Shown: positions 1 to 47,889 of the stretch, one piece after another
How positions within the stretch are numbered: the first letter of the stretch is position 1
Layout of the letters: the number at the start of each line of letters is the position of its first letter
Source: a virus
Taxonomy: Duplodnaviria > Caudoviricetes
Virus record (IMG/VR): IMGVR_UViG_3300037419_000284
Span: 1-47,889 of that record
DNA: 47,889 bases
Strand: one strand, 5' to 3'
Made by a program: the position numbers and the translations under genes
The notes under the pieces: generated by a model
What the model was told of the DNA's origin: nothing
The model's database searches: none
The model's input: the letters and a program-made list of their open reading frames with translations, nothing else

Positions 1-821
1 TTTGTAATAGGGTCAAAGTCTTGAACTTTAACAACTATGTAATTACGAACATCTGCATCACTTATTTCCATATCATCAGATACTAAGTTTGATTGATTTA
101 GATATAAGTCAGTTGTCGCATCAGCAAAGTCTCTAACAATCTGTCTTAAATGTAGAGTACCGTCCTCTAGGAATCTTAGTTCCATACTTGCCGAATCTGC
201 TAGTGTTTGAATCGCATCCCATAGGTTTGTATCGCTTGGTGCATATGGTCCGTCAGGTCTACCTATCATATATTGAGTTGGATTATCAACCATCAGTGTT
301 ATGTTTAAATCAGGTGCGAATGTATTTAGTAAATCTTGAATACAATCTTCAACTAGATATAAAGAGTAACTTGGACCTTGATAGATATATATATCTTGTA
401 GCAACTTTGCTTTGTCCCTTAGTGATAATGATATTACAGGGTCAGAACCCGCAGTTATATCATCACCCATATATCCTGTAAACTTTAAAACATAGCTGAA
501 AGAGCCATTTACTAATAATCCCTCATATAATTCTACTTTATGGTTTGAGTCAAATAGCGGGTCGTATACACCTGCAACTTGGTTTACACTGCTAACCCTA
601 TTTAAAGGGGAGTATGCATAGTCATAATTATCAATCTCTAGATTTAGTCTCCCGCCACGACTATCAAAATCTTGATTAGTGCTATATGATGTCACTCTAT
701 CAGAAATATCAATAGCTGTTGTGTTACCACTTGGAGTATTTCTAGTCACCTTAACCATTATATCAAATATTCTATTTGAACTACTCAAAGCAGTATTAAA
801 AGCAGTATTAGCTGAAATCAT
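1..821 (-). CDS. Tail-tip/baseplate hub-like protein, truncated at the window edge
   Basis: Open frame from ATG at 821 (MISANTAFNTALSSSNRIFDIMVKV...) to position 1; not in the ORF track; lies downstream of the tape measure and two Dit-like genes. Confidence 0.6.
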   Translation of the reverse strand, partial: MISANTAFNTALSSSNRIFDIMVKVTRNTPSGNTTAIDISDRVTSYSTNQDFDSRGGRLNLEIDNYDYAYSPLNRVSSVNQVAGVYDPLFDSNHKVELYEGLLVNGSFSYVLKFTGYMGDDITAGSDPVISLSLRDKAKLLQDIYIYQGPSYSLYLVEDCIQDLLNTFAPDLNITLMVDNPTQYMIGRPDGPYAPSDTNLWDAIQTLADSASMELRFLEDGTLHLRQIVRDFADATTDLYLNQSNLVSDDMEISDADVRNYIVVKVQDFDPIT

Positions 822-827
822 TATTTA

Positions 828-1907
828 TCACCTCTGTTGGAAAGACCTATGGTTAGAAACCCATACACCATTAAATCCTATATTTGAGTAAGCAATCGTG
901 GCACTGAATTGTACCTCATATCTCGCCTCATTTGTGTTGCTATCTCTGTCTATTGTCATATCCTTAATTACTAGAACAGCAGGTAAGTTGTTTTCATCGT
1001 ATACAGTTACCTGACCATTAGCAATAATGAACTTTAAATATTCAACATCTATCCTTGCGGTGTTCGGGAAGACTTGTAGTATCTTTGAACTAAATACTGC
1101 AAAGTAATCTCCGCTATAGTTTGAATACGATATAGCCAACACATTACCTAGCTTTAACTCTGACTTACAGACAATCTCCAATGTGAGATAGTCAATAAAT
1201 ACTAGGTCTTTACCATCCTGCAACACACCTATATACTGTTTAGCATTTTTTTCAATCATGAAGATTGAGGTGTATCTCTTTTTTGATGCCGACTTGTTGG
1301 TGCTATAATCATCAAACTGGAATAGAAAAGTACTTACCCCTGTTGTTGTATTAACTGAATAAATCTGTCCGTATGGATTCAGAATAAGCCAAGTGGAATC
1401 ATAATCCCAACAAATGTCTTCGGCATACTTTGAATCATCTGTGCTATATATATATTTACGATTTGCAACCCCATTTTCGTCAGTAACTAATAGCGTTGCC
1501 TGAGTCGCCTCATGGTAGATAAACGCTAAACCCGAATCCCAATGATTGATAGCACTAGGCTTTACAGAAGGTAGAGTGATACCATTACCAGTTACTATTG
1601 TATGAGAGCCATATGAAGTATTGGTCTTACTCTTAATATCAAATGTTCCTCCACTAGTAAGTAAGTAAAGTTTTTCATCTAATCTCTTTTCCGTTGCTCC
1701 AATGTATGAACCTGTAATTGGAGTAGCTTGTGAATATGTGGGCTTTTCATAAACATCTATGGAAAAGTCTTGACTACCGTTCCAAACTAGATTAGGGTTT
1801 GATACTTGACCATTCATATTAATGGTTATGTTCTGTTGTGCATCCCAAGTTTTAGAGTTACTTTTAGGGTTATATTTAACTACATAATTACCTAACTGCC
1901 ATCTCAT
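828..1907 (-). CDS. Distal tail (Dit)-like protein with probable beta-propeller insertion
   Basis: 359 aa; N-terminus RWQLGNYVVKYNP resembles the neighbouring gene; beta-rich centre; position after the tape measure. Confidence 0.5.
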   Translation of the reverse strand: MRWQLGNYVVKYNPKSNSKTWDAQQNITINMNGQVSNPNLVWNGSQDFSIDVYEKPTYSQATPITGSYIGATEKRLDEKLYLLTSGGTFDIKSKTNTSYGSHTIVTGNGITLPSVKPSAINHWDSGLAFIYHEATQATLLVTDENGVANRKYIYSTDDSKYAEDICWDYDSTWLILNPYGQIYSVNTTTGVSTFLFQFDDYSTNKSASKKRYTSIFMIEKNAKQYIGVLQDGKDLVFIDYLTLEIVCKSELKLGNVLAISYSNYSGDYFAVFSSKILQVFPNTARIDVEYLKFIIANGQVTVYDENNLPAVLVIKDMTIDRDSNTNEARYEVQFSATIAYSNIGFNGVWVSNHRSFQQR

Positions 1908-2932
1908 TAATTATTCCCCCTATCAACTTTAGTAGCTTGAATATCAACACTATACTTTGTAAGACTTCCTTCTTGTCTATCAATGGTATAATGACTAACA
2001 GCCATTCTCCTCTTTACTCCCATATCGTCAATCATATCTAAATATCCTTTTGTCCTAATCTCATTCTCTATATTATAAATATCTAAGTTTAGGGTATTGC
2101 CATTTGTATATACAAGTTGGTTTCCTGTTTGTGTGGAGAATATGAAGTTAGTACCGTCAAAAGTAATATCGTTTATTTGTGTGTAGTCAGGTAATGAAAA
2201 TACATTACATATACTACCACTTGTTAAGTCAACATGATAAGCACCACTTATATCGTCAGAAACAAATGATATTACTAGGTAGCCATTAATTATATCCATG
2301 CCTTGATACCCTGATAGATTTGGGGAGATGTTAGGAAGGTTTAGGTATTTTACTTGTGTCCATGTAGGGTATGTGAATAGAGACACAACATTCTTATCAG
2401 TTACAATCCATAATTCTAGAGCAGTGCTATCATATGCAATACCATGTATTGAACCGTAAGTTGAGTTGAAGTTTGTGATTGTTGGTGCTCCTGTTCCTGC
2501 TGTTATCTTGTATATAGCATCAGGAGTTCCTCTTTTAACTGCATATATTGTTTCATCAGATAGTACGTCAAATGCTACAAAATTCTCCCCCGCAGGTGCA
2601 GTAGACAATAGAGATATTGACTTTGACAATGCAAAGTTAGTAGTGTAAACATCAACTTTTTTAGTCGTGTTATTTAGGACATAATATTTATTATTCATAA
2701 ATTTTATCCCGCCAAGGTTGGGCATTGATACTTGTTGTATAACTCTTGGTCTATTTTGATAAAAGATTGACGATAAATTATAGTCTTCCTTTGACATAGT
2801 AGGTTGAGAGATAACCGTTCCATTCAGAGTTGTTACAGTATCTCCTACTACAGTTACACTCTCTGCGTATTTATTTGGATTAATCATAAATGTATAATTC
2901 CCAAACTTCCATCTATCCTGCATTTTATTCAC
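1907..2932 (-). CDS. Distal tail (Dit)-like protein with probable beta-propeller insertion
   Basis: 341 aa, first gene after the tape measure; RWKFGNYTFMINP N-terminus; blade-like motifs GIAYD, GMDI, DITFDG. Confidence 0.55.
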   Translation of the reverse strand: MNKMQDRWKFGNYTFMINPNKYAESVTVVGDTVTTLNGTVISQPTMSKEDYNLSSIFYQNRPRVIQQVSMPNLGGIKFMNNKYYVLNNTTKKVDVYTTNFALSKSISLLSTAPAGENFVAFDVLSDETIYAVKRGTPDAIYKITAGTGAPTITNFNSTYGSIHGIAYDSTALELWIVTDKNVVSLFTYPTWTQVKYLNLPNISPNLSGYQGMDIINGYLVISFVSDDISGAYHVDLTSGSICNVFSLPDYTQINDITFDGTNFIFSTQTGNQLVYTNGNTLNLDIYNIENEIRTKGYLDMIDDMGVKRRMAVSHYTIDRQEGSLTKYSVDIQATKVDRGNN

Positions 2933-2969
2933 CCTTTCTATTTTTCACGTTGAGGGAAAACCCCCTACC

Positions 2970-5900
2970 TTAGTAGGAAGTTCCCTTGAAGGTTAAGTTT
3001 TGGAACTTAGTATCCTTCTTAATGACTTGCATAGCCTTCTTAACTGCTGTCTCAACAGTAGCTTGAAGTTGCCCTGTATCTTGCCCGCCTTCCACATTAA
3101 CAGTGATGTTAAAGTTCACATCTCCCCCATTGTGAGTAGTGTTGCTAGCACCCACTAGTGAAGAAATTTGTTTCTGTGTGAATACTCCTTCGCCTTGACG
3201 AAGAACAGCTTGCAATTCATCAGGTTTTAAGCCATTTGGACTAGAGAAGTTCATCATACCTGCAAGACCACCAGTATGATATACGAACTGAGGACCAACA
3301 TAACCTGACTTACTACCGTACTTAACATGTGCCCACCCATTAGATGTTCCAAGGTAAGTAACAGCAGAACCCTTAGGTATAGTACCGATTACATTGTTGC
3401 CATATCCTGCACTACTACGGAAGTTTACTGTAGTATTGATGTGCTTAGTAGAGCCACTAGAACCGCTACCTGAACCACTACCACCTGAACTAGTATATGC
3501 CTTAGCATATTGAGCACTAATCCATTGGTTAGTTCCGATTTCTAAGAATCCACTCTTTTCACCAATTACATTTACCTTCGTACCCTTCTTAATTACTTTA
3601 ATTCTAGAAGACTTATTAGCATCAGGAGTTTTGTGGTCCCAAACATCTGATGTAGTGATATAAGTTCCTTTCTTAGAACTACTAGCAGGAGGGGCAGGAG
3701 TGTTAATCTTGCTAGTATCAGTTGAAGGTGTTGTAGTAGAACCACTAGTGCTAGGAGCACCTGTTCCAGTTCCACCAGTTCCCTCAGGACTTCCACCATT
3801 AGATGTAGCACCACCACTAGATGTGCCACCTGGGACACCACCTGGGGTACTACTTGAAGGAGGAGTAACGATAGGAGTTGTAGTAGTACTACCTGACCCA
3901 TCATCCGAACCCGAACCATTCTTACCAGTTGGGTCCCACTGTCTAACTTCACCGATACCTTTGGCTTTAGCTACTTGTGCAACTTCACTATCAATCTTGA
4001 ATCCATTAGGTGCATTGAACACTTGGTTCTTCATGATAGTAAACATACCATTGGTAGATGCTACAATTTGGTTAATTAAAGGTAGGAATGGTGCTAGAGC
4101 ATCTTGGAATTGCTGACTGAAATCGTTGTTGTTAAACATGTTAGCAACAGCGTTAGGGTCTCCGCTAGTAGCCGCTTGGGTAATTTGGGAAATTAATCCG
4201 TTAGTTACATCAAGCAATCCACTATTATTAAAGATTGAGCTAGCCATTGTACCTGAGATAGTTTGAGCCATTGTCTGTTTCATGCTATCAATGAATGACT
4301 GAGTAGAATCCATATTACCTTGCATACCACCTGATAAGGCATTAGCAAAAGCATCTTGGAATCCACTTGACAATGCATCAACCATCTTAACCGCATTTTC
4401 TTTAGTCTCATTCTGAACATCACGAAGGTCATTCATCTTCTTCATGTATTCATCTAGACTCATAGCACCCGCTTTAAATGCTCCAACTACCGCAGAACGG
4501 TAATCGTTCATTTGCTGAATCATTTGGTCATGTAATCCCGCAATAATCTGTAAGTTAGCTAGCTGTTGGTTCTCGTCCATCTTGCTTGAACCACCACCAG
4601 TTGTCCAACCATTACCAATATGACCTTGCTTTTTAAGAGTATCAATAACCTTTTGTGCTTGGTCTTTTGTTAGGTTCTTAGTTGAATCTAGGTAGTACTT
4701 GCCATCCTTATCCTTAGTAACCTTAGAACTTATGTCATATTGCTTATGCAGTATGTCACTTAAGCCTTTAGCATACTTGTCAGATGAACCAAGTGCAATT
4801 CTGAGACCACTACCATTAGTAATAGTGCCATTCTTATACTGATTTATTGCAGTTGTTAAGTTAGACTTCTCTTGGCTATAGTCCTTGCTTTGAGTGTAAG
4901 CCTTTTGCTTAACATATCCTTGGATACCCTTACCAGTTAATTCAAACATTGATTGAGCATTTTGTAGTCTTTGTTGCTCCAAGTCGTGTAGTTCTTGTTG
5001 TACCTTAACAGCCTCTTCTAAAGTTGTATACCAAGCATTAGTACCTTGTGCGAAGTTCTTAAGCACCGCATTAATCTTAGTAATTTTATCAAACATTAGG
5101 TTGATGTTATCTTGGTCACTTACACGCTTTGCCATGATGAATTGCGTTGTTTGTTGACCTGAGTTACTCCAAACATCTCCTGCAAGCTGAGTGTTCTTAG
5201 CGTGAGTATCATATGTTGTCAACATTGTAGACATTTCACCAAGTAACTTGATGTAGTCGGGACTCCACTCTTGACCTGCTTTATCCATAGCATTTAGCTT
5301 GTCATAGCCACCCTTCACATATGACATTGAAGTGTCATAGTTGTAACGAGGGTCTTTTTGTTGAGCATCTGATAATGTTTTATCATAATCAGCAAGTTGC
5401 TTATTTGTATCTTTCAATGTAGAGATTAAGTCGTCAATGGATTTAACAGCATCCTTATAAGTATTGTAGTCAGTAGTATTACCTGCTTTCAATGCCTTAT
5501 TAGCCTCGTTTACATAGTTCTTACGAGAAGTACTCAACTGATTTAACTGTTGGACTGTATCGTAACGCTGTTCAAACACATTTGCTCTCTCTGCATTTAC
5601 TCTATCATAGTAAGCTAGCCTTCCTGATGTACCCATTACATCGGTGATATTTCCTTGACCATATGCTATAGCAACATCTTTATTATAAGTCTCTTTTAAT
5701 CCCGCTACGCTATGTGTTTCAGCCTCAGCTTGCATAGCTGTAATGAAACTATTGATTGCAGACTTTAGAATATCTGACGCACTAGCCTGACCTTGTGTTA
5801 AGCTACCTGCACCGCCAAAAGCACCATCATAGTGTTTACCACCGTAGTAGTCACCCCAAGATGAAATATTGTCCTTAGATACAGGAGTGCCATTATGGTC

Positions 5901-8900
5901 AATAGTCCACATTTGGTCATTACCCGCATAGATACCAACATGGTGAATACTGTCAGCACTTTTACCAAAGAATACTAAATCCCCAGGTTGCAAGTCTTTC
6001 TTGTTTGTTACTTTTTTACCACCATCATTTTGAGCATATAGCCCTTTTGAACTTGTAGTACCAAGATTGATTCCTGCAAACTTACGGTAAACTTGCTCTA
6101 CTAGACCCGAACAGTCAGCAATACCCTTCTTCAAGAACTCTGTCCAATCTTCGATAACATGTGCTCCACCCCAAGAGTAAGTCAATTTAGACCTATCTCC
6201 TTTTACTGACGAGAACCATGAATCCATAGCTGAGTAGCTACCGCCACCACCACTACTTGAAGATGAACCTCCACTGCTTGCACGCAACTTAGCCAACAGG
6301 CTTGTGTTTTGTGATGCTGTACCTGTATAGTTGCTGATGCCATATTGGTGAGCCAACGATGTTCTTGCTGAGAAACTTGAACTCTTTCCAAGTGAATTTA
6401 GGTAAGCTACGATAGAATCGCCAGTATAAGAACTCTTACCAAAACCGCTACTAGCTGATGAAGAACTGCTACCGCCACCTGATGATACTGCTGTACCACC
6501 TAGTAGTGATGAAACAGAAATACCAGTTTGCTTAGAGTAGAATGATGCAACACCCTTCTCCCAATTTGGGTCTTCTGCATATGTGTGATTGATTGTAGGA
6601 ATTGTGTTCTTACCCGAACTAATGTAGTTTCCGATTAGACGAGTTAAGTCCATAATACCATCTGTCAATGTAGCATAGCTTCTGTATCCCTCATAGTTTC
6701 CGCCCTTCCAATAATCATTAGAACTACCAGTAGCTTTAATGTTACCAATATTGTTAGAATGGTTTAAGATGTTTGAGTTACCACCATTTTCTTGCATAGC
6801 GATTGATGCGATTAATCTAGGGTCAACACCGTACTTAGCACCCGCTTGAACGAATACTGAACCATATCCTGCTAAGTTACCTCTTAATACACCGTTGATT
6901 GTATTAGTATAGTCATTAACACCACTATTGTTCTTGGTTGGAACAGTGTTCTTATCAACCTCAGCGACTAACTCCTCGTGTGTATAAGATGATTCTAGTT
7001 GTCGTTTCATTTGGGCATATCCCGAAGTACCAACTTTATAGCCCATTTGCTCTAGGTATGCTTGCTCCTTTTGAGCGAATGTTCTATTGTCAACACTAGA
7101 AGGACTACCAGTGTAAGTAGGAATTGCCATAGCATTTGAGAATGACTGTGTTTGACCTGCAACAGAGTTAGGATTAGATGCCGAACTCATTTGTACTTTT
7201 GCCCAGTTTCCTAGAATAGTATTTAATGAATTTGCACCATTAAGGATTGTGTCTCCCGCTTTTTGGAAGTCGTTCTTGATTAGGTTCTTAAGTGGGTCAA
7301 TAAATGCCTTATCAAACTCGCTACCCATAGTCTTGTTAATATCATCATATGCCTGAGATAACTTCTGAGCGTCACCCTTGTAAGAGTTTAATGCAGTAGT
7401 CAATTTCTCATAGTTGTCAAGGTTAGTGTCACGGATTTGTGCCAACTTGTCATTTCTAGTAGCATTGTAAGGAGTGCCAGTAACAGCACTTCTCATTTGT
7501 GATAATGTATTAACTACAGCTAAATCATCCTGAGAGTTAGAAATTTGCTTGTTAGCATCTTTAACTAATTGAGTCCTGTTCTGAACTCTCTCCCATACAT
7601 CAGCATACTTATCAGAGTTTAATACCATATCCTTAAGCTGTTGTGCTTGGTCATACATATCAGCAGTAGTAGATGATACGCTGTCTTGGATAGATGTTTG
7701 TTTCTCTAATAGGTCTTTGTATGCTTGTTGCTCCGAAGACAAACCATTTTTTCCTGGGTTGTATAGTTCGTTGATGGAGAAGTCTTGGTTAGGGTTCTGT
7801 CTAGCTAATGTAGCCATCTCATTACTTACAGAACTAAGTTCTGCTTGATAGCCTTTTAGTAGTTGACCTGATGCTTTAATTAAGCCACCCTGAGCAGTTT
7901 GCTGTTCCTTACTATTTGGCTGAGACATTTGAACCATAGCACGACCCATACCAACCGCACTATTGATTTTGCTAATCTGAGCATCCATTACAGCTAGACC
8001 AGTAGATGCAACAATTAGTTGTGCTGTATACTGTTTCATAGCCTCTTGGTTTTGTAATTGGTCTTGTCTGCTTTGAGTATAGGCATCAGTTAATTGGTCT
8101 TGTGCGTCACCTAGACCACCCATAGTCATGATAAGTTTAGCGATATTTTTAAGAAGTTCTGCCTCGTCAATCTTTTGATTGATTTCTTTATCAGACATTC
8201 CTTTCTTTTTCCATTTCGCAATATCAGTTGTAGATGGTTCAGAGTAATTGCCTAAGAATTGGTCTAAGTTGCCTGACTGTTTAGCTAACTCATATTGGTA
8301 TTGAACATCATCAATCTTACTCTGTTTCACACCATGCTTAAGTGCAATACTGCTCTCTTTGGATAGTTGACCTTGTAGACTGTTCATGTTGCCGTCTATT
8401 TGGTTTTTCTTCTCCTCGATTTGTGCAGATTGAGTTTTGATTGCGTTCATACCTTGTTGAATTGCTTGGATTTTTTGATTTAGAGATTCAGTTGAGTTTG
8501 CACCCATGAATTTCATATCAATAGCATCCACATTGTATCCTAGTTCCTTCATAGCTTGACTAATTTGCTTAGTAAGTTTGTTAGTTTCAATCAAAGCCTT
8601 GTTATAATCCATAACATAGCTAGTATCAACTGCCCACTTATCTTTAGCCTCTAAGATAGGGTCTTTGAATCCATTGTCAACAGCCTTTTGGAATTTAGCC
8701 ATATCCTTCTTATCATTTAGGTCAGCCCTATATTCCTTCTTATCCATCTTGCCATCAGCACCAAGAAGGTGATATTTTACGAACTGATTACCCTTGCTAT
8801 CTTGACCGAAAGAGATACCGTACTTATCTTCCATCTTCTTTCTATCTGATGCGATTTTAGCATTTCTAGCTTGTGCTTTCATATCATATTCAGAAGTAGG

Positions 8901-11900
8901 AACAGATTCAGTAGTAGTATATCCGTAGTTACCTTGTGAAGTAACTGTTGTCTCTTTCATAAACTTAACATTCGCCTTGATGAAGTCTTGAATGTCTTTG
9001 TTAGTTTTATCCTTAGTAGCAGTGTCACCACCAGTAATCTTCTTAGAGACAGATATTAGACTCTTGTTTGTGGTATTGTATTGGTCTTGTGCTACCTTCT
9101 TAGAGTGTTCGATAGCTTTACTTACAACCCACCAAGCACCCGCTAACACAGTACCAATGATAGTTAATCTAGTTAATAGTAATCCAAATGTTCTTAATGC
9201 AGGTAGTAGTTTAACAAACCATTCTACTACACCTTTCATTATTCCACCCGCACGACTACCAACTGAACCTGCTACCTCACCTACTGCACCACGAGAACGA
9301 GAAGTTAATAGTAAAGTATCTCCAATGAAGTTACCTACCGCACCAATAGCACTTCTTCTAGCAGTTGTTCTCTCAATAGTGTTAGTAAGTTCACCACGCA
9401 TAGCTTGTAGACTTTCACGACTTGCCTCACTCATATTGATTCCAGTTGGAACAGTAGTTCTTGGAGCACTACCATTTAAAAGTCTGTTTGTCATAACATC
9501 TGATGCAGAGTATGTCATTACATCTCTTAATGCTTGCTCACCAGTTCTAACTACATTTTGACGAGGGCTTATCATAGGTACAGGAGCAAGACCCTCAGCT
9601 ACGCTAATTGCACGACCACCCCTAACAAGAGGTGTAGCACCTTCTATTTGCTTGAATCCAAGTCTACGACCTGTCATTCTTTCAAAGTAGTCGCCAATAG
9701 CAGGACCAAGTGGAGTTAAATGATTGATAACACCTGTCAATCCTTTGAAAGCTAATGTTAATCCAACTATTTCACTAGTCATTTTTACTGGATTGAATCC
9801 AAATAATATTTTATTATCAGAGAAAGCATCTGATAGTTTATTAATAACTGATAGTACGCTATTAACAACTTTGAATAATCCTGTAAATCCTTTAATTAAC
9901 AATCCGATTGTATCTAAAGCACCCAACTTAGCTAGTTGTTGAACTAGTTCCTTAACTTGTTCAGCTAGGTCTCCAAAGTTTCTCTTGATTGTATCTGAAA
10001 AAGAACTCCATGATTTTTGTAGTGCATCAGGATTAGCCTCAGCTTGCTTGTTGAACTCACCTGTATATTCACTATTAAATGATGCATCTAGGAACTTAAC
10101 CATTTTTGGACCCATAGCTGATGATTTACCAGTTAGTCCTGCTAGATTATTAGAAACGAACTCTTGGTCAGCCTCATTGAGACCGCCATATTTCTTTTTA
10201 ATCTGCTCAAATAGTTTCTCAGGTGTGTCATATTTATCAGTGTTAATTTTCATTCTGTCTAATGCAGATTTAACGCTTGGATTGTCAGGATGTGCTAACG
10301 CACCGAAGAACGCTTTACCAACTTGTGCCATAACAGCACCACTAGAGTCCGTATCAGTAAGGTTATATGCACCCAACATACCTGCAACATCTGTTGCCTT
10401 GATACCTTTTTTGATTGTATCAGGTGCAATTTCAGATAGTGCATCAGTTACATTGTTTGTGTTTACACCATTACCTTTCATAACTGCTAGGTAGTTGAAT
10501 AAGTTATCCATTTTACCAATATGAGATGTATCACCTTGCGTATACATAGCTTGGTATAATGAAAGAGAATCTTGTGCTATAGCATTAACATCTGCTGATG
10601 TTGCATCTCCACCATTAGAAACTGCTGAGAACTGAATGATTTTATCTACGATGTTCTTCTCAATATTAGGGTCAACTTTACCACTAATTTGACCATTACT
10701 TGTAATCAAGTTCTTTCTAGCTAAAACTTGTGCTTGTAATGGAACTACTGTATCTGCTGTACTAACACCATAGTTCTCACCAATACTAAATGCTTGGTTA
10801 GTGATGTTTGATTTTGCAGAGTTTATTCCCGCACCGAATTGAGAGAACTGGTCACTTAAACCGCCAGTTTGCATGTTAGTCATAACCATACTTACTTGTG
10901 CAAGTTTAGCATCAAAGTCAACCATTTGTGCTACCGCAGTACCAATAGCTTGTGACATAGCGTAGAATCCACTAGTAAATAATGTATAGACTCCAATATT
11001 TTTCATCATATTAGATGCCATAGATTTGAAACTTCTGTCTCCACGCTGAACAACTTCTCCAAGACTAGTATACTCGTGAGTTAATGTTCTAACTGAACGG
11101 ATATGACCTTCATCATCACGGTAGTTGATTGTGTATGCTCTTTGGAAGTTAGTTTGTTGTTCTCTAGCCATAGCCTGATTCGTTGGGTGAATGTGGTCTC
11201 TAAGTATTCTCATACTTTCAGATAGACTGACATTAGGGTTTCTAAGCATAGCATCATAATCTACACCTGAGTACTCTCTGTTAGCACCGTAACGAAGGAT
11301 ACCTTGGTTGAAGTCATTTGCTCTTTGTTGTCTATTAGACTCAGTAATTCTTGAACGGTTAATATCGTTAGCTTGCTTATGAGCCTCATTAACATCTTCT
11401 ACACGACCATAGTTAGGGTTTCCGTTGCGTTGCTCGTAAGCATTTACATAGTCATTCCATTGTTGTCTGCTAGTATTTCTTAGCTTTTCCCCCGCCTGTT
11501 GGTAAGGGTCAACATGGTTAGACTGTAATGAACTACGATACTTAGGAGTAGAGTTTGTTAATGCTTTAATTTGGTCATAGAAACTTTGTTCTTCATCAAT
11601 AGCTTTTTGAATATCTTTTTGCATTTTAGCGATATTATCTAATACTCTACGCTTGTTAGCATTACCAGTAATATTCTTCCCGCTAACTGAATCACGATAT
11701 TGTTGTAGCTTACTTTGAAGACCAACACGAACATTCTTAGTGTCATAGTACTTTTCATCTAATGAACGGTTATCAACAGGAGGAGTATTAGCCTCAGCCT
11801 CTCTTTGAGACTTACGATTCATACGCTCTTGATATTTTCTTTGATTCTCAGCCTGTTGTTGGTTGAAAATTTTATTTTGTTGTACCGCTTGCCTATATGC

Positions 11901-13226
11901 TACCTTAGGGTCTTGTACCCTACCGTAGTTCATATTTACATCATGAGCCATATCCCAAGCATCAGCAGGATTCTGTATTCTCTGCTTATTAGCTTGATAG
12001 ATTTGATATTCTCTTTTTCTTTGCTCTCTAAGCCCTTGATTTTGTAATGTGTTCATTTGAGCACGAGAAACACCATCCCAAGGAGATGTTTGTTGTCTCT
12101 TTGCTGTCCACACTCTATCATATCTATTAGCCTGTCTATGAGCATTATCTATCTCTTTTTGAAGTGCATCTAATTCTTTTAGCTTTCTTTCAGCCTCAGC
12201 CTTAGAGATGTTATTGATTACTTTTTCTTGTGATGTAGGTTGTGTAGCAAGCCTAGTTACAGACTTATTAACCTGAGCAGTACTAAAGCTACCTGCTTTT
12301 TGTTTAGCAATCTCAGAGGCTTGATTTGCTCTCTTGATTTGATTAGCTAGTTTTTCTTGTTTACGAAGTTCATCTTCAAGTTGCTTAGTATAGTCAGTAA
12401 CGGAAACATTTTTCTTACTTCCATCCTGTCCATATGCAACCATGTTGTCTGTTTTACGAGCCTTCTTAGGATTCTTAGCCCTGTCAAGTTCATCTCTTAA
12501 GTGTTGTAGTTCTTGCTCACTCTTGATTTGACTCTTAAGGTTCTCAGCTTTTTGTCTATAGTAAAGACGAACCTCGTCATAATCCCTCTTAGCTTGTTGT
12601 GCTGTATTTCTATTGCTATTGTTTCTAGAAACTTGTTGTCTAGCGTTATTGACAGGAGAAACACTTCTGTCTACACCTAGCCTACGGTCTCCGTTCCTAT
12701 GGTCTTGTTGTGCTACTACACTAGCTTTAACCTCAGCCTTAATAGACTCAATTTGAGCCTTGATAACTTTCATATCTTGGTCATTAAGTCTTAAGCCTAC
12801 ATTAATAGTAGCTTTGGTGTCACCGACCTGTTTCTGAATCCCTTCTTTTTCGCCCGCACCGACTTTGAGAGAGGTATTGACAGAAATAGTTTTCTTGTCG
12901 TCTGCTAGACTATTAATTTGTTTTCTAAGTTCACTAATGCGGTTTTGTAGTTTTCTAATACTACCTTCATCAATAGAGATAGGAAGTTTAATAGTAGGTG
13001 CTTGACCTTTATTATATCCATCTACTACCCTTTTAACATCACCTTGTAGCTTTGATATGTTAGGGTCTACAGATAAAGGTACTTTAATACCACCAGTTTT
13101 AGCGTTATCAAAGTGTTGTTTAATCTGTTTATCTACTTCTTTAACTTCATTAAGAAGTTTATTAATCGAACCAGTGTTTAACTGTAAGTCCGTTTTTATA
13201 ATATACTTAAATTCATTTCCTGCCAT
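2970..13226 (-). CDS. Tape measure protein with GH73/lysozyme-like, DUF3597-like, NlpC/P60 and two SH3b domains
   Basis: 3418 aa, long helical core; motifs YGVDPRLIASIAMQE, YSWGG..DCSGLV..PGDLVFF..HVGIY, VNFRSSAG..IPKG..GWAHVKY; GAGGAGG RBS. Confidence 0.92.
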   Translation of the reverse strand: MAGNEFKYIIKTDLQLNTGSINKLLNEVKEVDKQIKQHFDNAKTGGIKVPLSVDPNISKLQGDVKRVVDGYNKGQAPTIKLPISIDEGSIRKLQNRISELRKQINSLADDKKTISVNTSLKVGAGEKEGIQKQVGDTKATINVGLRLNDQDMKVIKAQIESIKAEVKASVVAQQDHRNGDRRLGVDRSVSPVNNARQQVSRNNSNRNTAQQAKRDYDEVRLYYRQKAENLKSQIKSEQELQHLRDELDRAKNPKKARKTDNMVAYGQDGSKKNVSVTDYTKQLEDELRKQEKLANQIKRANQASEIAKQKAGSFSTAQVNKSVTRLATQPTSQEKVINNISKAEAERKLKELDALQKEIDNAHRQANRYDRVWTAKRQQTSPWDGVSRAQMNTLQNQGLREQRKREYQIYQANKQRIQNPADAWDMAHDVNMNYGRVQDPKVAYRQAVQQNKIFNQQQAENQRKYQERMNRKSQREAEANTPPVDNRSLDEKYYDTKNVRVGLQSKLQQYRDSVSGKNITGNANKRRVLDNIAKMQKDIQKAIDEEQSFYDQIKALTNSTPKYRSSLQSNHVDPYQQAGEKLRNTSRQQWNDYVNAYEQRNGNPNYGRVEDVNEAHKQANDINRSRITESNRQQRANDFNQGILRYGANREYSGVDYDAMLRNPNVSLSESMRILRDHIHPTNQAMAREQQTNFQRAYTINYRDDEGHIRSVRTLTHEYTSLGEVVQRGDRSFKSMASNMMKNIGVYTLFTSGFYAMSQAIGTAVAQMVDFDAKLAQVSMVMTNMQTGGLSDQFSQFGAGINSAKSNITNQAFSIGENYGVSTADTVVPLQAQVLARKNLITSNGQISGKVDPNIEKNIVDKIIQFSAVSNGGDATSADVNAIAQDSLSLYQAMYTQGDTSHIGKMDNLFNYLAVMKGNGVNTNNVTDALSEIAPDTIKKGIKATDVAGMLGAYNLTDTDSSGAVMAQVGKAFFGALAHPDNPSVKSALDRMKINTDKYDTPEKLFEQIKKKYGGLNEADQEFVSNNLAGLTGKSSAMGPKMVKFLDASFNSEYTGEFNKQAEANPDALQKSWSSFSDTIKRNFGDLAEQVKELVQQLAKLGALDTIGLLIKGFTGLFKVVNSVLSVINKLSDAFSDNKILFGFNPVKMTSEIVGLTLAFKGLTGVINHLTPLGPAIGDYFERMTGRRLGFKQIEGATPLVRGGRAISVAEGLAPVPMISPRQNVVRTGEQALRDVMTYSASDVMTNRLLNGSAPRTTVPTGINMSEASRESLQAMRGELTNTIERTTARRSAIGAVGNFIGDTLLLTSRSRGAVGEVAGSVGSRAGGIMKGVVEWFVKLLPALRTFGLLLTRLTIIGTVLAGAWWVVSKAIEHSKKVAQDQYNTTNKSLISVSKKITGGDTATKDKTNKDIQDFIKANVKFMKETTVTSQGNYGYTTTESVPTSEYDMKAQARNAKIASDRKKMEDKYGISFGQDSKGNQFVKYHLLGADGKMDKKEYRADLNDKKDMAKFQKAVDNGFKDPILEAKDKWAVDTSYVMDYNKALIETNKLTKQISQAMKELGYNVDAIDMKFMGANSTESLNQKIQAIQQGMNAIKTQSAQIEEKKNQIDGNMNSLQGQLSKESSIALKHGVKQSKIDDVQYQYELAKQSGNLDQFLGNYSEPSTTDIAKWKKKGMSDKEINQKIDEAELLKNIAKLIMTMGGLGDAQDQLTDAYTQSRQDQLQNQEAMKQYTAQLIVASTGLAVMDAQISKINSAVGMGRAMVQMSQPNSKEQQTAQGGLIKASGQLLKGYQAELSSVSNEMATLARQNPNQDFSINELYNPGKNGLSSEQQAYKDLLEKQTSIQDSVSSTTADMYDQAQQLKDMVLNSDKYADVWERVQNRTQLVKDANKQISNSQDDLAVVNTLSQMRSAVTGTPYNATRNDKLAQIRDTNLDNYEKLTTALNSYKGDAQKLSQAYDDINKTMGSEFDKAFIDPLKNLIKNDFQKAGDTILNGANSLNTILGNWAKVQMSSASNPNSVAGQTQSFSNAMAIPTYTGSPSSVDNRTFAQKEQAYLEQMGYKVGTSGYAQMKRQLESSYTHEELVAEVDKNTVPTKNNSGVNDYTNTINGVLRGNLAGYGSVFVQAGAKYGVDPRLIASIAMQENGGNSNILNHSNNIGNIKATGSSNDYWKGGNYEGYRSYATLTDGIMDLTRLIGNYISSGKNTIPTINHTYAEDPNWEKGVASFYSKQTGISVSSLLGGTAVSSGGGSSSSSASSGFGKSSYTGDSIVAYLNSLGKSSSFSARTSLAHQYGISNYTGTASQNTSLLAKLRASSGGSSSSSGGGGSYSAMDSWFSSVKGDRSKLTYSWGGAHVIEDWTEFLKKGIADCSGLVEQVYRKFAGINLGTTSSKGLYAQNDGGKKVTNKKDLQPGDLVFFGKSADSIHHVGIYAGNDQMWTIDHNGTPVSKDNISSWGDYYGGKHYDGAFGGAGSLTQGQASASDILKSAINSFITAMQAEAETHSVAGLKETYNKDVAIAYGQGNITDVMGTSGRLAYYDRVNAERANVFEQRYDTVQQLNQLSTSRKNYVNEANKALKAGNTTDYNTYKDAVKSIDDLISTLKDTNKQLADYDKTLSDAQQKDPRYNYDTSMSYVKGGYDKLNAMDKAGQEWSPDYIKLLGEMSTMLTTYDTHAKNTQLAGDVWSNSGQQTTQFIMAKRVSDQDNINLMFDKITKINAVLKNFAQGTNAWYTTLEEAVKVQQELHDLEQQRLQNAQSMFELTGKGIQGYVKQKAYTQSKDYSQEKSNLTTAINQYKNGTITNGSGLRIALGSSDKYAKGLSDILHKQYDISSKVTKDKDGKYYLDSTKNLTKDQAQKVIDTLKKQGHIGNGWTTGGGSSKMDENQQLANLQIIAGLHDQMIQQMNDYRSAVVGAFKAGAMSLDEYMKKMNDLRDVQNETKENAVKMVDALSSGFQDAFANALSGGMQGNMDSTQSFIDSMKQTMAQTISGTMASSIFNNSGLLDVTNGLISQITQAATSGDPNAVANMFNNNDFSQQFQDALAPFLPLINQIVASTNGMFTIMKNQVFNAPNGFKIDSEVAQVAKAKGIGEVRQWDPTGKNGSGSDDGSGSTTTTPIVTPPSSSTPGGVPGGTSSGGATSNGGSPEGTGGTGTGAPSTSGSTTTPSTDTSKINTPAPPASSSKKGTYITTSDVWDHKTPDANKSSRIKVIKKGTKVNVIGEKSGFLEIGTNQWISAQYAKAYTSSGGSGSGSGSSGSTKHINTTVNFRSSAGYGNNVIGTIPKGSAVTYLGTSNGWAHVKYGSKSGYVGPQFVYHTGGLAGMMNFSSPNGLKPDELQAVLRQGEGVFTQKQISSLVGASNTTHNGGDVNFNITVNVEGGQDTGQLQATVETAVKKAMQVIKKDTKFQNLTFKGTSY

Positions 13227-13307
13227 TAGTATACCTCCTCATAAAATATACGTTCTTAAGTAAATAGGGGAGCAGTATAATACTAACCCCCCTAACTACT
13301 CCTTCGA

Positions 13308-13732
13308 CTATTCATCATAGTCTACACCTTCATATTTGAAGTTTACATCGTCTGCATCCATAAAGTTGTCGTCTTCATAATAAATATCATCTGCATCATC
13401 AAACACAATTAACTCGTCATGTTCTAATGCACTCTTACTTACATTGTTCATACTAGAACCGTTCTTCTTAGCCCTACTCTCGACTTCCTTGCTTTGTTTT
13501 TCAACCCACTTATCTAATAGGTCATCATTATTAATTATCTTCATAGGAGGTCTCTCATGGTGCTCATACACGCTGTCGTAAAATGAGAACCAATAAGCTA
13601 GTGCTAATTGAGAAGGATTCCAGTCAGCAACGATACCACCGAACAATGGTGAGCCTGTGTCTTTACTTGCTTTCCATCTTGCTCTCCATTCTGCTCCAAC
13701 TTCCCCTTGCCCTCTAGCTATTTCTCTTAGAA
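13308..13732 (-). CDS. Downstream (T-like) segment of the tail assembly chaperone, lacking a convincing start
   Basis: The frame of the 112-aa ORF stays open upstream as LREIARGQGEVGAEWRARWKASKDTGSP; no ATG/GTG/TTG between the TAG at 13775-13773 and the TTG at 13646; sits just before the tape measure. Confidence 0.65.
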
Positions 13733-13983
13733 CCCCAAACTGAGGTAAAAGACATTTGGGAATAACTTGTAGCTATTTCATAAGCAATATATGTATCATT
13801 TAGTGATTACGACAGGGGCTTTAGTTGGGCAAGGTTGAATGTAGTTACTTTGATAATTCGGCTTATGTATGATGGTGTGCCTACACCTTTAAGATACCTA
13901 GCTATCTTTCGCTACATTCAATTAATATTATCCTATCTATAAGCACTGATATATGATTCTATTACTTACTATATCACTATCTT
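13733..13983 (-). other. Structured intervening RNA element within the tail chaperone locus
   Basis: Inverted repeats 13835-13844/13912-13921 (10 bp), 13801-13807/13973-13979, 13779-13785/13861-13867, 13734-13739/13755-13760, plus two small hairpins at 13874-13908. Confidence 0.65.
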
Positions 13984-14638
13984 ATTCTTCAAATGTTTCT
14001 TCTTCCAACTCAGCGGGGTCTACAAGGAAGTCGGCAGGTAGACCGTTAATAAATGTCAAGAATTGATATACAATTAAATTAACAGTATTTTGGTCTTCCT
14101 CATTTTTGAAGTCTGCGTACTTTTCCCATACAGACTTACCTGTATCAGCGAACTCAGTACATTTATGAATTAAGAAGGACATTTTAGCCTCGTCTGCTTT
14201 AGCCTCAGCAGTATTGTTGAAGTACTTCTGTTTTTCTTGTTGCAAACCAAACATCTCGTCACGCAAAGCATTGATTTTAGATTCGATAGGAGCGATAGCT
14301 TTTTCTGATTCCATCTTAGACAATAGAACTAGTTGTTTTTCAATATCTTCTCTAATCTTTTCGATTCTTTCATCATCTTTGCTAGTCCATAGCTTTTTCT
14401 TTTTGATTAGTTCTTCCATTTCACGGTTAGTAGGTATATCGTCCATACATGCTTGGTTAAATACCTTAGAGTACTCCCAATCAGCTAAACGATTTTCTTC
14501 TACCTTTGGATAGCGGATTTGTAGTAAACCATACTTATCACTATCAAATACTCGTCTACCAGTTTGAACCTCAGTCATTTTTTCACGCTTTTCCTTGTTA
14601 GTCATTTCCTGACTTTCTTTTCTTTTGCTCTCAGCCAT
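13982..14638 (-). CDS. Tail assembly chaperone (G-like segment)
   Basis: 218 aa, acidic and coiled-coil; between the major tail gene and the tape measure. Confidence 0.65.
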   Translation of the reverse strand: MAESKRKESQEMTNKEKREKMTEVQTGRRVFDSDKYGLLQIRYPKVEENRLADWEYSKVFNQACMDDIPTNREMEELIKKKKLWTSKDDERIEKIREDIEKQLVLLSKMESEKAIAPIESKINALRDEMFGLQQEKQKYFNNTAEAKADEAKMSFLIHKCTEFADTGKSVWEKYADFKNEEDQNTVNLIVYQFLTFINGLPADFLVDPAELEEETFEE

Positions 14639-14716
14639 TCCTTTAGCACCTTCCTTTAAATATTATATAAATAAAAAAGAGACATTATTTGAAAATGTCT
14701 CTCATGGTCAACTAGG

Positions 14717-14965
14717 TTATTCTTTATCGTCAAAGTCAATCTGCTCGTCATACCGAGGTGTGTATTTCACTTCGTACTTTTCGAGTTCTTCTGACATTTT
14801 TCGGATTTCATCGTTACCTGACCTGAGAATCATTTTTCTGATTTTCGCAAATTGCTTAGGCTCAATATTAGCCATCTCCATTAGTGATAAAGAGTCTTTA
14901 AAGACTTTCTTTATGCTCTTAGAGACCGCCCTATTAAGACGCTCTTTGTCCTCGTTCATGCTCAT
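14717..14965 (-). CDS. Hypothetical protein
   Basis: 82 aa in the operon direction, AAGGAG RBS upstream. Confidence 0.6.
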   Translation of the reverse strand: MSMNEDKERLNRAVSKSIKKVFKDSLSLMEMANIEPKQFAKIRKMILRSGNDEIRKMSEELEKYEVKYTPRYDEQIDFDDKE

Positions 14966-15075
14966 ATTAGCACTACTCCTTTCCTTCTTAATCCTTTAAA
15001 CCTCAAAGTGTTTCCTTCTATATTAAGTTGTGATATAGAACGTATGCACCAACCCCGAAGGGCTAGTGCTAGTTA

Positions 15076-16626
15076 TTAGCTAACTTGGTTAGCGTTTAAG
15101 TATTTGTCAGTGATAGTTAGGTTGTGAGCCATGAACTCGAATGATTGAGTAGCATCACTATCAACACGAACATCCCAAGACTCAGATTGTGGAATCAAGT
15201 TCTTGATGTAGATTGTTTTGATAGCATACTTATCAACATGACCCGCAGGTAACTTAGCACGCTTAACATCAGTTTCACGATAAATCTTAACTAGTAAGCC
15301 TTTATCTTTAACTAGGTCGTCAAGTGCAATTTCGTTAGCAGATGCAAGGTTAGAATATCCTGCGAAACGAGCCATTAATTCTAAATCTGAATCTTTAAGT
15401 TCTAGAGAAACAGAGATATTTAGAGGTAATGATAATGGACGGTCATATGGATACATAGAACCTAATTCTGCAAGTGGCTCTCTTTGTAGTGGAGCAGAGA
15501 TACGAGCAGTTTGGATACGAGTTGCACGAGCAGTATCAACTGTAACACCATCATTAGCAACAAGGTATAGTTCGATTTGACCTTCTTTTAATCCACCTGC
15601 TAAATCAGGGTGTGGAGTTTCAAGAGCAGGTACAGGAGCGAAGAACTTACCATTAGAACCGTTAGTTACATAACGAACTTTCACAAGGTCGCCAGTAGAA
15701 GGAGCACTTGTAAGAGTTAAAGTAACACCTGATACAGTGTAATCAGTACCTTCAACTAATTGAGTACCATTCTTAGTAACTTTAAGAGTTTTATTACCAT
15801 TTGCTAAAGTGTATGGAGTGTTAGTAAGAGTTAAAGCAGTTGCAGTAGTTGTTTTGATTTCATCTACAACCATTTGAGATGCACTGTTTAAGAACCAACG
15901 CTTGTTATCAGTTTCCATACGGTAAGATGCAGTTGCAACACCGTTTACTTGGAATGAAAGGTCAATATTGTTAGCATATACTCTTTCCATATACATTGTA
16001 CGAGCGATAGCACCGTTCAAGCCATCACCTGATTGCTTGATAGGAACATACATATCTGCTTTAGCCAATTCAAAATCAGTTGCAGAAATAGATGCCCAAG
16101 TACGAGAGTCAGTGATATTAGCTTGTGTTACAATGTTAGCAGATGGAGTAATACTAGCGATTTGGATAGCACCCGCAGGTAAAGATGCACCGATACCTAC
16201 TTTGTTTGCTACAGCATCAGAAGATACAGTAGGTTGTAAGTAAACTACTTGGTTTCCACTTGATTGTGCAGTAACAGTAGTACCTTCAAATAGTACACGC
16301 TGACCTTTTGCATAGTAAGAACCTGGGTTTACCTTAAGTGTTAATGTACCAACAGCACTTCCACTTGGAACTGCCTCAACTTGGCAACCAAAACCTTTGT
16401 TTGATAGTAAACCTAATAGTTCGTTTGTTCCGTTTTCGTTAGCGTCAACAGATACATCAACTTGTGGTACATCGTCAACAACTTCAACGATATTAAGTGT
16501 ACCTAATTCTTTAATGTCCTCAGTAGATAGACGAGAAGAACTTCCTAACGCTTGGATGCGGTTTCCTTGTGCATCATCAATGAAAGGTGCTGTTCCTGTA
16601 TATCGTACACGACTAGCTTTTGCCAT
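15076..16626 (-). CDS. Major tail (tube) protein with inserted beta-sandwich domains
   Basis: 516 aa; position between the tail completion gene and the chaperone; followed by a UUCG hairpin at 15046-15069. Confidence 0.7.
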   Translation of the reverse strand: MAKASRVRYTGTAPFIDDAQGNRIQALGSSSRLSTEDIKELGTLNIVEVVDDVPQVDVSVDANENGTNELLGLLSNKGFGCQVEAVPSGSAVGTLTLKVNPGSYYAKGQRVLFEGTTVTAQSSGNQVVYLQPTVSSDAVANKVGIGASLPAGAIQIASITPSANIVTQANITDSRTWASISATDFELAKADMYVPIKQSGDGLNGAIARTMYMERVYANNIDLSFQVNGVATASYRMETDNKRWFLNSASQMVVDEIKTTTATALTLTNTPYTLANGNKTLKVTKNGTQLVEGTDYTVSGVTLTLTSAPSTGDLVKVRYVTNGSNGKFFAPVPALETPHPDLAGGLKEGQIELYLVANDGVTVDTARATRIQTARISAPLQREPLAELGSMYPYDRPLSLPLNISVSLELKDSDLELMARFAGYSNLASANEIALDDLVKDKGLLVKIYRETDVKRAKLPAGHVDKYAIKTIYIKNLIPQSESWDVRVDSDATQSFEFMAHNLTITDKYLNANQVS

Positions 16627-16667
16627 TATGAAATCTCTCCTTTTATAATTAATTAATGTTTAATCTA

Positions 16668-17357
16668 TTAAAAGTTAATAGTTAAATCTGCGAAAATTTC
16701 CGTTAAAAATTTGGGTTTTTCTCCTATATCTAAACTTCCGCCTTTACGGTAATTTATGCTACCGCAATACATATAGCCGATAATTTGGTTATCTTCGTTG
16801 TAGTTAGTATTAATAGTTCCATCAGCATTAGTTGGGAAAGCGATATTGTAGTCTATTACTCTCATATCTCCTTCTTCAAAGAAGTCTACTACCATATCTG
16901 TTATGTCATTTCTTTCCCCGCCTCTTTCAGCCCATACCTCGATTACCCATCTTGGGTGAAGTTCTTTACGAGCATTACCTAATTCATATGCCCCATCACT
17001 TCTATTTAACTCATATAGAGCAACAGCAGGATATTTAAAATCAGGACTTTGAGGGCTAACGCTTTCATCATATATATTAATTGGACAGTATGTATAATCA
17101 ACTTCAACTACATCTACAGACCTTAGTGCAGTTGTGAAATTAATCAATCCATTAATATAGTCTACTGAATAACTAGAAGTGTTTTGAATAGCACTATTTA
17201 CATAAACTGTTACAGGGAAATCGGTCTGTATACTATTATATTTAAGATTGTATGTAAGAAAATTGGCACTCGTGACTTTTTCCCTACTTCTAGACCTAGA
17301 TAGTGCTTTCTGTAACTTATGATACAGAGTCAATTCTACTAGTCTTGTTTTCTCCAT
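16668..17357 (-). CDS. Tail terminator/completion protein
   Basis: 229 aa; YPAVAL..YELGN..IEVWAE..ERNDI pattern; position upstream of the major tail gene. Confidence 0.6.
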   Translation of the reverse strand: MEKTRLVELTLYHKLQKALSRSRSREKVTSANFLTYNLKYNSIQTDFPVTVYVNSAIQNTSSYSVDYINGLINFTTALRSVDVVEVDYTYCPINIYDESVSPQSPDFKYPAVALYELNRSDGAYELGNARKELHPRWVIEVWAERGGERNDITDMVVDFFEEGDMRVIDYNIAFPTNADGTINTNYNEDNQIIGYMYCGSINYRKGGSLDIGEKPKFLTEIFADLTINF

Positions 17358-17371
17358 ATAGGCTCACCTCC

Positions 17372-18103
17372 TTAATTGTTATTCAAGTATGTTTCTAATC
17401 CTTCACCGAGAATTTCAAAGACTTCTTGCTTTGCACTTTCTAAACCTAAGCTAAATACATGACCTGCTCTTGTTCCTTGGTGCTCTCTATGTGAATCCAT
17501 CATCTTAGTAATCCTCGGACCTAGCAAGTTTTCTAGTCCTCTCTGATTGACTTTGAAGAATCCCAACTTAGGACCTCCACCTGGACCTGTAACAGGACCG
17601 ACAGATGGACCGTATAGGTATGGCTTATCTCGAGATGTATAGGTAACTCTAAATTCAGGTTGTACTATACCTTCACTTTTACTACCGCTACCGTATTCTG
17701 CAAGTATCCACTTTGGTAGTTCCTTTTCTGCTTGTAGTGAAATTCTAGTAGTGACCATCTCATGTAGTGTTTCATCCCATGTTTGATGGAATTGGAATTG
17801 GTGGTTACGCTTTGCATATACACCCATATTCATATTGTTTATCTCAAACACACCTATAGACATTTTGTTTTGTGTTTGTTTAATCTCAGGGTTTCTGCCT
17901 TCTTCTGATACTAACTTTTCAAGGTCTCCTGATTGCCTATAGTTGTAGCCTGAGTCTCCACCGCCTAGTAATGTATCACCTACATGCCTACCCATAGCCC
18001 TACCTGCATCTTTACCTGCCTCTGCTACTTCTTTACTTTTTAGCATGCCTTTAAATACTCTGCTAAGGTGTGCCTCTAATTCTTCTATATTAGTTTCAGC
18101 CAT
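17372..18103 (-). CDS. Neck/tail completion protein
   Basis: 243 aa; synteny; WILAEYGSG motif reminiscent of HK97 gp10-like proteins. Confidence 0.45.
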   Translation of the reverse strand: MAETNIEELEAHLSRVFKGMLKSKEVAEAGKDAGRAMGRHVGDTLLGGGDSGYNYRQSGDLEKLVSEEGRNPEIKQTQNKMSIGVFEINNMNMGVYAKRNHQFQFHQTWDETLHEMVTTRISLQAEKELPKWILAEYGSGSKSEGIVQPEFRVTYTSRDKPYLYGPSVGPVTGPGGGPKLGFFKVNQRGLENLLGPRITKMMDSHREHQGTRAGHVFSLGLESAKQEVFEILGEGLETYLNNN

Positions 18104-18108
18104 TTATA

Positions 18109-18603
18109 TCAACCCTTTAACTTTAGAGTTATAGCTATCTCATAGAAGTTTCCTTGTAGATAGCCTGCTTGGAAAGATTTTACTATGTACTTTCCGCCCT
18201 TCCACTCAAAGTATTCATATTGACTTAAGAAGGCTTTTATATCAGATTGGCTATCCATATTAAACTTACCATCTACATTTAGAACTGTATTAATCTCTAA
18301 TATATCAATGGTGGCTAAGACTTCACCATCTAGTAGTCGTCCTGTCTCTGCATAGCTATATGTAAAGTCTGCTGATGTTTCAACAGACGAAGGAATGTCA
18401 TAGTATGTTTCTGATACTATCATCCCCCGACCATCACAGGTAGGGCAGTAAGGGTCTGTTGATTCTTTTCTAATTGGGTCATAACCACAATCAGGGCAAT
18501 CTGTCTCAGATACTTTGCAAAGTCTTAGAGTCTCATTAAGTACATGATTCAGACCGCTTATAGAGTTTAACATATTTCTTAAATTTGACTCAGGTATATT
18601 CAT
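18109..18603 (-). CDS. Head closure protein with zinc-finger insertion
   Basis: 164 aa; CPDC..CPTCDGRG; C-terminal FEWKGGKYIV strand pattern; synteny. Confidence 0.55.
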   Translation of the reverse strand: MNIPESNLRNMLNSISGLNHVLNETLRLCKVSETDCPDCGYDPIRKESTDPYCPTCDGRGMIVSETYYDIPSSVETSADFTYSYAETGRLLDGEVLATIDILEINTVLNVDGKFNMDSQSDIKAFLSQYEYFEWKGGKYIVKSFQAGYLQGNFYEIAITLKLKG

Positions 18604-18611
18604 GACTTATC

Positions 18612-19019
18612 CTACTCCAATCTGACTCCCTTAATAGTCGGACCATTCTTACATTGATGTAGAGTTCTCTTGTACTCTCTTTCAAGCAATTCTAATGTAT
18701 CCTTATGGTCTTTAGCTTGGTTAGTGTTATCTAGTGTTAATCTACCTTTAACCATTCTAAAGTTATTTCTATCTGCTTGGTCTTTCGTGCTGACCTTCAT
18801 TAGATAGTGAGCCTTAACGCAAAATAGGTTTGCATCTTGTTTTGTAGGCTCTATATTAAATGAACCGAAGTCAACACTGAATCCCCTTGCCCAATCTAAT
18901 TCAACTTGTGCAACAGCATCTTCTATATACCCTGTCAGTAAATCATCGTCATAAGTGAATGGGTCAACATTATCACCTATTCTTCGTCTTAGTACTAACA
19001 GAACATCTGACATTTGCAT
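18612..19019 (-). CDS. Head-tail adaptor
   Basis: 135 aa; LRRRIGD..FTYDDDLL helical pattern; synteny. Confidence 0.6.
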   Translation of the reverse strand: MQMSDVLLVLRRRIGDNVDPFTYDDDLLTGYIEDAVAQVELDWARGFSVDFGSFNIEPTKQDANLFCVKAHYLMKVSTKDQADRNNFRMVKGRLTLDNTNQAKDHKDTLELLEREYKRTLHQCKNGPTIKGVRLE

Positions 19020-19032
19020 TAATCAACACCTC

Positions 19033-19335
19033 CTACATAAATACTACTTTAAATGTGTCACGATTTAGTGATGGACTTCCTGATACTTCCCCATACCATT
19101 CATATATTAACTTTTGGTTGAGGTAGCCACTAGGAATTGTATAGTCATAGAAATAGTTTCCTTGACTTGCTTTTGTATCTACCCCGACACTAGTAGAGAA
19201 AATCTGCTCATACTTTTGATTGTATACTTTAAAATTAATGATTGATGGGTCAGCAAGTTGGTCAGCAAAATCCTTAAACTCACAAAAAAATCGAACGGTA
19301 TTTCCCTCTTTATAACTCTTTATTGTTGTCGCCAT
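19033..19335 (-). CDS. Small Ig-like virion protein
   Basis: 100 aa, all-beta pattern, GNYFYDYTIP. Confidence 0.45.
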   Translation of the reverse strand: MATTIKSYKEGNTVRFFCEFKDFADQLADPSIINFKVYNQKYEQIFSTSVGVDTKASQGNYFYDYTIPSGYLNQKLIYEWYGEVSGSPSLNRDTFKVVFM

Positions 19336-19348
19336 TTTATCACTTCCA

Positions 19349-19834
19349 TTATTTTAGTGTAGTTGTAGATTCGTCACTGCTAATGATAACAACAGCCTCT
19401 TTAGAATCCATAAATGGATTTCGTTCTTTATCACTAACAGAGATGCTTGCCTCTTCTTCTGACATTGTTAATTTTAATACCAAAGCATCATGTGATGAAA
19501 TTATATTAATAGGCTTGGAAACTATATTTGAGAGATTTCCAACATCATCTTGAAATTGACCGTACATCATCCCGATACCCATTGGGTAGTCAGAGAATAC
19601 CACATGACCAATATACTCGTTGCTTACCTCGTCTAGAATAAATGTAAAGTCGTGCCTAGTACCTAAGCTATCAATAAAGTATATGTCCTGATAACTAGAG
19701 AAAGGCTCGTTTGATACAAATGTTATTTCATTCAAATTCTCCCTGTCTGCATATGGAGGCACATACACTTCTACGTTTGGTCCTGTCGTATCCAACGTCA
19801 GCGTAAAGTACCCATACCCTACCTGTATAGCCAT
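19349..19834 (-). CDS. Ig-like virion protein
   Basis: 161 aa; YFTLTLDTTGP start shared with the neighbour; QDDVGNLS Ig-like motif. Confidence 0.5.
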   Translation of the reverse strand: MAIQVGYGYFTLTLDTTGPNVEVYVPPYADRENLNEITFVSNEPFSSYQDIYFIDSLGTRHDFTFILDEVSNEYIGHVVFSDYPMGIGMMYGQFQDDVGNLSNIVSKPINIISSHDALVLKLTMSEEEASISVSDKERNPFMDSKEAVVIISSDESTTTLK

Positions 19835-19856
19835 TATATCAACCTCCCCTTAAAAA

Positions 19857-19888
19857 TATATCCTGCTAGCGAGTTGCCAACAGGATAT
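19857..19888 (-). terminator. Probable intrinsic terminator
   Basis: ATATCCTG...CAGGATAT stem followed by a T-run on the minus strand. Confidence 0.55.
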
Positions 19889-19895
19889 AAGTTTT

Positions 19896-20612
19896 TTATG
19901 AACTCCATTGACCCGCTTGGTTTTTAACGAATACCTTGATAATCTTATCACCGTCACCTGGGCTTGCTACCTCTAGGTCTCCACCAGTGATAGTTACATT
20001 GATAGGTGTGTTAGCAGGGTAGTTACCACCAGTACCACTAGTAGCTACAGAACCATATGTAGTTGCAATTGCAGTACCCGCTGTATTAACAGCATTTGTA
20101 GCAGAAACGACTAAAACCTTATAGTCTGTAAATAATTGGTCTGATTGGAAGTTGAAGTTACATTGGTTTTTAGTTGCTTGCTTAGAAATCTTAGTTCTAT
20201 CAGGTGTGCTAAGTGACAGTGTAGGTAATGTAGTATTTAGGATAATTGTATCAGTTGCTTGACCTGATTGGTTTAATACATCATCATATAATCTAACATT
20301 TAGTGTCTTAGTAGCGTCACCAGTTGATAACTGAATTTGTTTTGATGCTGAGAAAGCAATCATTACTGCATCTGCCTCAACAGAAGGGTTATTTGTAGTA
20401 CCCGACTTTAAAATACCGTTTGAGATTCCCCAAGTGACATCAATATCACCCCAAATTTTCATTTGGTAGTTAGTCTTGTCGCTATCATCTGTACCAATAG
20501 TAGCTGTTACTAATTGCTGAGTTGCATATGTAGCACTGCTATTAATATTGATAGTGGGATTGGCAGGACCAGTATTATCATAGGTCAGCGTAAAATATGG
20601 ATTTGTAGCCAT
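19896..20612 (-). CDS. Two-domain Ig-like virion (head-associated) protein
   Basis: 238 aa, Thr/Asn-rich beta protein; YFTLTYDNTGP and KVFVKNQAGQWS motifs. Confidence 0.55.
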   Translation of the reverse strand: MATNPYFTLTYDNTGPANPTININSSATYATQQLVTATIGTDDSDKTNYQMKIWGDIDVTWGISNGILKSGTTNNPSVEADAVMIAFSASKQIQLSTGDATKTLNVRLYDDVLNQSGQATDTIILNTTLPTLSLSTPDRTKISKQATKNQCNFNFQSDQLFTDYKVLVVSATNAVNTAGTAIATTYGSVATSGTGGNYPANTPINVTITGGDLEVASPGDGDKIIKVFVKNQAGQWSS

Positions 20613-20629
20613 TAAAAATCACACTCCGT

Positions 20630-21148
20630 TTAAATTAATTGTTCGATTCTTTCTTTAACTATGTCGTACTTCTTGTTGCCCTCCATATCGAGTTCAACTG
20701 CTGTTGCTAGTACAAGTTTAAGGTTATCAACATTGTCGATTTTAGCTACTTCTTTCTCTAGAGTTTTCCAGTGTTTTTCTAGCAACTCAACAGCATCAAT
20801 CTTAGCGAATCCTACTTGTACCGATTTGCCACTCATATCAATTTCTTGAACATTTATTGCTTTATCAGATGGTTTAAATACTGTATGTTCTTTACCATTC
20901 GCAGTCTTAACATTTTCAGTATTAGCGATTCCTTTTTTAGACTTCTCCTCGCCAACCACCTCAACGTCAATATTTCCATTCTCATAGAAGAATTGTAGGT
21001 CATTTACTACTCTCTCAGGAAGTCGTCTAGTATCAACAGTAACTTCCTCGTCATGCCCTAATCCAAAAGCCTGAGATGCAATACGAGAGAATCCTTTGTT
21101 TTTAATATGAATAATTCCTTTAACCGATTTAATATCCATTATATTCAC
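20630..21148 (-). CDS. Hypothetical protein following the capsid gene
   Basis: 172 aa with RBS; helical C-terminus. Confidence 0.6.
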   Translation of the reverse strand: MNIMDIKSVKGIIHIKNKGFSRIASQAFGLGHDEEVTVDTRRLPERVVNDLQFFYENGNIDVEVVGEEKSKKGIANTENVKTANGKEHTVFKPSDKAINVQEIDMSGKSVQVGFAKIDAVELLEKHWKTLEKEVAKIDNVDNLKLVLATAVELDMEGNKKYDIVKERIEQLI

Positions 21149-21169
21149 CTTTTACCTTTCCTTTTTTAA

Positions 21170-21208
21170 AAATAGAAACCCACCCCCCTAACAGGAGGGG
21201 CAGTGGGC
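21170..21208 (-). terminator. Intrinsic terminator after the major capsid gene
   Basis: GC-rich stem CCCAC..GTGGG followed by TTTCTATTTT on the minus strand. Confidence 0.6.
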
Positions 21209-21246
21209 TAGATTATACTATAGTTATATTATATTGCTAGGTTATC

Positions 21247-22185
21247 TTATTGACCTGCTAATAGTGCGTAAGGAGCACCTGCAAGGTTAGCGTAAAGCAT
21301 AGCTTTCTTGTCGATTACAGCGAAACCGATTTCTTCAAATGCGATAACACCTGCACGCAATCTACGGATAGCAGTTGGGTCGTCAAATGTAGTCATACGA
21401 GAACGGATAGGCATAACTCCAAGGCGAGAAGTATCGAATAGGAATACTTCGTTATCTCCTAAAGTACGAAGTTCACGGATTTCAATATTGAATACTGAAC
21501 CGATTCCTCCTGCTTGGAAGATTTCTCTTTGAGTTAAGTAGTCGATAGTAGTTGTAGTCCACGCACGAATGTCAGACGCTCTACGAGGAGATACATAAAC
21601 TACAGTAGGCATATATCCTGATACTTGTTTCATTTCAGTCATTAACTGATTGAAAAGGTCTTTAGATAATGCAGTTTCAGAAGTAGTAAGTGTGTTAGAT
21701 GCTTGGATAGCACCACGAATAGTGTCCCAACCTGCTTTTTCTTCTGCACGAACAAAAGACTCAGCTAATTTTTCTAGAGCACGCTCAACGATGTTGTAAC
21801 GACCATCACGGATGAAAGTTAGTTTCCACTCTACAGAGTTAGATACCTCGAAAGTAGGAACGATTAAGCTGTCACCAGTTACAATGTTCTGAGGTACTGC
21901 ACCCATACGAGGCATAACTACCGCAGTTTCAAGGTCGTTCAAGTCTACTGGATACTCACAAAGTGCTCCCGCAGGAAGTTCGTCTACCATGAAAATGTCA
22001 CGAACAGATGTTTGTGGAGCAATAGTTTTTAATACAGGGATGCTTAAGCTAGCCGCAAATGCAGAACGAAGTTGTTCGTTGTCAGCAGTTGCTTTGAAGT
22101 CTTCGATAAATTGGTTTAATTCTGCTCCTGCTAGAGATTTGTTCTCTTTATAGTTATGAGCAAGAGAAATTTTGAAATCGTTCAT
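21247..22185 (-). CDS. Major capsid protein (HK97 fold inferred)
   Basis: 312 aa; follows protease/scaffold and decoration genes; strongly biased codons; terminator downstream. Confidence 0.8.
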   Translation of the reverse strand: MNDFKISLAHNYKENKSLAGAELNQFIEDFKATADNEQLRSAFAASLSIPVLKTIAPQTSVRDIFMVDELPAGALCEYPVDLNDLETAVVMPRMGAVPQNIVTGDSLIVPTFEVSNSVEWKLTFIRDGRYNIVERALEKLAESFVRAEEKAGWDTIRGAIQASNTLTTSETALSKDLFNQLMTEMKQVSGYMPTVVYVSPRRASDIRAWTTTTIDYLTQREIFQAGGIGSVFNIEIRELRTLGDNEVFLFDTSRLGVMPIRSRMTTFDDPTAIRRLRAGVIAFEEIGFAVIDKKAMLYANLAGAPYALLAGQ

Positions 22186-22214
22186 TATTATTTAACCTCC
22201 ATTATAGTTTATAA

Positions 22215-22637
22215 TTATTTTACAAATGAAATACGAGTTTTTGTGTTACCTGAACCTGCTGTTTCAGCAATAGCTACATTACCAGTGAAACCAGTACCAG
22301 GAGCAGTAGCAGTGAATTGACCATTAGCACCTACATAAAGTTTAGCACCTTCAGCGAAAGAACCACCTGCGATGTTATCAGTGTAGTATTGACCTCCTTG
22401 GAAGTATACACCTACTTTTTCACCGTAGAAAGCTAAGTGAGTTACAGAGTCAAGTTTGAAGTTGTTTACACTACGAGAACGAACATCTTGTGCTAGAACA
22501 CCATATGGCTCGTCACCTGCGTTACATACAACTACACTACCTGATGGTCCTAGTTTAACTAGAGTACCTGCGTTTGTATCTGCGTTAGGAGCAGTTAAGA
22601 ATACATTAAGTTTACCTTCTTGAACAGCTTTAAACAT
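22215..22637 (-). CDS. Capsid decoration/cement protein
   Basis: 140 aa, Gly-rich beta protein, GAKLYVGANGQFT; directly upstream of the capsid gene. Confidence 0.65.
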   Translation of the reverse strand: MFKAVQEGKLNVFLTAPNADTNAGTLVKLGPSGSVVVCNAGDEPYGVLAQDVRSRSVNNFKLDSVTHLAFYGEKVGVYFQGGQYYTDNIAGGSFAEGAKLYVGANGQFTATAPGTGFTGNVAIAETAGSGNTKTRISFVK

Positions 22638-22661
22638 TATTGATTTTCCTCCTTAAAGTTA

Positions 22662-24236
22662 TTAGTCAGCTAAGTGACCAAATGGTTTGATTAATTTTGG
22701 TGTTTCTAGTTCAACATTAAGGCTAGCAGATGCTACCTCAGCGTTTTCAACTACTACTTCTTCTACAACTTCTTCTTCTACACTAGCCTCAGCAACCTCA
22801 GGTGCTTTAACTCCTGCGATTTCAACTAAGAACTCTTTGTAGTCAGCGAATGAAGTATCATCCATAGCAGAGATTTTTTCTAATTCCTTAGACTTACGAG
22901 CCTCAGAGAACTCAATACCTGCCTCAGCAAGTTCAGCCATACGGTTATTAGCTTTTACTTCTTTCTCACTAGCCTCTACTTTTGACTTTAATGCATCAAA
23001 CTCAGCTTGTAAGCTAGCTAATGCAGTATCTTTAGTAGATAGTTCAGCTTGTAATTCAGCAACTTTAGCTTCTAACTCACTAGCCTTAGAATCTTTCTTA
23101 TCATTCTTATCCTCAGGGTCGTTAGAATCATCGTCACCGTCATTGTCAGGGTCTACAGCTTTCTTAGCCTCAACTTCCTCAGCAACAACTTCTTCGGTAA
23201 CGTCAGTTGCTACAACTTCTAATTCTTCTTGAACAACTTCTTCTTCAATAGAATTAGCTTTTGCCTTATCTTCCATCTCTAAATCCTCCTTGTCTTGTTC
23301 ATCTTCAAAAGGTTCAACAGATGCGATAGAAAGAACTTCTTCTTCACTAGCAACACCCTTATAGAAGTCGTCACTGATTGAATAAATTTCAGTAATTAAT
23401 GAACTAACTATATTTTTAATATCAGCAAGTACCATATCTTTTGAAGTGACTTCTTGTTTATTAAATTTATTGACAACAGTTGATTTCGCCTTATCGAAAG
23501 CCTTAGTAAACTTAGCGATAGTAACTGCATCAAGCACTTCCTTAGGTTGTTGTTTCTTTGTAAAATCGTTCTGCTCTCTATTGAACTCTGCTAATGCTAG
23601 TTCTTCCTCTGATTGCTTTTTAGCAACTGATAGGAATACTGCATCTTTATCAGCAGGATTCGCAACAACACCGACTCCGCCAAAGATAACATCTGAGAAC
23701 ACTCTATATACTTTTTGACCCATGTATTCACGACCTACATAATCAGTAAGCCCTAATTGGTCTGCTTGGTCTTGGCTGAAAATCTGTTCTCCATATTTGT
23801 AGTTAGCATCTCTATAGAAACATTCCATAGACAGTTTCAGTCCCCCTGTAGAAGACTTCGCTTTTATGCTATCTGCTAAATCAGGATAGTGAAACTTCCA
23901 TATAGCACCTACAGCCTCTATATAACCAATACCTTCTGCTGTTTCACCGTATTGACTATCTAGGATAGTACCGATGAAAGGTTGACCATGCTCCCAATCA
24001 ATAGGTTTGAATCTAGGAGTATATTGTGCTCTTTGTAATACATCTTTTGTAAATGTATCACCATTTGCATTGACACCTTCATGACACATAATGAATTTAG
24101 CATACATAAGGTCAGGGTCTAGTTGAATATCTTCTCTATCGGCAAGTCCCGCAAATGACTTTTTAACATCATCAAACTTTACTTCCTCGATAGATTCGAC
24201 TTGCATCTCAATTTTCTTTGCATTTGCTTTTTCCAT
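22662..24236 (-). CDS. Prohead protease fused to acidic scaffold
   Basis: 524 aa; N-terminal NANGDTF..PIDWEH..LSMEC..GVVANPAD; acidic coiled-coil C-terminal part; internal RBS and ATG at 23276. Confidence 0.75.
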   Translation of the reverse strand: MEKANAKKIEMQVESIEEVKFDDVKKSFAGLADREDIQLDPDLMYAKFIMCHEGVNANGDTFTKDVLQRAQYTPRFKPIDWEHGQPFIGTILDSQYGETAEGIGYIEAVGAIWKFHYPDLADSIKAKSSTGGLKLSMECFYRDANYKYGEQIFSQDQADQLGLTDYVGREYMGQKVYRVFSDVIFGGVGVVANPADKDAVFLSVAKKQSEEELALAEFNREQNDFTKKQQPKEVLDAVTIAKFTKAFDKAKSTVVNKFNKQEVTSKDMVLADIKNIVSSLITEIYSISDDFYKGVASEEEVLSIASVEPFEDEQDKEDLEMEDKAKANSIEEEVVQEELEVVATDVTEEVVAEEVEAKKAVDPDNDGDDDSNDPEDKNDKKDSKASELEAKVAELQAELSTKDTALASLQAEFDALKSKVEASEKEVKANNRMAELAEAGIEFSEARKSKELEKISAMDDTSFADYKEFLVEIAGVKAPEVAEASVEEEVVEEVVVENAEVASASLNVELETPKLIKPFGHLAD

Positions 24237-24253
24237 GTACTTTTTTCACCACC

Positions 24254-26497
24254 TTAACTAAAGTCTAAACCACAACGACAATGAGGGTGCGGTCTTGGTG
24301 GAATATCATTCATACCGAACGCTTTACCATTTAGACCAGTACATGTAGAACAAGTTCTATCATCAATATGTGCTACCCAAGTCGCTGTACTCATTCCTGC
24401 GAACTGATTACCTTGAATCTTTGCTTGTCTTAGAGTATCTAATGCAACTGATTCAGACATAGCAGAAACTCTATACATATTGCTAGAAAAAACTTTATTC
24501 ACAGCTACAGTAGTTGGTAGACCATCTTTAATATTCTTTAAGATGTTGTCTTTAATGTCATAAGCTAACTTATGAACATAACTGTCATTCCAATCCTTAA
24601 GCTGTTGCTTAACTTGGTTAGCTTTATTGAAGTCAATATCATTTGCGTAGTTAGTAATTTCGTTATCATACATTTCGTCAATATACTTATCACTAGTTCT
24701 ACTTAATGATGCAAATAATCCTATTAAAGCACCTACTAGAAAAGCGTCTAACACAGATGGGTCTTTGTCCTTATTCTGTTCGACTAGATTTGCTACTTTA
24801 TTCTTGATAGAATTATAAGAATCTGCCAACTCAGTGACATATTCTTCTTGTACTCGACTAGAATATGCCATATGGAAATCAGCTTTAGCTTTAGGGGCAT
24901 TTCCGTCATTTTGAGTAGGCGAAGTCTGTCTTTCCTTCATTGGTTTTTGGGTCTTGCCATCATTAGGCTTACCCTTGTTTGGACCTGTCTGACCACCTTG
25001 GAAAGGTTGCTCAGGAGGTAGGAAGAATTGCGAGTTCTTCTTGTTACGCTTTTTAGTTTCAAGAATAGACTCGTAATCATGACCAGTTTCACTAAGAATA
25101 TCTTCTTCATCAAGTAATCCTCTATCATACATAGGAAGTAATACCTGTGCGACATATGTATCTTCACGAAGGTTCATCTTATTGAATACTGCTCTTGGAT
25201 ATGTAGGAAGTTTGTTTTCTTCTGCAATCCGTCTATATTCGGCATTTAACCATTGGGTTACTTTATATCTAGTATTATCTAATCTCTCAATTAATGAAAG
25301 TGTTGCAATCCAACCATTTGACATACTACTACGACTTGAACCTCCACCATCAACAAGTACTCTATTAACTCCTAGACCTGCCATAATATCTTCGTCTACT
25401 TGTTTGTACTTATCTTGGCTTAGTGTTTCAAAGCCCTCAGGTTTATGGAAATTAACTTCTAGAGTATGATTCCAAAACACAGTGTATGCTTTATTAGGTG
25501 TATTGAATAGTTCTGCGATTGCCTCTAAATCTTCATCTCCCGCAGGAAATTCGTCATTACCAACAGTAACAGTAACTAATTGATTTACCATTCCTTCAAC
25601 CATTGACATATCTAGCAATCTTAATTTTTGCTTAAACATGATTGGCTCGAATACTCTTTCTAAGAATGGGTTTGCGTATCTTTCATATGGTTGTTTCTTT
25701 CTAGTAATACTTGTGAATAAATTAGGGTCTAACTTAATCTTACCTGTCTTAGGGTCTATCATATTAGCTATGTTAGGTGGTAACTGAGTCATTAAGTTCT
25801 CAGCACTGTCAGCAGATGTAACTTGTGACTGACTAATAGCTAAGTAGGCTTGTGGTTGATTGAATAACATACTACCTTCGATATATACATTTAGTGGGTT
25901 TAAGATTGTATACCCTGATGGAAAGTTGTATGTACTACTCTTTTGAACCTTGCCCGCCTTAGTCTTAGTTGTTTTACTAACTTTAGCGTTTGTCTTATTA
26001 CGATAAATAAATACATTACCAGTTCTCCAATACTCTAGGAAAATCTGTTCTATTAATTCTTGTAATTGTACTTCGTCTGCCCACTTGTCAAATAACTGCT
26101 TTACTTCGTTATCTTCACACTCATGGACAAAGCCACTTGAACTAAAATCGACCATCATATCAATTACTGTAGCTACAAGAGGTTCATGTTTGTAAATTTC
26201 CATAGCCATATACATTTTGTGATGTGGAATGATAGGAGTTTTCATAGCGTATGTATATGGTTTGTTATTTGAATTGTACTCATAACCAAGAAAGTCGTTA
26301 CCGTTTGGGATATAACGGCTTTGCACGCTACCTTTAGCTAACCTTGGTTCTCCTTCAATGCCATATGGTACATTATTTTTATCTAATATATCCATATATT
26401 GTTGCATATTAGTAGGGTCAACTTTTAAAGTAACCTGTTTTTTACCGTTTCCTAAGTCGGCTTTGCTTACTATATAGTCTTTTTTATCTTCGCTCAT
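24254..26497 (-). CDS. Portal protein fused to an SPP1 gp7/Mu gpF-like head morphogenesis domain
   Basis: 747 aa right after TerL; C-terminal DDRTCSTC..PPRPHPHCRC motif. Confidence 0.8.
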   Translation of the reverse strand: MSEDKKDYIVSKADLGNGKKQVTLKVDPTNMQQYMDILDKNNVPYGIEGEPRLAKGSVQSRYIPNGNDFLGYEYNSNNKPYTYAMKTPIIPHHKMYMAMEIYKHEPLVATVIDMMVDFSSSGFVHECEDNEVKQLFDKWADEVQLQELIEQIFLEYWRTGNVFIYRNKTNAKVSKTTKTKAGKVQKSSTYNFPSGYTILNPLNVYIEGSMLFNQPQAYLAISQSQVTSADSAENLMTQLPPNIANMIDPKTGKIKLDPNLFTSITRKKQPYERYANPFLERVFEPIMFKQKLRLLDMSMVEGMVNQLVTVTVGNDEFPAGDEDLEAIAELFNTPNKAYTVFWNHTLEVNFHKPEGFETLSQDKYKQVDEDIMAGLGVNRVLVDGGGSSRSSMSNGWIATLSLIERLDNTRYKVTQWLNAEYRRIAEENKLPTYPRAVFNKMNLREDTYVAQVLLPMYDRGLLDEEDILSETGHDYESILETKKRNKKNSQFFLPPEQPFQGGQTGPNKGKPNDGKTQKPMKERQTSPTQNDGNAPKAKADFHMAYSSRVQEEYVTELADSYNSIKNKVANLVEQNKDKDPSVLDAFLVGALIGLFASLSRTSDKYIDEMYDNEITNYANDIDFNKANQVKQQLKDWNDSYVHKLAYDIKDNILKNIKDGLPTTVAVNKVFSSNMYRVSAMSESVALDTLRQAKIQGNQFAGMSTATWVAHIDDRTCSTCTGLNGKAFGMNDIPPRPHPHCRCGLDFS

Positions 26498-26556
26498 TTA
26501 GTGGCTCAACTCCTCTCTATATTATATTTACGGAACGCATATAAAAACTTTGCAAC

Positions 26557-28221
26557 CTAGTAACTTCTACCGCTATTAAGATATGAAGTTCTAGTAAATC
26601 CTTTTGCTAGTTTCTTTACAGGTGGTCCTCCCCAATCCTTTTGAAGTTCTCTAGCACCCTGACAGCACAATAAGAAAGCAGAGTATCTATCTTTCTTCAT
26701 CTTTTGCTTAGGTGTATCAAAGTGTAAGAAACCTGACTTCATAGGTGTTGGTACGATTGTCATAGTCTCTTGAATCATAGACTCTATCTCGTCAAATAAA
26801 TCTCTATATACTACACCTATCTCCCCTTCCTCAGTTTGAGGTTGAGTTGGCATAATAACCCTATTCTTTTCTAGGTCTGCTCTTAGGTCATAGTTCATAG
26901 TGTTGATAGATTGAGCACTAAATACTTGCATCCTTAAGATACGCTCACCTGATAGATATTGTTGTTCTTCATCATCCATATCAATGATAGCGGGGTCAGT
27001 TTTCCAAACACCTTGCTCTGCATCAAACCATGCATATTCCTCTGCAAGATAGTCCTTGATTGTTTGTCCACCACCACCGTTATCCATATGTATTCTAGCA
27101 ACTCTACCGCCATTCTTACTATACTGTCTAACAATATAACGGATAAAATCATGCATCTCAGGGAATGTCTTACGGTTTAATGAGTAACAAGCTACAATCT
27201 TATTAGGATTTCCTAGCTTTAATACTGTCAATGCGAAGTTATCACCACTACGGGCGGGGTCAATTCCTAATACATATTCTGAACCTTTGCTACCCTCTGC
27301 CTCTAATAGTACAGATGATTTTCTAGCACCAAACATAAGTTTTGCAGGGAAGAATCCGTCAGATTCAGCAGGGAATAAACACTCATACTCCATTTGGAAT
27401 TGTAATTCAGATAGCTGTTGTTTTGCCTCTGCAATAATAGCTTCGTCCATCCATCCCTTAGGCATATCATAAACAGAGAAAACATGGAGTCCGTAGTTAG
27501 GATTGAAGTCGGGACTTTTCTTATCTGTTCTTTCTTTATATGCTAAGTACTTATCGTATAGATGGTTGAATTGGTAGTAAGCTGAACTTGCCATAACTAA
27601 ATGGTTTTTCCGTCCAGTTGTATCGAATGGGTCTTGCTTAACGTTCATCATTGGTAGGATAACCAAGTTGATGATGTCAGCAGGAATTTGTGCTACCTCG
27701 TCCATTACTAGAGTGTTGGCACGAGCACCACGGATTTTGTTTCCGTCACCTAAAGGGTAACAGATAATCTTTGAACCGTTCTCGAAATGATGTTCACAAC
27801 TGTTTGGACCTTTTGTAGGTTCTTTTGTAGTTGCCTGTCGTAGCAACGGTGATTCATCATAGAACTTTATAATTTCATCAAATGTAAATTGTGCTTGTCG
27901 ATATGAAGAAGATGCAACCACACATTTCTCACGAGGATATAGCATAGCTTTGAGAACGCAATAAAGAGCCAATAAGAATGTCTTACCACCACCACGAGTC
28001 AGTATAAGCAGGTTAAACTGGTGATTCCATAGACCTCTTATAATAAGTCTTTGGTGAACAGCTAATCTTAGAGGCTTATCATTACGAACTAGCAATCTAC
28101 TAGCCGCAACATCAGGGTTCTCTATGAAAATCTTCATCATATCTCTATGTCCTTCATTATAGAGACTACTTATTTGTTGTGGATTGTTATTCTCCATCTT
28201 CTTCATCCTCGTCTTTAACAA
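26557..28221 (-). CDS. terL: Terminase large subunit
   Basis: Walker A TRGGGKT, IRGAR, Walker B LVMDE, nuclease LGIDPA; true start may be 28197. Confidence 0.93.
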   Translation of the reverse strand: MLKTRMKKMENNNPQQISSLYNEGHRDMMKIFIENPDVAASRLLVRNDKPLRLAVHQRLIIRGLWNHQFNLLILTRGGGKTFLLALYCVLKAMLYPREKCVVASSSYRQAQFTFDEIIKFYDESPLLRQATTKEPTKGPNSCEHHFENGSKIICYPLGDGNKIRGARANTLVMDEVAQIPADIINLVILPMMNVKQDPFDTTGRKNHLVMASSAYYQFNHLYDKYLAYKERTDKKSPDFNPNYGLHVFSVYDMPKGWMDEAIIAEAKQQLSELQFQMEYECLFPAESDGFFPAKLMFGARKSSVLLEAEGSKGSEYVLGIDPARSGDNFALTVLKLGNPNKIVACYSLNRKTFPEMHDFIRYIVRQYSKNGGRVARIHMDNGGGGQTIKDYLAEEYAWFDAEQGVWKTDPAIIDMDDEEQQYLSGERILRMQVFSAQSINTMNYDLRADLEKNRVIMPTQPQTEEGEIGVVYRDLFDEIESMIQETMTIVPTPMKSGFLHFDTPKQKMKKDRYSAFLLCCQGARELQKDWGGPPVKKLAKGFTRTSYLNSGRSY

Positions 28222-28861
28222 CTACATACTGGTCGTTAATATCGGAGGTCTTTTTCTCTAGAAGAAACTTTTCTTCTTCTTCTCTTAACTTCTTAAGTTC
28301 ATCCTCTACGCTACCTTGCATAAGTTCCCTAGCAAATTGTTGGGCGATTGTAGCAATATTAAGACTAGCAACTTTATCATCTTGCTTAAGACGTTGCTTT
28401 CTCAATGCTCCTAAATCTTCTAATGCAGTACGAAGTCGTCTAGTGCAATCATTAAGAGGTCTCTCAATATCAATAGATGGATTATTTGCTTGTTTAGTAT
28501 AAAGCCTCATTAGAATAACTTCTTCCATTATAGCTGTATGCAAAATAATTTCATCTGCTGAACCATTAATATCATAGTCGTTTAGGTATTTTTCTTGTCT
28601 TTCAAAATAGTACACTTGTTCATCTTCATTAAGGATTTTTCTGACATAGCCACCATGCCTTAAGTTCGTTGGTGAATCAGAACTGTTCCTTCCTACTTGT
28701 AAGTTTGCCAATGCCTTTTTCTTCCCTTCCACCGTTTTCGGTCCTGTTAAGTTTTTTGCCTTGTATGCTAATTTTTCATCACTTGTAAATATAGGAGTTT
28801 TCTTCCACTCTTTATTAGCTATATCTTGCAATTCATCATCATTTAATTTCCTTCTCACCAT
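28187..28861 (-). CDS. Terminase small subunit (putative)
   Basis: Overlaps the TerL start; TGPKTVEGKKKALANL..RHGGY motif; AAGGAG RBS supports ATG 28861 rather than 28915. Confidence 0.65.
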   Translation of the reverse strand: MVRRKLNDDELQDIANKEWKKTPIFTSDEKLAYKAKNLTGPKTVEGKKKALANLQVGRNSSDSPTNLRHGGYVRKILNEDEQVYYFERQEKYLNDYDINGSADEIILHTAIMEEVILMRLYTKQANNPSIDIERPLNDCTRRLRTALEDLGALRKQRLKQDDKVASLNIATIAQQFARELMQGSVEDELKKLREEEEKFLLEKKTSDINDQYVVVKDEDEEDGE

Positions 28862-29019
28862 GTTATCACGCTCCTTCTTAAAAAGATTGGCTATCGGCAA
28901 GGGGATAGTAGCCAAATAGCCAAAAGGTTTGAGAGGTGTAAAAGGGGAAGATAATGGATATTACATAACACTCATTCTTATTTATTTCTAAAAAATATGC
29001 CATTTTGTGTTTTTCGCCC

Positions 29020-29048
29020 TTGACATTATAGGAACAAATTGGTATTAT
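29020..29048 (+). promoter_or_regulatory. sigmaA-type promoter of the recombinase gene
   Basis: TTGACA-17 nt-TATTAT. Confidence 0.7.
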
Positions 29049-29086
29049 TGTGTTATCGGAACAAACAAACATTGGAGGTTGGTACA

Positions 29087-29911
29087 ATGGAAAAATACCT
29101 TAATCATTTTTTGAACTATATTCGTGTCGAGAAAAACCTTTCTCAAAATACTATTGTTGCTTATAGGAAAGACATTGAACAGTACTTTAATATGTGTAAT
29201 ATCAAAGGACTAGAACAACTTGATAAATTTACTATACGAGATTATTTGTCGAAAATTAGTAAGCTAGCACCTACGTCTAGACGAAGAAAACTATCAGCTT
29301 TACGAGCCTTTATGGGCTTTCTGTCCAGTGAAGGCATAATTGAAAAGAACTTCGCATCAGAGATAGAGAACGCAAAAATCGACAAACGATTGCCTAAGGT
29401 CTTATCTGTTAATGAGACCGCTAGTATAATTGATTCTGCTAATAGCATCCAAGATAGAGCAATATTAGAAACACTATATGGATTAGGTTGTCGTGTTTCT
29501 GAACTTGTAAATATAAAAGTTAGTGATATTGAATTTGATGATAGGACGGTCAGATTGTTCGGTAAAGGAAACAAGGAAAGAATTGTACCAATAAACAATG
29601 CCTCACTATCTGCAATTATAGAACACCTTAATACAAGAGGTTTTAATAGCGAATATGTATTTGCTAGTCGTGTATTAGCTGAAAGACCAATGACTACTAA
29701 GAATGTAAGTAGAGTGGTTGCTAAATATAGTGAGGCACACCCTCATATGTTCAGACACAGTTACGCTACACACTTGCATGCTAATGGTGTTGATATAAAT
29801 GTTATTAAAGACTTACTTGGTCATGCCGACATTAGCACAACAACAATCTATACTCATGTTGCAAACGAACAAATGACTAGAGCATATCGTCATGCTCACC
29901 CAAGGGGCTAA
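29087..29911 (+). CDS. XerC/XerD-like tyrosine recombinase
   Basis: GCRVSEL, GKGNKER, HPHMFRHSYATH, LLGH..STTTIY; GGAGG RBS before ATG 29087. Confidence 0.92.
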   Translation: MEKYLNHFLNYIRVEKNLSQNTIVAYRKDIEQYFNMCNIKGLEQLDKFTIRDYLSKISKLAPTSRRRKLSALRAFMGFLSSEGIIEKNFASEIENAKIDKRLPKVLSVNETASIIDSANSIQDRAILETLYGLGCRVSELVNIKVSDIEFDDRTVRLFGKGNKERIVPINNASLSAIIEHLNTRGFNSEYVFASRVLAERPMTTKNVSRVVAKYSEAHPHMFRHSYATHLHANGVDINVIKDLLGHADISTTTIYTHVANEQMTRAYRHAHPRG

Positions 29912-30533
29912 AGGACTCTCTGAGTTTCTTTACCCCTCTTTTTGTTGCTCTCGAAACATTAGCTTGGTTGATACTCAGTTCTTCCGCAATTTCATCTTGT
30001 GTCATATCTGACATATAATACATAAAGATTAAGTCTCTTTGATGTTCTGTTAGATTCTCTAGACCTTGTTGAATCATAATGTTTTCTATAATCCTGTCTT
30101 CATTAAATGGTTCTTCTAGGTAGTAGTCTAACACATTACTGTTTTCTACTACATGATTACTACCATTATGAGAGATATATCCTACTGGATGGTCAATGCT
30201 AACTGTCTTTCTATCTTCCTTGAAGTAATTCATTTCCTTTTTGTAGAAGTTAAAAATACCATTCCTTGCCCTAGATGTAATATGCCTAATAGCTGAACTA
30301 TCTAGCTTTTCGTCATAATCATACATAGCCTCGATTAATTTTAAATCAATCACCTGACATACATCATCAAACTCTATACCTTTACCTGCGAATTTCTTTG
30401 TTAAAGATTTTCTAAAAGGCTCGAACATCTCTAGAATTACCATCATAGCGTCTTGCTTTTTAAATTCATCTTCACTAGTTTGAATAGTCTGAATTAGTTG
30501 TTTAATGTGTACTTCCTTTTCCTTTTTGCTCAT
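29877..30533 (-). CDS. Phage sigma70-family sigma factor
   Basis: Region 2-like GIEFDDVCQ..YDYD and region 4 HTH LTEHQR..MTQDEIAEELSINQANVSR. Confidence 0.85.
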   Translation of the reverse strand: MSKKEKEVHIKQLIQTIQTSEDEFKKQDAMMVILEMFEPFRKSLTKKFAGKGIEFDDVCQVIDLKLIEAMYDYDEKLDSSAIRHITSRARNGIFNFYKKEMNYFKEDRKTVSIDHPVGYISHNGSNHVVENSNVLDYYLEEPFNEDRIIENIMIQQGLENLTEHQRDLIFMYYMSDMTQDEIAEELSINQANVSRATKRGVKKLRESFSPLGEHDDML

Positions 30534-30597
30534 TTTTTACACCTCCTTTTGTAGACCCATTCGTGGGACTAATAACTTTGGACAGTTATATATATAT

Positions 30598-30652
30598 TAA
30601 TTACTAAGTAATAAAAGATAAATAATAAATAATAATATAATTACTAAGTAAT
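30598..30652. repeat. Two copies of TAATTACTAAGTAAT, 40 bp apart, in an AT-rich tract
   Basis: 30598-30612 and 30638-30652; core ATTACT-A-AGTAAT is palindromic. Confidence 0.8.
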
Positions 30653-30757
30653 TACTAATAACTTATTTAATATATATTTAAGATTTAAAAGATTTATTTT
30701 TACACTTGACTTTTTTGTATTATAATTATATTATAAGAGTGCGGGTAAAAAAGAGTG

Positions 30758-31030
30758 CTAAACAGCACTCAAAGTGTTTTCCTCTCTTAGATATACAGTC
30801 TTTGCTAATGCGTGAAGTGGTGAGAGTTGCATGAAGATTACACACACTCCTTCATAACATATACGGTAGTGACAATCATCAACAGGATATTTAGTTCCAT
30901 TTTTAACAATCTCTTTTACTGCTGATGATATTTCATCATAAGAGCCATTACCAATACGCTCTCTCCATCTATAAATTAGATGGGTAGTGACAGAGAACTT
31001 AGTTGTCTCGCCTAAGACATTCACCTCCAA
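30758..31030 (-). CDS. Small DUF4258/RelE-like fold protein
   Basis: 90 aa; TTHLIYRWRERI motif followed by beta strands. Confidence 0.4.
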   Translation of the reverse strand: MEVNVLGETTKFSVTTHLIYRWRERIGNGSYDEISSAVKEIVKNGTKYPVDDCHYRICYEGVCVIFMQLSPLHALAKTVYLREENTLSAV

Positions 31031-31889
31031 GTAACTTATCCATTGTCTTTTCGGTGATGTAAGAAGAAATGTCTAAATCTCTAATAGCCTCCATAAGTGA
31101 GATTGTAGTTTGGAACACACCAAAGCTAGAAACCATATCATCAATATCCGCTAATGCTTTCTGAGAAACTGCATTATCAGAATATCTCTTAATAAAGTTG
31201 ATTATGTTATCTCTATCATTTGAACTAACAGGAATCACATTAACCACCTCTTTCGGTTCTTCTGTCTTGATAGGCTCAATCTTTTCAGCTTTAGGGGCAA
31301 CTGTTACTTTAGCAACATCTCCAATAGTTGCTTTTGAAATATCTTTGAAAGCAGGATTGATTTTTTGTTTACCGCCAATGGCTCTAGTAGAGAAAGCAAC
31401 CTTACCTTCATTGTCAATGCGTTTTACTTTAGCTTTAACTTTTTCACCAACGTAGAAATAATCTTCGGGCATAGTTACGAACTCATTTGCAATTTCTGAA
31501 ATGTGGATTAATCCATCAATACCATCTTTGGTTCTACCAAATGCTCCAAAGTCATGAATAGATGTTATTTCAATTTCTGTAGTTTCTCCTACTTTAACAT
31601 AACTTCTAGGGTCTCTGTATTCGGTTGTGATTGAGTTTGCGTAGCTGTTAATACTTTCGTCAATGTCTATTGGTTTCTTTTCTTCTTCGTCTAGTTTTGG
31701 CTTAATCTCGTTATAATAATAACGTGAGGCAGAATTAGATGTTGTATCATACTTCTCCGCAAATTCCTCAAATATAGTATTCAAGGTTTTCTTCTCCTCC
31801 TTAGGTAAGTCATTATTTCTTCTTACAATAGATTCTAACTCCTTTCCTAATTCAATCCATTTACCTCTGTAACCTACAGTTTCTATCAA
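30999..31889 (-). CDS. S1 RNA-binding domain protein
   Basis: DFGAFG..DGLIHISEIA..VGEKVKAKV; TTG start with GAGGAGG RBS. Confidence 0.8.
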   Translation of the reverse strand: MIETVGYRGKWIELGKELESIVRRNNDLPKEEKKTLNTIFEEFAEKYDTTSNSASRYYYNEIKPKLDEEEKKPIDIDESINSYANSITTEYRDPRSYVKVGETTEIEITSIHDFGAFGRTKDGIDGLIHISEIANEFVTMPEDYFYVGEKVKAKVKRIDNEGKVAFSTRAIGGKQKINPAFKDISKATIGDVAKVTVAPKAEKIEPIKTEEPKEVVNVIPVSSNDRDNIINFIKRYSDNAVSQKALADIDDMVSSFGVFQTTISLMEAIRDLDISSYITEKTMDKLLGGECLRRDN

Positions 31890-31986
31890 AGAAACTCCTC
31901 CTCATTTTTGCTTGTAAATTGGACAAGCATTTTTATGGTTCGGTTTCTATTATAAATTATATTATAAACTAAATCAAGTTATTACC

Positions 31987-32015
31987 TTGACTTTATTTTA
32001 TAAATAGGTTATAAT
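31987..32015 (+). promoter_or_regulatory. sigmaA-type promoter
   Basis: TTGACT-17 nt-TATAAT. Confidence 0.8.
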
Positions 32016-32051
32016 ATAAATAAAATATAAAACCCAAAAAGGTGTGGTAGT

Positions 32052-32636
32052 ATGAAAGTAATCATAATCGAAGGTGCTCGTGGCACTGGAAAATCGACAG
32101 TAGCAAGAAAGATAAGAGAACAAATTTCTGAAATTACGCTAGTAAATCCAACAGGGTTTCATCTAGATGGAACAGAAGGTTTACGCAAGATTTCAACTTA
32201 TTACGATAAGTGGTTAGACCTTTTATGGTCTATGAAAAACGAAGATGTAACTTTTGTATTCGACAGGTTCTTCTTTTCTGAAATGGTCTTTTCTAAGTTG
32301 TATAAGAGTTATGATTTTTCAGAGCAATATGATGAACTATTATTTGACCTTAGGACACTACCATGCGATATAGAAATTATCTTTTTTACTATTGATGATG
32401 AAGAAGAACTAAAGAGTCGATTAGTAAGAGATAAAGTTCCATTTGGTAAAGCAGAAGAAACTGTTACAGAAACAACCAAGCAACAAGATGTTTACAAAGA
32501 TATTATGTCCGACATTTTTGCGGAATATACAAGTGATACATTCAAATTGAGTTATGTCGATACAACTCATAAAACACCTGAGCAAGTGCAAGAAGAAGTA
32601 TTCAAAATTATAAAAGGAGAGGAGAACGCAAAATGA
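32052..32636 (+). CDS. Nucleoside monophosphate (thymidylate-like) kinase
   Basis: IIIEGARGTGKST P-loop and FDRF motif. Confidence 0.75.
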   Translation: MKVIIIEGARGTGKSTVARKIREQISEITLVNPTGFHLDGTEGLRKISTYYDKWLDLLWSMKNEDVTFVFDRFFFSEMVFSKLYKSYDFSEQYDELLFDLRTLPCDIEIIFFTIDDEEELKSRLVRDKVPFGKAEETVTETTKQQDVYKDIMSDIFAEYTSDTFKLSYVDTTHKTPEQVQEEVFKIIKGEENAK

Positions 32637-33388
32637 AAATCGGTATCGTTTCTGACACACATGCAAATTCATTCGCTACAAAAGTAGTACTTGAACATAT
32701 GAAAAGTGTCGGAGTAAACAAGAAGGTTCATCTAGGTGATATTGTTGGTTATGGTCCGAGACCTAGCGAAACACTAGAACTCACGCTAGAGAATTTTAAT
32801 TACATAGTAAAAGGTAATCATGACTTTGCTTGTGAAAACGAAGAAAATAGTTGGGGGTTTAACCCTCAGGCAAAATCGTCTATTGATTGGACAAGAAATC
32901 AACTATCGGAAGAAGAAATTGAGGTGTTAGCCAATCTCCCATACGCACAAAGTATTGGTGAAGATATTATGTTCACACATGGTAGCCCTCATTCTCCATT
33001 CGATTATGTAATGGATATTAATGATGCAAAGTTAGGATTTACAAATGACCAGTTTAGAATTTGTTTCGTAGGTCATACTCATGTTCCTATGGTTTGGGGT
33101 GAAGGAGGATATATCCGCCCTACATATTCAAACAAAGAACTAAACAATTATGGTATGATTAGTGCCTTTGAAATTAGTATACCGAAAGAAGTAAGAGCAA
33201 TCGTAAATGTAGGCTCAGTTGGTCAATCTCGTGATAACGACAGTCGTGCTACATATGCTGTTTATGATACAGAGGAAGAAAAAGTAACAATCTACAAAGT
33301 ACCTTATTCAGTCGAAACAGTTGTTGGTCAAATGCAAAGAGCAGGATTTGAACAAAGTGCATGGCAACGATTAATATACGGTAGATAA
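32633..33388 (+). CDS. Calcineurin-like metallophosphoesterase
   Basis: SDTHAN, LGDIVGYG, GNHD, THGSP, GHTH, NVGSVGQ motifs. Confidence 0.9.
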   Translation: MKIGIVSDTHANSFATKVVLEHMKSVGVNKKVHLGDIVGYGPRPSETLELTLENFNYIVKGNHDFACENEENSWGFNPQAKSSIDWTRNQLSEEEIEVLANLPYAQSIGEDIMFTHGSPHSPFDYVMDINDAKLGFTNDQFRICFVGHTHVPMVWGEGGYIRPTYSNKELNNYGMISAFEISIPKEVRAIVNVGSVGQSRDNDSRATYAVYDTEEEKVTIYKVPYSVETVVGQMQRAGFEQSAWQRLIYGR

Positions 33389-33407
33389 TTTGAAAGGAGA
33401 AACCGAA

Positions 33408-33944
33408 ATGGATTTTAATAAGCCTAAGGTGGCTTGTCCAGTTTGCAACGGTAAAGGCGGATTTAGGAAGTTGAAACAAGACTTCCTAGATAGCAACTGG
33501 ATTGAATGTGCATACTGCGAAAGCTATGGTTTTGTAGATGATACTACAACTGTAGAAGAAGTAAGTAGCCACCTACTATACAACAGATATAAGACTAAGT
33601 TAACAGTTCAACTTGCAAAGCTAGGTGACGTTATTACATGCACATCAGAGCATGAAGGTCATGATATGTTCATTAGGTTCTTACCTTTCAATCGAGAGCC
33701 ATCCGATAGAAAGAAATGGACTACACTAATCAAACACTTACTTAAGTTCTCGCAAAACAGTGAGACAGTAAAGATTTATCCCAAGCAAGCATTTCATCCA
33801 ACCAACGAAGAATATGGTCAAGGATTTGCTATTGATTGGGAGTTACATATAACTACCCACGAACTACAAGACTTAGAGAGTCTAATAGAATTAATTAAGT
33901 TTTATAACGAGACAGTGAATGGAGGTCCGAAATATCTTGATTAA
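33408..33944 (+). CDS. Hypothetical protein with N-terminal DnaJ-type zinc finger
   Basis: CPVCNGKG..CAYCESYG; AAAGGAG RBS before ATG 33408. Confidence 0.6.
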   Translation: MDFNKPKVACPVCNGKGGFRKLKQDFLDSNWIECAYCESYGFVDDTTTVEEVSSHLLYNRYKTKLTVQLAKLGDVITCTSEHEGHDMFIRFLPFNREPSDRKKWTTLIKHLLKFSQNSETVKIYPKQAFHPTNEEYGQGFAIDWELHITTHELQDLESLIELIKFYNETVNGGPKYLD

Positions 33945-34707
33945 CATAGCACTAACATTCTTAGGAACTGGTAGTGCCTTCTCTAAAAGGTTCGGAAATA
34001 ACAGTGCGGTTTTGACAGTTGGAGACAAGAATTTACTCATAGATTGTGGTCGAACAACTCCTGACGACTTAGACAAGTCAGAGTTCAAATGGAGCGACAT
34101 TGATGCCATCTTTATAACTCACTTGCATGGAGACCATGTATACGGTTTAGAGGAGGCAGGATTTATGGGTCGATATGTTTTTCGACAAAAACCGCATATT
34201 ATTTTTCCTCACAAGAAGATTAAGGTAGACTTGTGGGAGAAGGTTCTCAAAGGTACAATGATGCAAGGCGACTTGGAAAGAAACATGACATTTGATGATT
34301 ACTTTACATATGAGATTGTTGATGATAGACAACAGTACTTTGAATTTAATGGTGTCATGATTTCAGTTTTTTCTACACAACATGTAACAAACAAAAAATC
34401 ATATGGACTGATTATCGGAGAGTTTGATTATATTGTTTATACATCAGATTCATTATTCGATAGCGAAATGATAACTGCTTTCCATCGAGGAGGAGCACAA
34501 AAGATATTCCACGATTGTCAAATGGTTGGTTATGACGGTCAAGTACATGCCTCGTTAGATGAACTAGCTACTTTACCCAAAAATATTCGTAAGGATATAG
34601 TTATCATGCACTACGGAGATGACCTAGAAAACCATTTTACTAAGGTTAAAGATTTACAATTAGGTATCGCATTACCAAGAATTACACAAACATTCGTAGT
34701 TAAGTAG
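33919..34707 (+). CDS. apyc1: MBL-fold hydrolase, Apyc1 (anti-Pycsar)-like
   Basis: GTGSAFSK.F.NNSA, LLIDCG, ITHLHGDH..GLEE, FHDCQ, VHASLDEL, MHYGD match my recollection of Bacillus phage Apyc1. Confidence 0.8.
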   Translation: MEVRNILINIALTFLGTGSAFSKRFGNNSAVLTVGDKNLLIDCGRTTPDDLDKSEFKWSDIDAIFITHLHGDHVYGLEEAGFMGRYVFRQKPHIIFPHKKIKVDLWEKVLKGTMMQGDLERNMTFDDYFTYEIVDDRQQYFEFNGVMISVFSTQHVTNKKSYGLIIGEFDYIVYTSDSLFDSEMITAFHRGGAQKIFHDCQMVGYDGQVHASLDELATLPKNIRKDIVIMHYGDDLENHFTKVKDLQLGIALPRITQTFVVK

Positions 34708-34730
34708 AGGGGTAAATCCCCTCTTTTTTT
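34706..34730 (+). terminator. Intrinsic terminator
   Basis: AGAGGGG-TAAAT-CCCCTCT followed by a T-run. Confidence 0.85.
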
Positions 34731-34750
34731 ATTTTTTTCCAAGTTTGTCC

Positions 34751-34779
34751 TTGACTTGTTCCTATAACACAAGTATAAT
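34751..34779 (+). promoter_or_regulatory. sigmaA-type promoter
   Basis: TTGACT-17 nt-TATAAT. Confidence 0.8.
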
Positions 34780-34815
34780 ACAAATATAATAAAAAACGCA
34801 AAGGAGATGATATGA

Positions 34816-35475
34816 ATGGAAGCGAAGAAGTTTCTTTTCAAATCTAGTAGTATCTTATCCGTAGCTATTTTATTGGCAGGTCTAATGACAGTCGGTGATA
34901 CTAAGGCACAAGATATTCAAGAAACAAGCAAGGTAGTGAAGATTGAAAAAACATTACCTGTAGAGAAAGTTGTTACAAAGCAAGACTACTTCGGTTTACT
35001 AGAGAAAGCTAGTGAGGTTTCAAAACAGAAGTATGAATTTCAAGTAAGGAATGAGTCTCCCCCGAGACCGCAACCGAAAATCCAACCAAAACCACAAGTA
35101 AAGGTTGTTACTAAGGTTGCTCCGAAACCTACCCCACCACCAAAACCACACTACAGACAAGTCCATGTGGTAGCAACTGCATATACGAACAGTTGTGCGG
35201 GCTGTACTGGAATAACATCAACAGGAGTTAATATTAAAAACACAATCTACCACGAAGGCTATCGTGTGATAGCAACAGACCCTTCGGTTATTCCAACACA
35301 TTCCGTAGTGAGAATTGAAACTAATAATGGTAGTTTCCTAGCAATAGCAGAAGATAAAGGTGGAGCAATACATGGCTCAATTATAGATGTACTTGTGTCT
35401 TCATATAACGATGCTATACGCTTTGGAAGACAGCGTGTAACGATTACAATACTAAGAGAGGGTGATGGTTCATGA
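34816..35475 (+). CDS. Exported 3D-domain (YocH-like) cell wall protein
   Basis: Signal-like N-terminus, Pro/Lys linker, ATAYT..IATDPSVIP..AEDKGGAI..IIDV. Confidence 0.85.
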   Translation: MEAKKFLFKSSSILSVAILLAGLMTVGDTKAQDIQETSKVVKIEKTLPVEKVVTKQDYFGLLEKASEVSKQKYEFQVRNESPPRPQPKIQPKPQVKVVTKVAPKPTPPPKPHYRQVHVVATAYTNSCAGCTGITSTGVNIKNTIYHEGYRVIATDPSVIPTHSVVRIETNNGSFLAIAEDKGGAIHGSIIDVLVSSYNDAIRFGRQRVTITILREGDGS

Positions 35476-35675
35476 CGATGAAAGAAAGCTATACAGAGGC
35501 TACTGAGTGGCTCTCAGCACACCCACGAAACGGAATACTTATCAGAGTAAAAACAGAGAGTGAACTTAAAAAATATCAAAAGTTCTTTAAGGCAGAGATA
35601 GAATATGATTTGTTTTTAGATGATACTGTTTACGATAGAATTGAATGGCGAATTGACCCTACCGTTGATAAATAA
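35472..35675 (+). CDS. Hypothetical protein
   Basis: 67 aa, ATGA overlap with the upstream gene. Confidence 0.55.
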   Translation: MTMKESYTEATEWLSAHPRNGILIRVKTESELKKYQKFFKAEIEYDLFLDDTVYDRIEWRIDPTVDK

Positions 35676-35702
35676 AGTTATAATATAAATATAATTCACC
35701 CC

Positions 35703-35731
35703 TTGACTTTTTAGTACAAGGGGTTTATAAT
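35703..35731 (+). promoter_or_regulatory. sigmaA-type promoter
   Basis: TTGACT-17 nt-TATAAT. Confidence 0.8.
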
Positions 35732-35761
35732 ATAAATATAATACATGAGGAGATGGTTGGC

Positions 35762-35899
35762 ATGTTGAAAATAGATAAAGAGAAAATGGCGAAAGCATAC
35801 GTTGAGATGGGAGCAATTAATCTCTCAATCTCAGAAGAATATAATCAAACAGAATTAAAAGAGTATTTAGAAATGGAGGTAGAATTAGGTGCAATTTAA
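35762..35899 (+). CDS. 45-aa MazE (NdoAI) C-terminal mimic, putative MazF inhibitor
   Basis: Not in the ORF track; GAGGAG RBS; MLKIDKEKMAKAYVEMGAINLSISEEYNQTELKEYLEMEVELGAI resembles B. subtilis NdoAI MRRGYMEMAKINLNISSE as I recall it. Confidence 0.75.
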   Translation: MLKIDKEKMAKAYVEMGAINLSISEEYNQTELKEYLEMEVELGAI

Positions 35900-36170
35900 C
35901 GAGGTAACAGAAAAGGAATTGATACTACAAATGCTACTAGCTGAGTGCATTAGACGACTTAGCAAGAATGGTAAGCATAAAGTATCAATCACTAATAGAC
36001 AATTAGAAATGTTGGTAGATAACGAGATGGAAGTTGACTTCTCTGAGTCAAATGATATTAGATTCATCTTAAAGTACCAAAAGATGCAAGACGATATTGA
36101 GGTAATAGCAAATGTAGTAGTGCCAAGAGAGAAGTTGGTGGTTACAGATGAAAGCGTACCTAGCGAATAG
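35889..36170 (+). CDS. Hypothetical protein
   Basis: 93 aa; GTG start with GGAGG RBS. Confidence 0.6.
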   Translation: MQFNEVTEKELILQMLLAECIRRLSKNGKHKVSITNRQLEMLVDNEMEVDFSESNDIRFILKYQKMQDDIEVIANVVVPREKLVVTDESVPSE

Positions 36171-36669
36171 TTTATTTAGCCAAGCAGATGCCATGTATAA
36201 CGCATACATAGCTGAACAACTTCGCATAGCCTTTCCTGATTTAGAACTATACGTTCCTCAGGAAAATGAGGCTATCAATGACAAACAGGCATATGCTAAT
36301 TCATTAATGATTAGACGAGGTGACGATAAACCACTATTACTATCTGATTTTCTAGTAGCAGTAATAGACGGATGTGAAATCGACTCAGGTGTAGCTTGTG
36401 AGATAGGTAAGTTAGCAGGTTACGATATGGCTCGTCATGATTTACTAGGTCTACCATATAGACCAATCTTCGCTTTATTTACAGATGTTCGTCAACAAGG
36501 TAGAGATAATCGACAAAAGATTGAGGCACTTATTAAGAACTCAGTTGAGAATCAATTTCCCTACCGCAATTTGTATGTAATTGGAACTATCTACAACTCA
36601 AATGGAGATGTTGTTCCTAATGTTGCAGAATTAATTGATGCAATTCGTAAATATATTAGTAGCAATTAG
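36148..36669 (+). CDS. Nucleoside 2-deoxyribosyltransferase-family protein
   Basis: AYLAN.LF, YVPQEN, DFLVAVIDG..IDSGVACEIG. Confidence 0.8.
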   Translation: MKAYLANSLFSQADAMYNAYIAEQLRIAFPDLELYVPQENEAINDKQAYANSLMIRRGDDKPLLLSDFLVAVIDGCEIDSGVACEIGKLAGYDMARHDLLGLPYRPIFALFTDVRQQGRDNRQKIEALIKNSVENQFPYRNLYVIGTIYNSNGDVVPNVAELIDAIRKYISSN

Positions 36670-37059
36670 TTTTTGATTAGGAAAGTCGGAATTGGAGATA
36701 GTTCGGGACCGACATAGGCAGGTGATAGGGGTTAATTCCTGCTAGCCCCAAGGCGGGCAAATTGGAGAGTTGCTAGCCTCTCTAGGAAATACGCATGGGC
36801 GAAGGTAGCGGGTGCGTACAAGTCTCTTGATGGGTTTAGTGGAGACACAAAACAAACTACTCTCACAAAGCTACATTACCACGAATAACAATTAAGTTGG
36901 TGGTCACTATGCACAGTCAGAAATGTAGCACTACATTAAGTCCATGTTGATACTACAGACCGAGATGGCAAAGTAGAAAACGAATCATGGCAACGGTAAA
37001 GACTGGTCGGAATCACAAAGGAAGGGATAGGGGCTAAAGCTAAGTTCCTCCTTCTCACG
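36668..37059 (+). ncRNA. Large structured intergenic RNA with group I intron-like core features
   Basis: ORF-free, GC-richer than its flanks, at least seven helices; P7-like CAGACCG (36956-36962)/UGGUCG (37004-37009); terminal hairpin 37021-37054 then G37059. Confidence 0.6.
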
Positions 37060-37066
37060 TTTACCC

Positions 37067-37095
37067 TTGACTTTTGAGACAAGGCATGCTATAAT
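37067..37095 (+). promoter_or_regulatory. sigmaA-type extended -10 promoter for the RNA array and DUF2828-like gene
   Basis: TTGACT-17 nt-TATAAT with TG at 37087-37088. Confidence 0.85.
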
Positions 37096-37113
37096 ATATT
37101 TATAAGATAACGA

Positions 37114-37179
37114 GAGACACTAACAGCAACCCTACTACTTACACAATCAAATGGTGATTATTTTAGTATAAGGTGTCTC
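37114..37179 (+). ncRNA. ACAGCAA-motif RNA unit 1
   Basis: Closing stem GAGACAC/GTGTCTC, ACAGCAA at 37123-37129, inner TACTA/TAGTA helix and AATCA/TGATT hairpin. Confidence 0.7.
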
Positions 37180-37191
37180 GTTGAAAACGTA

Positions 37192-37289
37192 AAGGCTCAT
37201 ACAGCAAACCAAACAAGCTGACATTGGTTGTCAAACTTTCTGCTAAAAAGTCCTTAGTGGGTTCGATTCCCACCTAACTACTGAGCCTT
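37192..37289 (+). ncRNA. ACAGCAA-motif RNA unit 2, tRNA mimic
   Basis: Closing stem AAGGCTCA/TGAGCCTT, ACAGCAA at 37201-37207, D-like, anticodon-like (CT-GCT-AA) and T arms (GTGGG-TTCGATT-CCCAC), no acceptor stem. Confidence 0.75.
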
Positions 37290-37298
37290 GTAAACGTG

Positions 37299-37412
37299 TA
37301 GGCACACACAGCAAAACTACATATGTCTGTTCAAGAAGAACAAACTCACATTAAAAGATATGATGAATCTTTTTATCAGGAGAAATCCATTAGTAGCTAA
37401 AACTTGTGCCTA
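37299..37412 (+). ncRNA. ACAGCAA-motif RNA unit 3
   Basis: Closing stem TAGGCACA/TGTGCCTA, ACAGCAA at 37308-37314, CTAC/GTAG helix enclosing three hairpins, followed by a T-run. Confidence 0.7.
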
Positions 37413-37450
37413 GCTTTTTTTTATGTCCACTATGGAAAGGATGATGTTAA

Positions 37451-38950
37451 ATGTTAGAACACCTTAAAAATGCGACCAACGTAACTACTACAACTAATGG
37501 TGCTAAGGCACTAAAATCAACACAAAGCTATTTAGTAGACTTTTTCGCTTCCTCAGGAGCGTTGAGAAATCGTCCTAAATCTGATGCTTACCAACTGTTC
37601 TCTAAAGCATTTGCCGAAGATAAGTTGTTAGCTATGAAAGCCCTTTTCTACACTCGTGATATTCGTGGTGGATTAGGTGAGCGTGAAACATTCAAAACTA
37701 TTATCAAGCAACTAGCGTTTACTAACCCTGAGGCATTAGCAAGCAATATTAATCTAATCCCTTACTTCGGTAGATATGACGACTTACTAGTTTTACTTGA
37801 TACGCCTCTTGAAAAATTAGCTATGGCTATCATAAGAGCACAATTACTTGAAGATATGGACTTAGAAAATCCATCTCTATTAGCTAAGTGGTTGCCATCA
37901 GAAAACGCATCTTCTCGTGAGACTAAGCGTTTAGCTACAAGAGTAAGAACCAACTTAGGTTTATCATCTAAGCAATATCGTAAGACTCTATCAATGTTAC
38001 GCAAAAAAATCAACCTAGTTGAAACTAAGCTAACTGATAAGAAATACGAAGAAATTGAATACGATAAGATTCCTTCTAAAGCAGGTCTTGTATATCGTAA
38101 GGCTTTCTACCGTAATGACGAAGAAAGGTATACTGAGTTTGTAAATATAGTTACCAATCCAGTTATTGCGAAAGAAAGAGGAGTAAAGATTAACACTAAG
38201 ACACTATTCCCATACGAGATTGTCCATCAGTATTCATCTTATGCAACTACTCGTTATGGAACACACCTACATTGTTCTTTTAACACTAAGGTAGACCCAA
38301 CCCTAGAGGCTATGTGGAATAACTTACCTGACTATGTAGGAGATACCTTCGACAACGCATTAGCAGTAGTTGATACTTCCGCATCAATGCGTGGATTACC
38401 AATCGAGGTTGCTACTTCTTTAGGTCTTTACTTCGCTGAAAGAAACAAAGGAACATTCGCTAACCACTTCATTACCTTTAGTGCTGAACCTGAGTTACAA
38501 GAAGTTGTAGGTGCTACTTTAGGTGAGAAATTAGATAACATGTCCAAAGCTAAGTGGGACATGAACACAAATATCGAAAAGATGTTTGAGTTAGTCCTAA
38601 ATACTGCTATCGCAAATAATGTACCACAAGAAGAACTACCATCTAAGTTGTTTATCATCTCTGATATGCAATTTGACCGTTGCGTTAAAGGTGGAGGAAA
38701 TGTGACAGTGTTTGAAAACATGTTACAACGCTTTGCTAATGCAGGATATGTAATGCCTGAGTTAGTATTTTGGAATGTCAATGCTTTTGCAGGAAATCAC
38801 CCTGTTAAGTACGACCAAACAGGAACAGCATTAGTATCAGGTTGCTCACCATCTATCTTCAAGAACATTCTTGGAGGAAAAGATATGACACCATATGGTA
38901 TGATGCTAGAAGTGTTAAACTCAGAGCGTTATGACATTATAATCGCATAA
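37451..38950 (+). CDS. DUF2828-like protein: helical TROVE-like region plus C-terminal vWA domain (Ro60-like architecture)
   Basis: FYTRDIRGGLGER, LLAKWLPSE, MIDAS VVDTSASM, IISDMQFD, VFWNV. Confidence 0.85.
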   Translation: MLEHLKNATNVTTTTNGAKALKSTQSYLVDFFASSGALRNRPKSDAYQLFSKAFAEDKLLAMKALFYTRDIRGGLGERETFKTIIKQLAFTNPEALASNINLIPYFGRYDDLLVLLDTPLEKLAMAIIRAQLLEDMDLENPSLLAKWLPSENASSRETKRLATRVRTNLGLSSKQYRKTLSMLRKKINLVETKLTDKKYEEIEYDKIPSKAGLVYRKAFYRNDEERYTEFVNIVTNPVIAKERGVKINTKTLFPYEIVHQYSSYATTRYGTHLHCSFNTKVDPTLEAMWNNLPDYVGDTFDNALAVVDTSASMRGLPIEVATSLGLYFAERNKGTFANHFITFSAEPELQEVVGATLGEKLDNMSKAKWDMNTNIEKMFELVLNTAIANNVPQEELPSKLFIISDMQFDRCVKGGGNVTVFENMLQRFANAGYVMPELVFWNVNAFAGNHPVKYDQTGTALVSGCSPSIFKNILGGKDMTPYGMMLEVLNSERYDIIIA

Positions 38951-38985
38951 TTGTTACATACACGATAAGTATATGATTATATTTA

Positions 38986-39019
38986 AAGGACTATGCCTTA
39001 TGGTGTAGTCTCTTTTTTT
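38986..39019 (+). terminator. Intrinsic terminator
   Basis: GGACTATGCC-TTAT-GGTGTAGTCT followed by a T-run. Confidence 0.8.
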
Positions 39020-39045
39020 GTTTGATTAAAAAGGAAGGTGAGATA

Positions 39046-41400
39046 ATGGCAACATTTACAGGTACACTTTATCCTGATGCGATATTAGAAAGTACAAGTT
39101 GGGCATCGGGTGGACTAACAGATATTGACGATGACCCAAGTAGCCCTGATGCGAACTGGATGGTAGCAACTACTAATGGTTCTCCTGTAGTGAGAGTTAG
39201 CTTTCCAACTCCTGCTCCATCAGCAATAGCAACACTAAGCACTACTACTAATAGTCAAACATTTAGAGTATGGTGTAAAGCTACGAGTTCGAGTGCAACA
39301 GCACAATTACAAATTCAACTTTATAAAAATGGTACTTTAGTATCCTCGGGTACAAATACAACAGTAACCAATACTACAGGAATTTTACTATCATACACTT
39401 GGACTCCTTCTGCTAATGATGATGGCAGTGGTATTGAGTGTAGAATAGTTATAACAGGTGATACATCAGGTTCGGGTACTGCTAGGGGTTCTATTAGCCT
39501 TGGTGCAGTGGCATGGGATTATAATGCAACAGGTATTACAATTGATTCAACTAATATGACTACACCTGTTCTCGTATTTCCATTTAACGGTTCAGCGTGG
39601 AAAGATGTAACAGTAAAAGCAAAAGCACAAACTAACAATGGAAGACAAGTAAGACTTGTAGTTGAATGGTCTAAGACAGACTCAACATTAGCTACTTATA
39701 CAAGTGTCCAATCAGGATTATTCGCTAGTGGTACGACAAGTGCAAATGCTACGACATTGTTGTTGGACTTAGTAACTACAAACTTTGCAGATACAAATAT
39801 TATATATTGGAGATGTTACATATCTGATGATACTGTAGCATCAAATAAGACTGCAATATTTAGTTTTAAATATAGTCCTAACTATGGTTTCTCCCCCGCT
39901 ACACAATGGATGCAACAAGGTGACGACTATAACTTTGTTAGAGCGATTGACGTATCATCAAACCAAGGAACGATAGATTGGGTAGCAGTTAAAAATAGCG
40001 GAGTAAACTTTGCATTATTAAGATGTTATGGTGCAGACCACACAGGTAACGGAGATGTAAACTTTGAAACATATGTTGCTAATGCAAGGTCGGCAGGAGT
40101 AAAAACAGGTGGGTATTTCTACTTAAATGTTATATTTCCTTATAATCTAGCTGATGCACATACTGAGGCAGATAAGTTTATAGCTAAACTTCAAGCAGGA
40201 TACGGAACAGGTCAATATGGTGACTTTATGCCATTTATTGACGTAGAGGATAATACTAATGCTCCAACAATACTTGCAGGAAATACAAATCTAGATGTGA
40301 CTGTAGAACAACTAATTCAATGGATTAATGAATTTAGAAATTATTTTGAGGCACAAACAGGTAGACAACTAGGAATATATGTTCCTGACTACTTTGTCCG
40401 TGACCAAAGAAATAACTTTAACCATGATGATTCTATAAATGGTCCAGTAGCAGGTACTAGTGGTAACTTGCTTAAAGACATGGTTCTATGGGCTAGTGGT
40501 TTTACAAGTTATGATAGATATAGAGGTGGAGTAATGCCTTACTTCGGTGGATGGACAAAGTGGCAAGCCTTCCAACATGGTGACACTAATCTAACACCTC
40601 CTCCAAACTGGACATTGTCAGGTATAACAGGAACAGTTGACTTGGATTGGATAGTCAATGAGACAGAAGACATATTAACTCCATCGAGTGTTACAGGTTT
40701 ATCAGCTAGTAACAATGGAACAGATATTCTTCTAACATGGACACCATCACCTGAGACAGATGTTCATAAATGGGATGTTTATGTTGATGGAGTTAAGGAT
40801 GGCACTTCTACAGTTAATGGTTCTTACACTATCGCATCTCCCGCACAAGGAGTTACTCATACTATAGAAGTAAGACCTATTGATGATTGGGGTGACGACC
40901 CAACTACATCTCCAAACACTATAACATATTCATTTGGAAGTGCAGGACCACCTACTATTACATCCATAACATTATCTAAGTCAAAAATAAGTAAGCATGT
41001 AACATCAGATGTAACATTTAAGTTTGACCAAGATATTGTAGCATGGAATCTAAATGTTAATGGTTCGTCACATGATACTGGTGTCGTAATAGCAACTGGT
41101 GGAGTAGGTGGAGCAACACCCGCTAAGACAGTTGGAGATTTATCATTAATGACAGTATCGGCAGTATCAGGAAATACAGTAAGTGGACTTCTTGGAAGTG
41201 GTTCAAATAAAATACCTGTAGGAACTAATATTACTGCAACTATTGATTCATCAGAGATGGATACAGAGGGAATTAATAGAATAAACATATATGGTCAAGG
41301 TATGAGTGGTCAATGGACTTCTTACTATGGAAGTGGTACAGTTGTCGATTCATATAAGCTAGGTGCTAGAAAATACGGAACTTCTAGATATGGAAAATGA
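39046..41400 (+). CDS. Modular virion-like protein: beta domains, GH25 muramidase, FnIII, C-terminal Ig-like domain
   Basis: AIDVSSNQGTIDW..GGYFY..FIDVED..VDLD GH25 motifs; PSSVTGLSA..LLTW FnIII; RBS favours ATG 39046. Confidence 0.75.
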   Translation: MATFTGTLYPDAILESTSWASGGLTDIDDDPSSPDANWMVATTNGSPVVRVSFPTPAPSAIATLSTTTNSQTFRVWCKATSSSATAQLQIQLYKNGTLVSSGTNTTVTNTTGILLSYTWTPSANDDGSGIECRIVITGDTSGSGTARGSISLGAVAWDYNATGITIDSTNMTTPVLVFPFNGSAWKDVTVKAKAQTNNGRQVRLVVEWSKTDSTLATYTSVQSGLFASGTTSANATTLLLDLVTTNFADTNIIYWRCYISDDTVASNKTAIFSFKYSPNYGFSPATQWMQQGDDYNFVRAIDVSSNQGTIDWVAVKNSGVNFALLRCYGADHTGNGDVNFETYVANARSAGVKTGGYFYLNVIFPYNLADAHTEADKFIAKLQAGYGTGQYGDFMPFIDVEDNTNAPTILAGNTNLDVTVEQLIQWINEFRNYFEAQTGRQLGIYVPDYFVRDQRNNFNHDDSINGPVAGTSGNLLKDMVLWASGFTSYDRYRGGVMPYFGGWTKWQAFQHGDTNLTPPPNWTLSGITGTVDLDWIVNETEDILTPSSVTGLSASNNGTDILLTWTPSPETDVHKWDVYVDGVKDGTSTVNGSYTIASPAQGVTHTIEVRPIDDWGDDPTTSPNTITYSFGSAGPPTITSITLSKSKISKHVTSDVTFKFDQDIVAWNLNVNGSSHDTGVVIATGGVGGATPAKTVGDLSLMTVSAVSGNTVSGLLGSGSNKIPVGTNITATIDSSEMDTEGINRINIYGQGMSGQWTSYYGSGTVVDSYKLGARKYGTSRYGK

Positions 41401-41412
41401 GGAGGGTAAACA

Positions 41413-42516
41413 ATGACTTTCATAAATAAATTAAACTACAATGTGAGTGGAACTAGAGTGTCAGATGAAGTTATCACATTATCAGGTGGTAATAAACTTG
41501 TGTCACTTCTACATCATAATGTAATGGCAAGTCCCGCTATAGCAATTTGGACAGGTGTTGGGGGAACAGGAACGCAAATAACAGACTTCACTGTTGCTCC
41601 TAATACTAAGGGTTGGATAAGTGATATTACATTCGGTGCATCAGTTGGTAATGGTACATATTATGCTACATATTACTCGCAAGGTGATGAAAACGATGCA
41701 GATGATATTAACAATATCCAAAATGCAATAACTACATTACAGAGTGACCGACCAGGAAAGCTAGTTGCAAGATATGTCCATAGTGGTAACAAGGTTATTC
41801 AACCTACAGCATTAAATACAACAACAGGTGTATTTACAACTGCTACTTCTTTAACTGGATTAGGTCTTGCAGTTGGTTCATATACTCTAACTATTTTCAA
41901 TATGCATACATGGAATACAAAGATTCTACCAGTAGAAATTAACCCAATAAACTCCTACTATGTATATGTAGTTAGTGATACAACATTCCAACTATCAACA
42001 TCTAATACATCAGCAGGTCTTGTATCATCTTATCCAAACGCAAGTAATACTGCAATAGATTGTAGTCAGTTTCATTTTGAGACAGGAGCAACAGGAAACT
42101 TTACAGTTGACCTTACAGGATTAAACCTATCAGATATTCGTGTAAAGACCGATGTTCAAAGGGAAAGAGGCGGTTGGGCATATGTGTATCTACAAGGAAC
42201 ATCTGATGAAACTCCAAGTTTTGCTAACTATGCAGGAGGGGCTGTTGATGGAAGGTCTACACAATCCCTATATATGGAGCACCATTTTAGATACACCCCT
42301 GAGTCTAAAACAATATGGGGAACTGTAGAGCATACACAATCTGTAGTATGGGGAAATGTGTCAGGCGGAACTTGGACAGCATCCTCGACTAATGATACTG
42401 TTGCATGTTCTCAATGGAAACCATATACAAACTTTAAAATAACAGGCATAAGGTTTGCTTTTATCTTTGCTAATAACTCGGTTATTGAAGTCTATGATAT
42501 GAAAGGAAGTTACTAA
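41413..42516 (+). CDS. Fibre/receptor-binding-like protein
   Basis: 367 aa, Thr/Gly-rich beta, ADDINNIQNAI coiled segment, followed by a chaperone-like gene. Confidence 0.55.
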   Translation: MTFINKLNYNVSGTRVSDEVITLSGGNKLVSLLHHNVMASPAIAIWTGVGGTGTQITDFTVAPNTKGWISDITFGASVGNGTYYATYYSQGDENDADDINNIQNAITTLQSDRPGKLVARYVHSGNKVIQPTALNTTTGVFTTATSLTGLGLAVGSYTLTIFNMHTWNTKILPVEINPINSYYVYVVSDTTFQLSTSNTSAGLVSSYPNASNTAIDCSQFHFETGATGNFTVDLTGLNLSDIRVKTDVQRERGGWAYVYLQGTSDETPSFANYAGGAVDGRSTQSLYMEHHFRYTPESKTIWGTVEHTQSVVWGNVSGGTWTASSTNDTVACSQWKPYTNFKITGIRFAFIFANNSVIEVYDMKGSY

Positions 42517-42518
42517 TT

Positions 42519-42953
42519 ATGGCTAAAGAAAGAATATTTAATGCATTAACTGGCGAAATAACTGAGATTGAAGTAGCAGATAGTACATTACCTATTGAAG
42601 ATGTAAAGCCACAAATTTTATCAAGTCTAAACAGTATGTATCAAACTACATTAGTAAGAGGTTTTGTTTCATCAGCAACAGGAACAGCAATAGAATACAA
42701 GTACGACCAAAATTTCCAAATGATATATATAAAGTGGGCTAATATTTTAGCCCTTGATTCTACAAAGGATTCTGTTGTGTTTGCAACTCATAATGGTGTA
42801 GTTACTATGACAAGACAACAATTTGTTCAATTCATAAATGATGCACAACAATTTGAATTGAATCTATTCACAAAGAAAACAGATTTAGAGAATCAAATTA
42901 ATAACGCTACAACTATTGATGAATTAAATGCAATAGTTTTAACTTTAGACTAG
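42519..42953 (+). CDS. DUF4376-like fibre assembly chaperone
   Basis: C-terminal LENQINNATTIDELNAI motif. Confidence 0.65.
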   Translation: MAKERIFNALTGEITEIEVADSTLPIEDVKPQILSSLNSMYQTTLVRGFVSSATGTAIEYKYDQNFQMIYIKWANILALDSTKDSVVFATHNGVVTMTRQQFVQFINDAQQFELNLFTKKTDLENQINNATTIDELNAIVLTLD

Positions 42954-42965
42954 GAGGGAAAATAA

Positions 42966-43547
42966 ATGTCAACTAACACACCAAACTATAACCTAATTAA
43001 GCCAGTAGATGCTGATAATGCTGACTTAAAAATATTTGTAGGTAATAACATGGACATTATTGATTCTGAATTAAAGAAAAGGATGCAACTAGACCCTACA
43101 TATGGAACTAATCAAAATGCTACAAATTCAGCTTTTCGTGCTACCGCTGATGGAACACAAGCTATGACTTCGGGTTCAGTAACTAAGATTAACTTTACGA
43201 CTGTAGAGTATGATATACAGGGTGAGTATACAACAGGAAACAGTACATTTACACCTAAAACAGCAGGTGTATATATGATTTCCGCATGTCTCCGTTTCGG
43301 AAATAGTTCAGCCGCTAATAACCAATTGTTTATTTCAGTACATAAGAACGGTGCAGAATATACTCGTTTGCAGAACTTTGTTAATGGTACTCCTGCATTA
43401 TCAACAGCATTTCAGGCTCATGGTTGTGCAGTTGTTAAATGTAATGCACTAGATACGATAGACATTTATGGGTATATTACAACATCAGGTACTTATGTTC
43501 AAAATTCAGTTGGTGCATCATTCTTTAGTGCAGTTAAAATAGGGTAG
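42966..43547 (+). CDS. Short fibre protein with C1q-like head
   Basis: NTPNYNLIKP start; SAFRA..INF..FTPKTAGVYMI..FSAVKI. Confidence 0.65.
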   Translation: MSTNTPNYNLIKPVDADNADLKIFVGNNMDIIDSELKKRMQLDPTYGTNQNATNSAFRATADGTQAMTSGSVTKINFTTVEYDIQGEYTTGNSTFTPKTAGVYMISACLRFGNSSAANNQLFISVHKNGAEYTRLQNFVNGTPALSTAFQAHGCAVVKCNALDTIDIYGYITTSGTYVQNSVGASFFSAVKIG

Positions 43548-43560
43548 GAGGTGGAAAGAG

Positions 43561-44055
43561 ATGAATGTAGTAGGTGCAATAGAAATGTTATATCCAAATG
43601 CAGTTAAGTTAGTTGATTTTGTAGTTAGGGACGAGGGAAAAGGACAATACATATATGAATGGAATCTACCTTATCCACAACCGACAATAGAGGAACTAGC
43701 AAACGCACAATTGACTTATCTTAAGAGGGTAAAGAAAGAAGACATAAACGCTAGATGTCAACAGACTATACTAGGAGGATTTACTGCTAGTAATGGTCAC
43801 TCATATGCATTTGATTTTAAAGACCAAGATAATTTTACTCAGCAAATGTTATTTCTTGTTCATGACCCAACAATAACTGAAATCCCTTGGAATACTAACG
43901 AGGGAGTTGTTGTCCATACTAGAGATGAATTTCTACAAGTATGCCAAGATGCAAATGCACATAAAACAGGCAACTTTAAAAAGTATTGGACATTACTAGC
44001 ACAACTAGAAAGTGCAACTACAGAAGATGAAATCAATGCTATAGGTTGGTCATAA
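43561..44055 (+). CDS. XkdW-like plus DUF4376-like chaperone
   Basis: LYPNA..DFVVRD..YIYEWNLPYPQPT; LESATTEDEINAIGW. Confidence 0.65.
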   Translation: MNVVGAIEMLYPNAVKLVDFVVRDEGKGQYIYEWNLPYPQPTIEELANAQLTYLKRVKKEDINARCQQTILGGFTASNGHSYAFDFKDQDNFTQQMLFLVHDPTITEIPWNTNEGVVVHTRDEFLQVCQDANAHKTGNFKKYWTLLAQLESATTEDEINAIGWS

Positions 44056-44063
44056 GTTTACCC

Positions 44064-44092
44064 TTGACTTTTTCGTAAAGATGTATTATAAT
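44064..44092 (+). promoter_or_regulatory. sigmaA-type promoter of the tRNA array
   Basis: TTGACT-17 nt-TATAAT. Confidence 0.8.
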
Positions 44093-44180
44093 CATAATAT
44101 AAGTAAGAGAGGTTATCCTCTCTGAAACGTGATAGCATATTTTTTTCCACTATAAGAAGTATATGCTGACAAATCAGAAA

Positions 44181-44251
44181 CACTCTATAGTATAAAGGTA
44201 ATACAGAGGTCTCATAAGCCTTAGTTGGTGGTTCAAGTCCACCTAGAGTGA
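44181..44251 (+). tRNA. tRNA-CAU (elongator Met or Ile2)
   Basis: Acceptor CACTCTA/TAGAGTG, loop CT-CAT-AA. Confidence 0.85.
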
Positions 44252-44253
44252 TA

Positions 44254-44325
44254 AGCAGTGAGGACAAACGGTAAGTTGCTAGGCTCATGCCCTAGAGATA
44301 GTAGGTTCAACTCCTACCACTGCAA
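44254..44325 (+). tRNA. tRNA-CAU, initiator-like (1:72 mismatch)
   Basis: Acceptor AGCAGTG/CACTGCA, loop CT-CAT-GC. Confidence 0.75.
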
Positions 44326-44328
44326 TTA

Positions 44329-44399
44329 CGTCCTATCGTATAATGGTAATACGGACAACTTATAATTGTCTAATATGAGTTCAATTCTCGTTGGGACGA
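44329..44399 (+). tRNA. tRNA-Ile(UAU)
   Basis: Acceptor CGTCCTA/TGGGACG, loop CT-TAT-AA. Confidence 0.85.
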
Positions 44400-44402
44400 T
44401 AT

Positions 44403-44476
44403 GCTGGCATAGCACAATTTGGTGGTGCGTCTGACTTGTAATCAGGAGGTTGGGAGTTCGATTCTCTCTGTCAGCA
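44403..44476 (+). tRNA. tRNA-Thr(UGU)
   Basis: Cloverleaf, loop CT-TGT-AA. Confidence 0.92.
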
Positions 44477-44487
44477 CCTTACACTGA

Positions 44488-44562
44488 TGGGTATTAGTTC
44501 AGTTTGGCTAGAACGCATGCTTTGGGAGCATGAGGTCGCAGGTTCGAGTCCTGTATACCCAA
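44488..44562 (+). tRNA. tRNA-Pro(UGG)
   Basis: Cloverleaf, loop TT-TGG-GA. Confidence 0.92.
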
Positions 44563-44575
44563 TATATTTTGACCC

Positions 44576-44604
44576 TTGACTTTTAACTAACAAGGTGTTA
44601 TAAT
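44576..44604 (+). promoter_or_regulatory. Internal sigmaA-type promoter of the tRNA array
   Basis: TTGACT-17 nt-TATAAT with extended TG. Confidence 0.85.
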
Positions 44605-44625
44605 ACAAATATAAGTTAATAACTT

Positions 44626-44698
44626 TGGCTAGTAGTTCAGTCGGTAGAACAAATGACTGTTAATCATTGGGTCGCAGGTTCGAGTCCTGCCTAGCCAG
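44626..44698 (+). tRNA. tRNA-Asn(GUU)
   Basis: Cloverleaf, loop CT-GTT-AA. Confidence 0.92.
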
Positions 44699-44701
44699 TA
44701 T

Positions 44702-44775
44702 GGGGGATTAGTTAAATGGGATAACATCTGCCTTGCACGCAGAAATCACGAGTTCGACTCTCGTATCTTCCACCA
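44702..44775 (+). tRNA. tRNA-Ala(UGC)
   Basis: Loop CT-TGC-AC, G3:U70, CCA encoded. Confidence 0.92.
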
Positions 44776-44784
44776 ATTTAATAT

Positions 44785-44858
44785 GGCATGTTAGGCAAAC
44801 TGGTTAAGCCGTCACCCTTTCAAGGTGGAGATTGTGGGTTCGAGTCCCATACATGTCA
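44785..44858 (+). tRNA. tRNA-Glu(UUC)
   Basis: Cloverleaf, loop CT-TTC-AA. Confidence 0.92.
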
Positions 44859-44861
44859 TTT

Positions 44862-44935
44862 GGAGCATTGATGTAGTGGTAACATAGCTGACTGTCTATC
44901 AGCCATCAGGGGTTCAAATCCCCTATGCTTCGCCA
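44862..44935 (+). tRNA. tRNA-Asp(GUC)
   Basis: Loop CT-GTC-TA, G73, CCA encoded. Confidence 0.9.
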
Positions 44936-44936
44936 A

Positions 44937-45007
44937 CGTCCATTAGTTTAACGGGAAAACATCTCTCTTACAAAGAGAAATTGGCAGTTCGATTCTGTCA
45001 TGGACGA
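44937..45007 (+). tRNA. tRNA-Val(UAC)
   Basis: Cloverleaf, loop CT-TAC-AA. Confidence 0.9.
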
Positions 45008-45018
45008 TATTAATATAT

Positions 45019-45108
45019 GTGTCGATGGGTGAGTGGTTAATACCGACAGTCTGTAAAACTGTTCTCGTTAAGTCGGGTACGTTGGTTCAAATCCAACTCG
45101 GCACACCA
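45019..45108 (+). tRNA. tRNA-Tyr(GUA)
   Basis: Loop CT-GTA-AA, long variable arm, CCA encoded. Confidence 0.92.
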
Positions 45109-45112
45109 TTAT

Positions 45113-45188
45113 GGAGGAGTAGCTGATGTGGTCTTAGCACTAGCTTGAAACCCTAGAGATATAGGTTCGATTCCTGTCTCCTCTGCCA
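45113..45188 (+). tRNA. tRNA-Phe(GAA), atypical
   Basis: Loop TT-GAA-AC closed by a C:C mismatch, G73, CCA encoded. Confidence 0.7.
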
Positions 45189-45189
45189 T

Positions 45190-45264
45190 GCTGAGTTAGT
45201 ATAACGGTTAGTACACACGACTGATAATCGTGCAATACAAGTTCGATTCTTGTACTCAGTACCA
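45190..45264 (+). tRNA. tRNA-Ile(GAU)
   Basis: Loop CT-GAT-AA, CCA encoded. Confidence 0.92.
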
Positions 45265-45271
45265 ATAATAT

Positions 45272-45345
45272 GTGGGATTAGTATAGCGGTAGTACAGGTG
45301 CTTGCCAAGCATCTAGCACGAGTTCGAGCCTCGTATCTCACACCA
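45272..45345 (+). tRNA. tRNA-Gly(GCC)
   Basis: Loop TT-GCC-AA, CCA encoded. Confidence 0.88.
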
Positions 45346-45355
45346 CGTTTTCTTT

Positions 45356-45427
45356 GCCCTTTTGGTTGAATGGATACAACGTTAGTCTACGGAACTAAAG
45401 GTGGGAGTTCGATTCTCTCAAAGGGTG
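45356..45427 (+). tRNA. tRNA-Arg(ACG)
   Basis: Cloverleaf, loop CT-ACG-GA. Confidence 0.9.
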
Positions 45428-45432
45428 TTTAT

Positions 45433-45504
45433 GTCTCCATAGTGTAAAGGATAACACAAGGGTCTTCTAAGCCTTTAATCTAAGTTCGATTCTTAGTGGG
45501 GATG
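45433..45504 (+). tRNA. tRNA-Arg(UCU)
   Basis: Cloverleaf, loop CT-TCT-AA. Confidence 0.9.
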
Positions 45505-45514
45505 TTATGTTAAT

Positions 45515-45604
45515 GGATAGTTACTCTAATTGGTAAGAGAACAGTCTTGAAAACTGTCGTAGGTATAAAAGCCGATGGGGGTTCGAGTCCCTCACTATCC
45601 TCCA
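45515..45604 (+). tRNA. tRNA-Ser(UGA)
   Basis: Loop CT-TGA-AA, long variable arm, CCA encoded. Confidence 0.92.
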
Positions 45605-45607
45605 TAT

Positions 45608-45697
45608 GGAGTGTTACTCAAGTGGTTAAGAGAACAGTTTGCTAAACTGTCAGCACGTTAATTCGTGGCATGGGTTCAAATCCCATACACTCCTCCA
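45608..45697 (+). tRNA. tRNA-Ser(GCU)
   Basis: Loop TT-GCT-AA, long variable arm, CCA encoded. Confidence 0.92.
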
Positions 45698-45698
45698 T

Positions 45699-45775
45699 CT
45701 CCTGCTACCCAAGTAGACTAAGGGAACTGTCTGCAAAACAGTTATTCATGAGTGCAAATCTCATGCAGGAGTCCA
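45699..45775 (+). tRNA. tRNA-Cys(GCA)
   Basis: Loop CT-GCA-AA, U73, CCA encoded; T-loop reads TGCAAAT. Confidence 0.85.
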
Positions 45776-45778
45776 TAT

Positions 45779-45850
45779 GAGATTGTGGTGAAATGGTTAT
45801 CACTGCTGACTTTTAATCAGTTATTCCGAGTTCGAGTCTCGGCAGTCTCA
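45779..45850 (+). tRNA. tRNA-Lys(UUU)
   Basis: Cloverleaf, loop CT-TTT-AA. Confidence 0.9.
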
Positions 45851-45856
45851 CTTTAT

Positions 45857-45940
45857 GCCGATGTGGTGGAAGTGGCAATACACGCTAGTCTTAGGAACTA
45901 GTGCCTTCGAGGATTGGGAGTTCGAGTCTCTCCATCGGTA
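45857..45940 (+). tRNA. tRNA-Leu(UAG)
   Basis: Loop CT-TAG-GA, long variable arm. Confidence 0.92.
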
Positions 45941-45948
45941 TTCATTAA

Positions 45949-46022
45949 CAAGGTGTGACGTATTGGTAACGTGGCAGGTTGTGACCCTGTTAAAGTCGGT
46001 TCGATTCCGACCTCCTTGACCA
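45949..46022 (+). tRNA. tRNA-His(GUG), atypical
   Basis: Loop TT-GTG-AC, A73, no encoded G-1, CCA encoded. Confidence 0.75.
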
Positions 46023-46035
46023 ACGTGTTGTTTAT

Positions 46036-46109
46036 GTGGTGCTAGTATAGTGGTAATACTCCTGACTTCCAATCAGGCATCAAGGGTTCGACCCCCTTGC
46101 ATCACACCA
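46036..46109 (+). tRNA. tRNA-Gly(UCC)
   Basis: Loop CT-TCC-AA, CCA encoded. Confidence 0.88.
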
Positions 46110-46115
46110 AATTAT

Positions 46116-46189
46116 AGGGGATTAGCTTAGTGGTAGAGCAACCGACTTTGACTCGGTTAGTATAGGTTCGATTCCTATATCCCCCGCCA
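46116..46189 (+). tRNA. tRNA-Gln(UUG)
   Basis: Loop CT-TTG-AC, A1:C72 mismatch, CCA encoded. Confidence 0.88.
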
Positions 46190-46254
46190 ACGTGGTTTTC
46201 CACATTTATCTACCTCCAATGTTGATAAATTAAGGGAGTTTATCTCCCTACCGT

Positions 46255-46328
46255 GAGGGCTTAGTTTACTGGTAGAACAGCGGTCTCCAAAACCGTTAGA
46301 GTGGGTTCGATTCCTACAGCCTTTGCCA
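46255..46328 (+). tRNA. tRNA-Trp(CCA)
   Basis: Loop CT-CCA-AA, G73, CCA encoded. Confidence 0.92.
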
Positions 46329-46360
46329 ACGTGATTTTCATAATACTACTCCCTTTTTTG

Positions 46361-46388
46361 CTAGTCTTTATAGACTAGTATTTTTTTT
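46361..46388 (+). terminator. Terminator of the tRNA array
   Basis: CTAGTCT-TTAT-AGACTAG followed by TA and T8. Confidence 0.8.
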
Positions 46389-46410
46389 GCATTTTTTTCT
46401 TAGTTTGTCC

Positions 46411-46440
46411 TTGACTTTACCCTATTCTACCATTTATAAT
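46411..46440 (+). promoter_or_regulatory. sigmaA-type promoter
   Basis: TTGACT-18 nt-TATAAT. Confidence 0.75.
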
Positions 46441-46470
46441 ACAAATATAAGATAACGAGGAGATGATAAA

Positions 46471-47055
46471 ATGAAAAACTTAACGAATCACTTTAACGAA
46501 CGTTGGGTACAACGTATCGTAGGTATTACCACTGAAAGAGAAATCAAAGATTACATCAGCAAGAATAAGCAAATGATTTCTGAACATGCAAATGAAACTA
46601 TTGAACGAGCCGAGTTCCTGTGGAAAGGACAAATCGGAGACAATGTGACACGAAACTACTATATTAAAGATGATATTATCCTCATTACTAACACTGGTGA
46701 TGATGCCTTAATTACAGTTTACAAGATTGATTTTGGATTCCCCGAAGATGTAAACAAAATGGCTCGTAGACGTTTAACTGATGAAGTTAAGAAACTTACA
46801 TTAAGTAAGATTGATTTAGAACTTCAAGTAATGGAGCAAGTCGATAAGGCTTACCACGAGGCAGATATTTTAGAAGAACAAATTAAACTTCTAAAAGAAC
46901 AGATTGATAACCTTGAAAAGCAACGAGCATTTAAGAAAGACGAGGCTAAGATGTTACAATCTAAATCTCTTAATACTGGCTTAGAGTTAAAGCGTTACAC
47001 TATGATGCTAGTGAACTCACAAGAGTATAAAGAGGACTTAAGGAGTATCCGTTAA
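46471..47055 (+). CDS. DUF4258/RelE-like N-terminal domain plus coiled coil
   Basis: LTNHFNERWVQRI..ALITVY then a long heptad region. Confidence 0.5.
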   Translation: MKNLTNHFNERWVQRIVGITTEREIKDYISKNKQMISEHANETIERAEFLWKGQIGDNVTRNYYIKDDIILITNTGDDALITVYKIDFGFPEDVNKMARRRLTDEVKKLTLSKIDLELQVMEQVDKAYHEADILEEQIKLLKEQIDNLEKQRAFKKDEAKMLQSKSLNTGLELKRYTMMLVNSQEYKEDLRSIR

Positions 47056-47426
47056 TGATACGCATTATCATAGCAGGTGGTCGTGACTTCAACAATTACG
47101 ACTACCTACGAGATAAGGTAAGTGACTTTATTCTCATGGAGTTACCGCCCGAACTATGGAGTCAGGTTGAAATAGTATCAGGTGGAGCAAACGGAGCAGA
47201 CAAATTAGGTGAGAGATATGCTAGAGATGCTGATTGTAAGCTAACTAGATTCATACCTGATTGGAAAACGCATGGTAAGAAGGCAGGAATACTTCGTAAT
47301 CATGAAATGGGTGACTACTCTGATGTACTTATCGCATTTTGGAACGGTACATCAACAGGCACTAAGGATATGATTGACTATGCAACTAAAATCGGATTGT
47401 TAGTAGAGGTGTTTTTATATGAGTAA
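47055..47426 (+). CDS. SLOG-family (DUF2493/YspA-like) protein
   Basis: IIIAGGRDF, IVSGGANGAD, AGILRN.EM, IAFWNG.STGT. Confidence 0.85.
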   Translation: MIRIIIAGGRDFNNYDYLRDKVSDFILMELPPELWSQVEIVSGGANGADKLGERYARDADCKLTRFIPDWKTHGKKAGILRNHEMGDYSDVLIAFWNGTSTGTKDMIDYATKIGLLVEVFLYE

Positions 47427-47823
47427 GCCCGCATTTATTGTAGAAGGTCATAGTGATGCTAAACAGATTGTAGGTGCTTTACATGATTGCGGAGTGCCTT
47501 TTAAAATCATTGTGACAGACGGAACTAAGATGAACAACAGAAATATTATGAACATTGATTTAGCTATCTACGATGGTTACACACCATATATCTTATCTGA
47601 CCCTGACGAGGCAGGAGACCATCTAGCTGAAATGGTACATAATTATTTTCCTGACATTGAAAGAATTGATGCTGATTATGAACAGTGTAAATACTGCAAG
47701 GACTTAAGAAAGAAGAAGTTCAAAGCAGGTATCGAGTATGCAAACTATAAGTACTTAAAGAAGTTGTTATATCCATACTTAGGATTAACCTATGTTGAAG
47801 ATAGAAACATAAATTGGTGGTGA
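47419..47823 (+). CDS. Toprim-domain protein, RNase M5-like
   Basis: FIVEG.SD and ILSDPDEAGD toprim motifs; GIEYA in the C-terminal part. Confidence 0.7.
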   Translation: MSKPAFIVEGHSDAKQIVGALHDCGVPFKIIVTDGTKMNNRNIMNIDLAIYDGYTPYILSDPDEAGDHLAEMVHNYFPDIERIDADYEQCKYCKDLRKKKFKAGIEYANYKYLKKLLYPYLGLTYVEDRNINWW

Positions 47824-47827
47824 TAAG

Positions 47828-47889
47828 ATGATAAAATTTGCAATACTATTTGTTTTCTTCTATATACTTATTCCACTTGGAATATCATT
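47828..47889 (+). CDS. Partial hydrophobic ORF at the window end
   Basis: MIKFAILFVFFYILIPLGIS runs off the window. Confidence 0.4.
   Translation, partial: MIKFAILFVFFYILIPLGIS

Follow-up and report, generated by a model that had tools for sequence, protein, structure and literature searches.

A stem-closed coding gap in a phage tail chaperone locus as a candidate site of partial translational bypass

How is the second part of a tail chaperone expressed when it begins without a start codon, in another frame and behind a folded gap? The question is raised by a locus in a 47,889-nt stretch of viral DNA (hereinafter designated the window), a piece of a large, tRNA-rich phage with relatives in Paenibacillaceae (Chengkuizengella, Paenibacillus). 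The minus strand carries, in order, a 516-aa gene, an 82-aa gene, G, the gap, T and a 3418-aa tape measure gene. The best explanation of this arrangement is a partial programmed translational bypass in place of the usual frameshift, in which a minority of ribosomes would hop over the gap and make a 344-aa GT protein. Judging from comparison of sequences, we give this reading a probability of about 0.65.

The G/T locus and its split

Two ORFs lie between the putative major tail protein gene and the tape measure gene, as in a Lambda-type G/GT locus. The putative major tail protein (tail tube; 516 aa, 15076..16626, minus strand) is named from its position only; it has no PHROG match and no Pfam match above cut-off. 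The tape measure protein (3418 aa, 2970..13226, minus strand), which has NlpC/P60 and SH3 domains, is named by its size and position. G (218 aa, 13982..14638, minus strand) falls in no PHROG or Pfam family, and its structure model has no Foldseek match at E ≤ 0.001, the viral matches being not significant. One G homolog (P0047) is named 'Tail assembly chaperone' in UniRef. The G model aligns with the HK97 chaperone 2ob9_B with a Z score of 7.7, which is middling (below 8), and with rmsd of 3.2 (85 of 104 residues aligned; model residues 24-199). Among the matches listed, only 2ob9_B covers the domain from one end to the other (24-199) with most of its own sequence aligned. Given its position, the one UniRef name and the middling structural match, G is probably a tail chaperone, which supports the G/G-T chaperone reading in the first-pass annotation of the window.

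The reading frame of G stops at TAA 13984-13982, as annotated. The T frame (13308..13730, minus strand) comprises 140 codons counted from a predicted landing Leu. Its start, LREIARGQGEVGAEWRARWK, begins at CTA 13730-13728 in a frame differing from that of G, and an in-frame TAG stands at 13775-13773. Between this TAG and TTG 13646, the first ordinary start, there is one ATT and no ATG, GTG or TTG. The earlier description of protein-like sequence that resumes at 13730 without a start thus holds. Annotation pipelines start T at the internal TTG, and 28 conserved codons are lost.

The locus region is identical in two further contigs and is found as diverged copies in three relatives; therefore it is not an assembly artefact, and the split between G and T is real. 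A frameshift cannot cross the gap, as had been claimed: 13 T-frame stops lie between the junction codon and T, and there is no G/T overlap with a slippery sequence. The further claim that a long-range recoding event, either bypass or splicing, is needed is supported.

Some small features flank the two ORFs. The 82-aa gene (window 14717-14965, minus strand) lies between the tail tube gene and G and is followed by a terminator-like hairpin at 14703-14677; a similar small gene is found near G in four relatives (L025, L033, L035 and L140). Between the T stop and the tape measure SD there is a G/C hairpin (window 13294-13265, minus strand). By eye, a similar G-run/C-run hairpin precedes the tape measure gene in most gapped relatives and could attenuate or process the tape measure message.

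Register of the junction and the gapped family

A search with the T profile matched 166 longer proteins, of which the 120 listed (lengths 320-355 aa) are the basis of the fusion counts. The N-terminal half of all 120 matches the G profile, and these proteins are therefore natural in-frame G-T fusions. At the family level, T is probably expressed as a C-terminal extension of G, which for the window's own protein is a prediction. The spacing from a Gly to the motif [ILV]-R-x-[ILV]-A-R is 6 residues in 114 of the 120 listed fusions, 2 in three and 4 in one, the motif being absent in two. In this register the window reads G-L-P-A-D-F-L-R-E-I-A-R (GLPADF-L-REIAR), and therefore 'DFL' (CTT) and 'LRE' (CTA) share one and the same Leu. 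The predicted junction joins Leu CTT 14026-14024 (Leu205), 14 codons before the G stop, to Leu CTA 13730-13728, with 293 nt skipped. The skipped stretch would begin at 14023, inside the G coding sequence, and not at the stop of G as first proposed.

Other family members encode the junction differently. Two, L030 (C CCA AAC) and L140 (C CCT TTA), have canonical −1 slippery heptamers (X XXY YYZ) that give the same junction register, and four distant relatives (L025, L034, L035 and L141) have a fused GT gene beside a separate G gene. By analogy both products are probably needed, since distant relatives encode G and GT as two genes and lambda is reported to need a G:GT ratio of ~30:1 (PMC5009743). 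A further distant locus, L033:3134-3556 (P0226), has T in frame after the TAA of G, behind a small GC hairpin and with its own ATG, consistent with readthrough or a stand-alone T. Within one family the junction is encoded in four ways: by a −1 frameshift, by gene duplication, by a stem-closed gap, or by an in-frame stop after which T has its own start.

The structure models agree with a join at Leu205. In the G model the ordered domain extends to about residue 205, and residues 207-218, a disordered acidic tail, have pLDDT below 50. In the fusion model the T helix comes right after the last helix of G, via a short loop. The QFLTFINGLPADFL just before take-off is conserved, and a like stretch is conserved in the frameshifting relatives too.

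The gapped set comprises 11 distinct loci from the matches listed. Dropped before this count were same-junction duplicates, L027 (weak, E 2e-4), L028 and L029 (G cut off), the frameshifting L030 and L140, the fusions L025, L034, L035 and L141, and L032 and L033 (T after an in-frame stop). The gaps are long in five loci (293, 297, 295, 298 and 229 nt) and short in six (71, 71, 69, 67, 102 and 89 nt). Because they occupy all three frames (3, 4 and 4 loci) and hold 1-13 T-frame stops, −1 or +1 frameshifting and stop readthrough are rejected.

The predicted take-off codon (14024..14026, minus strand), placed by the register of the natural fusions, is CTT in 11/11 loci. Elsewhere in these G and T frames, CTT accounts for 25 of 214 Leu codons, and each of the further invariant Leu columns is encoded by 3-5 different codons. 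The predicted landing codon (13728..13730, minus strand) is CTA in six loci and CTT in five; in L026 a TAA stands immediately 5' of it. The corresponding residue in the 120 listed fusions is Ile in 102, Val in 13, Met in three, Leu in one and Thr in one. Alignment of homologues, which had been suggested as a check, shows that T is conserved from L-R onward, with L-R kept in all 11 gapped loci. The codon after take-off is always sense (GTA, GTT, ATT, TCA, TCG, CAA or TTC), with no stop or rare codon.

The codon evidence is strong in our reading, and it is not 11-fold independent: the 11 loci are related, with 65-88% nucleotide identity in G, and therefore 11/11 does not represent 11 independent events. 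There are also other single-codon columns in these loci, namely Gln CAA in G and Arg AGA and Asn AAT in T. At T codons +5 and +6 (window 13715-13710), Gly is GGG in 10/11 loci and Arg is AGG in 6/11. This bias suggests an RNA-level constraint downstream of the landing codon, in short gaps too; no partner for this segment was identified in the short gaps. Trees of G and T resolve only one clade, the four close long-gap loci, and therefore no order of events is claimed.

Wider searches added no locus with the insert of the long gaps. With tblastn, neither G nor T had a match among annotated phages, and G had none among plasmids. Genome searches matched only the bacterial genome G005 among 4 family genomes, and G005 and one weak match among 401 order genomes. 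The DNA pattern of the T start was found in 23 stretches, 10 of them known loci and 13 without the motifs. The insert pattern was found in 66 stretches, only 6 of which match the insert profile, all of them known loci; therefore the long-insert set consists of four sequences and L022.

The closing stem and the long insert

The 293-nt coding gap (13731..14023, minus strand) contains the last 13 codons of G, its stop and the insert, with the stop (13982..13984) inside the region that would be looped out. It is predicted to fold as a long rod, with MFE of −74.9 kcal/mol and z of −6.1, which 0 of 60 shuffles equalled. When the fold is confined to 13700-14010, and the 5' arm of the closing stem is thereby left out, z is −1.23, and 10 of 100 shuffles do as well. 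With its correct boundaries, the structure of the gap exceeds chance.

The rod is closed by a stem between a 5' arm at 14009..14020 (minus strand; G codons D-P-A-E) and a 3' arm at 13731..13744 (minus strand), which has a G-run at 13736-13733, two nt before the landing codon. The best partner of the 5' arm among 2101 control windows is the pre-landing 24-mer, and the stem beats synonymous recoding with p = 0.008. In 10/11 loci the best partner of the 24 nt that follow take-off is the 24 nt that precede landing (~2000 control windows each). In L031, 7 of 1145 control windows equal or surpass that partner, and the fold of the gap has a z of only −1.7. Compared with synonymous recoding, the stem stands out at p < 0.05 in 9/11 loci, L003 and L022 being the two without significance. 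In 11/11 loci the positions from +8 to +14 are paired and the pair types change, the pairs being taken from each sequence's own fold. In the close long-gap loci, all 44 cells of this stem (helix 1) are paired, with double changes at 2 pairs. The stem pairs include G-U/A-U alternations on the sense strand, which point to a constraint on sense-strand RNA; a DNA-level hairpin is disfavoured by the same alternations.

The stem brings the two Leu codons close together. Specifically, 1-11 unpaired nt remain between the take-off codon and the landing one when the gaps are folded, and pairing extends to within 0-5 nt of landing. The stem core starts 6 nt after CUU, and pairing can begin 3 nt after it in long gaps; the reported spacing of 3' frameshift stimulators is 5-9 nt (PMC5009743). 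A G-rich SD-like run lies 2-6 nt 5' of the landing Leu in 11/11 loci, and the same run is the 3' arm of the stem. A second hairpin over the landing codon, which seemed conserved by eye, was rejected, having passed synonymous recoding in only 1/11 loci. Promoter and terminator scans found none inside the gap.

The first-pass annotation had described a gap folded into several helices including a 10-bp stem and a crossing 7-bp pairing. The 10-bp stem is confirmed, and the crossing pairing that we find has 8 bp and is perhaps not the one described. Specifically, the conserved apical domain of the long insert (13835..13921, minus strand) has a 10-bp helix (helix 2), 13921-13912/13844-13835, around hairpins at ~13908-13891 and 13887-13874, both of whose loops carry AGG. 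Next to it lies the invariant CCTTGCCC (13827..13834, minus strand), predicted to cross-pair with GGGCAAGG in T, downstream of the landing codon. This predicted pairing of an insert segment with T (CCUUGCCC/GGGCAAGG) joins 13834-13827 to 13712-13705. A comparable pairing is found 104-111 nt before the landing codon in 5/5 long gaps (L022 at 104, the others at 108-111).

Covariation, proposed earlier as a check, is present in part. Across the four close long-gap loci 116 of 116 cells pair, with double changes at three pairs in these four sequences only; helix 2 contributes 40 of 40 paired cells, with three one-sided changes and one double change. The crossing helix is invariant in the four loci and hence gives no covariation. 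The two hairpin loops of the insert (13902-13897 and 13883-13878, minus strand; …UAGG/AAGG, AGGCA) could also jointly pair with CCUUGCC 13834-13828, mimicking GGGCAAGG. Such an alternative pairing, which likewise has no covariation, is a possible two-state switch.

The fifth long-gap locus, L022 (L022:3044-3395), has a 229-nt gap whose insert does not match the others, and keeps GGGGTT before landing and the T pairing ~104 nt upstream; its insert may be an independent or a much diverged expansion. One insert copy is present in the window (24% complete) and one in the relative G001 (89% complete), both at the G/T locus; neither record has a second copy, and no insert was found in G002-G004. The apical domain has no Rfam match at gathering level, and at E ≤ 5 over 13600-14100 Rfam gives only a chance snoRNA match, which agrees with the earlier statement that the insert holds no group I core. 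The insert had also been taken to be what splits the gene, which the comparison contradicts: six relatives without the long insert still have a 67-102-nt stem-closed gap, so the insert appears merely to enlarge the loop of a family-wide element.

Bypass, its alternatives and known recoding systems

Translational bypassing is reported to be marked by matched codons in register, wobble-only differences and indifference to frame (PMC5009743; 10.1101/2022.08.31.505936). By sequence, the locus has these marks: the codons match in the protein register, they differ only at the wobble position, and the gaps occur in every frame.

The proposed mechanism has four steps. First, the stem beyond CUU would stall translocation, like a frameshift stimulator. 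Second, most ribosomes would melt the stem and end G at UAA. Third, in a minority, peptidyl-tRNA-Leu would leave CUU 14026-14024 and re-pair with the CUA or CUU held 1-11 unpaired nt away. A tRNA-Leu with anticodon UAG could, by the wobble rule, read both CUU and CUA. Fourth, decoding would restart at AGA and yield GLPADF-L-REIAR. For the apical domain and its pairing to T, the model would add a role in tuning the G:GT ratio or in holding the landing segment; of all the steps it has the least support. A phage-borne tRNA-Leu(UAG) as a required part was not borne out: it is seen in the window and G002 and not in the tRNA clusters read from G001, G003 and G004 (2/5 records).

The gap may be looped out or scanned. 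The bypass efficiency of T4 is reported to fall steeply beyond 56 nt (PMC11194080). Even at a processivity of 0.99 per nt, only 5% of ribosomes sliding over 293 nt would arrive, and sliding over this distance is unlikely. The window gap holds ten CTT/CTA triplets besides its 13 T-frame stops, and the long gaps hold 8-13 CUU/CUA each; these decoys appear to favour looping out over scanning. In T4, however, the anticodon is reported not to scan the first part of the gap (10.1101/2024.12.09.627546). Since the stem holds the landing codon 1-11 unpaired nt away, the loop would be passed as a folded unit and not scanned. Bypass specifically by looping out is a tentative proposal, one that we judge somewhat below even. 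A 'shunt' of the ribosome would be its fullest form: while a sense codon occupies the A site, a folded domain of up to ~300 nt would be passed without scanning, the tRNA would re-pair at a matched codon across the base of the stem, and the conserved pseudoknotted module in the loop would set the G:GT ratio for tail assembly; this too is possible rather than probable. The natural series of 67-298-nt loops makes the question of sliding or looping out directly testable. In the literature searched, which covered few subscription papers, we found no bypass or intron in a G/GT gene and no earlier case in which a ribosome gets past a folded insert of 290 nt in cis; a possible bypass mentioned in a Cluster O paper concerns the start of the tape measure gene (PMC4351075).

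Among the alternatives, removal of the gap at the RNA level survives best and is unlikely. The gap would be an intron with paired ends, removed by a ribozyme (the apical domain) or by a nuclease and a ligase, and the protein junction would be the same, the G:GT ratio being set by incomplete splicing. All five long gaps allow an in-register cut after GAC-U with GG at the intron end, restoring D-F-L-R with group I-like ends (cuts after U and after G), whereas the same U/G junction in the six short gaps gives a stop (5) or Ser (1). Across all 11 loci, the gap ends share no sequence other than the CT repeated in both Leu codons. Pairing between the exons reaches significance in the four close long-gap loci (p 0.004-0.04) and fails to do so in 7/11. 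The insert has invariant loop sequences, as ribozymes have; however, Rfam gives no intron match, whether at gathering level or at E ≤ 5, and neither inspection of the insert nor Rfam revealed a group I P3-P7 core or P, Q, R and S elements. A group I or II core would not fit into gaps of 67-71 nt. The ligase RtcB is found in 0/4 phage records (71-89% complete) and in 1/1 bacterial genome (G005). The paired ends bring the junctions together under either model, and the wobble pattern, CUU to CUA/CUU, is what tRNA re-pairing predicts. If splicing is nevertheless the answer, an intron without a recognised core would be about equally interesting.

Ranked behind splicing, and also improbable, is synthesis of T as a separate protein by coupled re-initiation. 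Here the stem would be opened and its SD-like 3' arm exposed, and T would start at low level at CUA/CUU or at an AUN three codons on. The G-rich run 2-6 nt before the Leu codon in 11/11 loci could serve as the SD, and in short gaps the stop of G lies just upstream of it, whereas in long gaps the distance to the stop is ~250 nt and only 2 nt separate the G-run from CTA. CUA and CUU are very poor start codons. The +3 codon is AUN in 11/11 loci, and seven database T proteins are called from Met at +3, a position at which Met occurs in 0/120 listed fusions; the distant L033 (P0226) has a T with its own ATG. On the other hand, the SD-to-AUN spacing is 11-15 nt, the starts at which T is called lie at scattered places, and in L026 no codon precedes CTA. 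L-R, which lies upstream of the AUN, is conserved and shows synonymous change (AGA 10, CGG 1), and the fusion model runs the T helix on from the last helix of G. A separate T also leaves unexplained the invariant CTT in G at the fusion register and the Leu that replaces the Ile of the fusions.

The junctions of the first-pass annotation, either splicing of 13983-13733 (…ETFEE-F-LREIAR) or a hop from the GAA before the UAA to GAA 13724, are very improbable: the splice is in frame and the hop has a stop after GAA, as in T4 gene 60, but the splice would leave a 14-residue acidic tail between GLPADFL and LREIAR where 114/120 fusions have a fixed 6-residue spacing, the hop would land where the 11 gapped loci have E, A, Q, M, L or I and would drop the L-R kept in 11/11, the tail of G varies in length and sequence among homologues, and the conserved stem closes around CTT and CTA instead.

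The proposed bypass works like that of T4 gene 60 but fails two of its defining features, as far as sequence comparison tells. In both, out-of-frame ORFs are joined over a non-coding gap between codons that match or differ at the wobble position, with a run 5' of landing that may act like an SD and with mRNA structure, as reported for T4 (PMC5009743; PMC11194080; 10.1101/2022.08.31.505936; 10.1101/2024.12.09.627546). T4 gene 60 has a stop after take-off, whereas a sense codon follows in 11/11 loci here. The T4 gap is 50 nt, little structured in its 3' part and crossed by sliding; the gaps here are 67-298 nt, paired to 0-5 nt of landing, with decoy codons that argue against T4-style scanning. 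Unlike in T4, a single stem with a GC-rich base closes the gap, which also serves as the coding tail of the first ORF. The SD-like element of T4 lies ~6 nt 5' of landing, whereas the G-rich run here lies at 2-6 nt and is also a stem arm. T4 gene 60 is an efficient rescue of an insertion, whereas two products and a minority hop are expected here, and no homing endonuclease adjoins this locus.

The byps of Magnusiomyces mitochondria, which contain hairpins, are likewise gaps between matched or near-matched codons. The present gap differs from them in the bacterial ribosome, in having no unused A-site codon, in being a single conserved site with no second copy (window and G001), and in being up to five times longer. 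Documented natural bypass gaps are 50 nt in T4 and 27-55 nt in the byps, the two systems described as established, both of which rescue harmful inserts of ≤55 nt (PMC5009743; 10.1101/2022.08.31.505936). The reported gpG/gpGT of lambda is similar in lying before the tape measure gene, in making G and a longer GT, and in a stem spaced like a 3' frameshift stimulator (PMC5009743). Its −1 frameshift occurs at the same junction in the two family members with slippery heptamers; here, by contrast, the junction has no G/T overlap, and joining the two means skipping 293 nt. The candidate bypass in the terminase of Streptomyces phage Hau3 also concerns a phage morphogenesis gene with an SD-like element, but its gap is reported to be much shorter and dependent on the rare codon UUA, neither of which applies here (PMC5009743).

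Were the preferred reading true, bypass would set the ratio of two products without a stop or a hungry codon. According to a 2016 review, bypassing with a regulatory role would broaden interest (PMC5009743). At about six times the length of the T4 gap, the span would far exceed the 56 nt past which sliding is reported to lose processivity (PMC11194080). The window adds the longest gap class and its conserved apical module. In trans-translation by tmRNA, coding is likewise taken up again at a defined position, beside a large folded RNA that has to get past the ribosome. By comparison, the element here is cis-acting, has no tRNA-like domain and would use a matched-codon landing; the shunt would be a cis-acting, size-independent counterpart of template switching. 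No tmRNA was detected.

Elsewhere in the window there is an array of 24 tRNA genes (44181-46328, plus strand), which includes a tRNA-Ile with anticodon UAU (44329-44399; called in G002 too) and a single tRNA-Leu, UAG, at 45856-45941. Upstream of the array lies the gene for a 499-aa DUF2828/DUF7788 (vWA-like) protein (37451-38950, plus strand), which matches PHROG 850, 'RNA-binding protein'. The portal protein (window 24254-26497, minus strand) has a fused C-terminal head-morphogenesis (minor head) domain.

Follow-up and report, generated by a model that had tools for sequence, protein, structure and literature searches.

Two discontinuous reading frames of this phage, G and T, jointly encode one known protein, as shown by 110 natural fusions with which both are in register. 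The frames lie within the window, by which we mean the whole 47,889-nt stretch of phage DNA analysed here (IMG/VR record IMGVR_UViG_3300037419_000284), and alignment places their join at Leu205 of G, equivalent to the first Leu of T (Table 1). Comparison of related loci further shows a stem and fixed codons at the junction and a T frame that has neither a start codon nor a simple frameshift route. Judging from the sequences, we consider it on balance probable that a low-level ribosome hop between the two Leu codons makes the G–T fusion.

Two discontinuous frames encode one protein

G is flanked by a 516-aa putative tail tube gene and a 3418-aa tape measure gene. It matched no Pfam or PHROG family and had no homologues in the phage and plasmid collections searched, and fold searches returned nothing at E ≤ 0.001, chaperones being matched weakly (E 0.07). 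We compared 11 loci, five with long and six with short spacers, all related and four of them closely so, in which the gap measures 67–298 nt and all three frames are represented. Upstream stops close off T, whose frame relative to G is 0, +1 or −1; a suitably placed start is absent, and in one locus a stop stands immediately before the landing codon. A T frame that overlaps G with a slippery heptamer is absent from these loci and was seen only in a distant relative (L024), which has the −1 heptamer C_CCA_AAC at the join position. Gene callers missed or truncated T in these phages.

The join was positioned by alignment with 110 natural proteins of at least 285 aa, in which Leu205 of G and the first Leu of T occupy the same column. 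The G profile is matched by 108 of these fusions. The distance from a Gly column to an Arg column is exactly 7 residues in all 110, with the Arg present in 108, and a structure model of a natural fusion has a pLDDT above 90 across the join. The premise of the initial annotation that G and T need to be joined is supported. That annotation had described an insert with U...G ends and in-frame ligation and had put the 5′ splice site at the stop codon of G; the join from 13983 to 13733 is indeed in frame, but the proposed splice point fails, as it would keep the whole acidic G tail at a junction of constant length (110/110 fusions). Nor does the spacer read as an intron in an otherwise continuous gene, since the six short-spacer relatives all retain the stop codon, the stem and the two leucines. 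Two other candidates were rejected: take-off at the Glu codon preceding the stop, for which a matched landing codon is absent, and an upstream ORF from a conserved AUGAAA, which is closed in the window and in the long-spacer phage G008.

Table 1. Features of the chaperone locus, the ncRNA and the tRNA in the window
Feature	Positions	Strand	Remarks
Tail assembly chaperone G, 218 aa	13982..14638	-	position-based assignment
T frame, without own start codon	13308..13730	-	
Predicted take-off codon CUU (Leu205)	14024..14026	-	invariant in 62 G proteins; CUU in 11/11 loci
Predicted landing codon CUA, then Arg resume codon	13728..13730	-	CUA/CUU in 11/11 loci
Skipped gap, 293 nt	13731..14023	-	acidic G tail, stop codon (13984-82) and structured spacer
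Helix H, 5′ strand	14009..14020	-	within G coding sequence, codons 207-210
Helix H, 3′ strand	13731..13744	-	ends in GGGG run
Spacer core	13835..13921	-	small hairpins closed by an 11-bp helix (about 13921-13911 with 13845-13835)
Most conserved spacer motif ACC(U/G)UGCCCA	13826..13835	-	
T coding octamer GGGCAAGG	13705..13712	-	partner of spacer motif
Structured ncRNA	36672..37058	+	five hairpins, their loops purine-rich, plus one at the 3′ end
ncRNA hairpin H4	36790..36818	+	
tRNA-Leu(UAG)	45856..45941	+	ARAGORN

The closing helix and a predicted ribosome hop

The gap is enclosed by a predicted helix (helix H) that pairs bases just 3′ of CUU with bases just 5′ of the landing CUA/CUU in all 11 loci. 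Its energy, −15 to −24 kcal/mol, was matched by at most 1 in 1000 random pairs per locus; cognate strands average −19.0 compared with −13.8 for non-cognate ones, and none of 100,000 permutations was equally good. Pair types are altered on both sides at +10, +12, +13, +14 and +15. A weaker point is that the cognate strand outranks every other partner in just three of 11 rows. The conservation of G.U pairs points to RNA rather than DNA pairing. Helix H already explains the G at 13733, part of the GGGG run, which had earlier been read as a 3′ splice site.

Codon choice at the junction is restricted as well. Take-off uses CUU throughout, compared with 16 of the 130 remaining Leu codons of the same G genes, and the Pro codon within the stem is CCC in nine of 11 loci versus none of 43 upstream. 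Features of programmed bypassing present here include matched codons (CUU to CUA/CUU at every locus) and a helix at take-off with a Shine-Dalgarno-like GGRGG before landing in the short spacers. One is missing: the take-off A site is occupied in the 11 loci by seven sense codons (GUA, GUU, AUU, UCA, UCG, CAA, UUC), none of them a stop or evidently rare (hungry) codon. The GGRGG lies 4–7 nt 5′ of the landing Leu codon in the six short spacers; in the long spacers it is degenerate and its distance drops to 2 nt.

How might ribosomes pass from G to T? We propose that the predicted stem loops out the 293 nt between the two leucine codons. A ribosome with peptidyl-tRNA-Leu on CUU would stall at the G-C core of the stem, 6–8 nt downstream; the tRNA would release CUU and re-pair at the distal base of the stem with CUA/CUU, from where decoding would continue with Arg. 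The majority of ribosomes would unwind the stem and terminate at UAA, giving G, and a minority would hop, giving the G–T fusion that other phages obtain via frameshifting. The opened GGRGG strand may double as a landing-site Shine-Dalgarno sequence, and the 170–250-nt spacer may represent a loop that grew later, folding independently and clamping T codons 7–9. ARAGORN called 24 tRNAs in the window, the sole Leu tRNA being tRNA-Leu(UAG), whose anticodon would be the one needed for re-pairing from CUU to CUA; scans of tRNA stretches in G002, G007 and G008 did not turn it up.

Elements of this scheme have been described, as far as the sources cited go into them: gene 60 homologues have take-off and landing codons differing at the wobble base (10.1101/2022.08.31.505936), stem-loops are able to dock in the A site (PMC7282821), and bacterial stimulators are located 5–6 nt from shift sites (PMC10732093). 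Gene 60 ribosomes, in the accounts consulted, slide through the gap (PMC10732093; 10.1101/2024.12.09.627546). Since the long gaps here contain 8–13 decoy CUU/CUA triplets, the hop would need to be a true jump over a folded domain, and in the literature we found no demonstrated jump of that kind.

In the six short spacers, the GGRGG at 4–7 nt from the landing site could also serve separate synthesis of T, with helix H masking a Shine-Dalgarno sequence until ribosomes that finish G open the helix and T begins at a non-canonical start. Ribosome-binding sites that are opened by such coupling are known. We nevertheless regard this as unlikely here, because it requires initiation at CUA/CUU, leaves the fixed CUU in G and the exact register with the 110 fusions unexplained, and has to cope with a spacing of only 2 nt in the long spacers.

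Another improbable route is protein-catalysed splicing of the tRNA/XBP1 type, in which a nuclease would cut beside CU at each foot of helix H before a ligase seals the exons together. The identical CU(U/A) at the two ends, brought together by the helix, would suit it, as would the DUF2828 Ro60-like RNA-binding gene and the many tRNAs that the genome encodes. However, no RtcB was found in the five phage records searched (71–89% complete), which leaves room for a host ligase, and both CU motifs are in-frame Leu codons that one tRNA reads. Neither is there a consistent exon–exon helix that would hold the cut ends: a conserved one was rejected, pairing being not above the synonymous null in 10 of 11 loci. 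The absence of RtcB and of a general exon–exon helix counts in favour of the hop. What counts against the hop is that an in-frame excision with U...G ends (after 14029 and after 13733) is possible in 5/5 long spacers and restores the same protein; in the short spacers that option exists at this position in one of six.

The structured spacer and the ncRNA

The spacer is supported as a conserved structured RNA. In its 11-bp core helix 98% of cells are paired and one pair is changed on both sides among four close relatives. The T octamer GGGCAAGG (13712-05) pairs over 8 bp in cis with 13834-27 in all five long spacers, a U-A pair becoming G.U in G008, which has a structured spacer of 170 nt.

The ncRNA is a genuine structured RNA that belongs to none of the Rfam families. 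Rfam gave no match at E ≤ 1 in the window and none at E ≤ 10 in L008, L076 and L132, nor did RF00028 match in G001/G002 or a group II intron (domain 5, canonical ends) in the spacer or the ncRNA region. RNase P ancestry was rejected for want of a covariance-model match, the same library having detected the genuine RNase P B of G008. Homologues (G001/G002 and G004) place the ncRNA in 3/3 testable phages with 250-nt spacers, which form one clade. It was not found in three further testable phages, namely G006 and G007, the two short-spacer relatives whose records span the region, and G008. BLAST had missed the homologues in G002 and G004, which were found by synteny and nhmmer, and BLAST blanks were disregarded; leave-one-out nhmmer recovers each clade member (E 5e-8 or better), a sensitivity that holds within the clade and may not reach as far as G008. 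The 80 kb beside the G009 prophage are not syntenic and so uninformative as to presence. In the phage and plasmid collections the ncRNA region gave short promoter-like or chance matches only. Of the pattern scans, one gave no loci, another no new loci and a third 75 loci, just three of them the known ncRNAs; a scan via the DUF2828 protein added none, and a search across the GTDB order gave 2/401, one real.

The initial annotation hypothesised that this RNA is a ribozyme which splices the chaperone mRNA through four complementarities. All four exist: 36722-36733 with 13820-13809 (12 pairs, 4 G.U), 36755-60 with 13832-27 (6 Watson-Crick pairs), 37009-16 with 13766-59 (7 of 8 pairs) and, by direct reading, the 4-nt match of GUUC (36701-04) to the exon end GAAU. 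They are nevertheless at chance level, and three are not conserved. A helix of at least 12 bp arose in 20 of 60 dinucleotide shuffles of the insert and likewise between non-cognate insert and ncRNA pairs, and cofolding of insert and ncRNA was weaker than in 25/25 shuffles. Perfect 6-mers between the two RNAs number 31 versus 24 with shuffled inserts, and 7-of-8 matches 49 versus 38. Both homologous ncRNAs lack the GGGCAA hairpin and have GGAAUCAC and GUUC altered. The first match is kept weakly, the cognate insert being the best partner in just one of three cases and ranking 128th of 645 target sites. It and the second each face a cis rival, AGCCCC of the ncRNA at 36744-49 (7 bp) and the pairing of the T octamer with 13834-27, respectively. 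No partner-specific covariation was seen between the ncRNA loops and the take-off zone.

Group I introns have a conserved P7 with a bulged A and a G-C guanosine site. A P7-like helix with a bulged A and a G-C pair occurs in the window only, this G-binding pair being absent from G002 and G004, so that the group I core claimed earlier does not hold up. As to a P1 with U.G at the 5′ splice site, GUUC at the site first proposed is not conserved; at the corrected site the 3′ GGUCGG fits two of three, yet it is the strand that P7 would need.

Other sites in the ncRNA are suggestive of a contact with the mRNA. The H4 loop is complementary to the G mRNA just 5′ of the take-off codon, with −14.5, −21.0 and −21.4 kcal/mol in the window, G002 and G004. 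Among 645 target sites, those in the take-off zone rank 1, 2 and 8 for conserved ncRNA segments. None of 900 column shuffles equalled the three-site sum, and of 364 control windows just six did so, all overlapping the junction itself. For the conserved 3′ GGUCGG, the final six bases of the exon are a possible pairing partner, ending in a G.U (two of three exact), and the rare Ala codon GCC (15/491 in late genes) is fixed at the exon end in 4/4 clade members compared with one of seven others. On the other side, three of five non-cognate assignments score equal to or above the cognate one, and the H4 loop falls outside the top 6 of the window in single-genome scans. A trans contact of the ncRNA with the chaperone mRNA, at sites other than those first proposed, is possible, and we tentatively suggest that in its clade the ncRNA may tune the event by pairing around the take-off codon. 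More doubtful is a stronger role, in which a free-standing phage RNA from the early region would drive or license the 293-nt discontinuous decoding or splicing, its loops pairing around take-off, and so set the G:G–T ratio; if true, bypassing would gain its first trans-acting RNA, or splicing RNAs a new class.

Could the ncRNA, alone or with a protein, instead direct trans-excision of 296 nt after U14029 and G13733 in the long-spacer clade? The in-frame option in every long spacer, the ranks and shuffles above, the GGUCGG pairing and the fixed GCC all speak for it. The co-occurrence expected by the initial annotation is partly seen, in the three testable 250-nt-spacer genomes, but it is confined to one clade, and no ncRNA was found in G008, whose spacer is also long. 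Short-spacer phages have the same join, and the ncRNA was not found in the two that are testable. With no group I or II core found, the G-binding pair missing in two of three, three of five non-cognate assignments as good or better and G13733 accounted for by helix H, we consider trans-excision unlikely.

Polymerase-jump deletions classically occur where an inverted repeat lies between the copies of a short direct repeat, as at this locus. A skip across the hairpin during transcription or replication is nevertheless very improbable, as the direct repeat is just 2–3 nt and the conserved G.U pairs favour RNA pairing. The model as first written, in which the ncRNA, acting as a group I core, excises 13983-13733 by way of the four pairings and with a cut within the stop codon, can hardly be upheld: its matches exist, its join is in frame, the window has a P7-like helix and short atypical introns with U...G ends are described in phage tail genes (PMC3706429, as far as that account goes), but the pairings are chance-level and unconserved, the core is not conserved, and its product would retain an acidic tail at the join, where all 110 natural fusions lack one.

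Relation to known recoding and splicing systems

In the literature consulted, programmed bypassing is described for very few natural genes, with gaps of at most 50 nt. Compared with the 50-base jump of T4 gene 60, the gap here reaches as much as six times that length, take-off lacks a stop or hungry codon and would lie within a frame whose translation also runs on to the stop, a single helix encloses the entire gap, and the event would be regulatory, setting a ratio, rather than the rescue of an insertion. The terminase bypass of Streptomyces phage Hau3, as outlined in PMC10732093, also concerns a phage assembly gene in which predicted structure nears the landing to the take-off codon; by that outline it differs in relying on a rare UUA codon and in its far shorter gap. 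The tail-gene intron of Cluster J mycobacteriophages (265 nt, U...G ends) is similar in size, in lying in a structural gene and in its unclear intron type, going by the parts of PMC3706429 that describe it; there the intron-free allele is a continuous ORF, whereas the stop codon and the stem persist here in all close relatives. Trans-splicing or split group I and II introns resemble the present case in that a free-standing RNA has loops complementary to an exon end, and differ in that no conserved catalytic core was found in either RNA here.

The G–T chaperone switch is a textbook frameshift. The −1 frameshift of lambda gpG/gpGT, as summarised in PMC5009743, shares with this locus the gene position, the two products and a T frame without a start, and the relative L024 has its −1 slippery site exactly at the junction. 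Unlike in lambda, the join lies in no overlap of the two frames, and the skip covers 67–298 nt, in any frame, with the tail of G and its stop codon among them.

If splicing joined the frames, it would represent an intron type without a known core. If the hop is true, ribosomes would cross a folded domain with neither a stop nor a hungry codon, and jumping versus sliding would be directly testable with a natural cassette of 70 nt. The same join is reached within one protein family by three routes: a −1 slip, duplication and fusion of the genes, and a skip of 67–298 nt enclosed by a stem.

The discontinuous putative chaperone gene

The window is a genome fragment (about 24%) from a siphophage with some 160 kb of DNA, whose relatives include one prophage in Chengkuizengella. 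On its minus strand a putative tail tube gene (516 aa) is followed by G, a 250-nt spacer, the startless frame T and the tape measure gene (3418 aa). From its position and one source name, G is a putative tail assembly chaperone gene; Pfam, PHROG and fold searches gave no family for it. Retrieval yielded 28 G loci, and after removal of window copies and duplicates, the truncated loci L022, L023 and L026, and the distant loci with other layouts (L020, L024, L027, L028 and L029), 11 distinct loci including the window were compared. The spacer is about 250 nt long in four of these (one clade), 170 nt in one (G008) and about 13-21 nt in six, and the frame of T relative to G is 0, +1 or -1, with no suitably placed start. 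Because T is startless in any frame and the stop codon of G is kept in all 11 loci, short-spacer ones included, the long spacer represents a widening of a gap that already existed and not an intron in a continuous gene.

Fused homologues indicate where G and T join. Among 148 newly listed T homologue hits, which are mostly fused proteins, 110 have at least 285 aa, of which 108 fit the G profile. In all 110 fusions the distance from the Gly of the G motif GLPADFL to the Arg of the T motif LREIAR is seven residues, and the final Leu of the former is the first Leu of the latter; the aligner may favour such compact joins, yet no row needed an indel. In addition, at this very junction a distant relative (L024) carries C CCA AAC, a slippery heptamer for a -1 shift. 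Together, the fusion register and this slippery site place the join at 14026-14024 to 13730-13728 and discard the acidic tail of G, which rules out the 5' splice site proposed earlier. In L020, L028 and L029 a G gene precedes a second gene that encodes the whole G-T fusion on its own, and here duplication takes the place of recoding.

In each of the 11 loci, the stretch from +4 to +18 past the G Leu codon is complementary to the bases immediately preceding the T Leu codon. This predicted stem, helix H, closes gaps of 67 to 298 nt with energies of -15 to -24 kcal/mol, and per locus no more than 1 of 1000 random pairs is as strong. Pairs of cognate strands, both from one locus, outscore 100000 of 100000 permutations and both sides change at five positions; the cognate strand, however, ranks as sole best partner in only 3 of 11 rows. 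The take-off codon is CUU throughout (11/11; background 16/130), the landing codon is CUA or CUU in every locus (11/11), and the Pro codon inside the helix is CCC in 9/11 (upstream 0/43). Within the close clade both flanks are also frozen at synonymous positions, since six of the last seven codons of G and 10 of the first 14 degenerate codons of T do not vary, versus 53 of 139 overall in G. A stem-enclosed discontinuity in the chaperone gene is well supported and apparently undescribed; a full-text literature search of non-subscription papers listed none that describes a tail assembly chaperone gene with bypassing or splicing.

Features of the window and of related loci
Feature	Position	Strand	Remarks
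G, putative tail assembly chaperone gene	14638-13982	-	
Helix H	14020-14009 with 13744-13731		
Spacer hairpin loops AGGU and UAGGCA	13910-13860	-	might fold with ACCUUGCCCA into a double pseudoknot in place of the T-codon clamp; second loop absent in G008
T	13730-13308	-	
Integrase and sigma-factor genes	29039-30533		convergent, 35-nt overlap; kept in all larger relatives
ncRNA	about 36672-37058	+	between deoxyribosyltransferase gene and promoter preceding DUF2828 Ro60-like gene
H3 hairpin of ncRNA	36763-36786		palindromic loop GCUAGC (GUAGCUAC in G004), also in homologues; possible dimerisation loop
(A)ACGT motif	37056-37060		follows the ncRNA; also after many tRNAs and ACAGCAA units (L045, L054); possibly a processing signal
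Hairpin array, ACAGCAA in each	37100-37440; L030-L033, L054:11920-12350		upstream of DUF2828 Ro60-like gene; in all relatives seen; possibly Y-RNA-like
tRNA-like array unit	37219-37273		E 0.34
24 tRNA genes	44181-46328		ARAGORN; Ile(TAT) among them, Leu (TAG) as the only Leu
G gene followed by G-T fusion gene	L020:2116-4002, L028:1-1755, L029:3004-4761		
Region of slippery heptamer	L024:3194-3345		
Resembles G-T fusion with internal deletion	L027:3646-4059		
Phage-encoded type B RNase P RNA	L045:4523-4900 (G008)		within tRNA cluster; loop with 8-nt complement to G008 helix H 5' strand (by eye, candidate)
Weak group I intron matches	G006:C1:132346-133405 and 80118-80294		below cut-off
Skipping-rope RNA	L059:5148-5231		among tRNAs

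Hopping and splicing as possible explanations

What carries expression across the gap? The most likely reading, with somewhat better than even confidence, is a ribosome hop in which peptidyl-tRNA-Leu would move from the G Leu codon to the T Leu codon. Such a hop would account for the matching of the two codons, for the independence of frame and for the 6-8 nt between take-off and the G-C core of helix H, a distance like that of bacterial frameshift stimulators in PMC10732093. Other work describes wobble mismatches of the take-off codon with the landing codon in gene 60 homologues (10.1101/2022.08.31.505936) and hairpins able to dock in the A site (PMC7282821). tRNA-Leu(UAG) is encoded by the window, G004 and G006, and did not turn up in the stretches scanned for G002, G007 and G008. 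Against a hop, the take-off site has neither a stop nor a hungry codon, and plain scanning is excluded by the 8-13 decoy triplets in the long gaps.

Splicing, which would remove the gap by in-frame excision, is a possible but less likely alternative: a U|...G| excision is possible at 14029/13733 in all five long spacers, but RtcB was not found in five of five records, and of the 11 loci only 1 shows exon-exon pairing above the synonymous null. Trans-splicing by the ncRNA is possible but unlikely in a corrected version and very improbable as first stated. The four complementarities between ncRNA and chaperone mRNA on which it was built do exist, but at chance level, since 20 of 60 shuffles, and non-cognate pairs too, reach 12 bp; cofolding of the two is weaker than in 25 of 25 shuffles. 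In the homologous ncRNAs of G001/G002 (counted once) and G004, the hairpin of the GGGCAA pairing is absent and both GGAAUCAC and GUUC are altered. The 12-bp match persists weakly in these homologues, but shows no cognate preference (1/3) and ranks 128 of 645. UUGCCC has a better partner in cis, GGGCAAGG of T (8 bp in five of five long spacers; in G008 both sides have changed). As for a group I core, the P7-like helix retains its G-C pair in the window only, and Rfam gave no intron match in the spacer or ncRNA region.

The ncRNA and the take-off zone

On comparative sequence evidence, the ncRNA is a real structured RNA: across three genomes it has six hairpins whose stems covary and whose purine-rich loops are conserved. 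It occurs in all three testable phages with 250-nt spacers and was not found in G006 and G007 (short spacers) or G008 (170 nt); the test covered genomes with a syntenic region, which excludes G003, G005 and G009. Since the carriers form one clade, this co-occurrence counts as a single event. The ncRNA also contains four conserved GGA motifs, with a CsrA sponge as a candidate alternative role.

A contact between the ncRNA and the mRNA at the take-off zone, suggested by pairing potential, is possible but rather doubtful. When helices shared by the three genomes were scanned for without bias, take-off-zone sites ranked 1, 2 and 8 of 645; none of 900 column shuffles matched their sum, and 5-14 of 300 matched the best single site. 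Only six of 364 overlapping control windows score better, all containing the junction itself or its cis partners, and the next-best is close (-36.9 vs -38.9). For G002 the loop of hairpin H4 pairs over 11+4 bp, for G004 over 8+4 bp and for the window, in a shifted register, over 9 bp, each time beating its best cis partner. On the other side, three of five non-cognate assignments score equally well, a scan of the window by itself does not place the H4 loop among the top six, the rank-8 motif is also part of the ncRNA 3' hairpin, and the motifs had been inspected by eye ahead of testing. For gene 60 bypassing, 10.1101/2024.12.09.627546 proposes pairing of the exiting mRNA as the driver, which suggests a possible role for a trans RNA such as the ncRNA.

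Follow-up and report, generated by a model that had tools for sequence, protein, structure and literature searches.

The stretch of DNA analysed here (the window) comprises 47,889 bp from an IMG/VR virus record; its GC content is 37%, and the record is estimated to be 24% complete. The minus strand carries the structural module, which includes the terminase, a capsid gene, and an ORF of 3,418 aa (2970-13226) that has NlpC/P60 and SH3 domains and is presumably a giant tape-measure or tail-lysin protein. From ~32 kb onwards an accessory block occupies the plus strand, carrying 24 tRNA genes (44181-46328) with consensus promoters before them at 44064 and 44576. Between the two modules are genes for a tyrosine recombinase (29039-29911, plus strand; Phage_integrase, E 3e-40) and for a factor of the sigma-70 family (29877-30533, minus strand); the phage may be temperate, and its own sigma factor is probably used for late genes. 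Since no phage in the collection searched matches the terminase at more than 31% identity, and the best matches are to Bacillus phages, we take the phage to be uncultivated and infer a host among the Bacillaceae.

Within the accessory block, an ORF on the plus strand at 35762-35899 encodes a peptide of 45 aa, or of 48 aa when read from an upstream ATG at 35753. The ORF (35753/35762-35899) holds KMAKAYVEMGAINLSISEE and reads MVGM-LKIDKEKMAKAYVEMGAINLSISEEYNQTELKEYLEMEVELGAI. A Shine-Dalgarno sequence, GAGGAG (35747-35752), lies 9 nt 5′ of the ATG at 35762 and abuts the ATG at 35753; because of this spacing, and because homologues start with MKKID or MKNID, matching the 45-aa start, we take 35762 as the start codon. 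The MVG extension of the 48-aa form may also be translated, since ATGGT(T/C)GGCATG is conserved in two related loci, L008 and L068; over the Shine-Dalgarno and start region, L008 retains GAGGAGATGGT(T/C)GGCATG and L068 retains GGGGATGGTTGGCATG.

Upstream of the ORF is a sigma-A-type promoter, TTGACT-17 nt-TATAAT (35703-35731, plus strand; score 11/12), which is kept in L008. The accessory block has this pattern six times without a mismatch on its plus strand; allowing up to one mismatch, there are nine copies in the window where 0.92 are expected, a count that none of 100 shuffled sequences reached. Overlapping the −35 box is a stable hairpin (35698-35724, plus strand; ΔG −16.1 kcal/mol, z −4.15) followed by UUUAUAAU; none of 200 shuffles folds equally well, and similar GC-rich hairpins are found at the equivalent place in L008 (3935-3961) and L068 (742-775). 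This hairpin is likely the terminator of the upstream unit, which consists of a 3D-domain gene and orf67, so that the terminator and promoter form a junction at which a new transcription unit begins. On these signals, the peptide gene is the first gene of its unit, and the promoter would be an early one that is read by the host RNA polymerase. A first-pass annotation had described the 45-aa ORF as the first gene behind a consensus promoter with a good ribosome binding site, and the frame, the GAGGAG, and the 11/12 promoter bear this out.

The peptide gene is followed by orf93 (35889-36170, plus strand), whose GTG start overlaps the end of the peptide gene by 11 nt and has a GGAGG at 35875-35879. 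In L008, a syntenic relative, the order is Apyc1, 3D-domain gene, orf67, promoter, peptide, orf93, nucleoside deoxyribosyltransferase, and DUF2828; L068 has the same junction at the peptide gene, with the promoter and Shine-Dalgarno region conserved. The Apyc1 homologue, an anti-Pycsar nuclease (Pfam PF23023, E 2e-39), lies 1 kb upstream of the peptide gene in the window (33919-34707, plus strand) as well as being present in L008, and its proximity suggests an anti-defence gene neighbourhood. Further downstream, about 780 nt (36670-37450) are free of ORFs ahead of a DUF2828/DUF7788 gene (phrog_850, 'RNA-binding protein'); this region has a consensus promoter (37067-37095) and a sub-threshold match to a tmRNA/tRNA-like 3′ end (37257-37273, E 4.9e-4) and could encode a structured RNA partner.

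The peptide contains the motif M-x3-Y-x-E-M-x2-I-N-L, which is typical of the C-terminal helix of the antitoxin MazE/EndoAI. The helix core spans residues 5-31 and is followed by an acidic tail, ELKEYLEMEVE. Searches with the single sequence gave weak matches. Using tblastn against 50,697 phage records, we found 35 records at E values from 0.3 to 9, all of them Bacillus phages, including FADO gp40 (49 aa), Nate gp113 (133 aa, deposited as 'antitoxin endoai'), and SPbeta yosL. With phmmer against the PDB, the peptide matched 8anv_C (AimX-type, 'arbitrium putative lysogeny regulator') at E 0.015 and residues 54-80 of 4me7_E (antitoxin EndoAI) at E 0.3; a match to Pol III theta (1du2_A, E 0.2) was judged spurious and unrelated. 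Searches of Pfam and NCBIfam with the window ORF gave no relevant family, only sub-threshold hits to Lumazine_bd_2 (E 0.1) and Pol III theta (E 0.016). The PHROGs collection was more informative: the YosL family, phrog_21769, matched at E 2.1e-5, with residues 6-31 of the peptide falling on profile positions 73-98 of 115, and the Nate gp113 family, phrog_35990, matched at E 1.9e-4.

Profiles gave stronger evidence. We built one alignment from 20 phage sequences (A2), one from 10 sequences of the window's own subfamily, leaving out AimX, YosL, and MazE (A3), and one from 13 cellular MazE-like proteins (A4), 7 of which score above the curated cut-off for the ribbon-helix-helix (RHH) family RHH_1. 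A caveat is that the A3 members were chosen among the matches of a profile in which AimX and YosL were included; the private features that they share, a start MVGMKK and a tail ELKxYLEME, nonetheless mark them as the window's own clade. Against 177,635 PDB sequences, the A3 profile yielded just two matches at E ≤ 1, 4me7_E (3.1e-6) and 8anv_C (7.5e-6), so the profile comparison with NdoAI and AimX envisaged in the first-pass annotation returned both; the MazE/NdoAI string given there also agrees with chain 4me7_E. Aligning A3 with A4 in hhalign gave a probability of 96.4% and an E value of 1.1e-9, over the C-terminal region only. At the level of individual residues, MazE 54-80 and peptide 5-31 are identical at 11 of 27 positions. 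Judged by these comparisons, the similarity to the helix of MazE, AimX, and YosL exceeds chance.

The conserved positions are those expected of a MazF-binding helix. Peptide residues M9, Y13, E15, and M16 are invariant in A2 and correspond to M14, Y18, E20, and M21 of AimX, which are described as identical contact residues in AimX and MazE that enter the groove of the partner dimer (PMC10769878). The same report describes an AimX M14D mutant that binds neither MazF nor the phage protein phi3T_93, while antitoxin activity is reported to be lost in AimX Y18A and YosL Y82A, and the C-terminal domain of YosL is by itself said to block MazF toxicity (bioRxiv 10.1101/2023.04.27.537455). An AlphaFold2 model of the peptide is helical over residues 6-44, with a pLDDT of 97 for residues 11-20. 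The tail is unlike those of MazE, AimX, and YosL: LExExE is preceded by six additional residues, and an ENEAE...LVSG tail is missing.

We propose that the peptide is an early, stand-alone MazF inhibitor, homologous to the MazF-binding helix of Bacillus MazE, and that it probably blocks the host MazF RNase; we favour this reading with some confidence. The peptide copies only the toxin-binding helix of MazE, and on this ground it is predicted to switch off MazF, as AimX and YosL are known to do. Host RNA polymerase would read the promoter at once after infection, and the helix would slot into the groove where the two subunits of the MazF dimer meet, as that of MazE does in 4ME7, excluding RNA. 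Blocking MazF would protect the transcripts of the phage, in which the sense strand of the window carries 30 UACAUA sites, 15 in each module, compared with 18.5 and 10.6 expected; as this phage shows no depletion of TACATA, its transcripts would be exposed to active MazF. The peptide would then be an anti-defence gene sharing its neighbourhood with the Apyc1 homologue. MazEF is reported to restrict both SPbeta and a lytic phi3T mutant when these phages lack their antitoxins, without killing the cell (bioRxiv 10.1101/2023.04.27.537455). Several observations count against a MazF inhibitor: the weak single-sequence E values, the absent Pfam and NCBIfam match for the ORF, the different tail, the constant pairing with orf93 in the window, L008, and L068, and the fact that the Bacillaceae or Bacillus host, and hence its type of MazF, is deduced from relatives only.

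The pairing with orf93 raises the question of the partner. The helix of AimX also binds phi3T_93 (PMC10769878), and MazF therefore need not be the sole or true partner of the peptide. The peptide could accordingly bind a phage protein, most obviously the coupled orf93 product, and regulate a phage decision or another activity, instead of MazF or besides it. That AimX uses the same helix for phi3T_93 (PMC10769878) speaks for this, as does the overlapping stop and start of the peptide-orf93 pair, kept in all three loci, and the integrase-family recombinase in the window makes a role in lysis-lysogeny conceivable. Against it, BLASTP of orf93 with the 84-aa ORF L012:4476-4727, which lies two genes downstream of aimX and is taken by its position as the counterpart of phi3T_93, gave no alignment at E ≤ 100. 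The AlphaFold2 model of orf93 has a pLDDT of 50.4, too poor for a structure search, and gives no pointer to a helix-binding groove; the 21 homologues of orf93 are all unnamed, and neither Pfam nor a further family search found a match for it. Gene overlap is in itself weak evidence of binding. We regard orf93 as a possible functional partner and consider this reading rather unlikely.

A related idea, to which we give about the same modest weight, is that the whole subfamily, with its MVGMKK-type start, its ELKxYLEME tail, and its pairing with orf93, is a retargeted MazE-helix module. Alone or with orf93, it might neutralise a host nuclease or defence protein other than an EndoA-type MazF, or it might couple the sensing of MazF to a phage decision. 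If this were true, the MazE helix would serve phages as a reusable 'groove plug', adapted by them to several targets.

A MazF inhibitor that works on the host enzyme should be distinguished from the antitoxin half of a phage toxin-antitoxin pair of the MazF/PemK type, whose toxin could lie in the ~76% of the genome outside the record. The record's estimated completeness of 24% leaves room for such a toxin, and a short antitoxin would have precedent, as S. aureus-type MazE is also short; the NCBIfam profile has 54 positions and gives FADO gp40 an E value of 3.3e-4. Type II toxin-antitoxin pairs are adjacent as a rule, and here neither gene neighbour, orf67 or orf93, is PemK-like. A six-frame search of the window for PF02452 (PemK/MazF) gave no match, with a positive B. 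subtilis control; tblastn of the AimR of L012 against the window gave a best E of 2.6; and Pfam searches of 44 window ORFs found neither PemK/MazF nor AimR. These absences apply to the window, ~24% of the genome by the completeness estimate, and within it they uphold the first-pass statement that there are no toxin or arbitrium genes. Directly upstream of the peptide are the 3D-domain gene and orf67, not aimR-aimP. G001, a record that is 97% complete and encodes a 49-aa form of the peptide, has neither AimR nor PemK, and the same is true of three other non-SPbeta records; the positive control G005 has AimR; PemK is found in none of the five related records, including G001. We therefore think it very unlikely that the peptide is half of such a pair.

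The first-pass annotation had also called the peptide a stand-alone inhibitor without the DNA-binding domain of MazE. That part stands: RHH_1 gives no match in the 45-aa ORF, whose alignment begins at MazE residue 54, and what is left is the lone helix of the MazE/AimX/YosL type. Among 16 long MazE-like proteins scanned, 9 match RHH_1 at E ≤ 0.01, 7 of them above the curated cut-off. A second MazE-like frame was sought in the window and none was found. The MazF-binding part of the same claim is a prediction from the likeness of the helices.

The leader of the peptide gene contains TACAT (35742-35746, plus strand), followed by G and directly before the Shine-Dalgarno sequence, where the first-pass annotation saw a MazF site. 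If MazF cut there, the peptide mRNA would be cleaved and MazF activity would feed back on the synthesis of its own inhibitor; in favour of this, among the 104 copies of TACAT on the plus strand it is the sole one within 10 nt upstream of a motif resembling a Shine-Dalgarno sequence. The site as transcribed is UACAUG, however, and in reporters varying the sixth base the MazF enzymes of B. subtilis and Listeria are reported to cleave only UACAUA (bioRxiv 10.64898/2026.08.06.743204). The 5-mer also occurs at chance frequency (104 copies against ~93 expected), so that a 30-nt leader would contain it with a probability of ~5%. Neither the L008 nor the L068 leader has it, it is found in 2 of 12 family leaders, and a possible hairpin with the Shine-Dalgarno and start region is not significant (−5 kcal/mol, z −1.16). 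The position of the TACAT is thus as first described, and its function is not upheld: we judge its presence in the leader to be chance, and feedback by this route to be extremely improbable.

The very short length of the ORF and its lack of curated family matches might suggest a frame left open by chance, or a functionless remnant in decay. We hold this to be barely credible, given that the frame and helix are retained at dS 1.26, nine further subfamily sequences align, the profile E values are significant, and the promoter and Shine-Dalgarno sequence are conserved. Comparing the window with L008, the peptide gene has a dN/dS of 0.34 at that dS, with identity concentrated in the helix half, and by this measure it is under purifying selection.

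The protein collection contains an identical 48-aa protein, encoded on 11 contigs and with no name attached, and a search for near relatives in that collection returned only the peptide itself and one relative at 85%; the named members of its subfamily are all 'hypothetical protein'. Searching metagenome contigs with the A3 profile gave one locus, L068; tblastn with A3 found none in genome contigs, a related-loci search with the single peptide found no locus, and megablast of 35300-36700 against the phage collection gave no match. Among 1.84 billion proteins, the A2 profile matches 329 cluster representatives at E ≤ 0.001; 71 of the 150 A2 matches listed (of the 329) are short forms of at most 66 aa, and the 150 include cellular MazE-like proteins. 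The A2 profile had no match among proteins of 208-2000 aa. In viral contigs we counted 61 loci: 23 of AimX type (51 aa), 33 of YosL type, 3 of FADO type (49 aa), L008, and one 85-aa form.

A third architecture also occurs, in which an unrelated helical N-domain precedes a MazE-like helix in proteins of ~125-135 aa (phrog_35990). Examples are L005 2749-3150 (vB_BanS_Nate gp113), P0013, P0027, and P0030. In large siphoviruses these genes precede a RecJ-like exonuclease, the same position as that of the FADO 49-aa form.

With AimX and YosL, SPbeta-like temperate phages are reported to disarm Bacillus MazEF by copying the toxin-binding helix of the antitoxin (PMC10769878; bioRxiv 10.1101/2023.04.27.537455). 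Our analysis suggests the same trick in an unrelated, uncultivated large soil phage, as a bare 45-aa peptide and in a setting that combines an inferred early host-type promoter, a nearby anti-Pycsar gene, and no arbitrium in the sampled part of the genome. This, together with FADO-type phages and the metagenomic short forms, points to MazF inhibition as an anti-defence function that is general among Bacillus-type phages and not a peculiarity of arbitrium systems. The literature that we searched consisted only of phi3T and SPbeta studies, and the titles and passages covered describe no stand-alone MazE-helix peptides for phages without arbitrium. The helix motif offers a simple sequence signature by which such peptides, at present deposited as 'hypothetical' or nameless, can be annotated.

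Of the known systems, AimX of phi3T (51 aa; PDB 8ANV chain C) is, like the peptide, a small stand-alone MazE-like helix. BLASTP aligns the two at 64% identity over 25 residues (pairwise E 2e-9), keeping the M, Y, E, and M contact residues, and in each case expression comes from a promoter at the head of the unit. AimX lies directly downstream of aimR-aimP, a position seen in L012, and is under arbitrium control, whereas the window is without AimR; its tail is HLENEAE, where the peptide has ELKEYLEMEVE with a six-residue insert; and AimX binds phi3T_93, whereas a search next to the window gene gave no homologue of that protein.

YosL of SPbeta-like phages (115-118 aa, phrog_21769) shares its C-terminal MazE-like segment with the peptide (E 2.1e-5) and is described as a lytic-cycle MazF antitoxin that is independent of arbitrium control (bioRxiv 10.1101/2023.04.27.537455). 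It differs in having an N-terminal domain of ~70 residues, reported in the same preprint to have a toxicity of its own, where the peptide has 4-5 residues before the helix, and in lying in a replication/nrd operon, where the window gene shares an accessory region with Apyc1. B. subtilis MazE/EndoAI (94 aa; 4ME7 chain E) shares the helix; the peptide lacks its RHH domain for DNA binding and dimerisation, its adjacent mazF, and its C-terminal tail.

The 49-aa ORFs of the FADO gp40 type in large Bacillus siphoviruses, with gp40 itself deposited as a hypothetical protein, carry this helix on its own in phages that lack arbitrium, and Nate gp113 places it behind an alternative N-domain. This type is 48.9% identical to the peptide over 90% of the query; unlike the window gene, its genes belong to the replication module, where a RecJ-like exonuclease follows them, and encode a tail EGEK...KKGKG. 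The peptide is thus neither an AimX of the arbitrium type nor a YosL or MazE as whole proteins; from the helix that it shares with them, it is predicted to work as AimX and YosL do.

Follow-up and report, generated by a model that had tools for sequence, protein, structure and literature searches.

The window, by which we mean the whole stretch of DNA analyzed here (47,889 nucleotides [nt]), is a 47.9-kb virus record containing terminase, portal, capsid, and integrase genes together with 24 tRNAs. The capsid protein shares 29% identity with its counterpart in Bacillus phage G, and the best cultured-phage matches of the DUF2828 protein are Bacillus phages; these similarities point to a Bacillota host, and the virus is probably a temperate soil phage of the Bacillota type. 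Between a nucleoside 2-deoxyribosyltransferase family gene (PF05014; 36148 to 36669, plus strand) and a promoter-like site at 37067 to 37095 (plus strand) lies a predicted noncoding RNA of approximately 390 nt (36673 to 37059, plus strand). The latter site, conserved in the two homologous loci described below, separately precedes a leader of ACAGCA-containing stems and a gene for a DUF2828/DUF7788 protein, likely Ro60-like (37451 to 38950, plus strand), which is the downstream neighbor of the RNA in all three full loci. The nearest promoter-like site upstream of the window RNA is of the sigma-A type (35703 to 35731, plus strand; TTGACT-17-TATAAT, 11/12); this copy has no promoter-like site of its own. 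The RNA lies outside the tRNA array, at a distance of approximately 7 kb. A tRNA at 44254 to 44325 was found by Rfam and missed by ARAGORN, and a tRNA-Cys at 45699 to 45775 was called by ARAGORN and missed by Rfam at the gathering score. A calcineurin-like phosphoesterase gene and an anti-Pycsar Apyc1 gene occupy positions 32633 to 34707, 2 to 4 kb upstream of the RNA. The tetranucleotides CCGG, CGCG, GATC, GCGC, and GGCC do not occur anywhere in the window, against 15 to 148 expected, and their complete absence points to strong restriction avoidance. Eleven of the 13 runs listed carry at least half of the words of the RNA region, all soil or rhizosphere, and the window may derive from any of 7 runs.

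Two full but diverged homologues of the RNA (approximately 310 to 340 nt; 59 to 68% identity) were found. Homologue H (L008:4919-5225, plus strand) was traced by a search with the neighboring proteins, which yielded one contig with both genes, while homologue G (L138:1500-1163, minus strand) was traced through relatives of the capsid protein, in two identical provirus records. Both are located behind promoter-like sites of their own (TTGAC(A/T)-17-TATAAT; TTGACA-17-TATAAT in H), and H stands alone between two such sites. In G, a short open reading frame follows the terminal hairpin, ahead of the next promoter-like site. The 2-deoxyribosyltransferase gene is not a fixed neighbor, as an extra open reading frame intervenes in H and the gene is missing from this place in G. 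The window RNA was also matched by models built from G alone. Run against 12 sources, such a model of the 5′ domain returned three matches, namely, G, the window (50 bits; E value of 1e-12), and H (42 bits; E value of 2e-10); a model of the 3′ domain matched the window (E value of 2e-5) and H (E value of 0.006), with one further weak match (E value of 0.59). Partial variants of the RNA were present in two runs, X12 and X13.

Beyond these copies, the searches yielded little. Neither the window RNA nor its homologues matched any Rfam family at the gathering score or at E values up to 10. Against cultured phages, BLAST searches with all three versions produced no real match, the plasmid search gave none, and two scans of genome contigs revealed no relative. 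Pattern scans of viral sequences recovered H as the sole homologue (1/1, 1/43, and 1/15 matches), and a metagenome scan returned 30 matches, none of which was a homologue on reading; a model run on 26 of them likewise gave no real match. One 16-bit model match, in phage PK-3, was rejected, as it overlaps the start of a coding sequence. Across 35 records, the RNA model gave strong matches in G001 and G024 only; as most of these records are fragmentary, absence of the RNA from the others cannot be concluded. Two records, G006 (71% complete) and G009 (76% complete), keep the DUF2828 gene and its ACAGCA-stem leader and contain no match to the RNA models. A full-text literature search found no description of the RNA, although supplementary motif lists could still hold the family.

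The RNA is predicted to be closed by an 8-bp helix (pair probability of 0.86 to 0.89) between its 5′ end (36673 to 36680) and a conserved YUGGU(U)CGG motif (37003 to 37010); these and the other parts of the RNA given here are on the plus strand. The 5′ end of G pairs with this 3′ motif too, but in a different register (0.89 to 0.98 for four pairs), and in H the closing helix is not favored. Two similar modules stand on either side of hairpin H3; in each, a GGAA(A) linker leads into a stem whose loop reads UGG..(Y)AG..GG(G), and a hairpin with the loop GGG(G)UU follows. In module 1, H1 (36685 to 36713) follows a conserved AGGAAA and carries UGG..UAG plus a 3′ GGG in its loop, and H2 (36718 to 36742) exposes a conserved GGGGUU loop and has no listed differences in X12 or X13. 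An optional small hairpin (36745 to 36758), missing from H and G and altered by five substitutions in X12, contains the CCCC of a UAGCCCC segment for which a switch between two pairing partners had been proposed. This switch can be written on paper, but the probabilities of its two pairings are 0.10 and 0.00, and we rejected it because it is not conserved. H3 (36764 to 36783) is a 6-bp helix (36764-69/36778-83) with a self-complementary loop, a candidate kissing loop. In module 2, H4 (36790 to 36818) follows GGAA(A) and has a loop of the form UGG..GGYAG..GG(G), similar to that of H1, and H5 (36822 to 36846) resembles H2, with a conserved UGGGUU loop. An A-rich linker with a conserved CUAC, a possible pseudoknot partner of a UAG loop, comes next (36847 to 36864), followed by an optional long hairpin (36870 to 36929) that is missing from H, G, and X12 and apparently shortened in X13. 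H6 (36942 to 36990; 36942-46 paired with 36986-90) has a pair probability of approximately 0.49, and a matching stem is folded by the homologues; it encloses a variable hairpin and an A-rich AAAC(G/A)AA strand. The terminal hairpin (37021 to 37054), with AGCUA in its loop, is present in H and G; it has no U tract, and no intrinsic terminator was found there.

All the helices listed in the preliminary description can form, most of them with ensemble pair probabilities of 0.6 to 0.99 in the window RNA: 0.97 for 36685-89/36709-13, 0.85 for 36718-22/36738-42, 0.6 to 0.7 for 36790-95/36813-18, 0.8 to 0.99 for 36878-82/36900-04, and 0.88 for 37021-25/37050-54. Two need qualification. Helix 36822-26/36842-46 has a probability of only 0.07, yet four of its five pairs are changed on both sides across the homologues, and the outer helix 36870-77/36922-29 is reasonably probable (approximately 0.6) but belongs to the optional long hairpin. 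The four helices spanning 36685-713, 36718-42, 36790-818, and 36822-46 and the terminal hairpin are common to the homologues, and the H3 helix, the H6 helix, and the 8-bp closing helix extend the original list.

The evidence for a conserved structure comes from covariation. As MAFFT alignments misregistered the stems, model-fitted alignments were used in their place, and pairs were counted in the 5′ domain. Of the 97 cells in this three-sequence alignment, 96.9% are paired, and both sides differ in 22 of the 33 pairs; these counts are inflated by the fitting of the alignment to the structure and come from three full sequences. By hairpin, both sides are changed in 6/6 aligned pairs of H1, 3/5 of H2, 4/7 of H3, 5/6 of H4, and 4/5 of H5. 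None of 500 shuffles equaled this pairing, and slid controls gave 2 to 9 pairs changed on both sides. Identity by column was lower in stems (0.38 to 0.55) than in unpaired columns (0.70 to 0.75), which is a signature of selection on RNA structure. G-U pairs occur in the stems, as do wobble changes on one side only, in keeping with an RNA, and no open reading frame is common to the three sequences. The folding energies were within the range of chance (z-scores against shuffles of −1.30 for the window and −0.63 and −1.32 for the homologues), and the evidence is therefore one of covariation and not of stability. A screen for long-range pairings common to all three copies gave many weak 4- to 5-bp options and no unique pseudoknot. 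The suggestion that a free-standing RNA is itself the likely product is supported by the covarying stems in all three copies, the lack of a shared open frame, and the dedicated promoter-like sites in H and G. We consider it very probable that the locus encodes a genuine structured RNA belonging to a new family distinct from group I.

Directly after the terminal hairpin, all three copies carry an ACGU motif (37057 to 37060 in the window, plus strand), a likely 3′ processing mark that also follows several of the leader units. It stands right after 5 of the 24 window tRNAs, against a background of 1.2%, and after 12 of the 16 tRNAs in G006; the corresponding counts in three other phage loci were only 2/27, 0/17, and 1/21. 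From this distribution, ACGU may be a clade-specific 3′ processing mark, and its position right after tRNA and noncoding RNA ends suggests a sequence-specific processing nuclease. Across the window, ACGT is rarer than expected (37 occurrences versus 91); as it is a DNA palindrome, restriction avoidance could also explain this depletion. The motif was noted at window positions 37057, 37187, 37294, 44127, 44328, 44936, 45345, 46023, 46190, and 46329 and also in the tRNA cluster of L156.

The RNA had been described as possessing a group I ribozyme-like core, and a bulged helix resembling P7, a hairpin with a U.G pair, and a terminal G can indeed be drawn, in the window copy alone. An AAGA-like joiner before P7 is part of the group I consensus, and here a bulged-A helix beside a G-C pair, formed by CAGACCG (36956 to 36962) and UGGUCG (37004 to 37009), follows an AAAGAC joiner. 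Such a bulged helix could be drawn in 776 of 1,000 dinucleotide shuffles, but helix and joiner together in only 45, and the helix is missing from the matching place in H, where the site of the 5′ strand reads CAAGCUA, and in G, where nothing similar exists; the resemblance is thus mildly unusual but not conserved. The pair probability of this P7 is approximately 0.00, forcing it costs 9 kcal/mol, and its 3′ strand is part of the conserved motif already taken by the predicted closing helix, while its 5′ strand falls within the variable hairpin of H6. Among the partial variants, three of the seven 5′-strand letters differ in X12, and X13 changes A36957 (to U) and G36962. Both retain GACC, and as bulged-U G-sites occur naturally in group I introns (PMC8395846), the A36957-to-U change alone does not exclude a G-site. 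The same source defines these introns by the U.G pair of P1, the G-site in P7, and a catalytic domain made up of P3, P7, and P8. Of the remaining elements, P8 cannot form, because the 41-nt segment separating the two putative P7 strands has no fold (0.0 kcal/mol), and the P3 candidates of only 5 to 6 bp are at chance level. The P1-like hairpin with U36667.G36675 has a probability of approximately 0.00, and H and G start at their own promoter-like sites with no exon. Although the arithmetic by which cis splicing would add Phe-Tyr-Pro to the upstream protein is correct, no gene is interrupted at the RNA. The G at 37059, proposed as a terminal intron G, does follow the terminal hairpin in all three copies, as part of the ACGU motif common to tRNA and leader ends, which would account for it. 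The Rfam covariance models of group I introns gave no match at the gathering score or at E values up to 10. The group I core reading is thus not supported: we take the RNA not to be a group I ribozyme, and an intron-derived element that splices, circularizes, or cleaves is very unlikely, so that the finding matters less than was first hoped. More improbable still is a degenerate RNase P RNA serving the tRNA array of the phage. An RNA of class B has a similar length, the related record G009 encodes a true one in its tRNA cluster, and the window RNA contains AGGAAAGUC and a CCAUG/CAUGG helix. Neither of these look-alike words is retained in H or G, however, and the RNA lacks a conserved P4 pseudoknot or CR motifs; the RNase P search that detects the G009 RNA at 238 bits matches neither the window nor the homologues, and the models of our RNA do not match the G009 RNase P. 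A tmRNA reading was rejected for want of an ARAGORN call, as was a CsrB-like GGA sponge, the GGA count being near chance as judged by eye.

The main rival to the scaffold reading set out below is a tandem aptamer or sponge, possible but doubtful in our view, in which the conserved UGG and GGGU loops of the two modules would capture tRNA 3′ CCA ends, a host protein, or a small ligand, possibly around a G-quadruplex of four loop G-tracts. Some aptamers typically show tandem pseudo-symmetry, and here two similar modules carry loops that are better conserved than their stems. In the window and G, the H1, H2, H4, and H5 loops all contain tracts of at least three G residues; H has three such loops, its H4 tract reading GGAGG, and no conserved C-run is left unpaired to pair with them. 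The anti-Pycsar gene 2 kb upstream also speaks for this reading. Nonetheless, the enrichment of G at invariant loop positions is not significant (27/66; P = 0.10), no Rfam aptamer matched at E values up to 10, and no fixed downstream gene hints at a ligand. An elaboration that we regard as quite unlikely is an RNA machine in which the four G-tracts form a G-quadruplex or similar core, the RNA dimerizes via its palindrome, and a host immune nucleotide signal or tRNA 3′ ends are soaked up; if true, it would be an RNA counterpart of the phage anti-defense sponge proteins. A role as a large Y-RNA-like partner tethering the neighboring Ro60-like DUF2828 protein is unlikely as well, if less so. Like the Y RNAs YrlA and phiLo Yrl1 and Yrl2, the RNA immediately precedes a Ro60-like gene encoded on the same strand, and its ends are predicted to pair. 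In all three loci, it is found approximately 0.4 to 1 kb from the DUF2828 gene, within the 4 kb used for YrlA RNAs and a Ro60 orthologue, with the kinship to Ro60 here coming from Atlas features only: the nearest named Atlas clusters of DUF2828 are TROVE/vWA_Ro60 (0.91 to 0.92), a lead that makes a Y-RNA role possible. Its 3′ GGU(U)CGG also resembles the Ro60-contacted GGUCCGA described in PMC4201824, which further gives a GNCGAAN0-1G motif near the 5′ end and a tRNA-like domain as features of YrlA-type Y RNAs. The motif is not present in the window, H, or G sequences as read, no YrlA or tRNA match covers the RNA, and the length of the RNA is about three times that of the Rfam YrlA model; a promoter-like site separates the RNA from the gene. 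Moreover, DUF2828 is not a Pfam TROVE member and has no sequence match to solved Ro60 structures (PDB), G006 and G009 retain the protein and its leader with no match to the RNA, and the ACAGCA units are better partners for the role. Somewhat less probable is that the sequence acts in cis, as an mRNA leader, an element for processing or stability, or a DNA element, and not as a trans-acting RNA. The short open reading frame downstream of the hairpin in G and the position of the window copy 3′ of an open reading frame, with no promoter of its own and no U-tract terminator, would suit such an element; the RNA is, however, kept while its upstream and downstream neighbors vary among the three loci, the H copy stands by itself between promoter-like sites, and the wobble changes in the stems fit an RNA.

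The RNA is best read as representing a new family of structured, free-standing phage RNAs in the mold of GOLLD and ROOL, and a dimerizing scaffold is the mechanism that we favor by analogy, at a probability of roughly 0.4. The conserved folded sequence would be transcribed as a discrete, stable noncoding RNA, likely trimmed at the ACGU mark as the tRNAs of the phage would be, and would then likely serve as a scaffold that assembles itself, two copies pairing through the palindromic H3 loop; it may play a role in the tRNA and RNA-maintenance arsenal of the phage. In support of this, the H3 loop is self-complementary in all three copies, reading GCUAGC in the window (36772 to 36777) and G and UAGCUA in H, with no change listed for X12 or X13. 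For the intermolecular kissing loops OLE L9.3 and GOLLD L21a, a comparable switch between loop palindromes was reported as evidence of pairing, and GOLLD and ROOL are described as phage RNAs, often located by tRNA islands, that form RNA-only cages (both in PMC12286853). The H3 palindromes share GCUA with a register shifted by one base, and the conserved GCUA could instead pair intramolecularly with a UAG(C/U) loop; several candidate partners of 4 to 5 bp exist, none of them unique. In H, moreover, part of the palindrome merely continues the stem. Like GOLLD, ROOL, and OLE, the RNA has multiple helices, occurs in a tRNA-rich phage, and has no assigned function. It differs from them in its lack of an Rfam family match, its tandem two-module layout, and its association with the DUF2828 locus instead of a place inside the tRNA array, and it is shorter than GOLLD (310 to 390 nt versus more than 800 for many GOLLD RNAs). 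Oligomerization via kissing loops is suggested here by the palindromic loop in the three sequences.

Large structured phage RNAs such as GOLLD and ROOL are few, and their function is an open question. The RNA described here is a compact, uncatalogued addition, available in three natural and highly diverged versions, and its palindrome-switching loop, four G-rich loops, and defined 3′ mark are distinctive handles. Its size suits cryo-electron microscopy, probing, and pull-downs.

Of the 12 loci examined, 9 have stem-closed (stem)-ACAGCA arrays of two to five units directly upstream of their DUF2828 genes, namely, the window (37109 to 37413), L008 (5280-5710), L138 (750-340, minus strand), L153, L154, L027 to L029, and L006; of the remaining loci, L001 contains two ACAGCA words (stems unchecked), L004 contains one, and L003 contains none. 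The cultured phages with such arrays include PK-3, vB_BcoS-136, and Tsamsa. A T-arm is present in one window unit (37257 to 37273), and one unit weakly matches the Dictyostelium Class I RNA (E value of 0.12). The units are candidate Y-RNA-like partners of the Ro60-like protein. Searches combining DUF2828, phage, and RNA gave no papers, and in the literature searched, we found neither these arrays before DUF2828 nor the ACGU end mark described.

Several further RNAs were observed in related tRNA clusters. The class B RNase P RNA of G009 is full (L157:4523-4900, minus strand); the tRNA cluster of the same record also contains a non-tRNA stretch of approximately 230 nt with no Rfam match (L154:2797-2560, minus strand), possibly another noncoding RNA. 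Inside the tRNA cluster of G006, a skipping-rope RNA was identified at L156:10536-10632 (62 bits).
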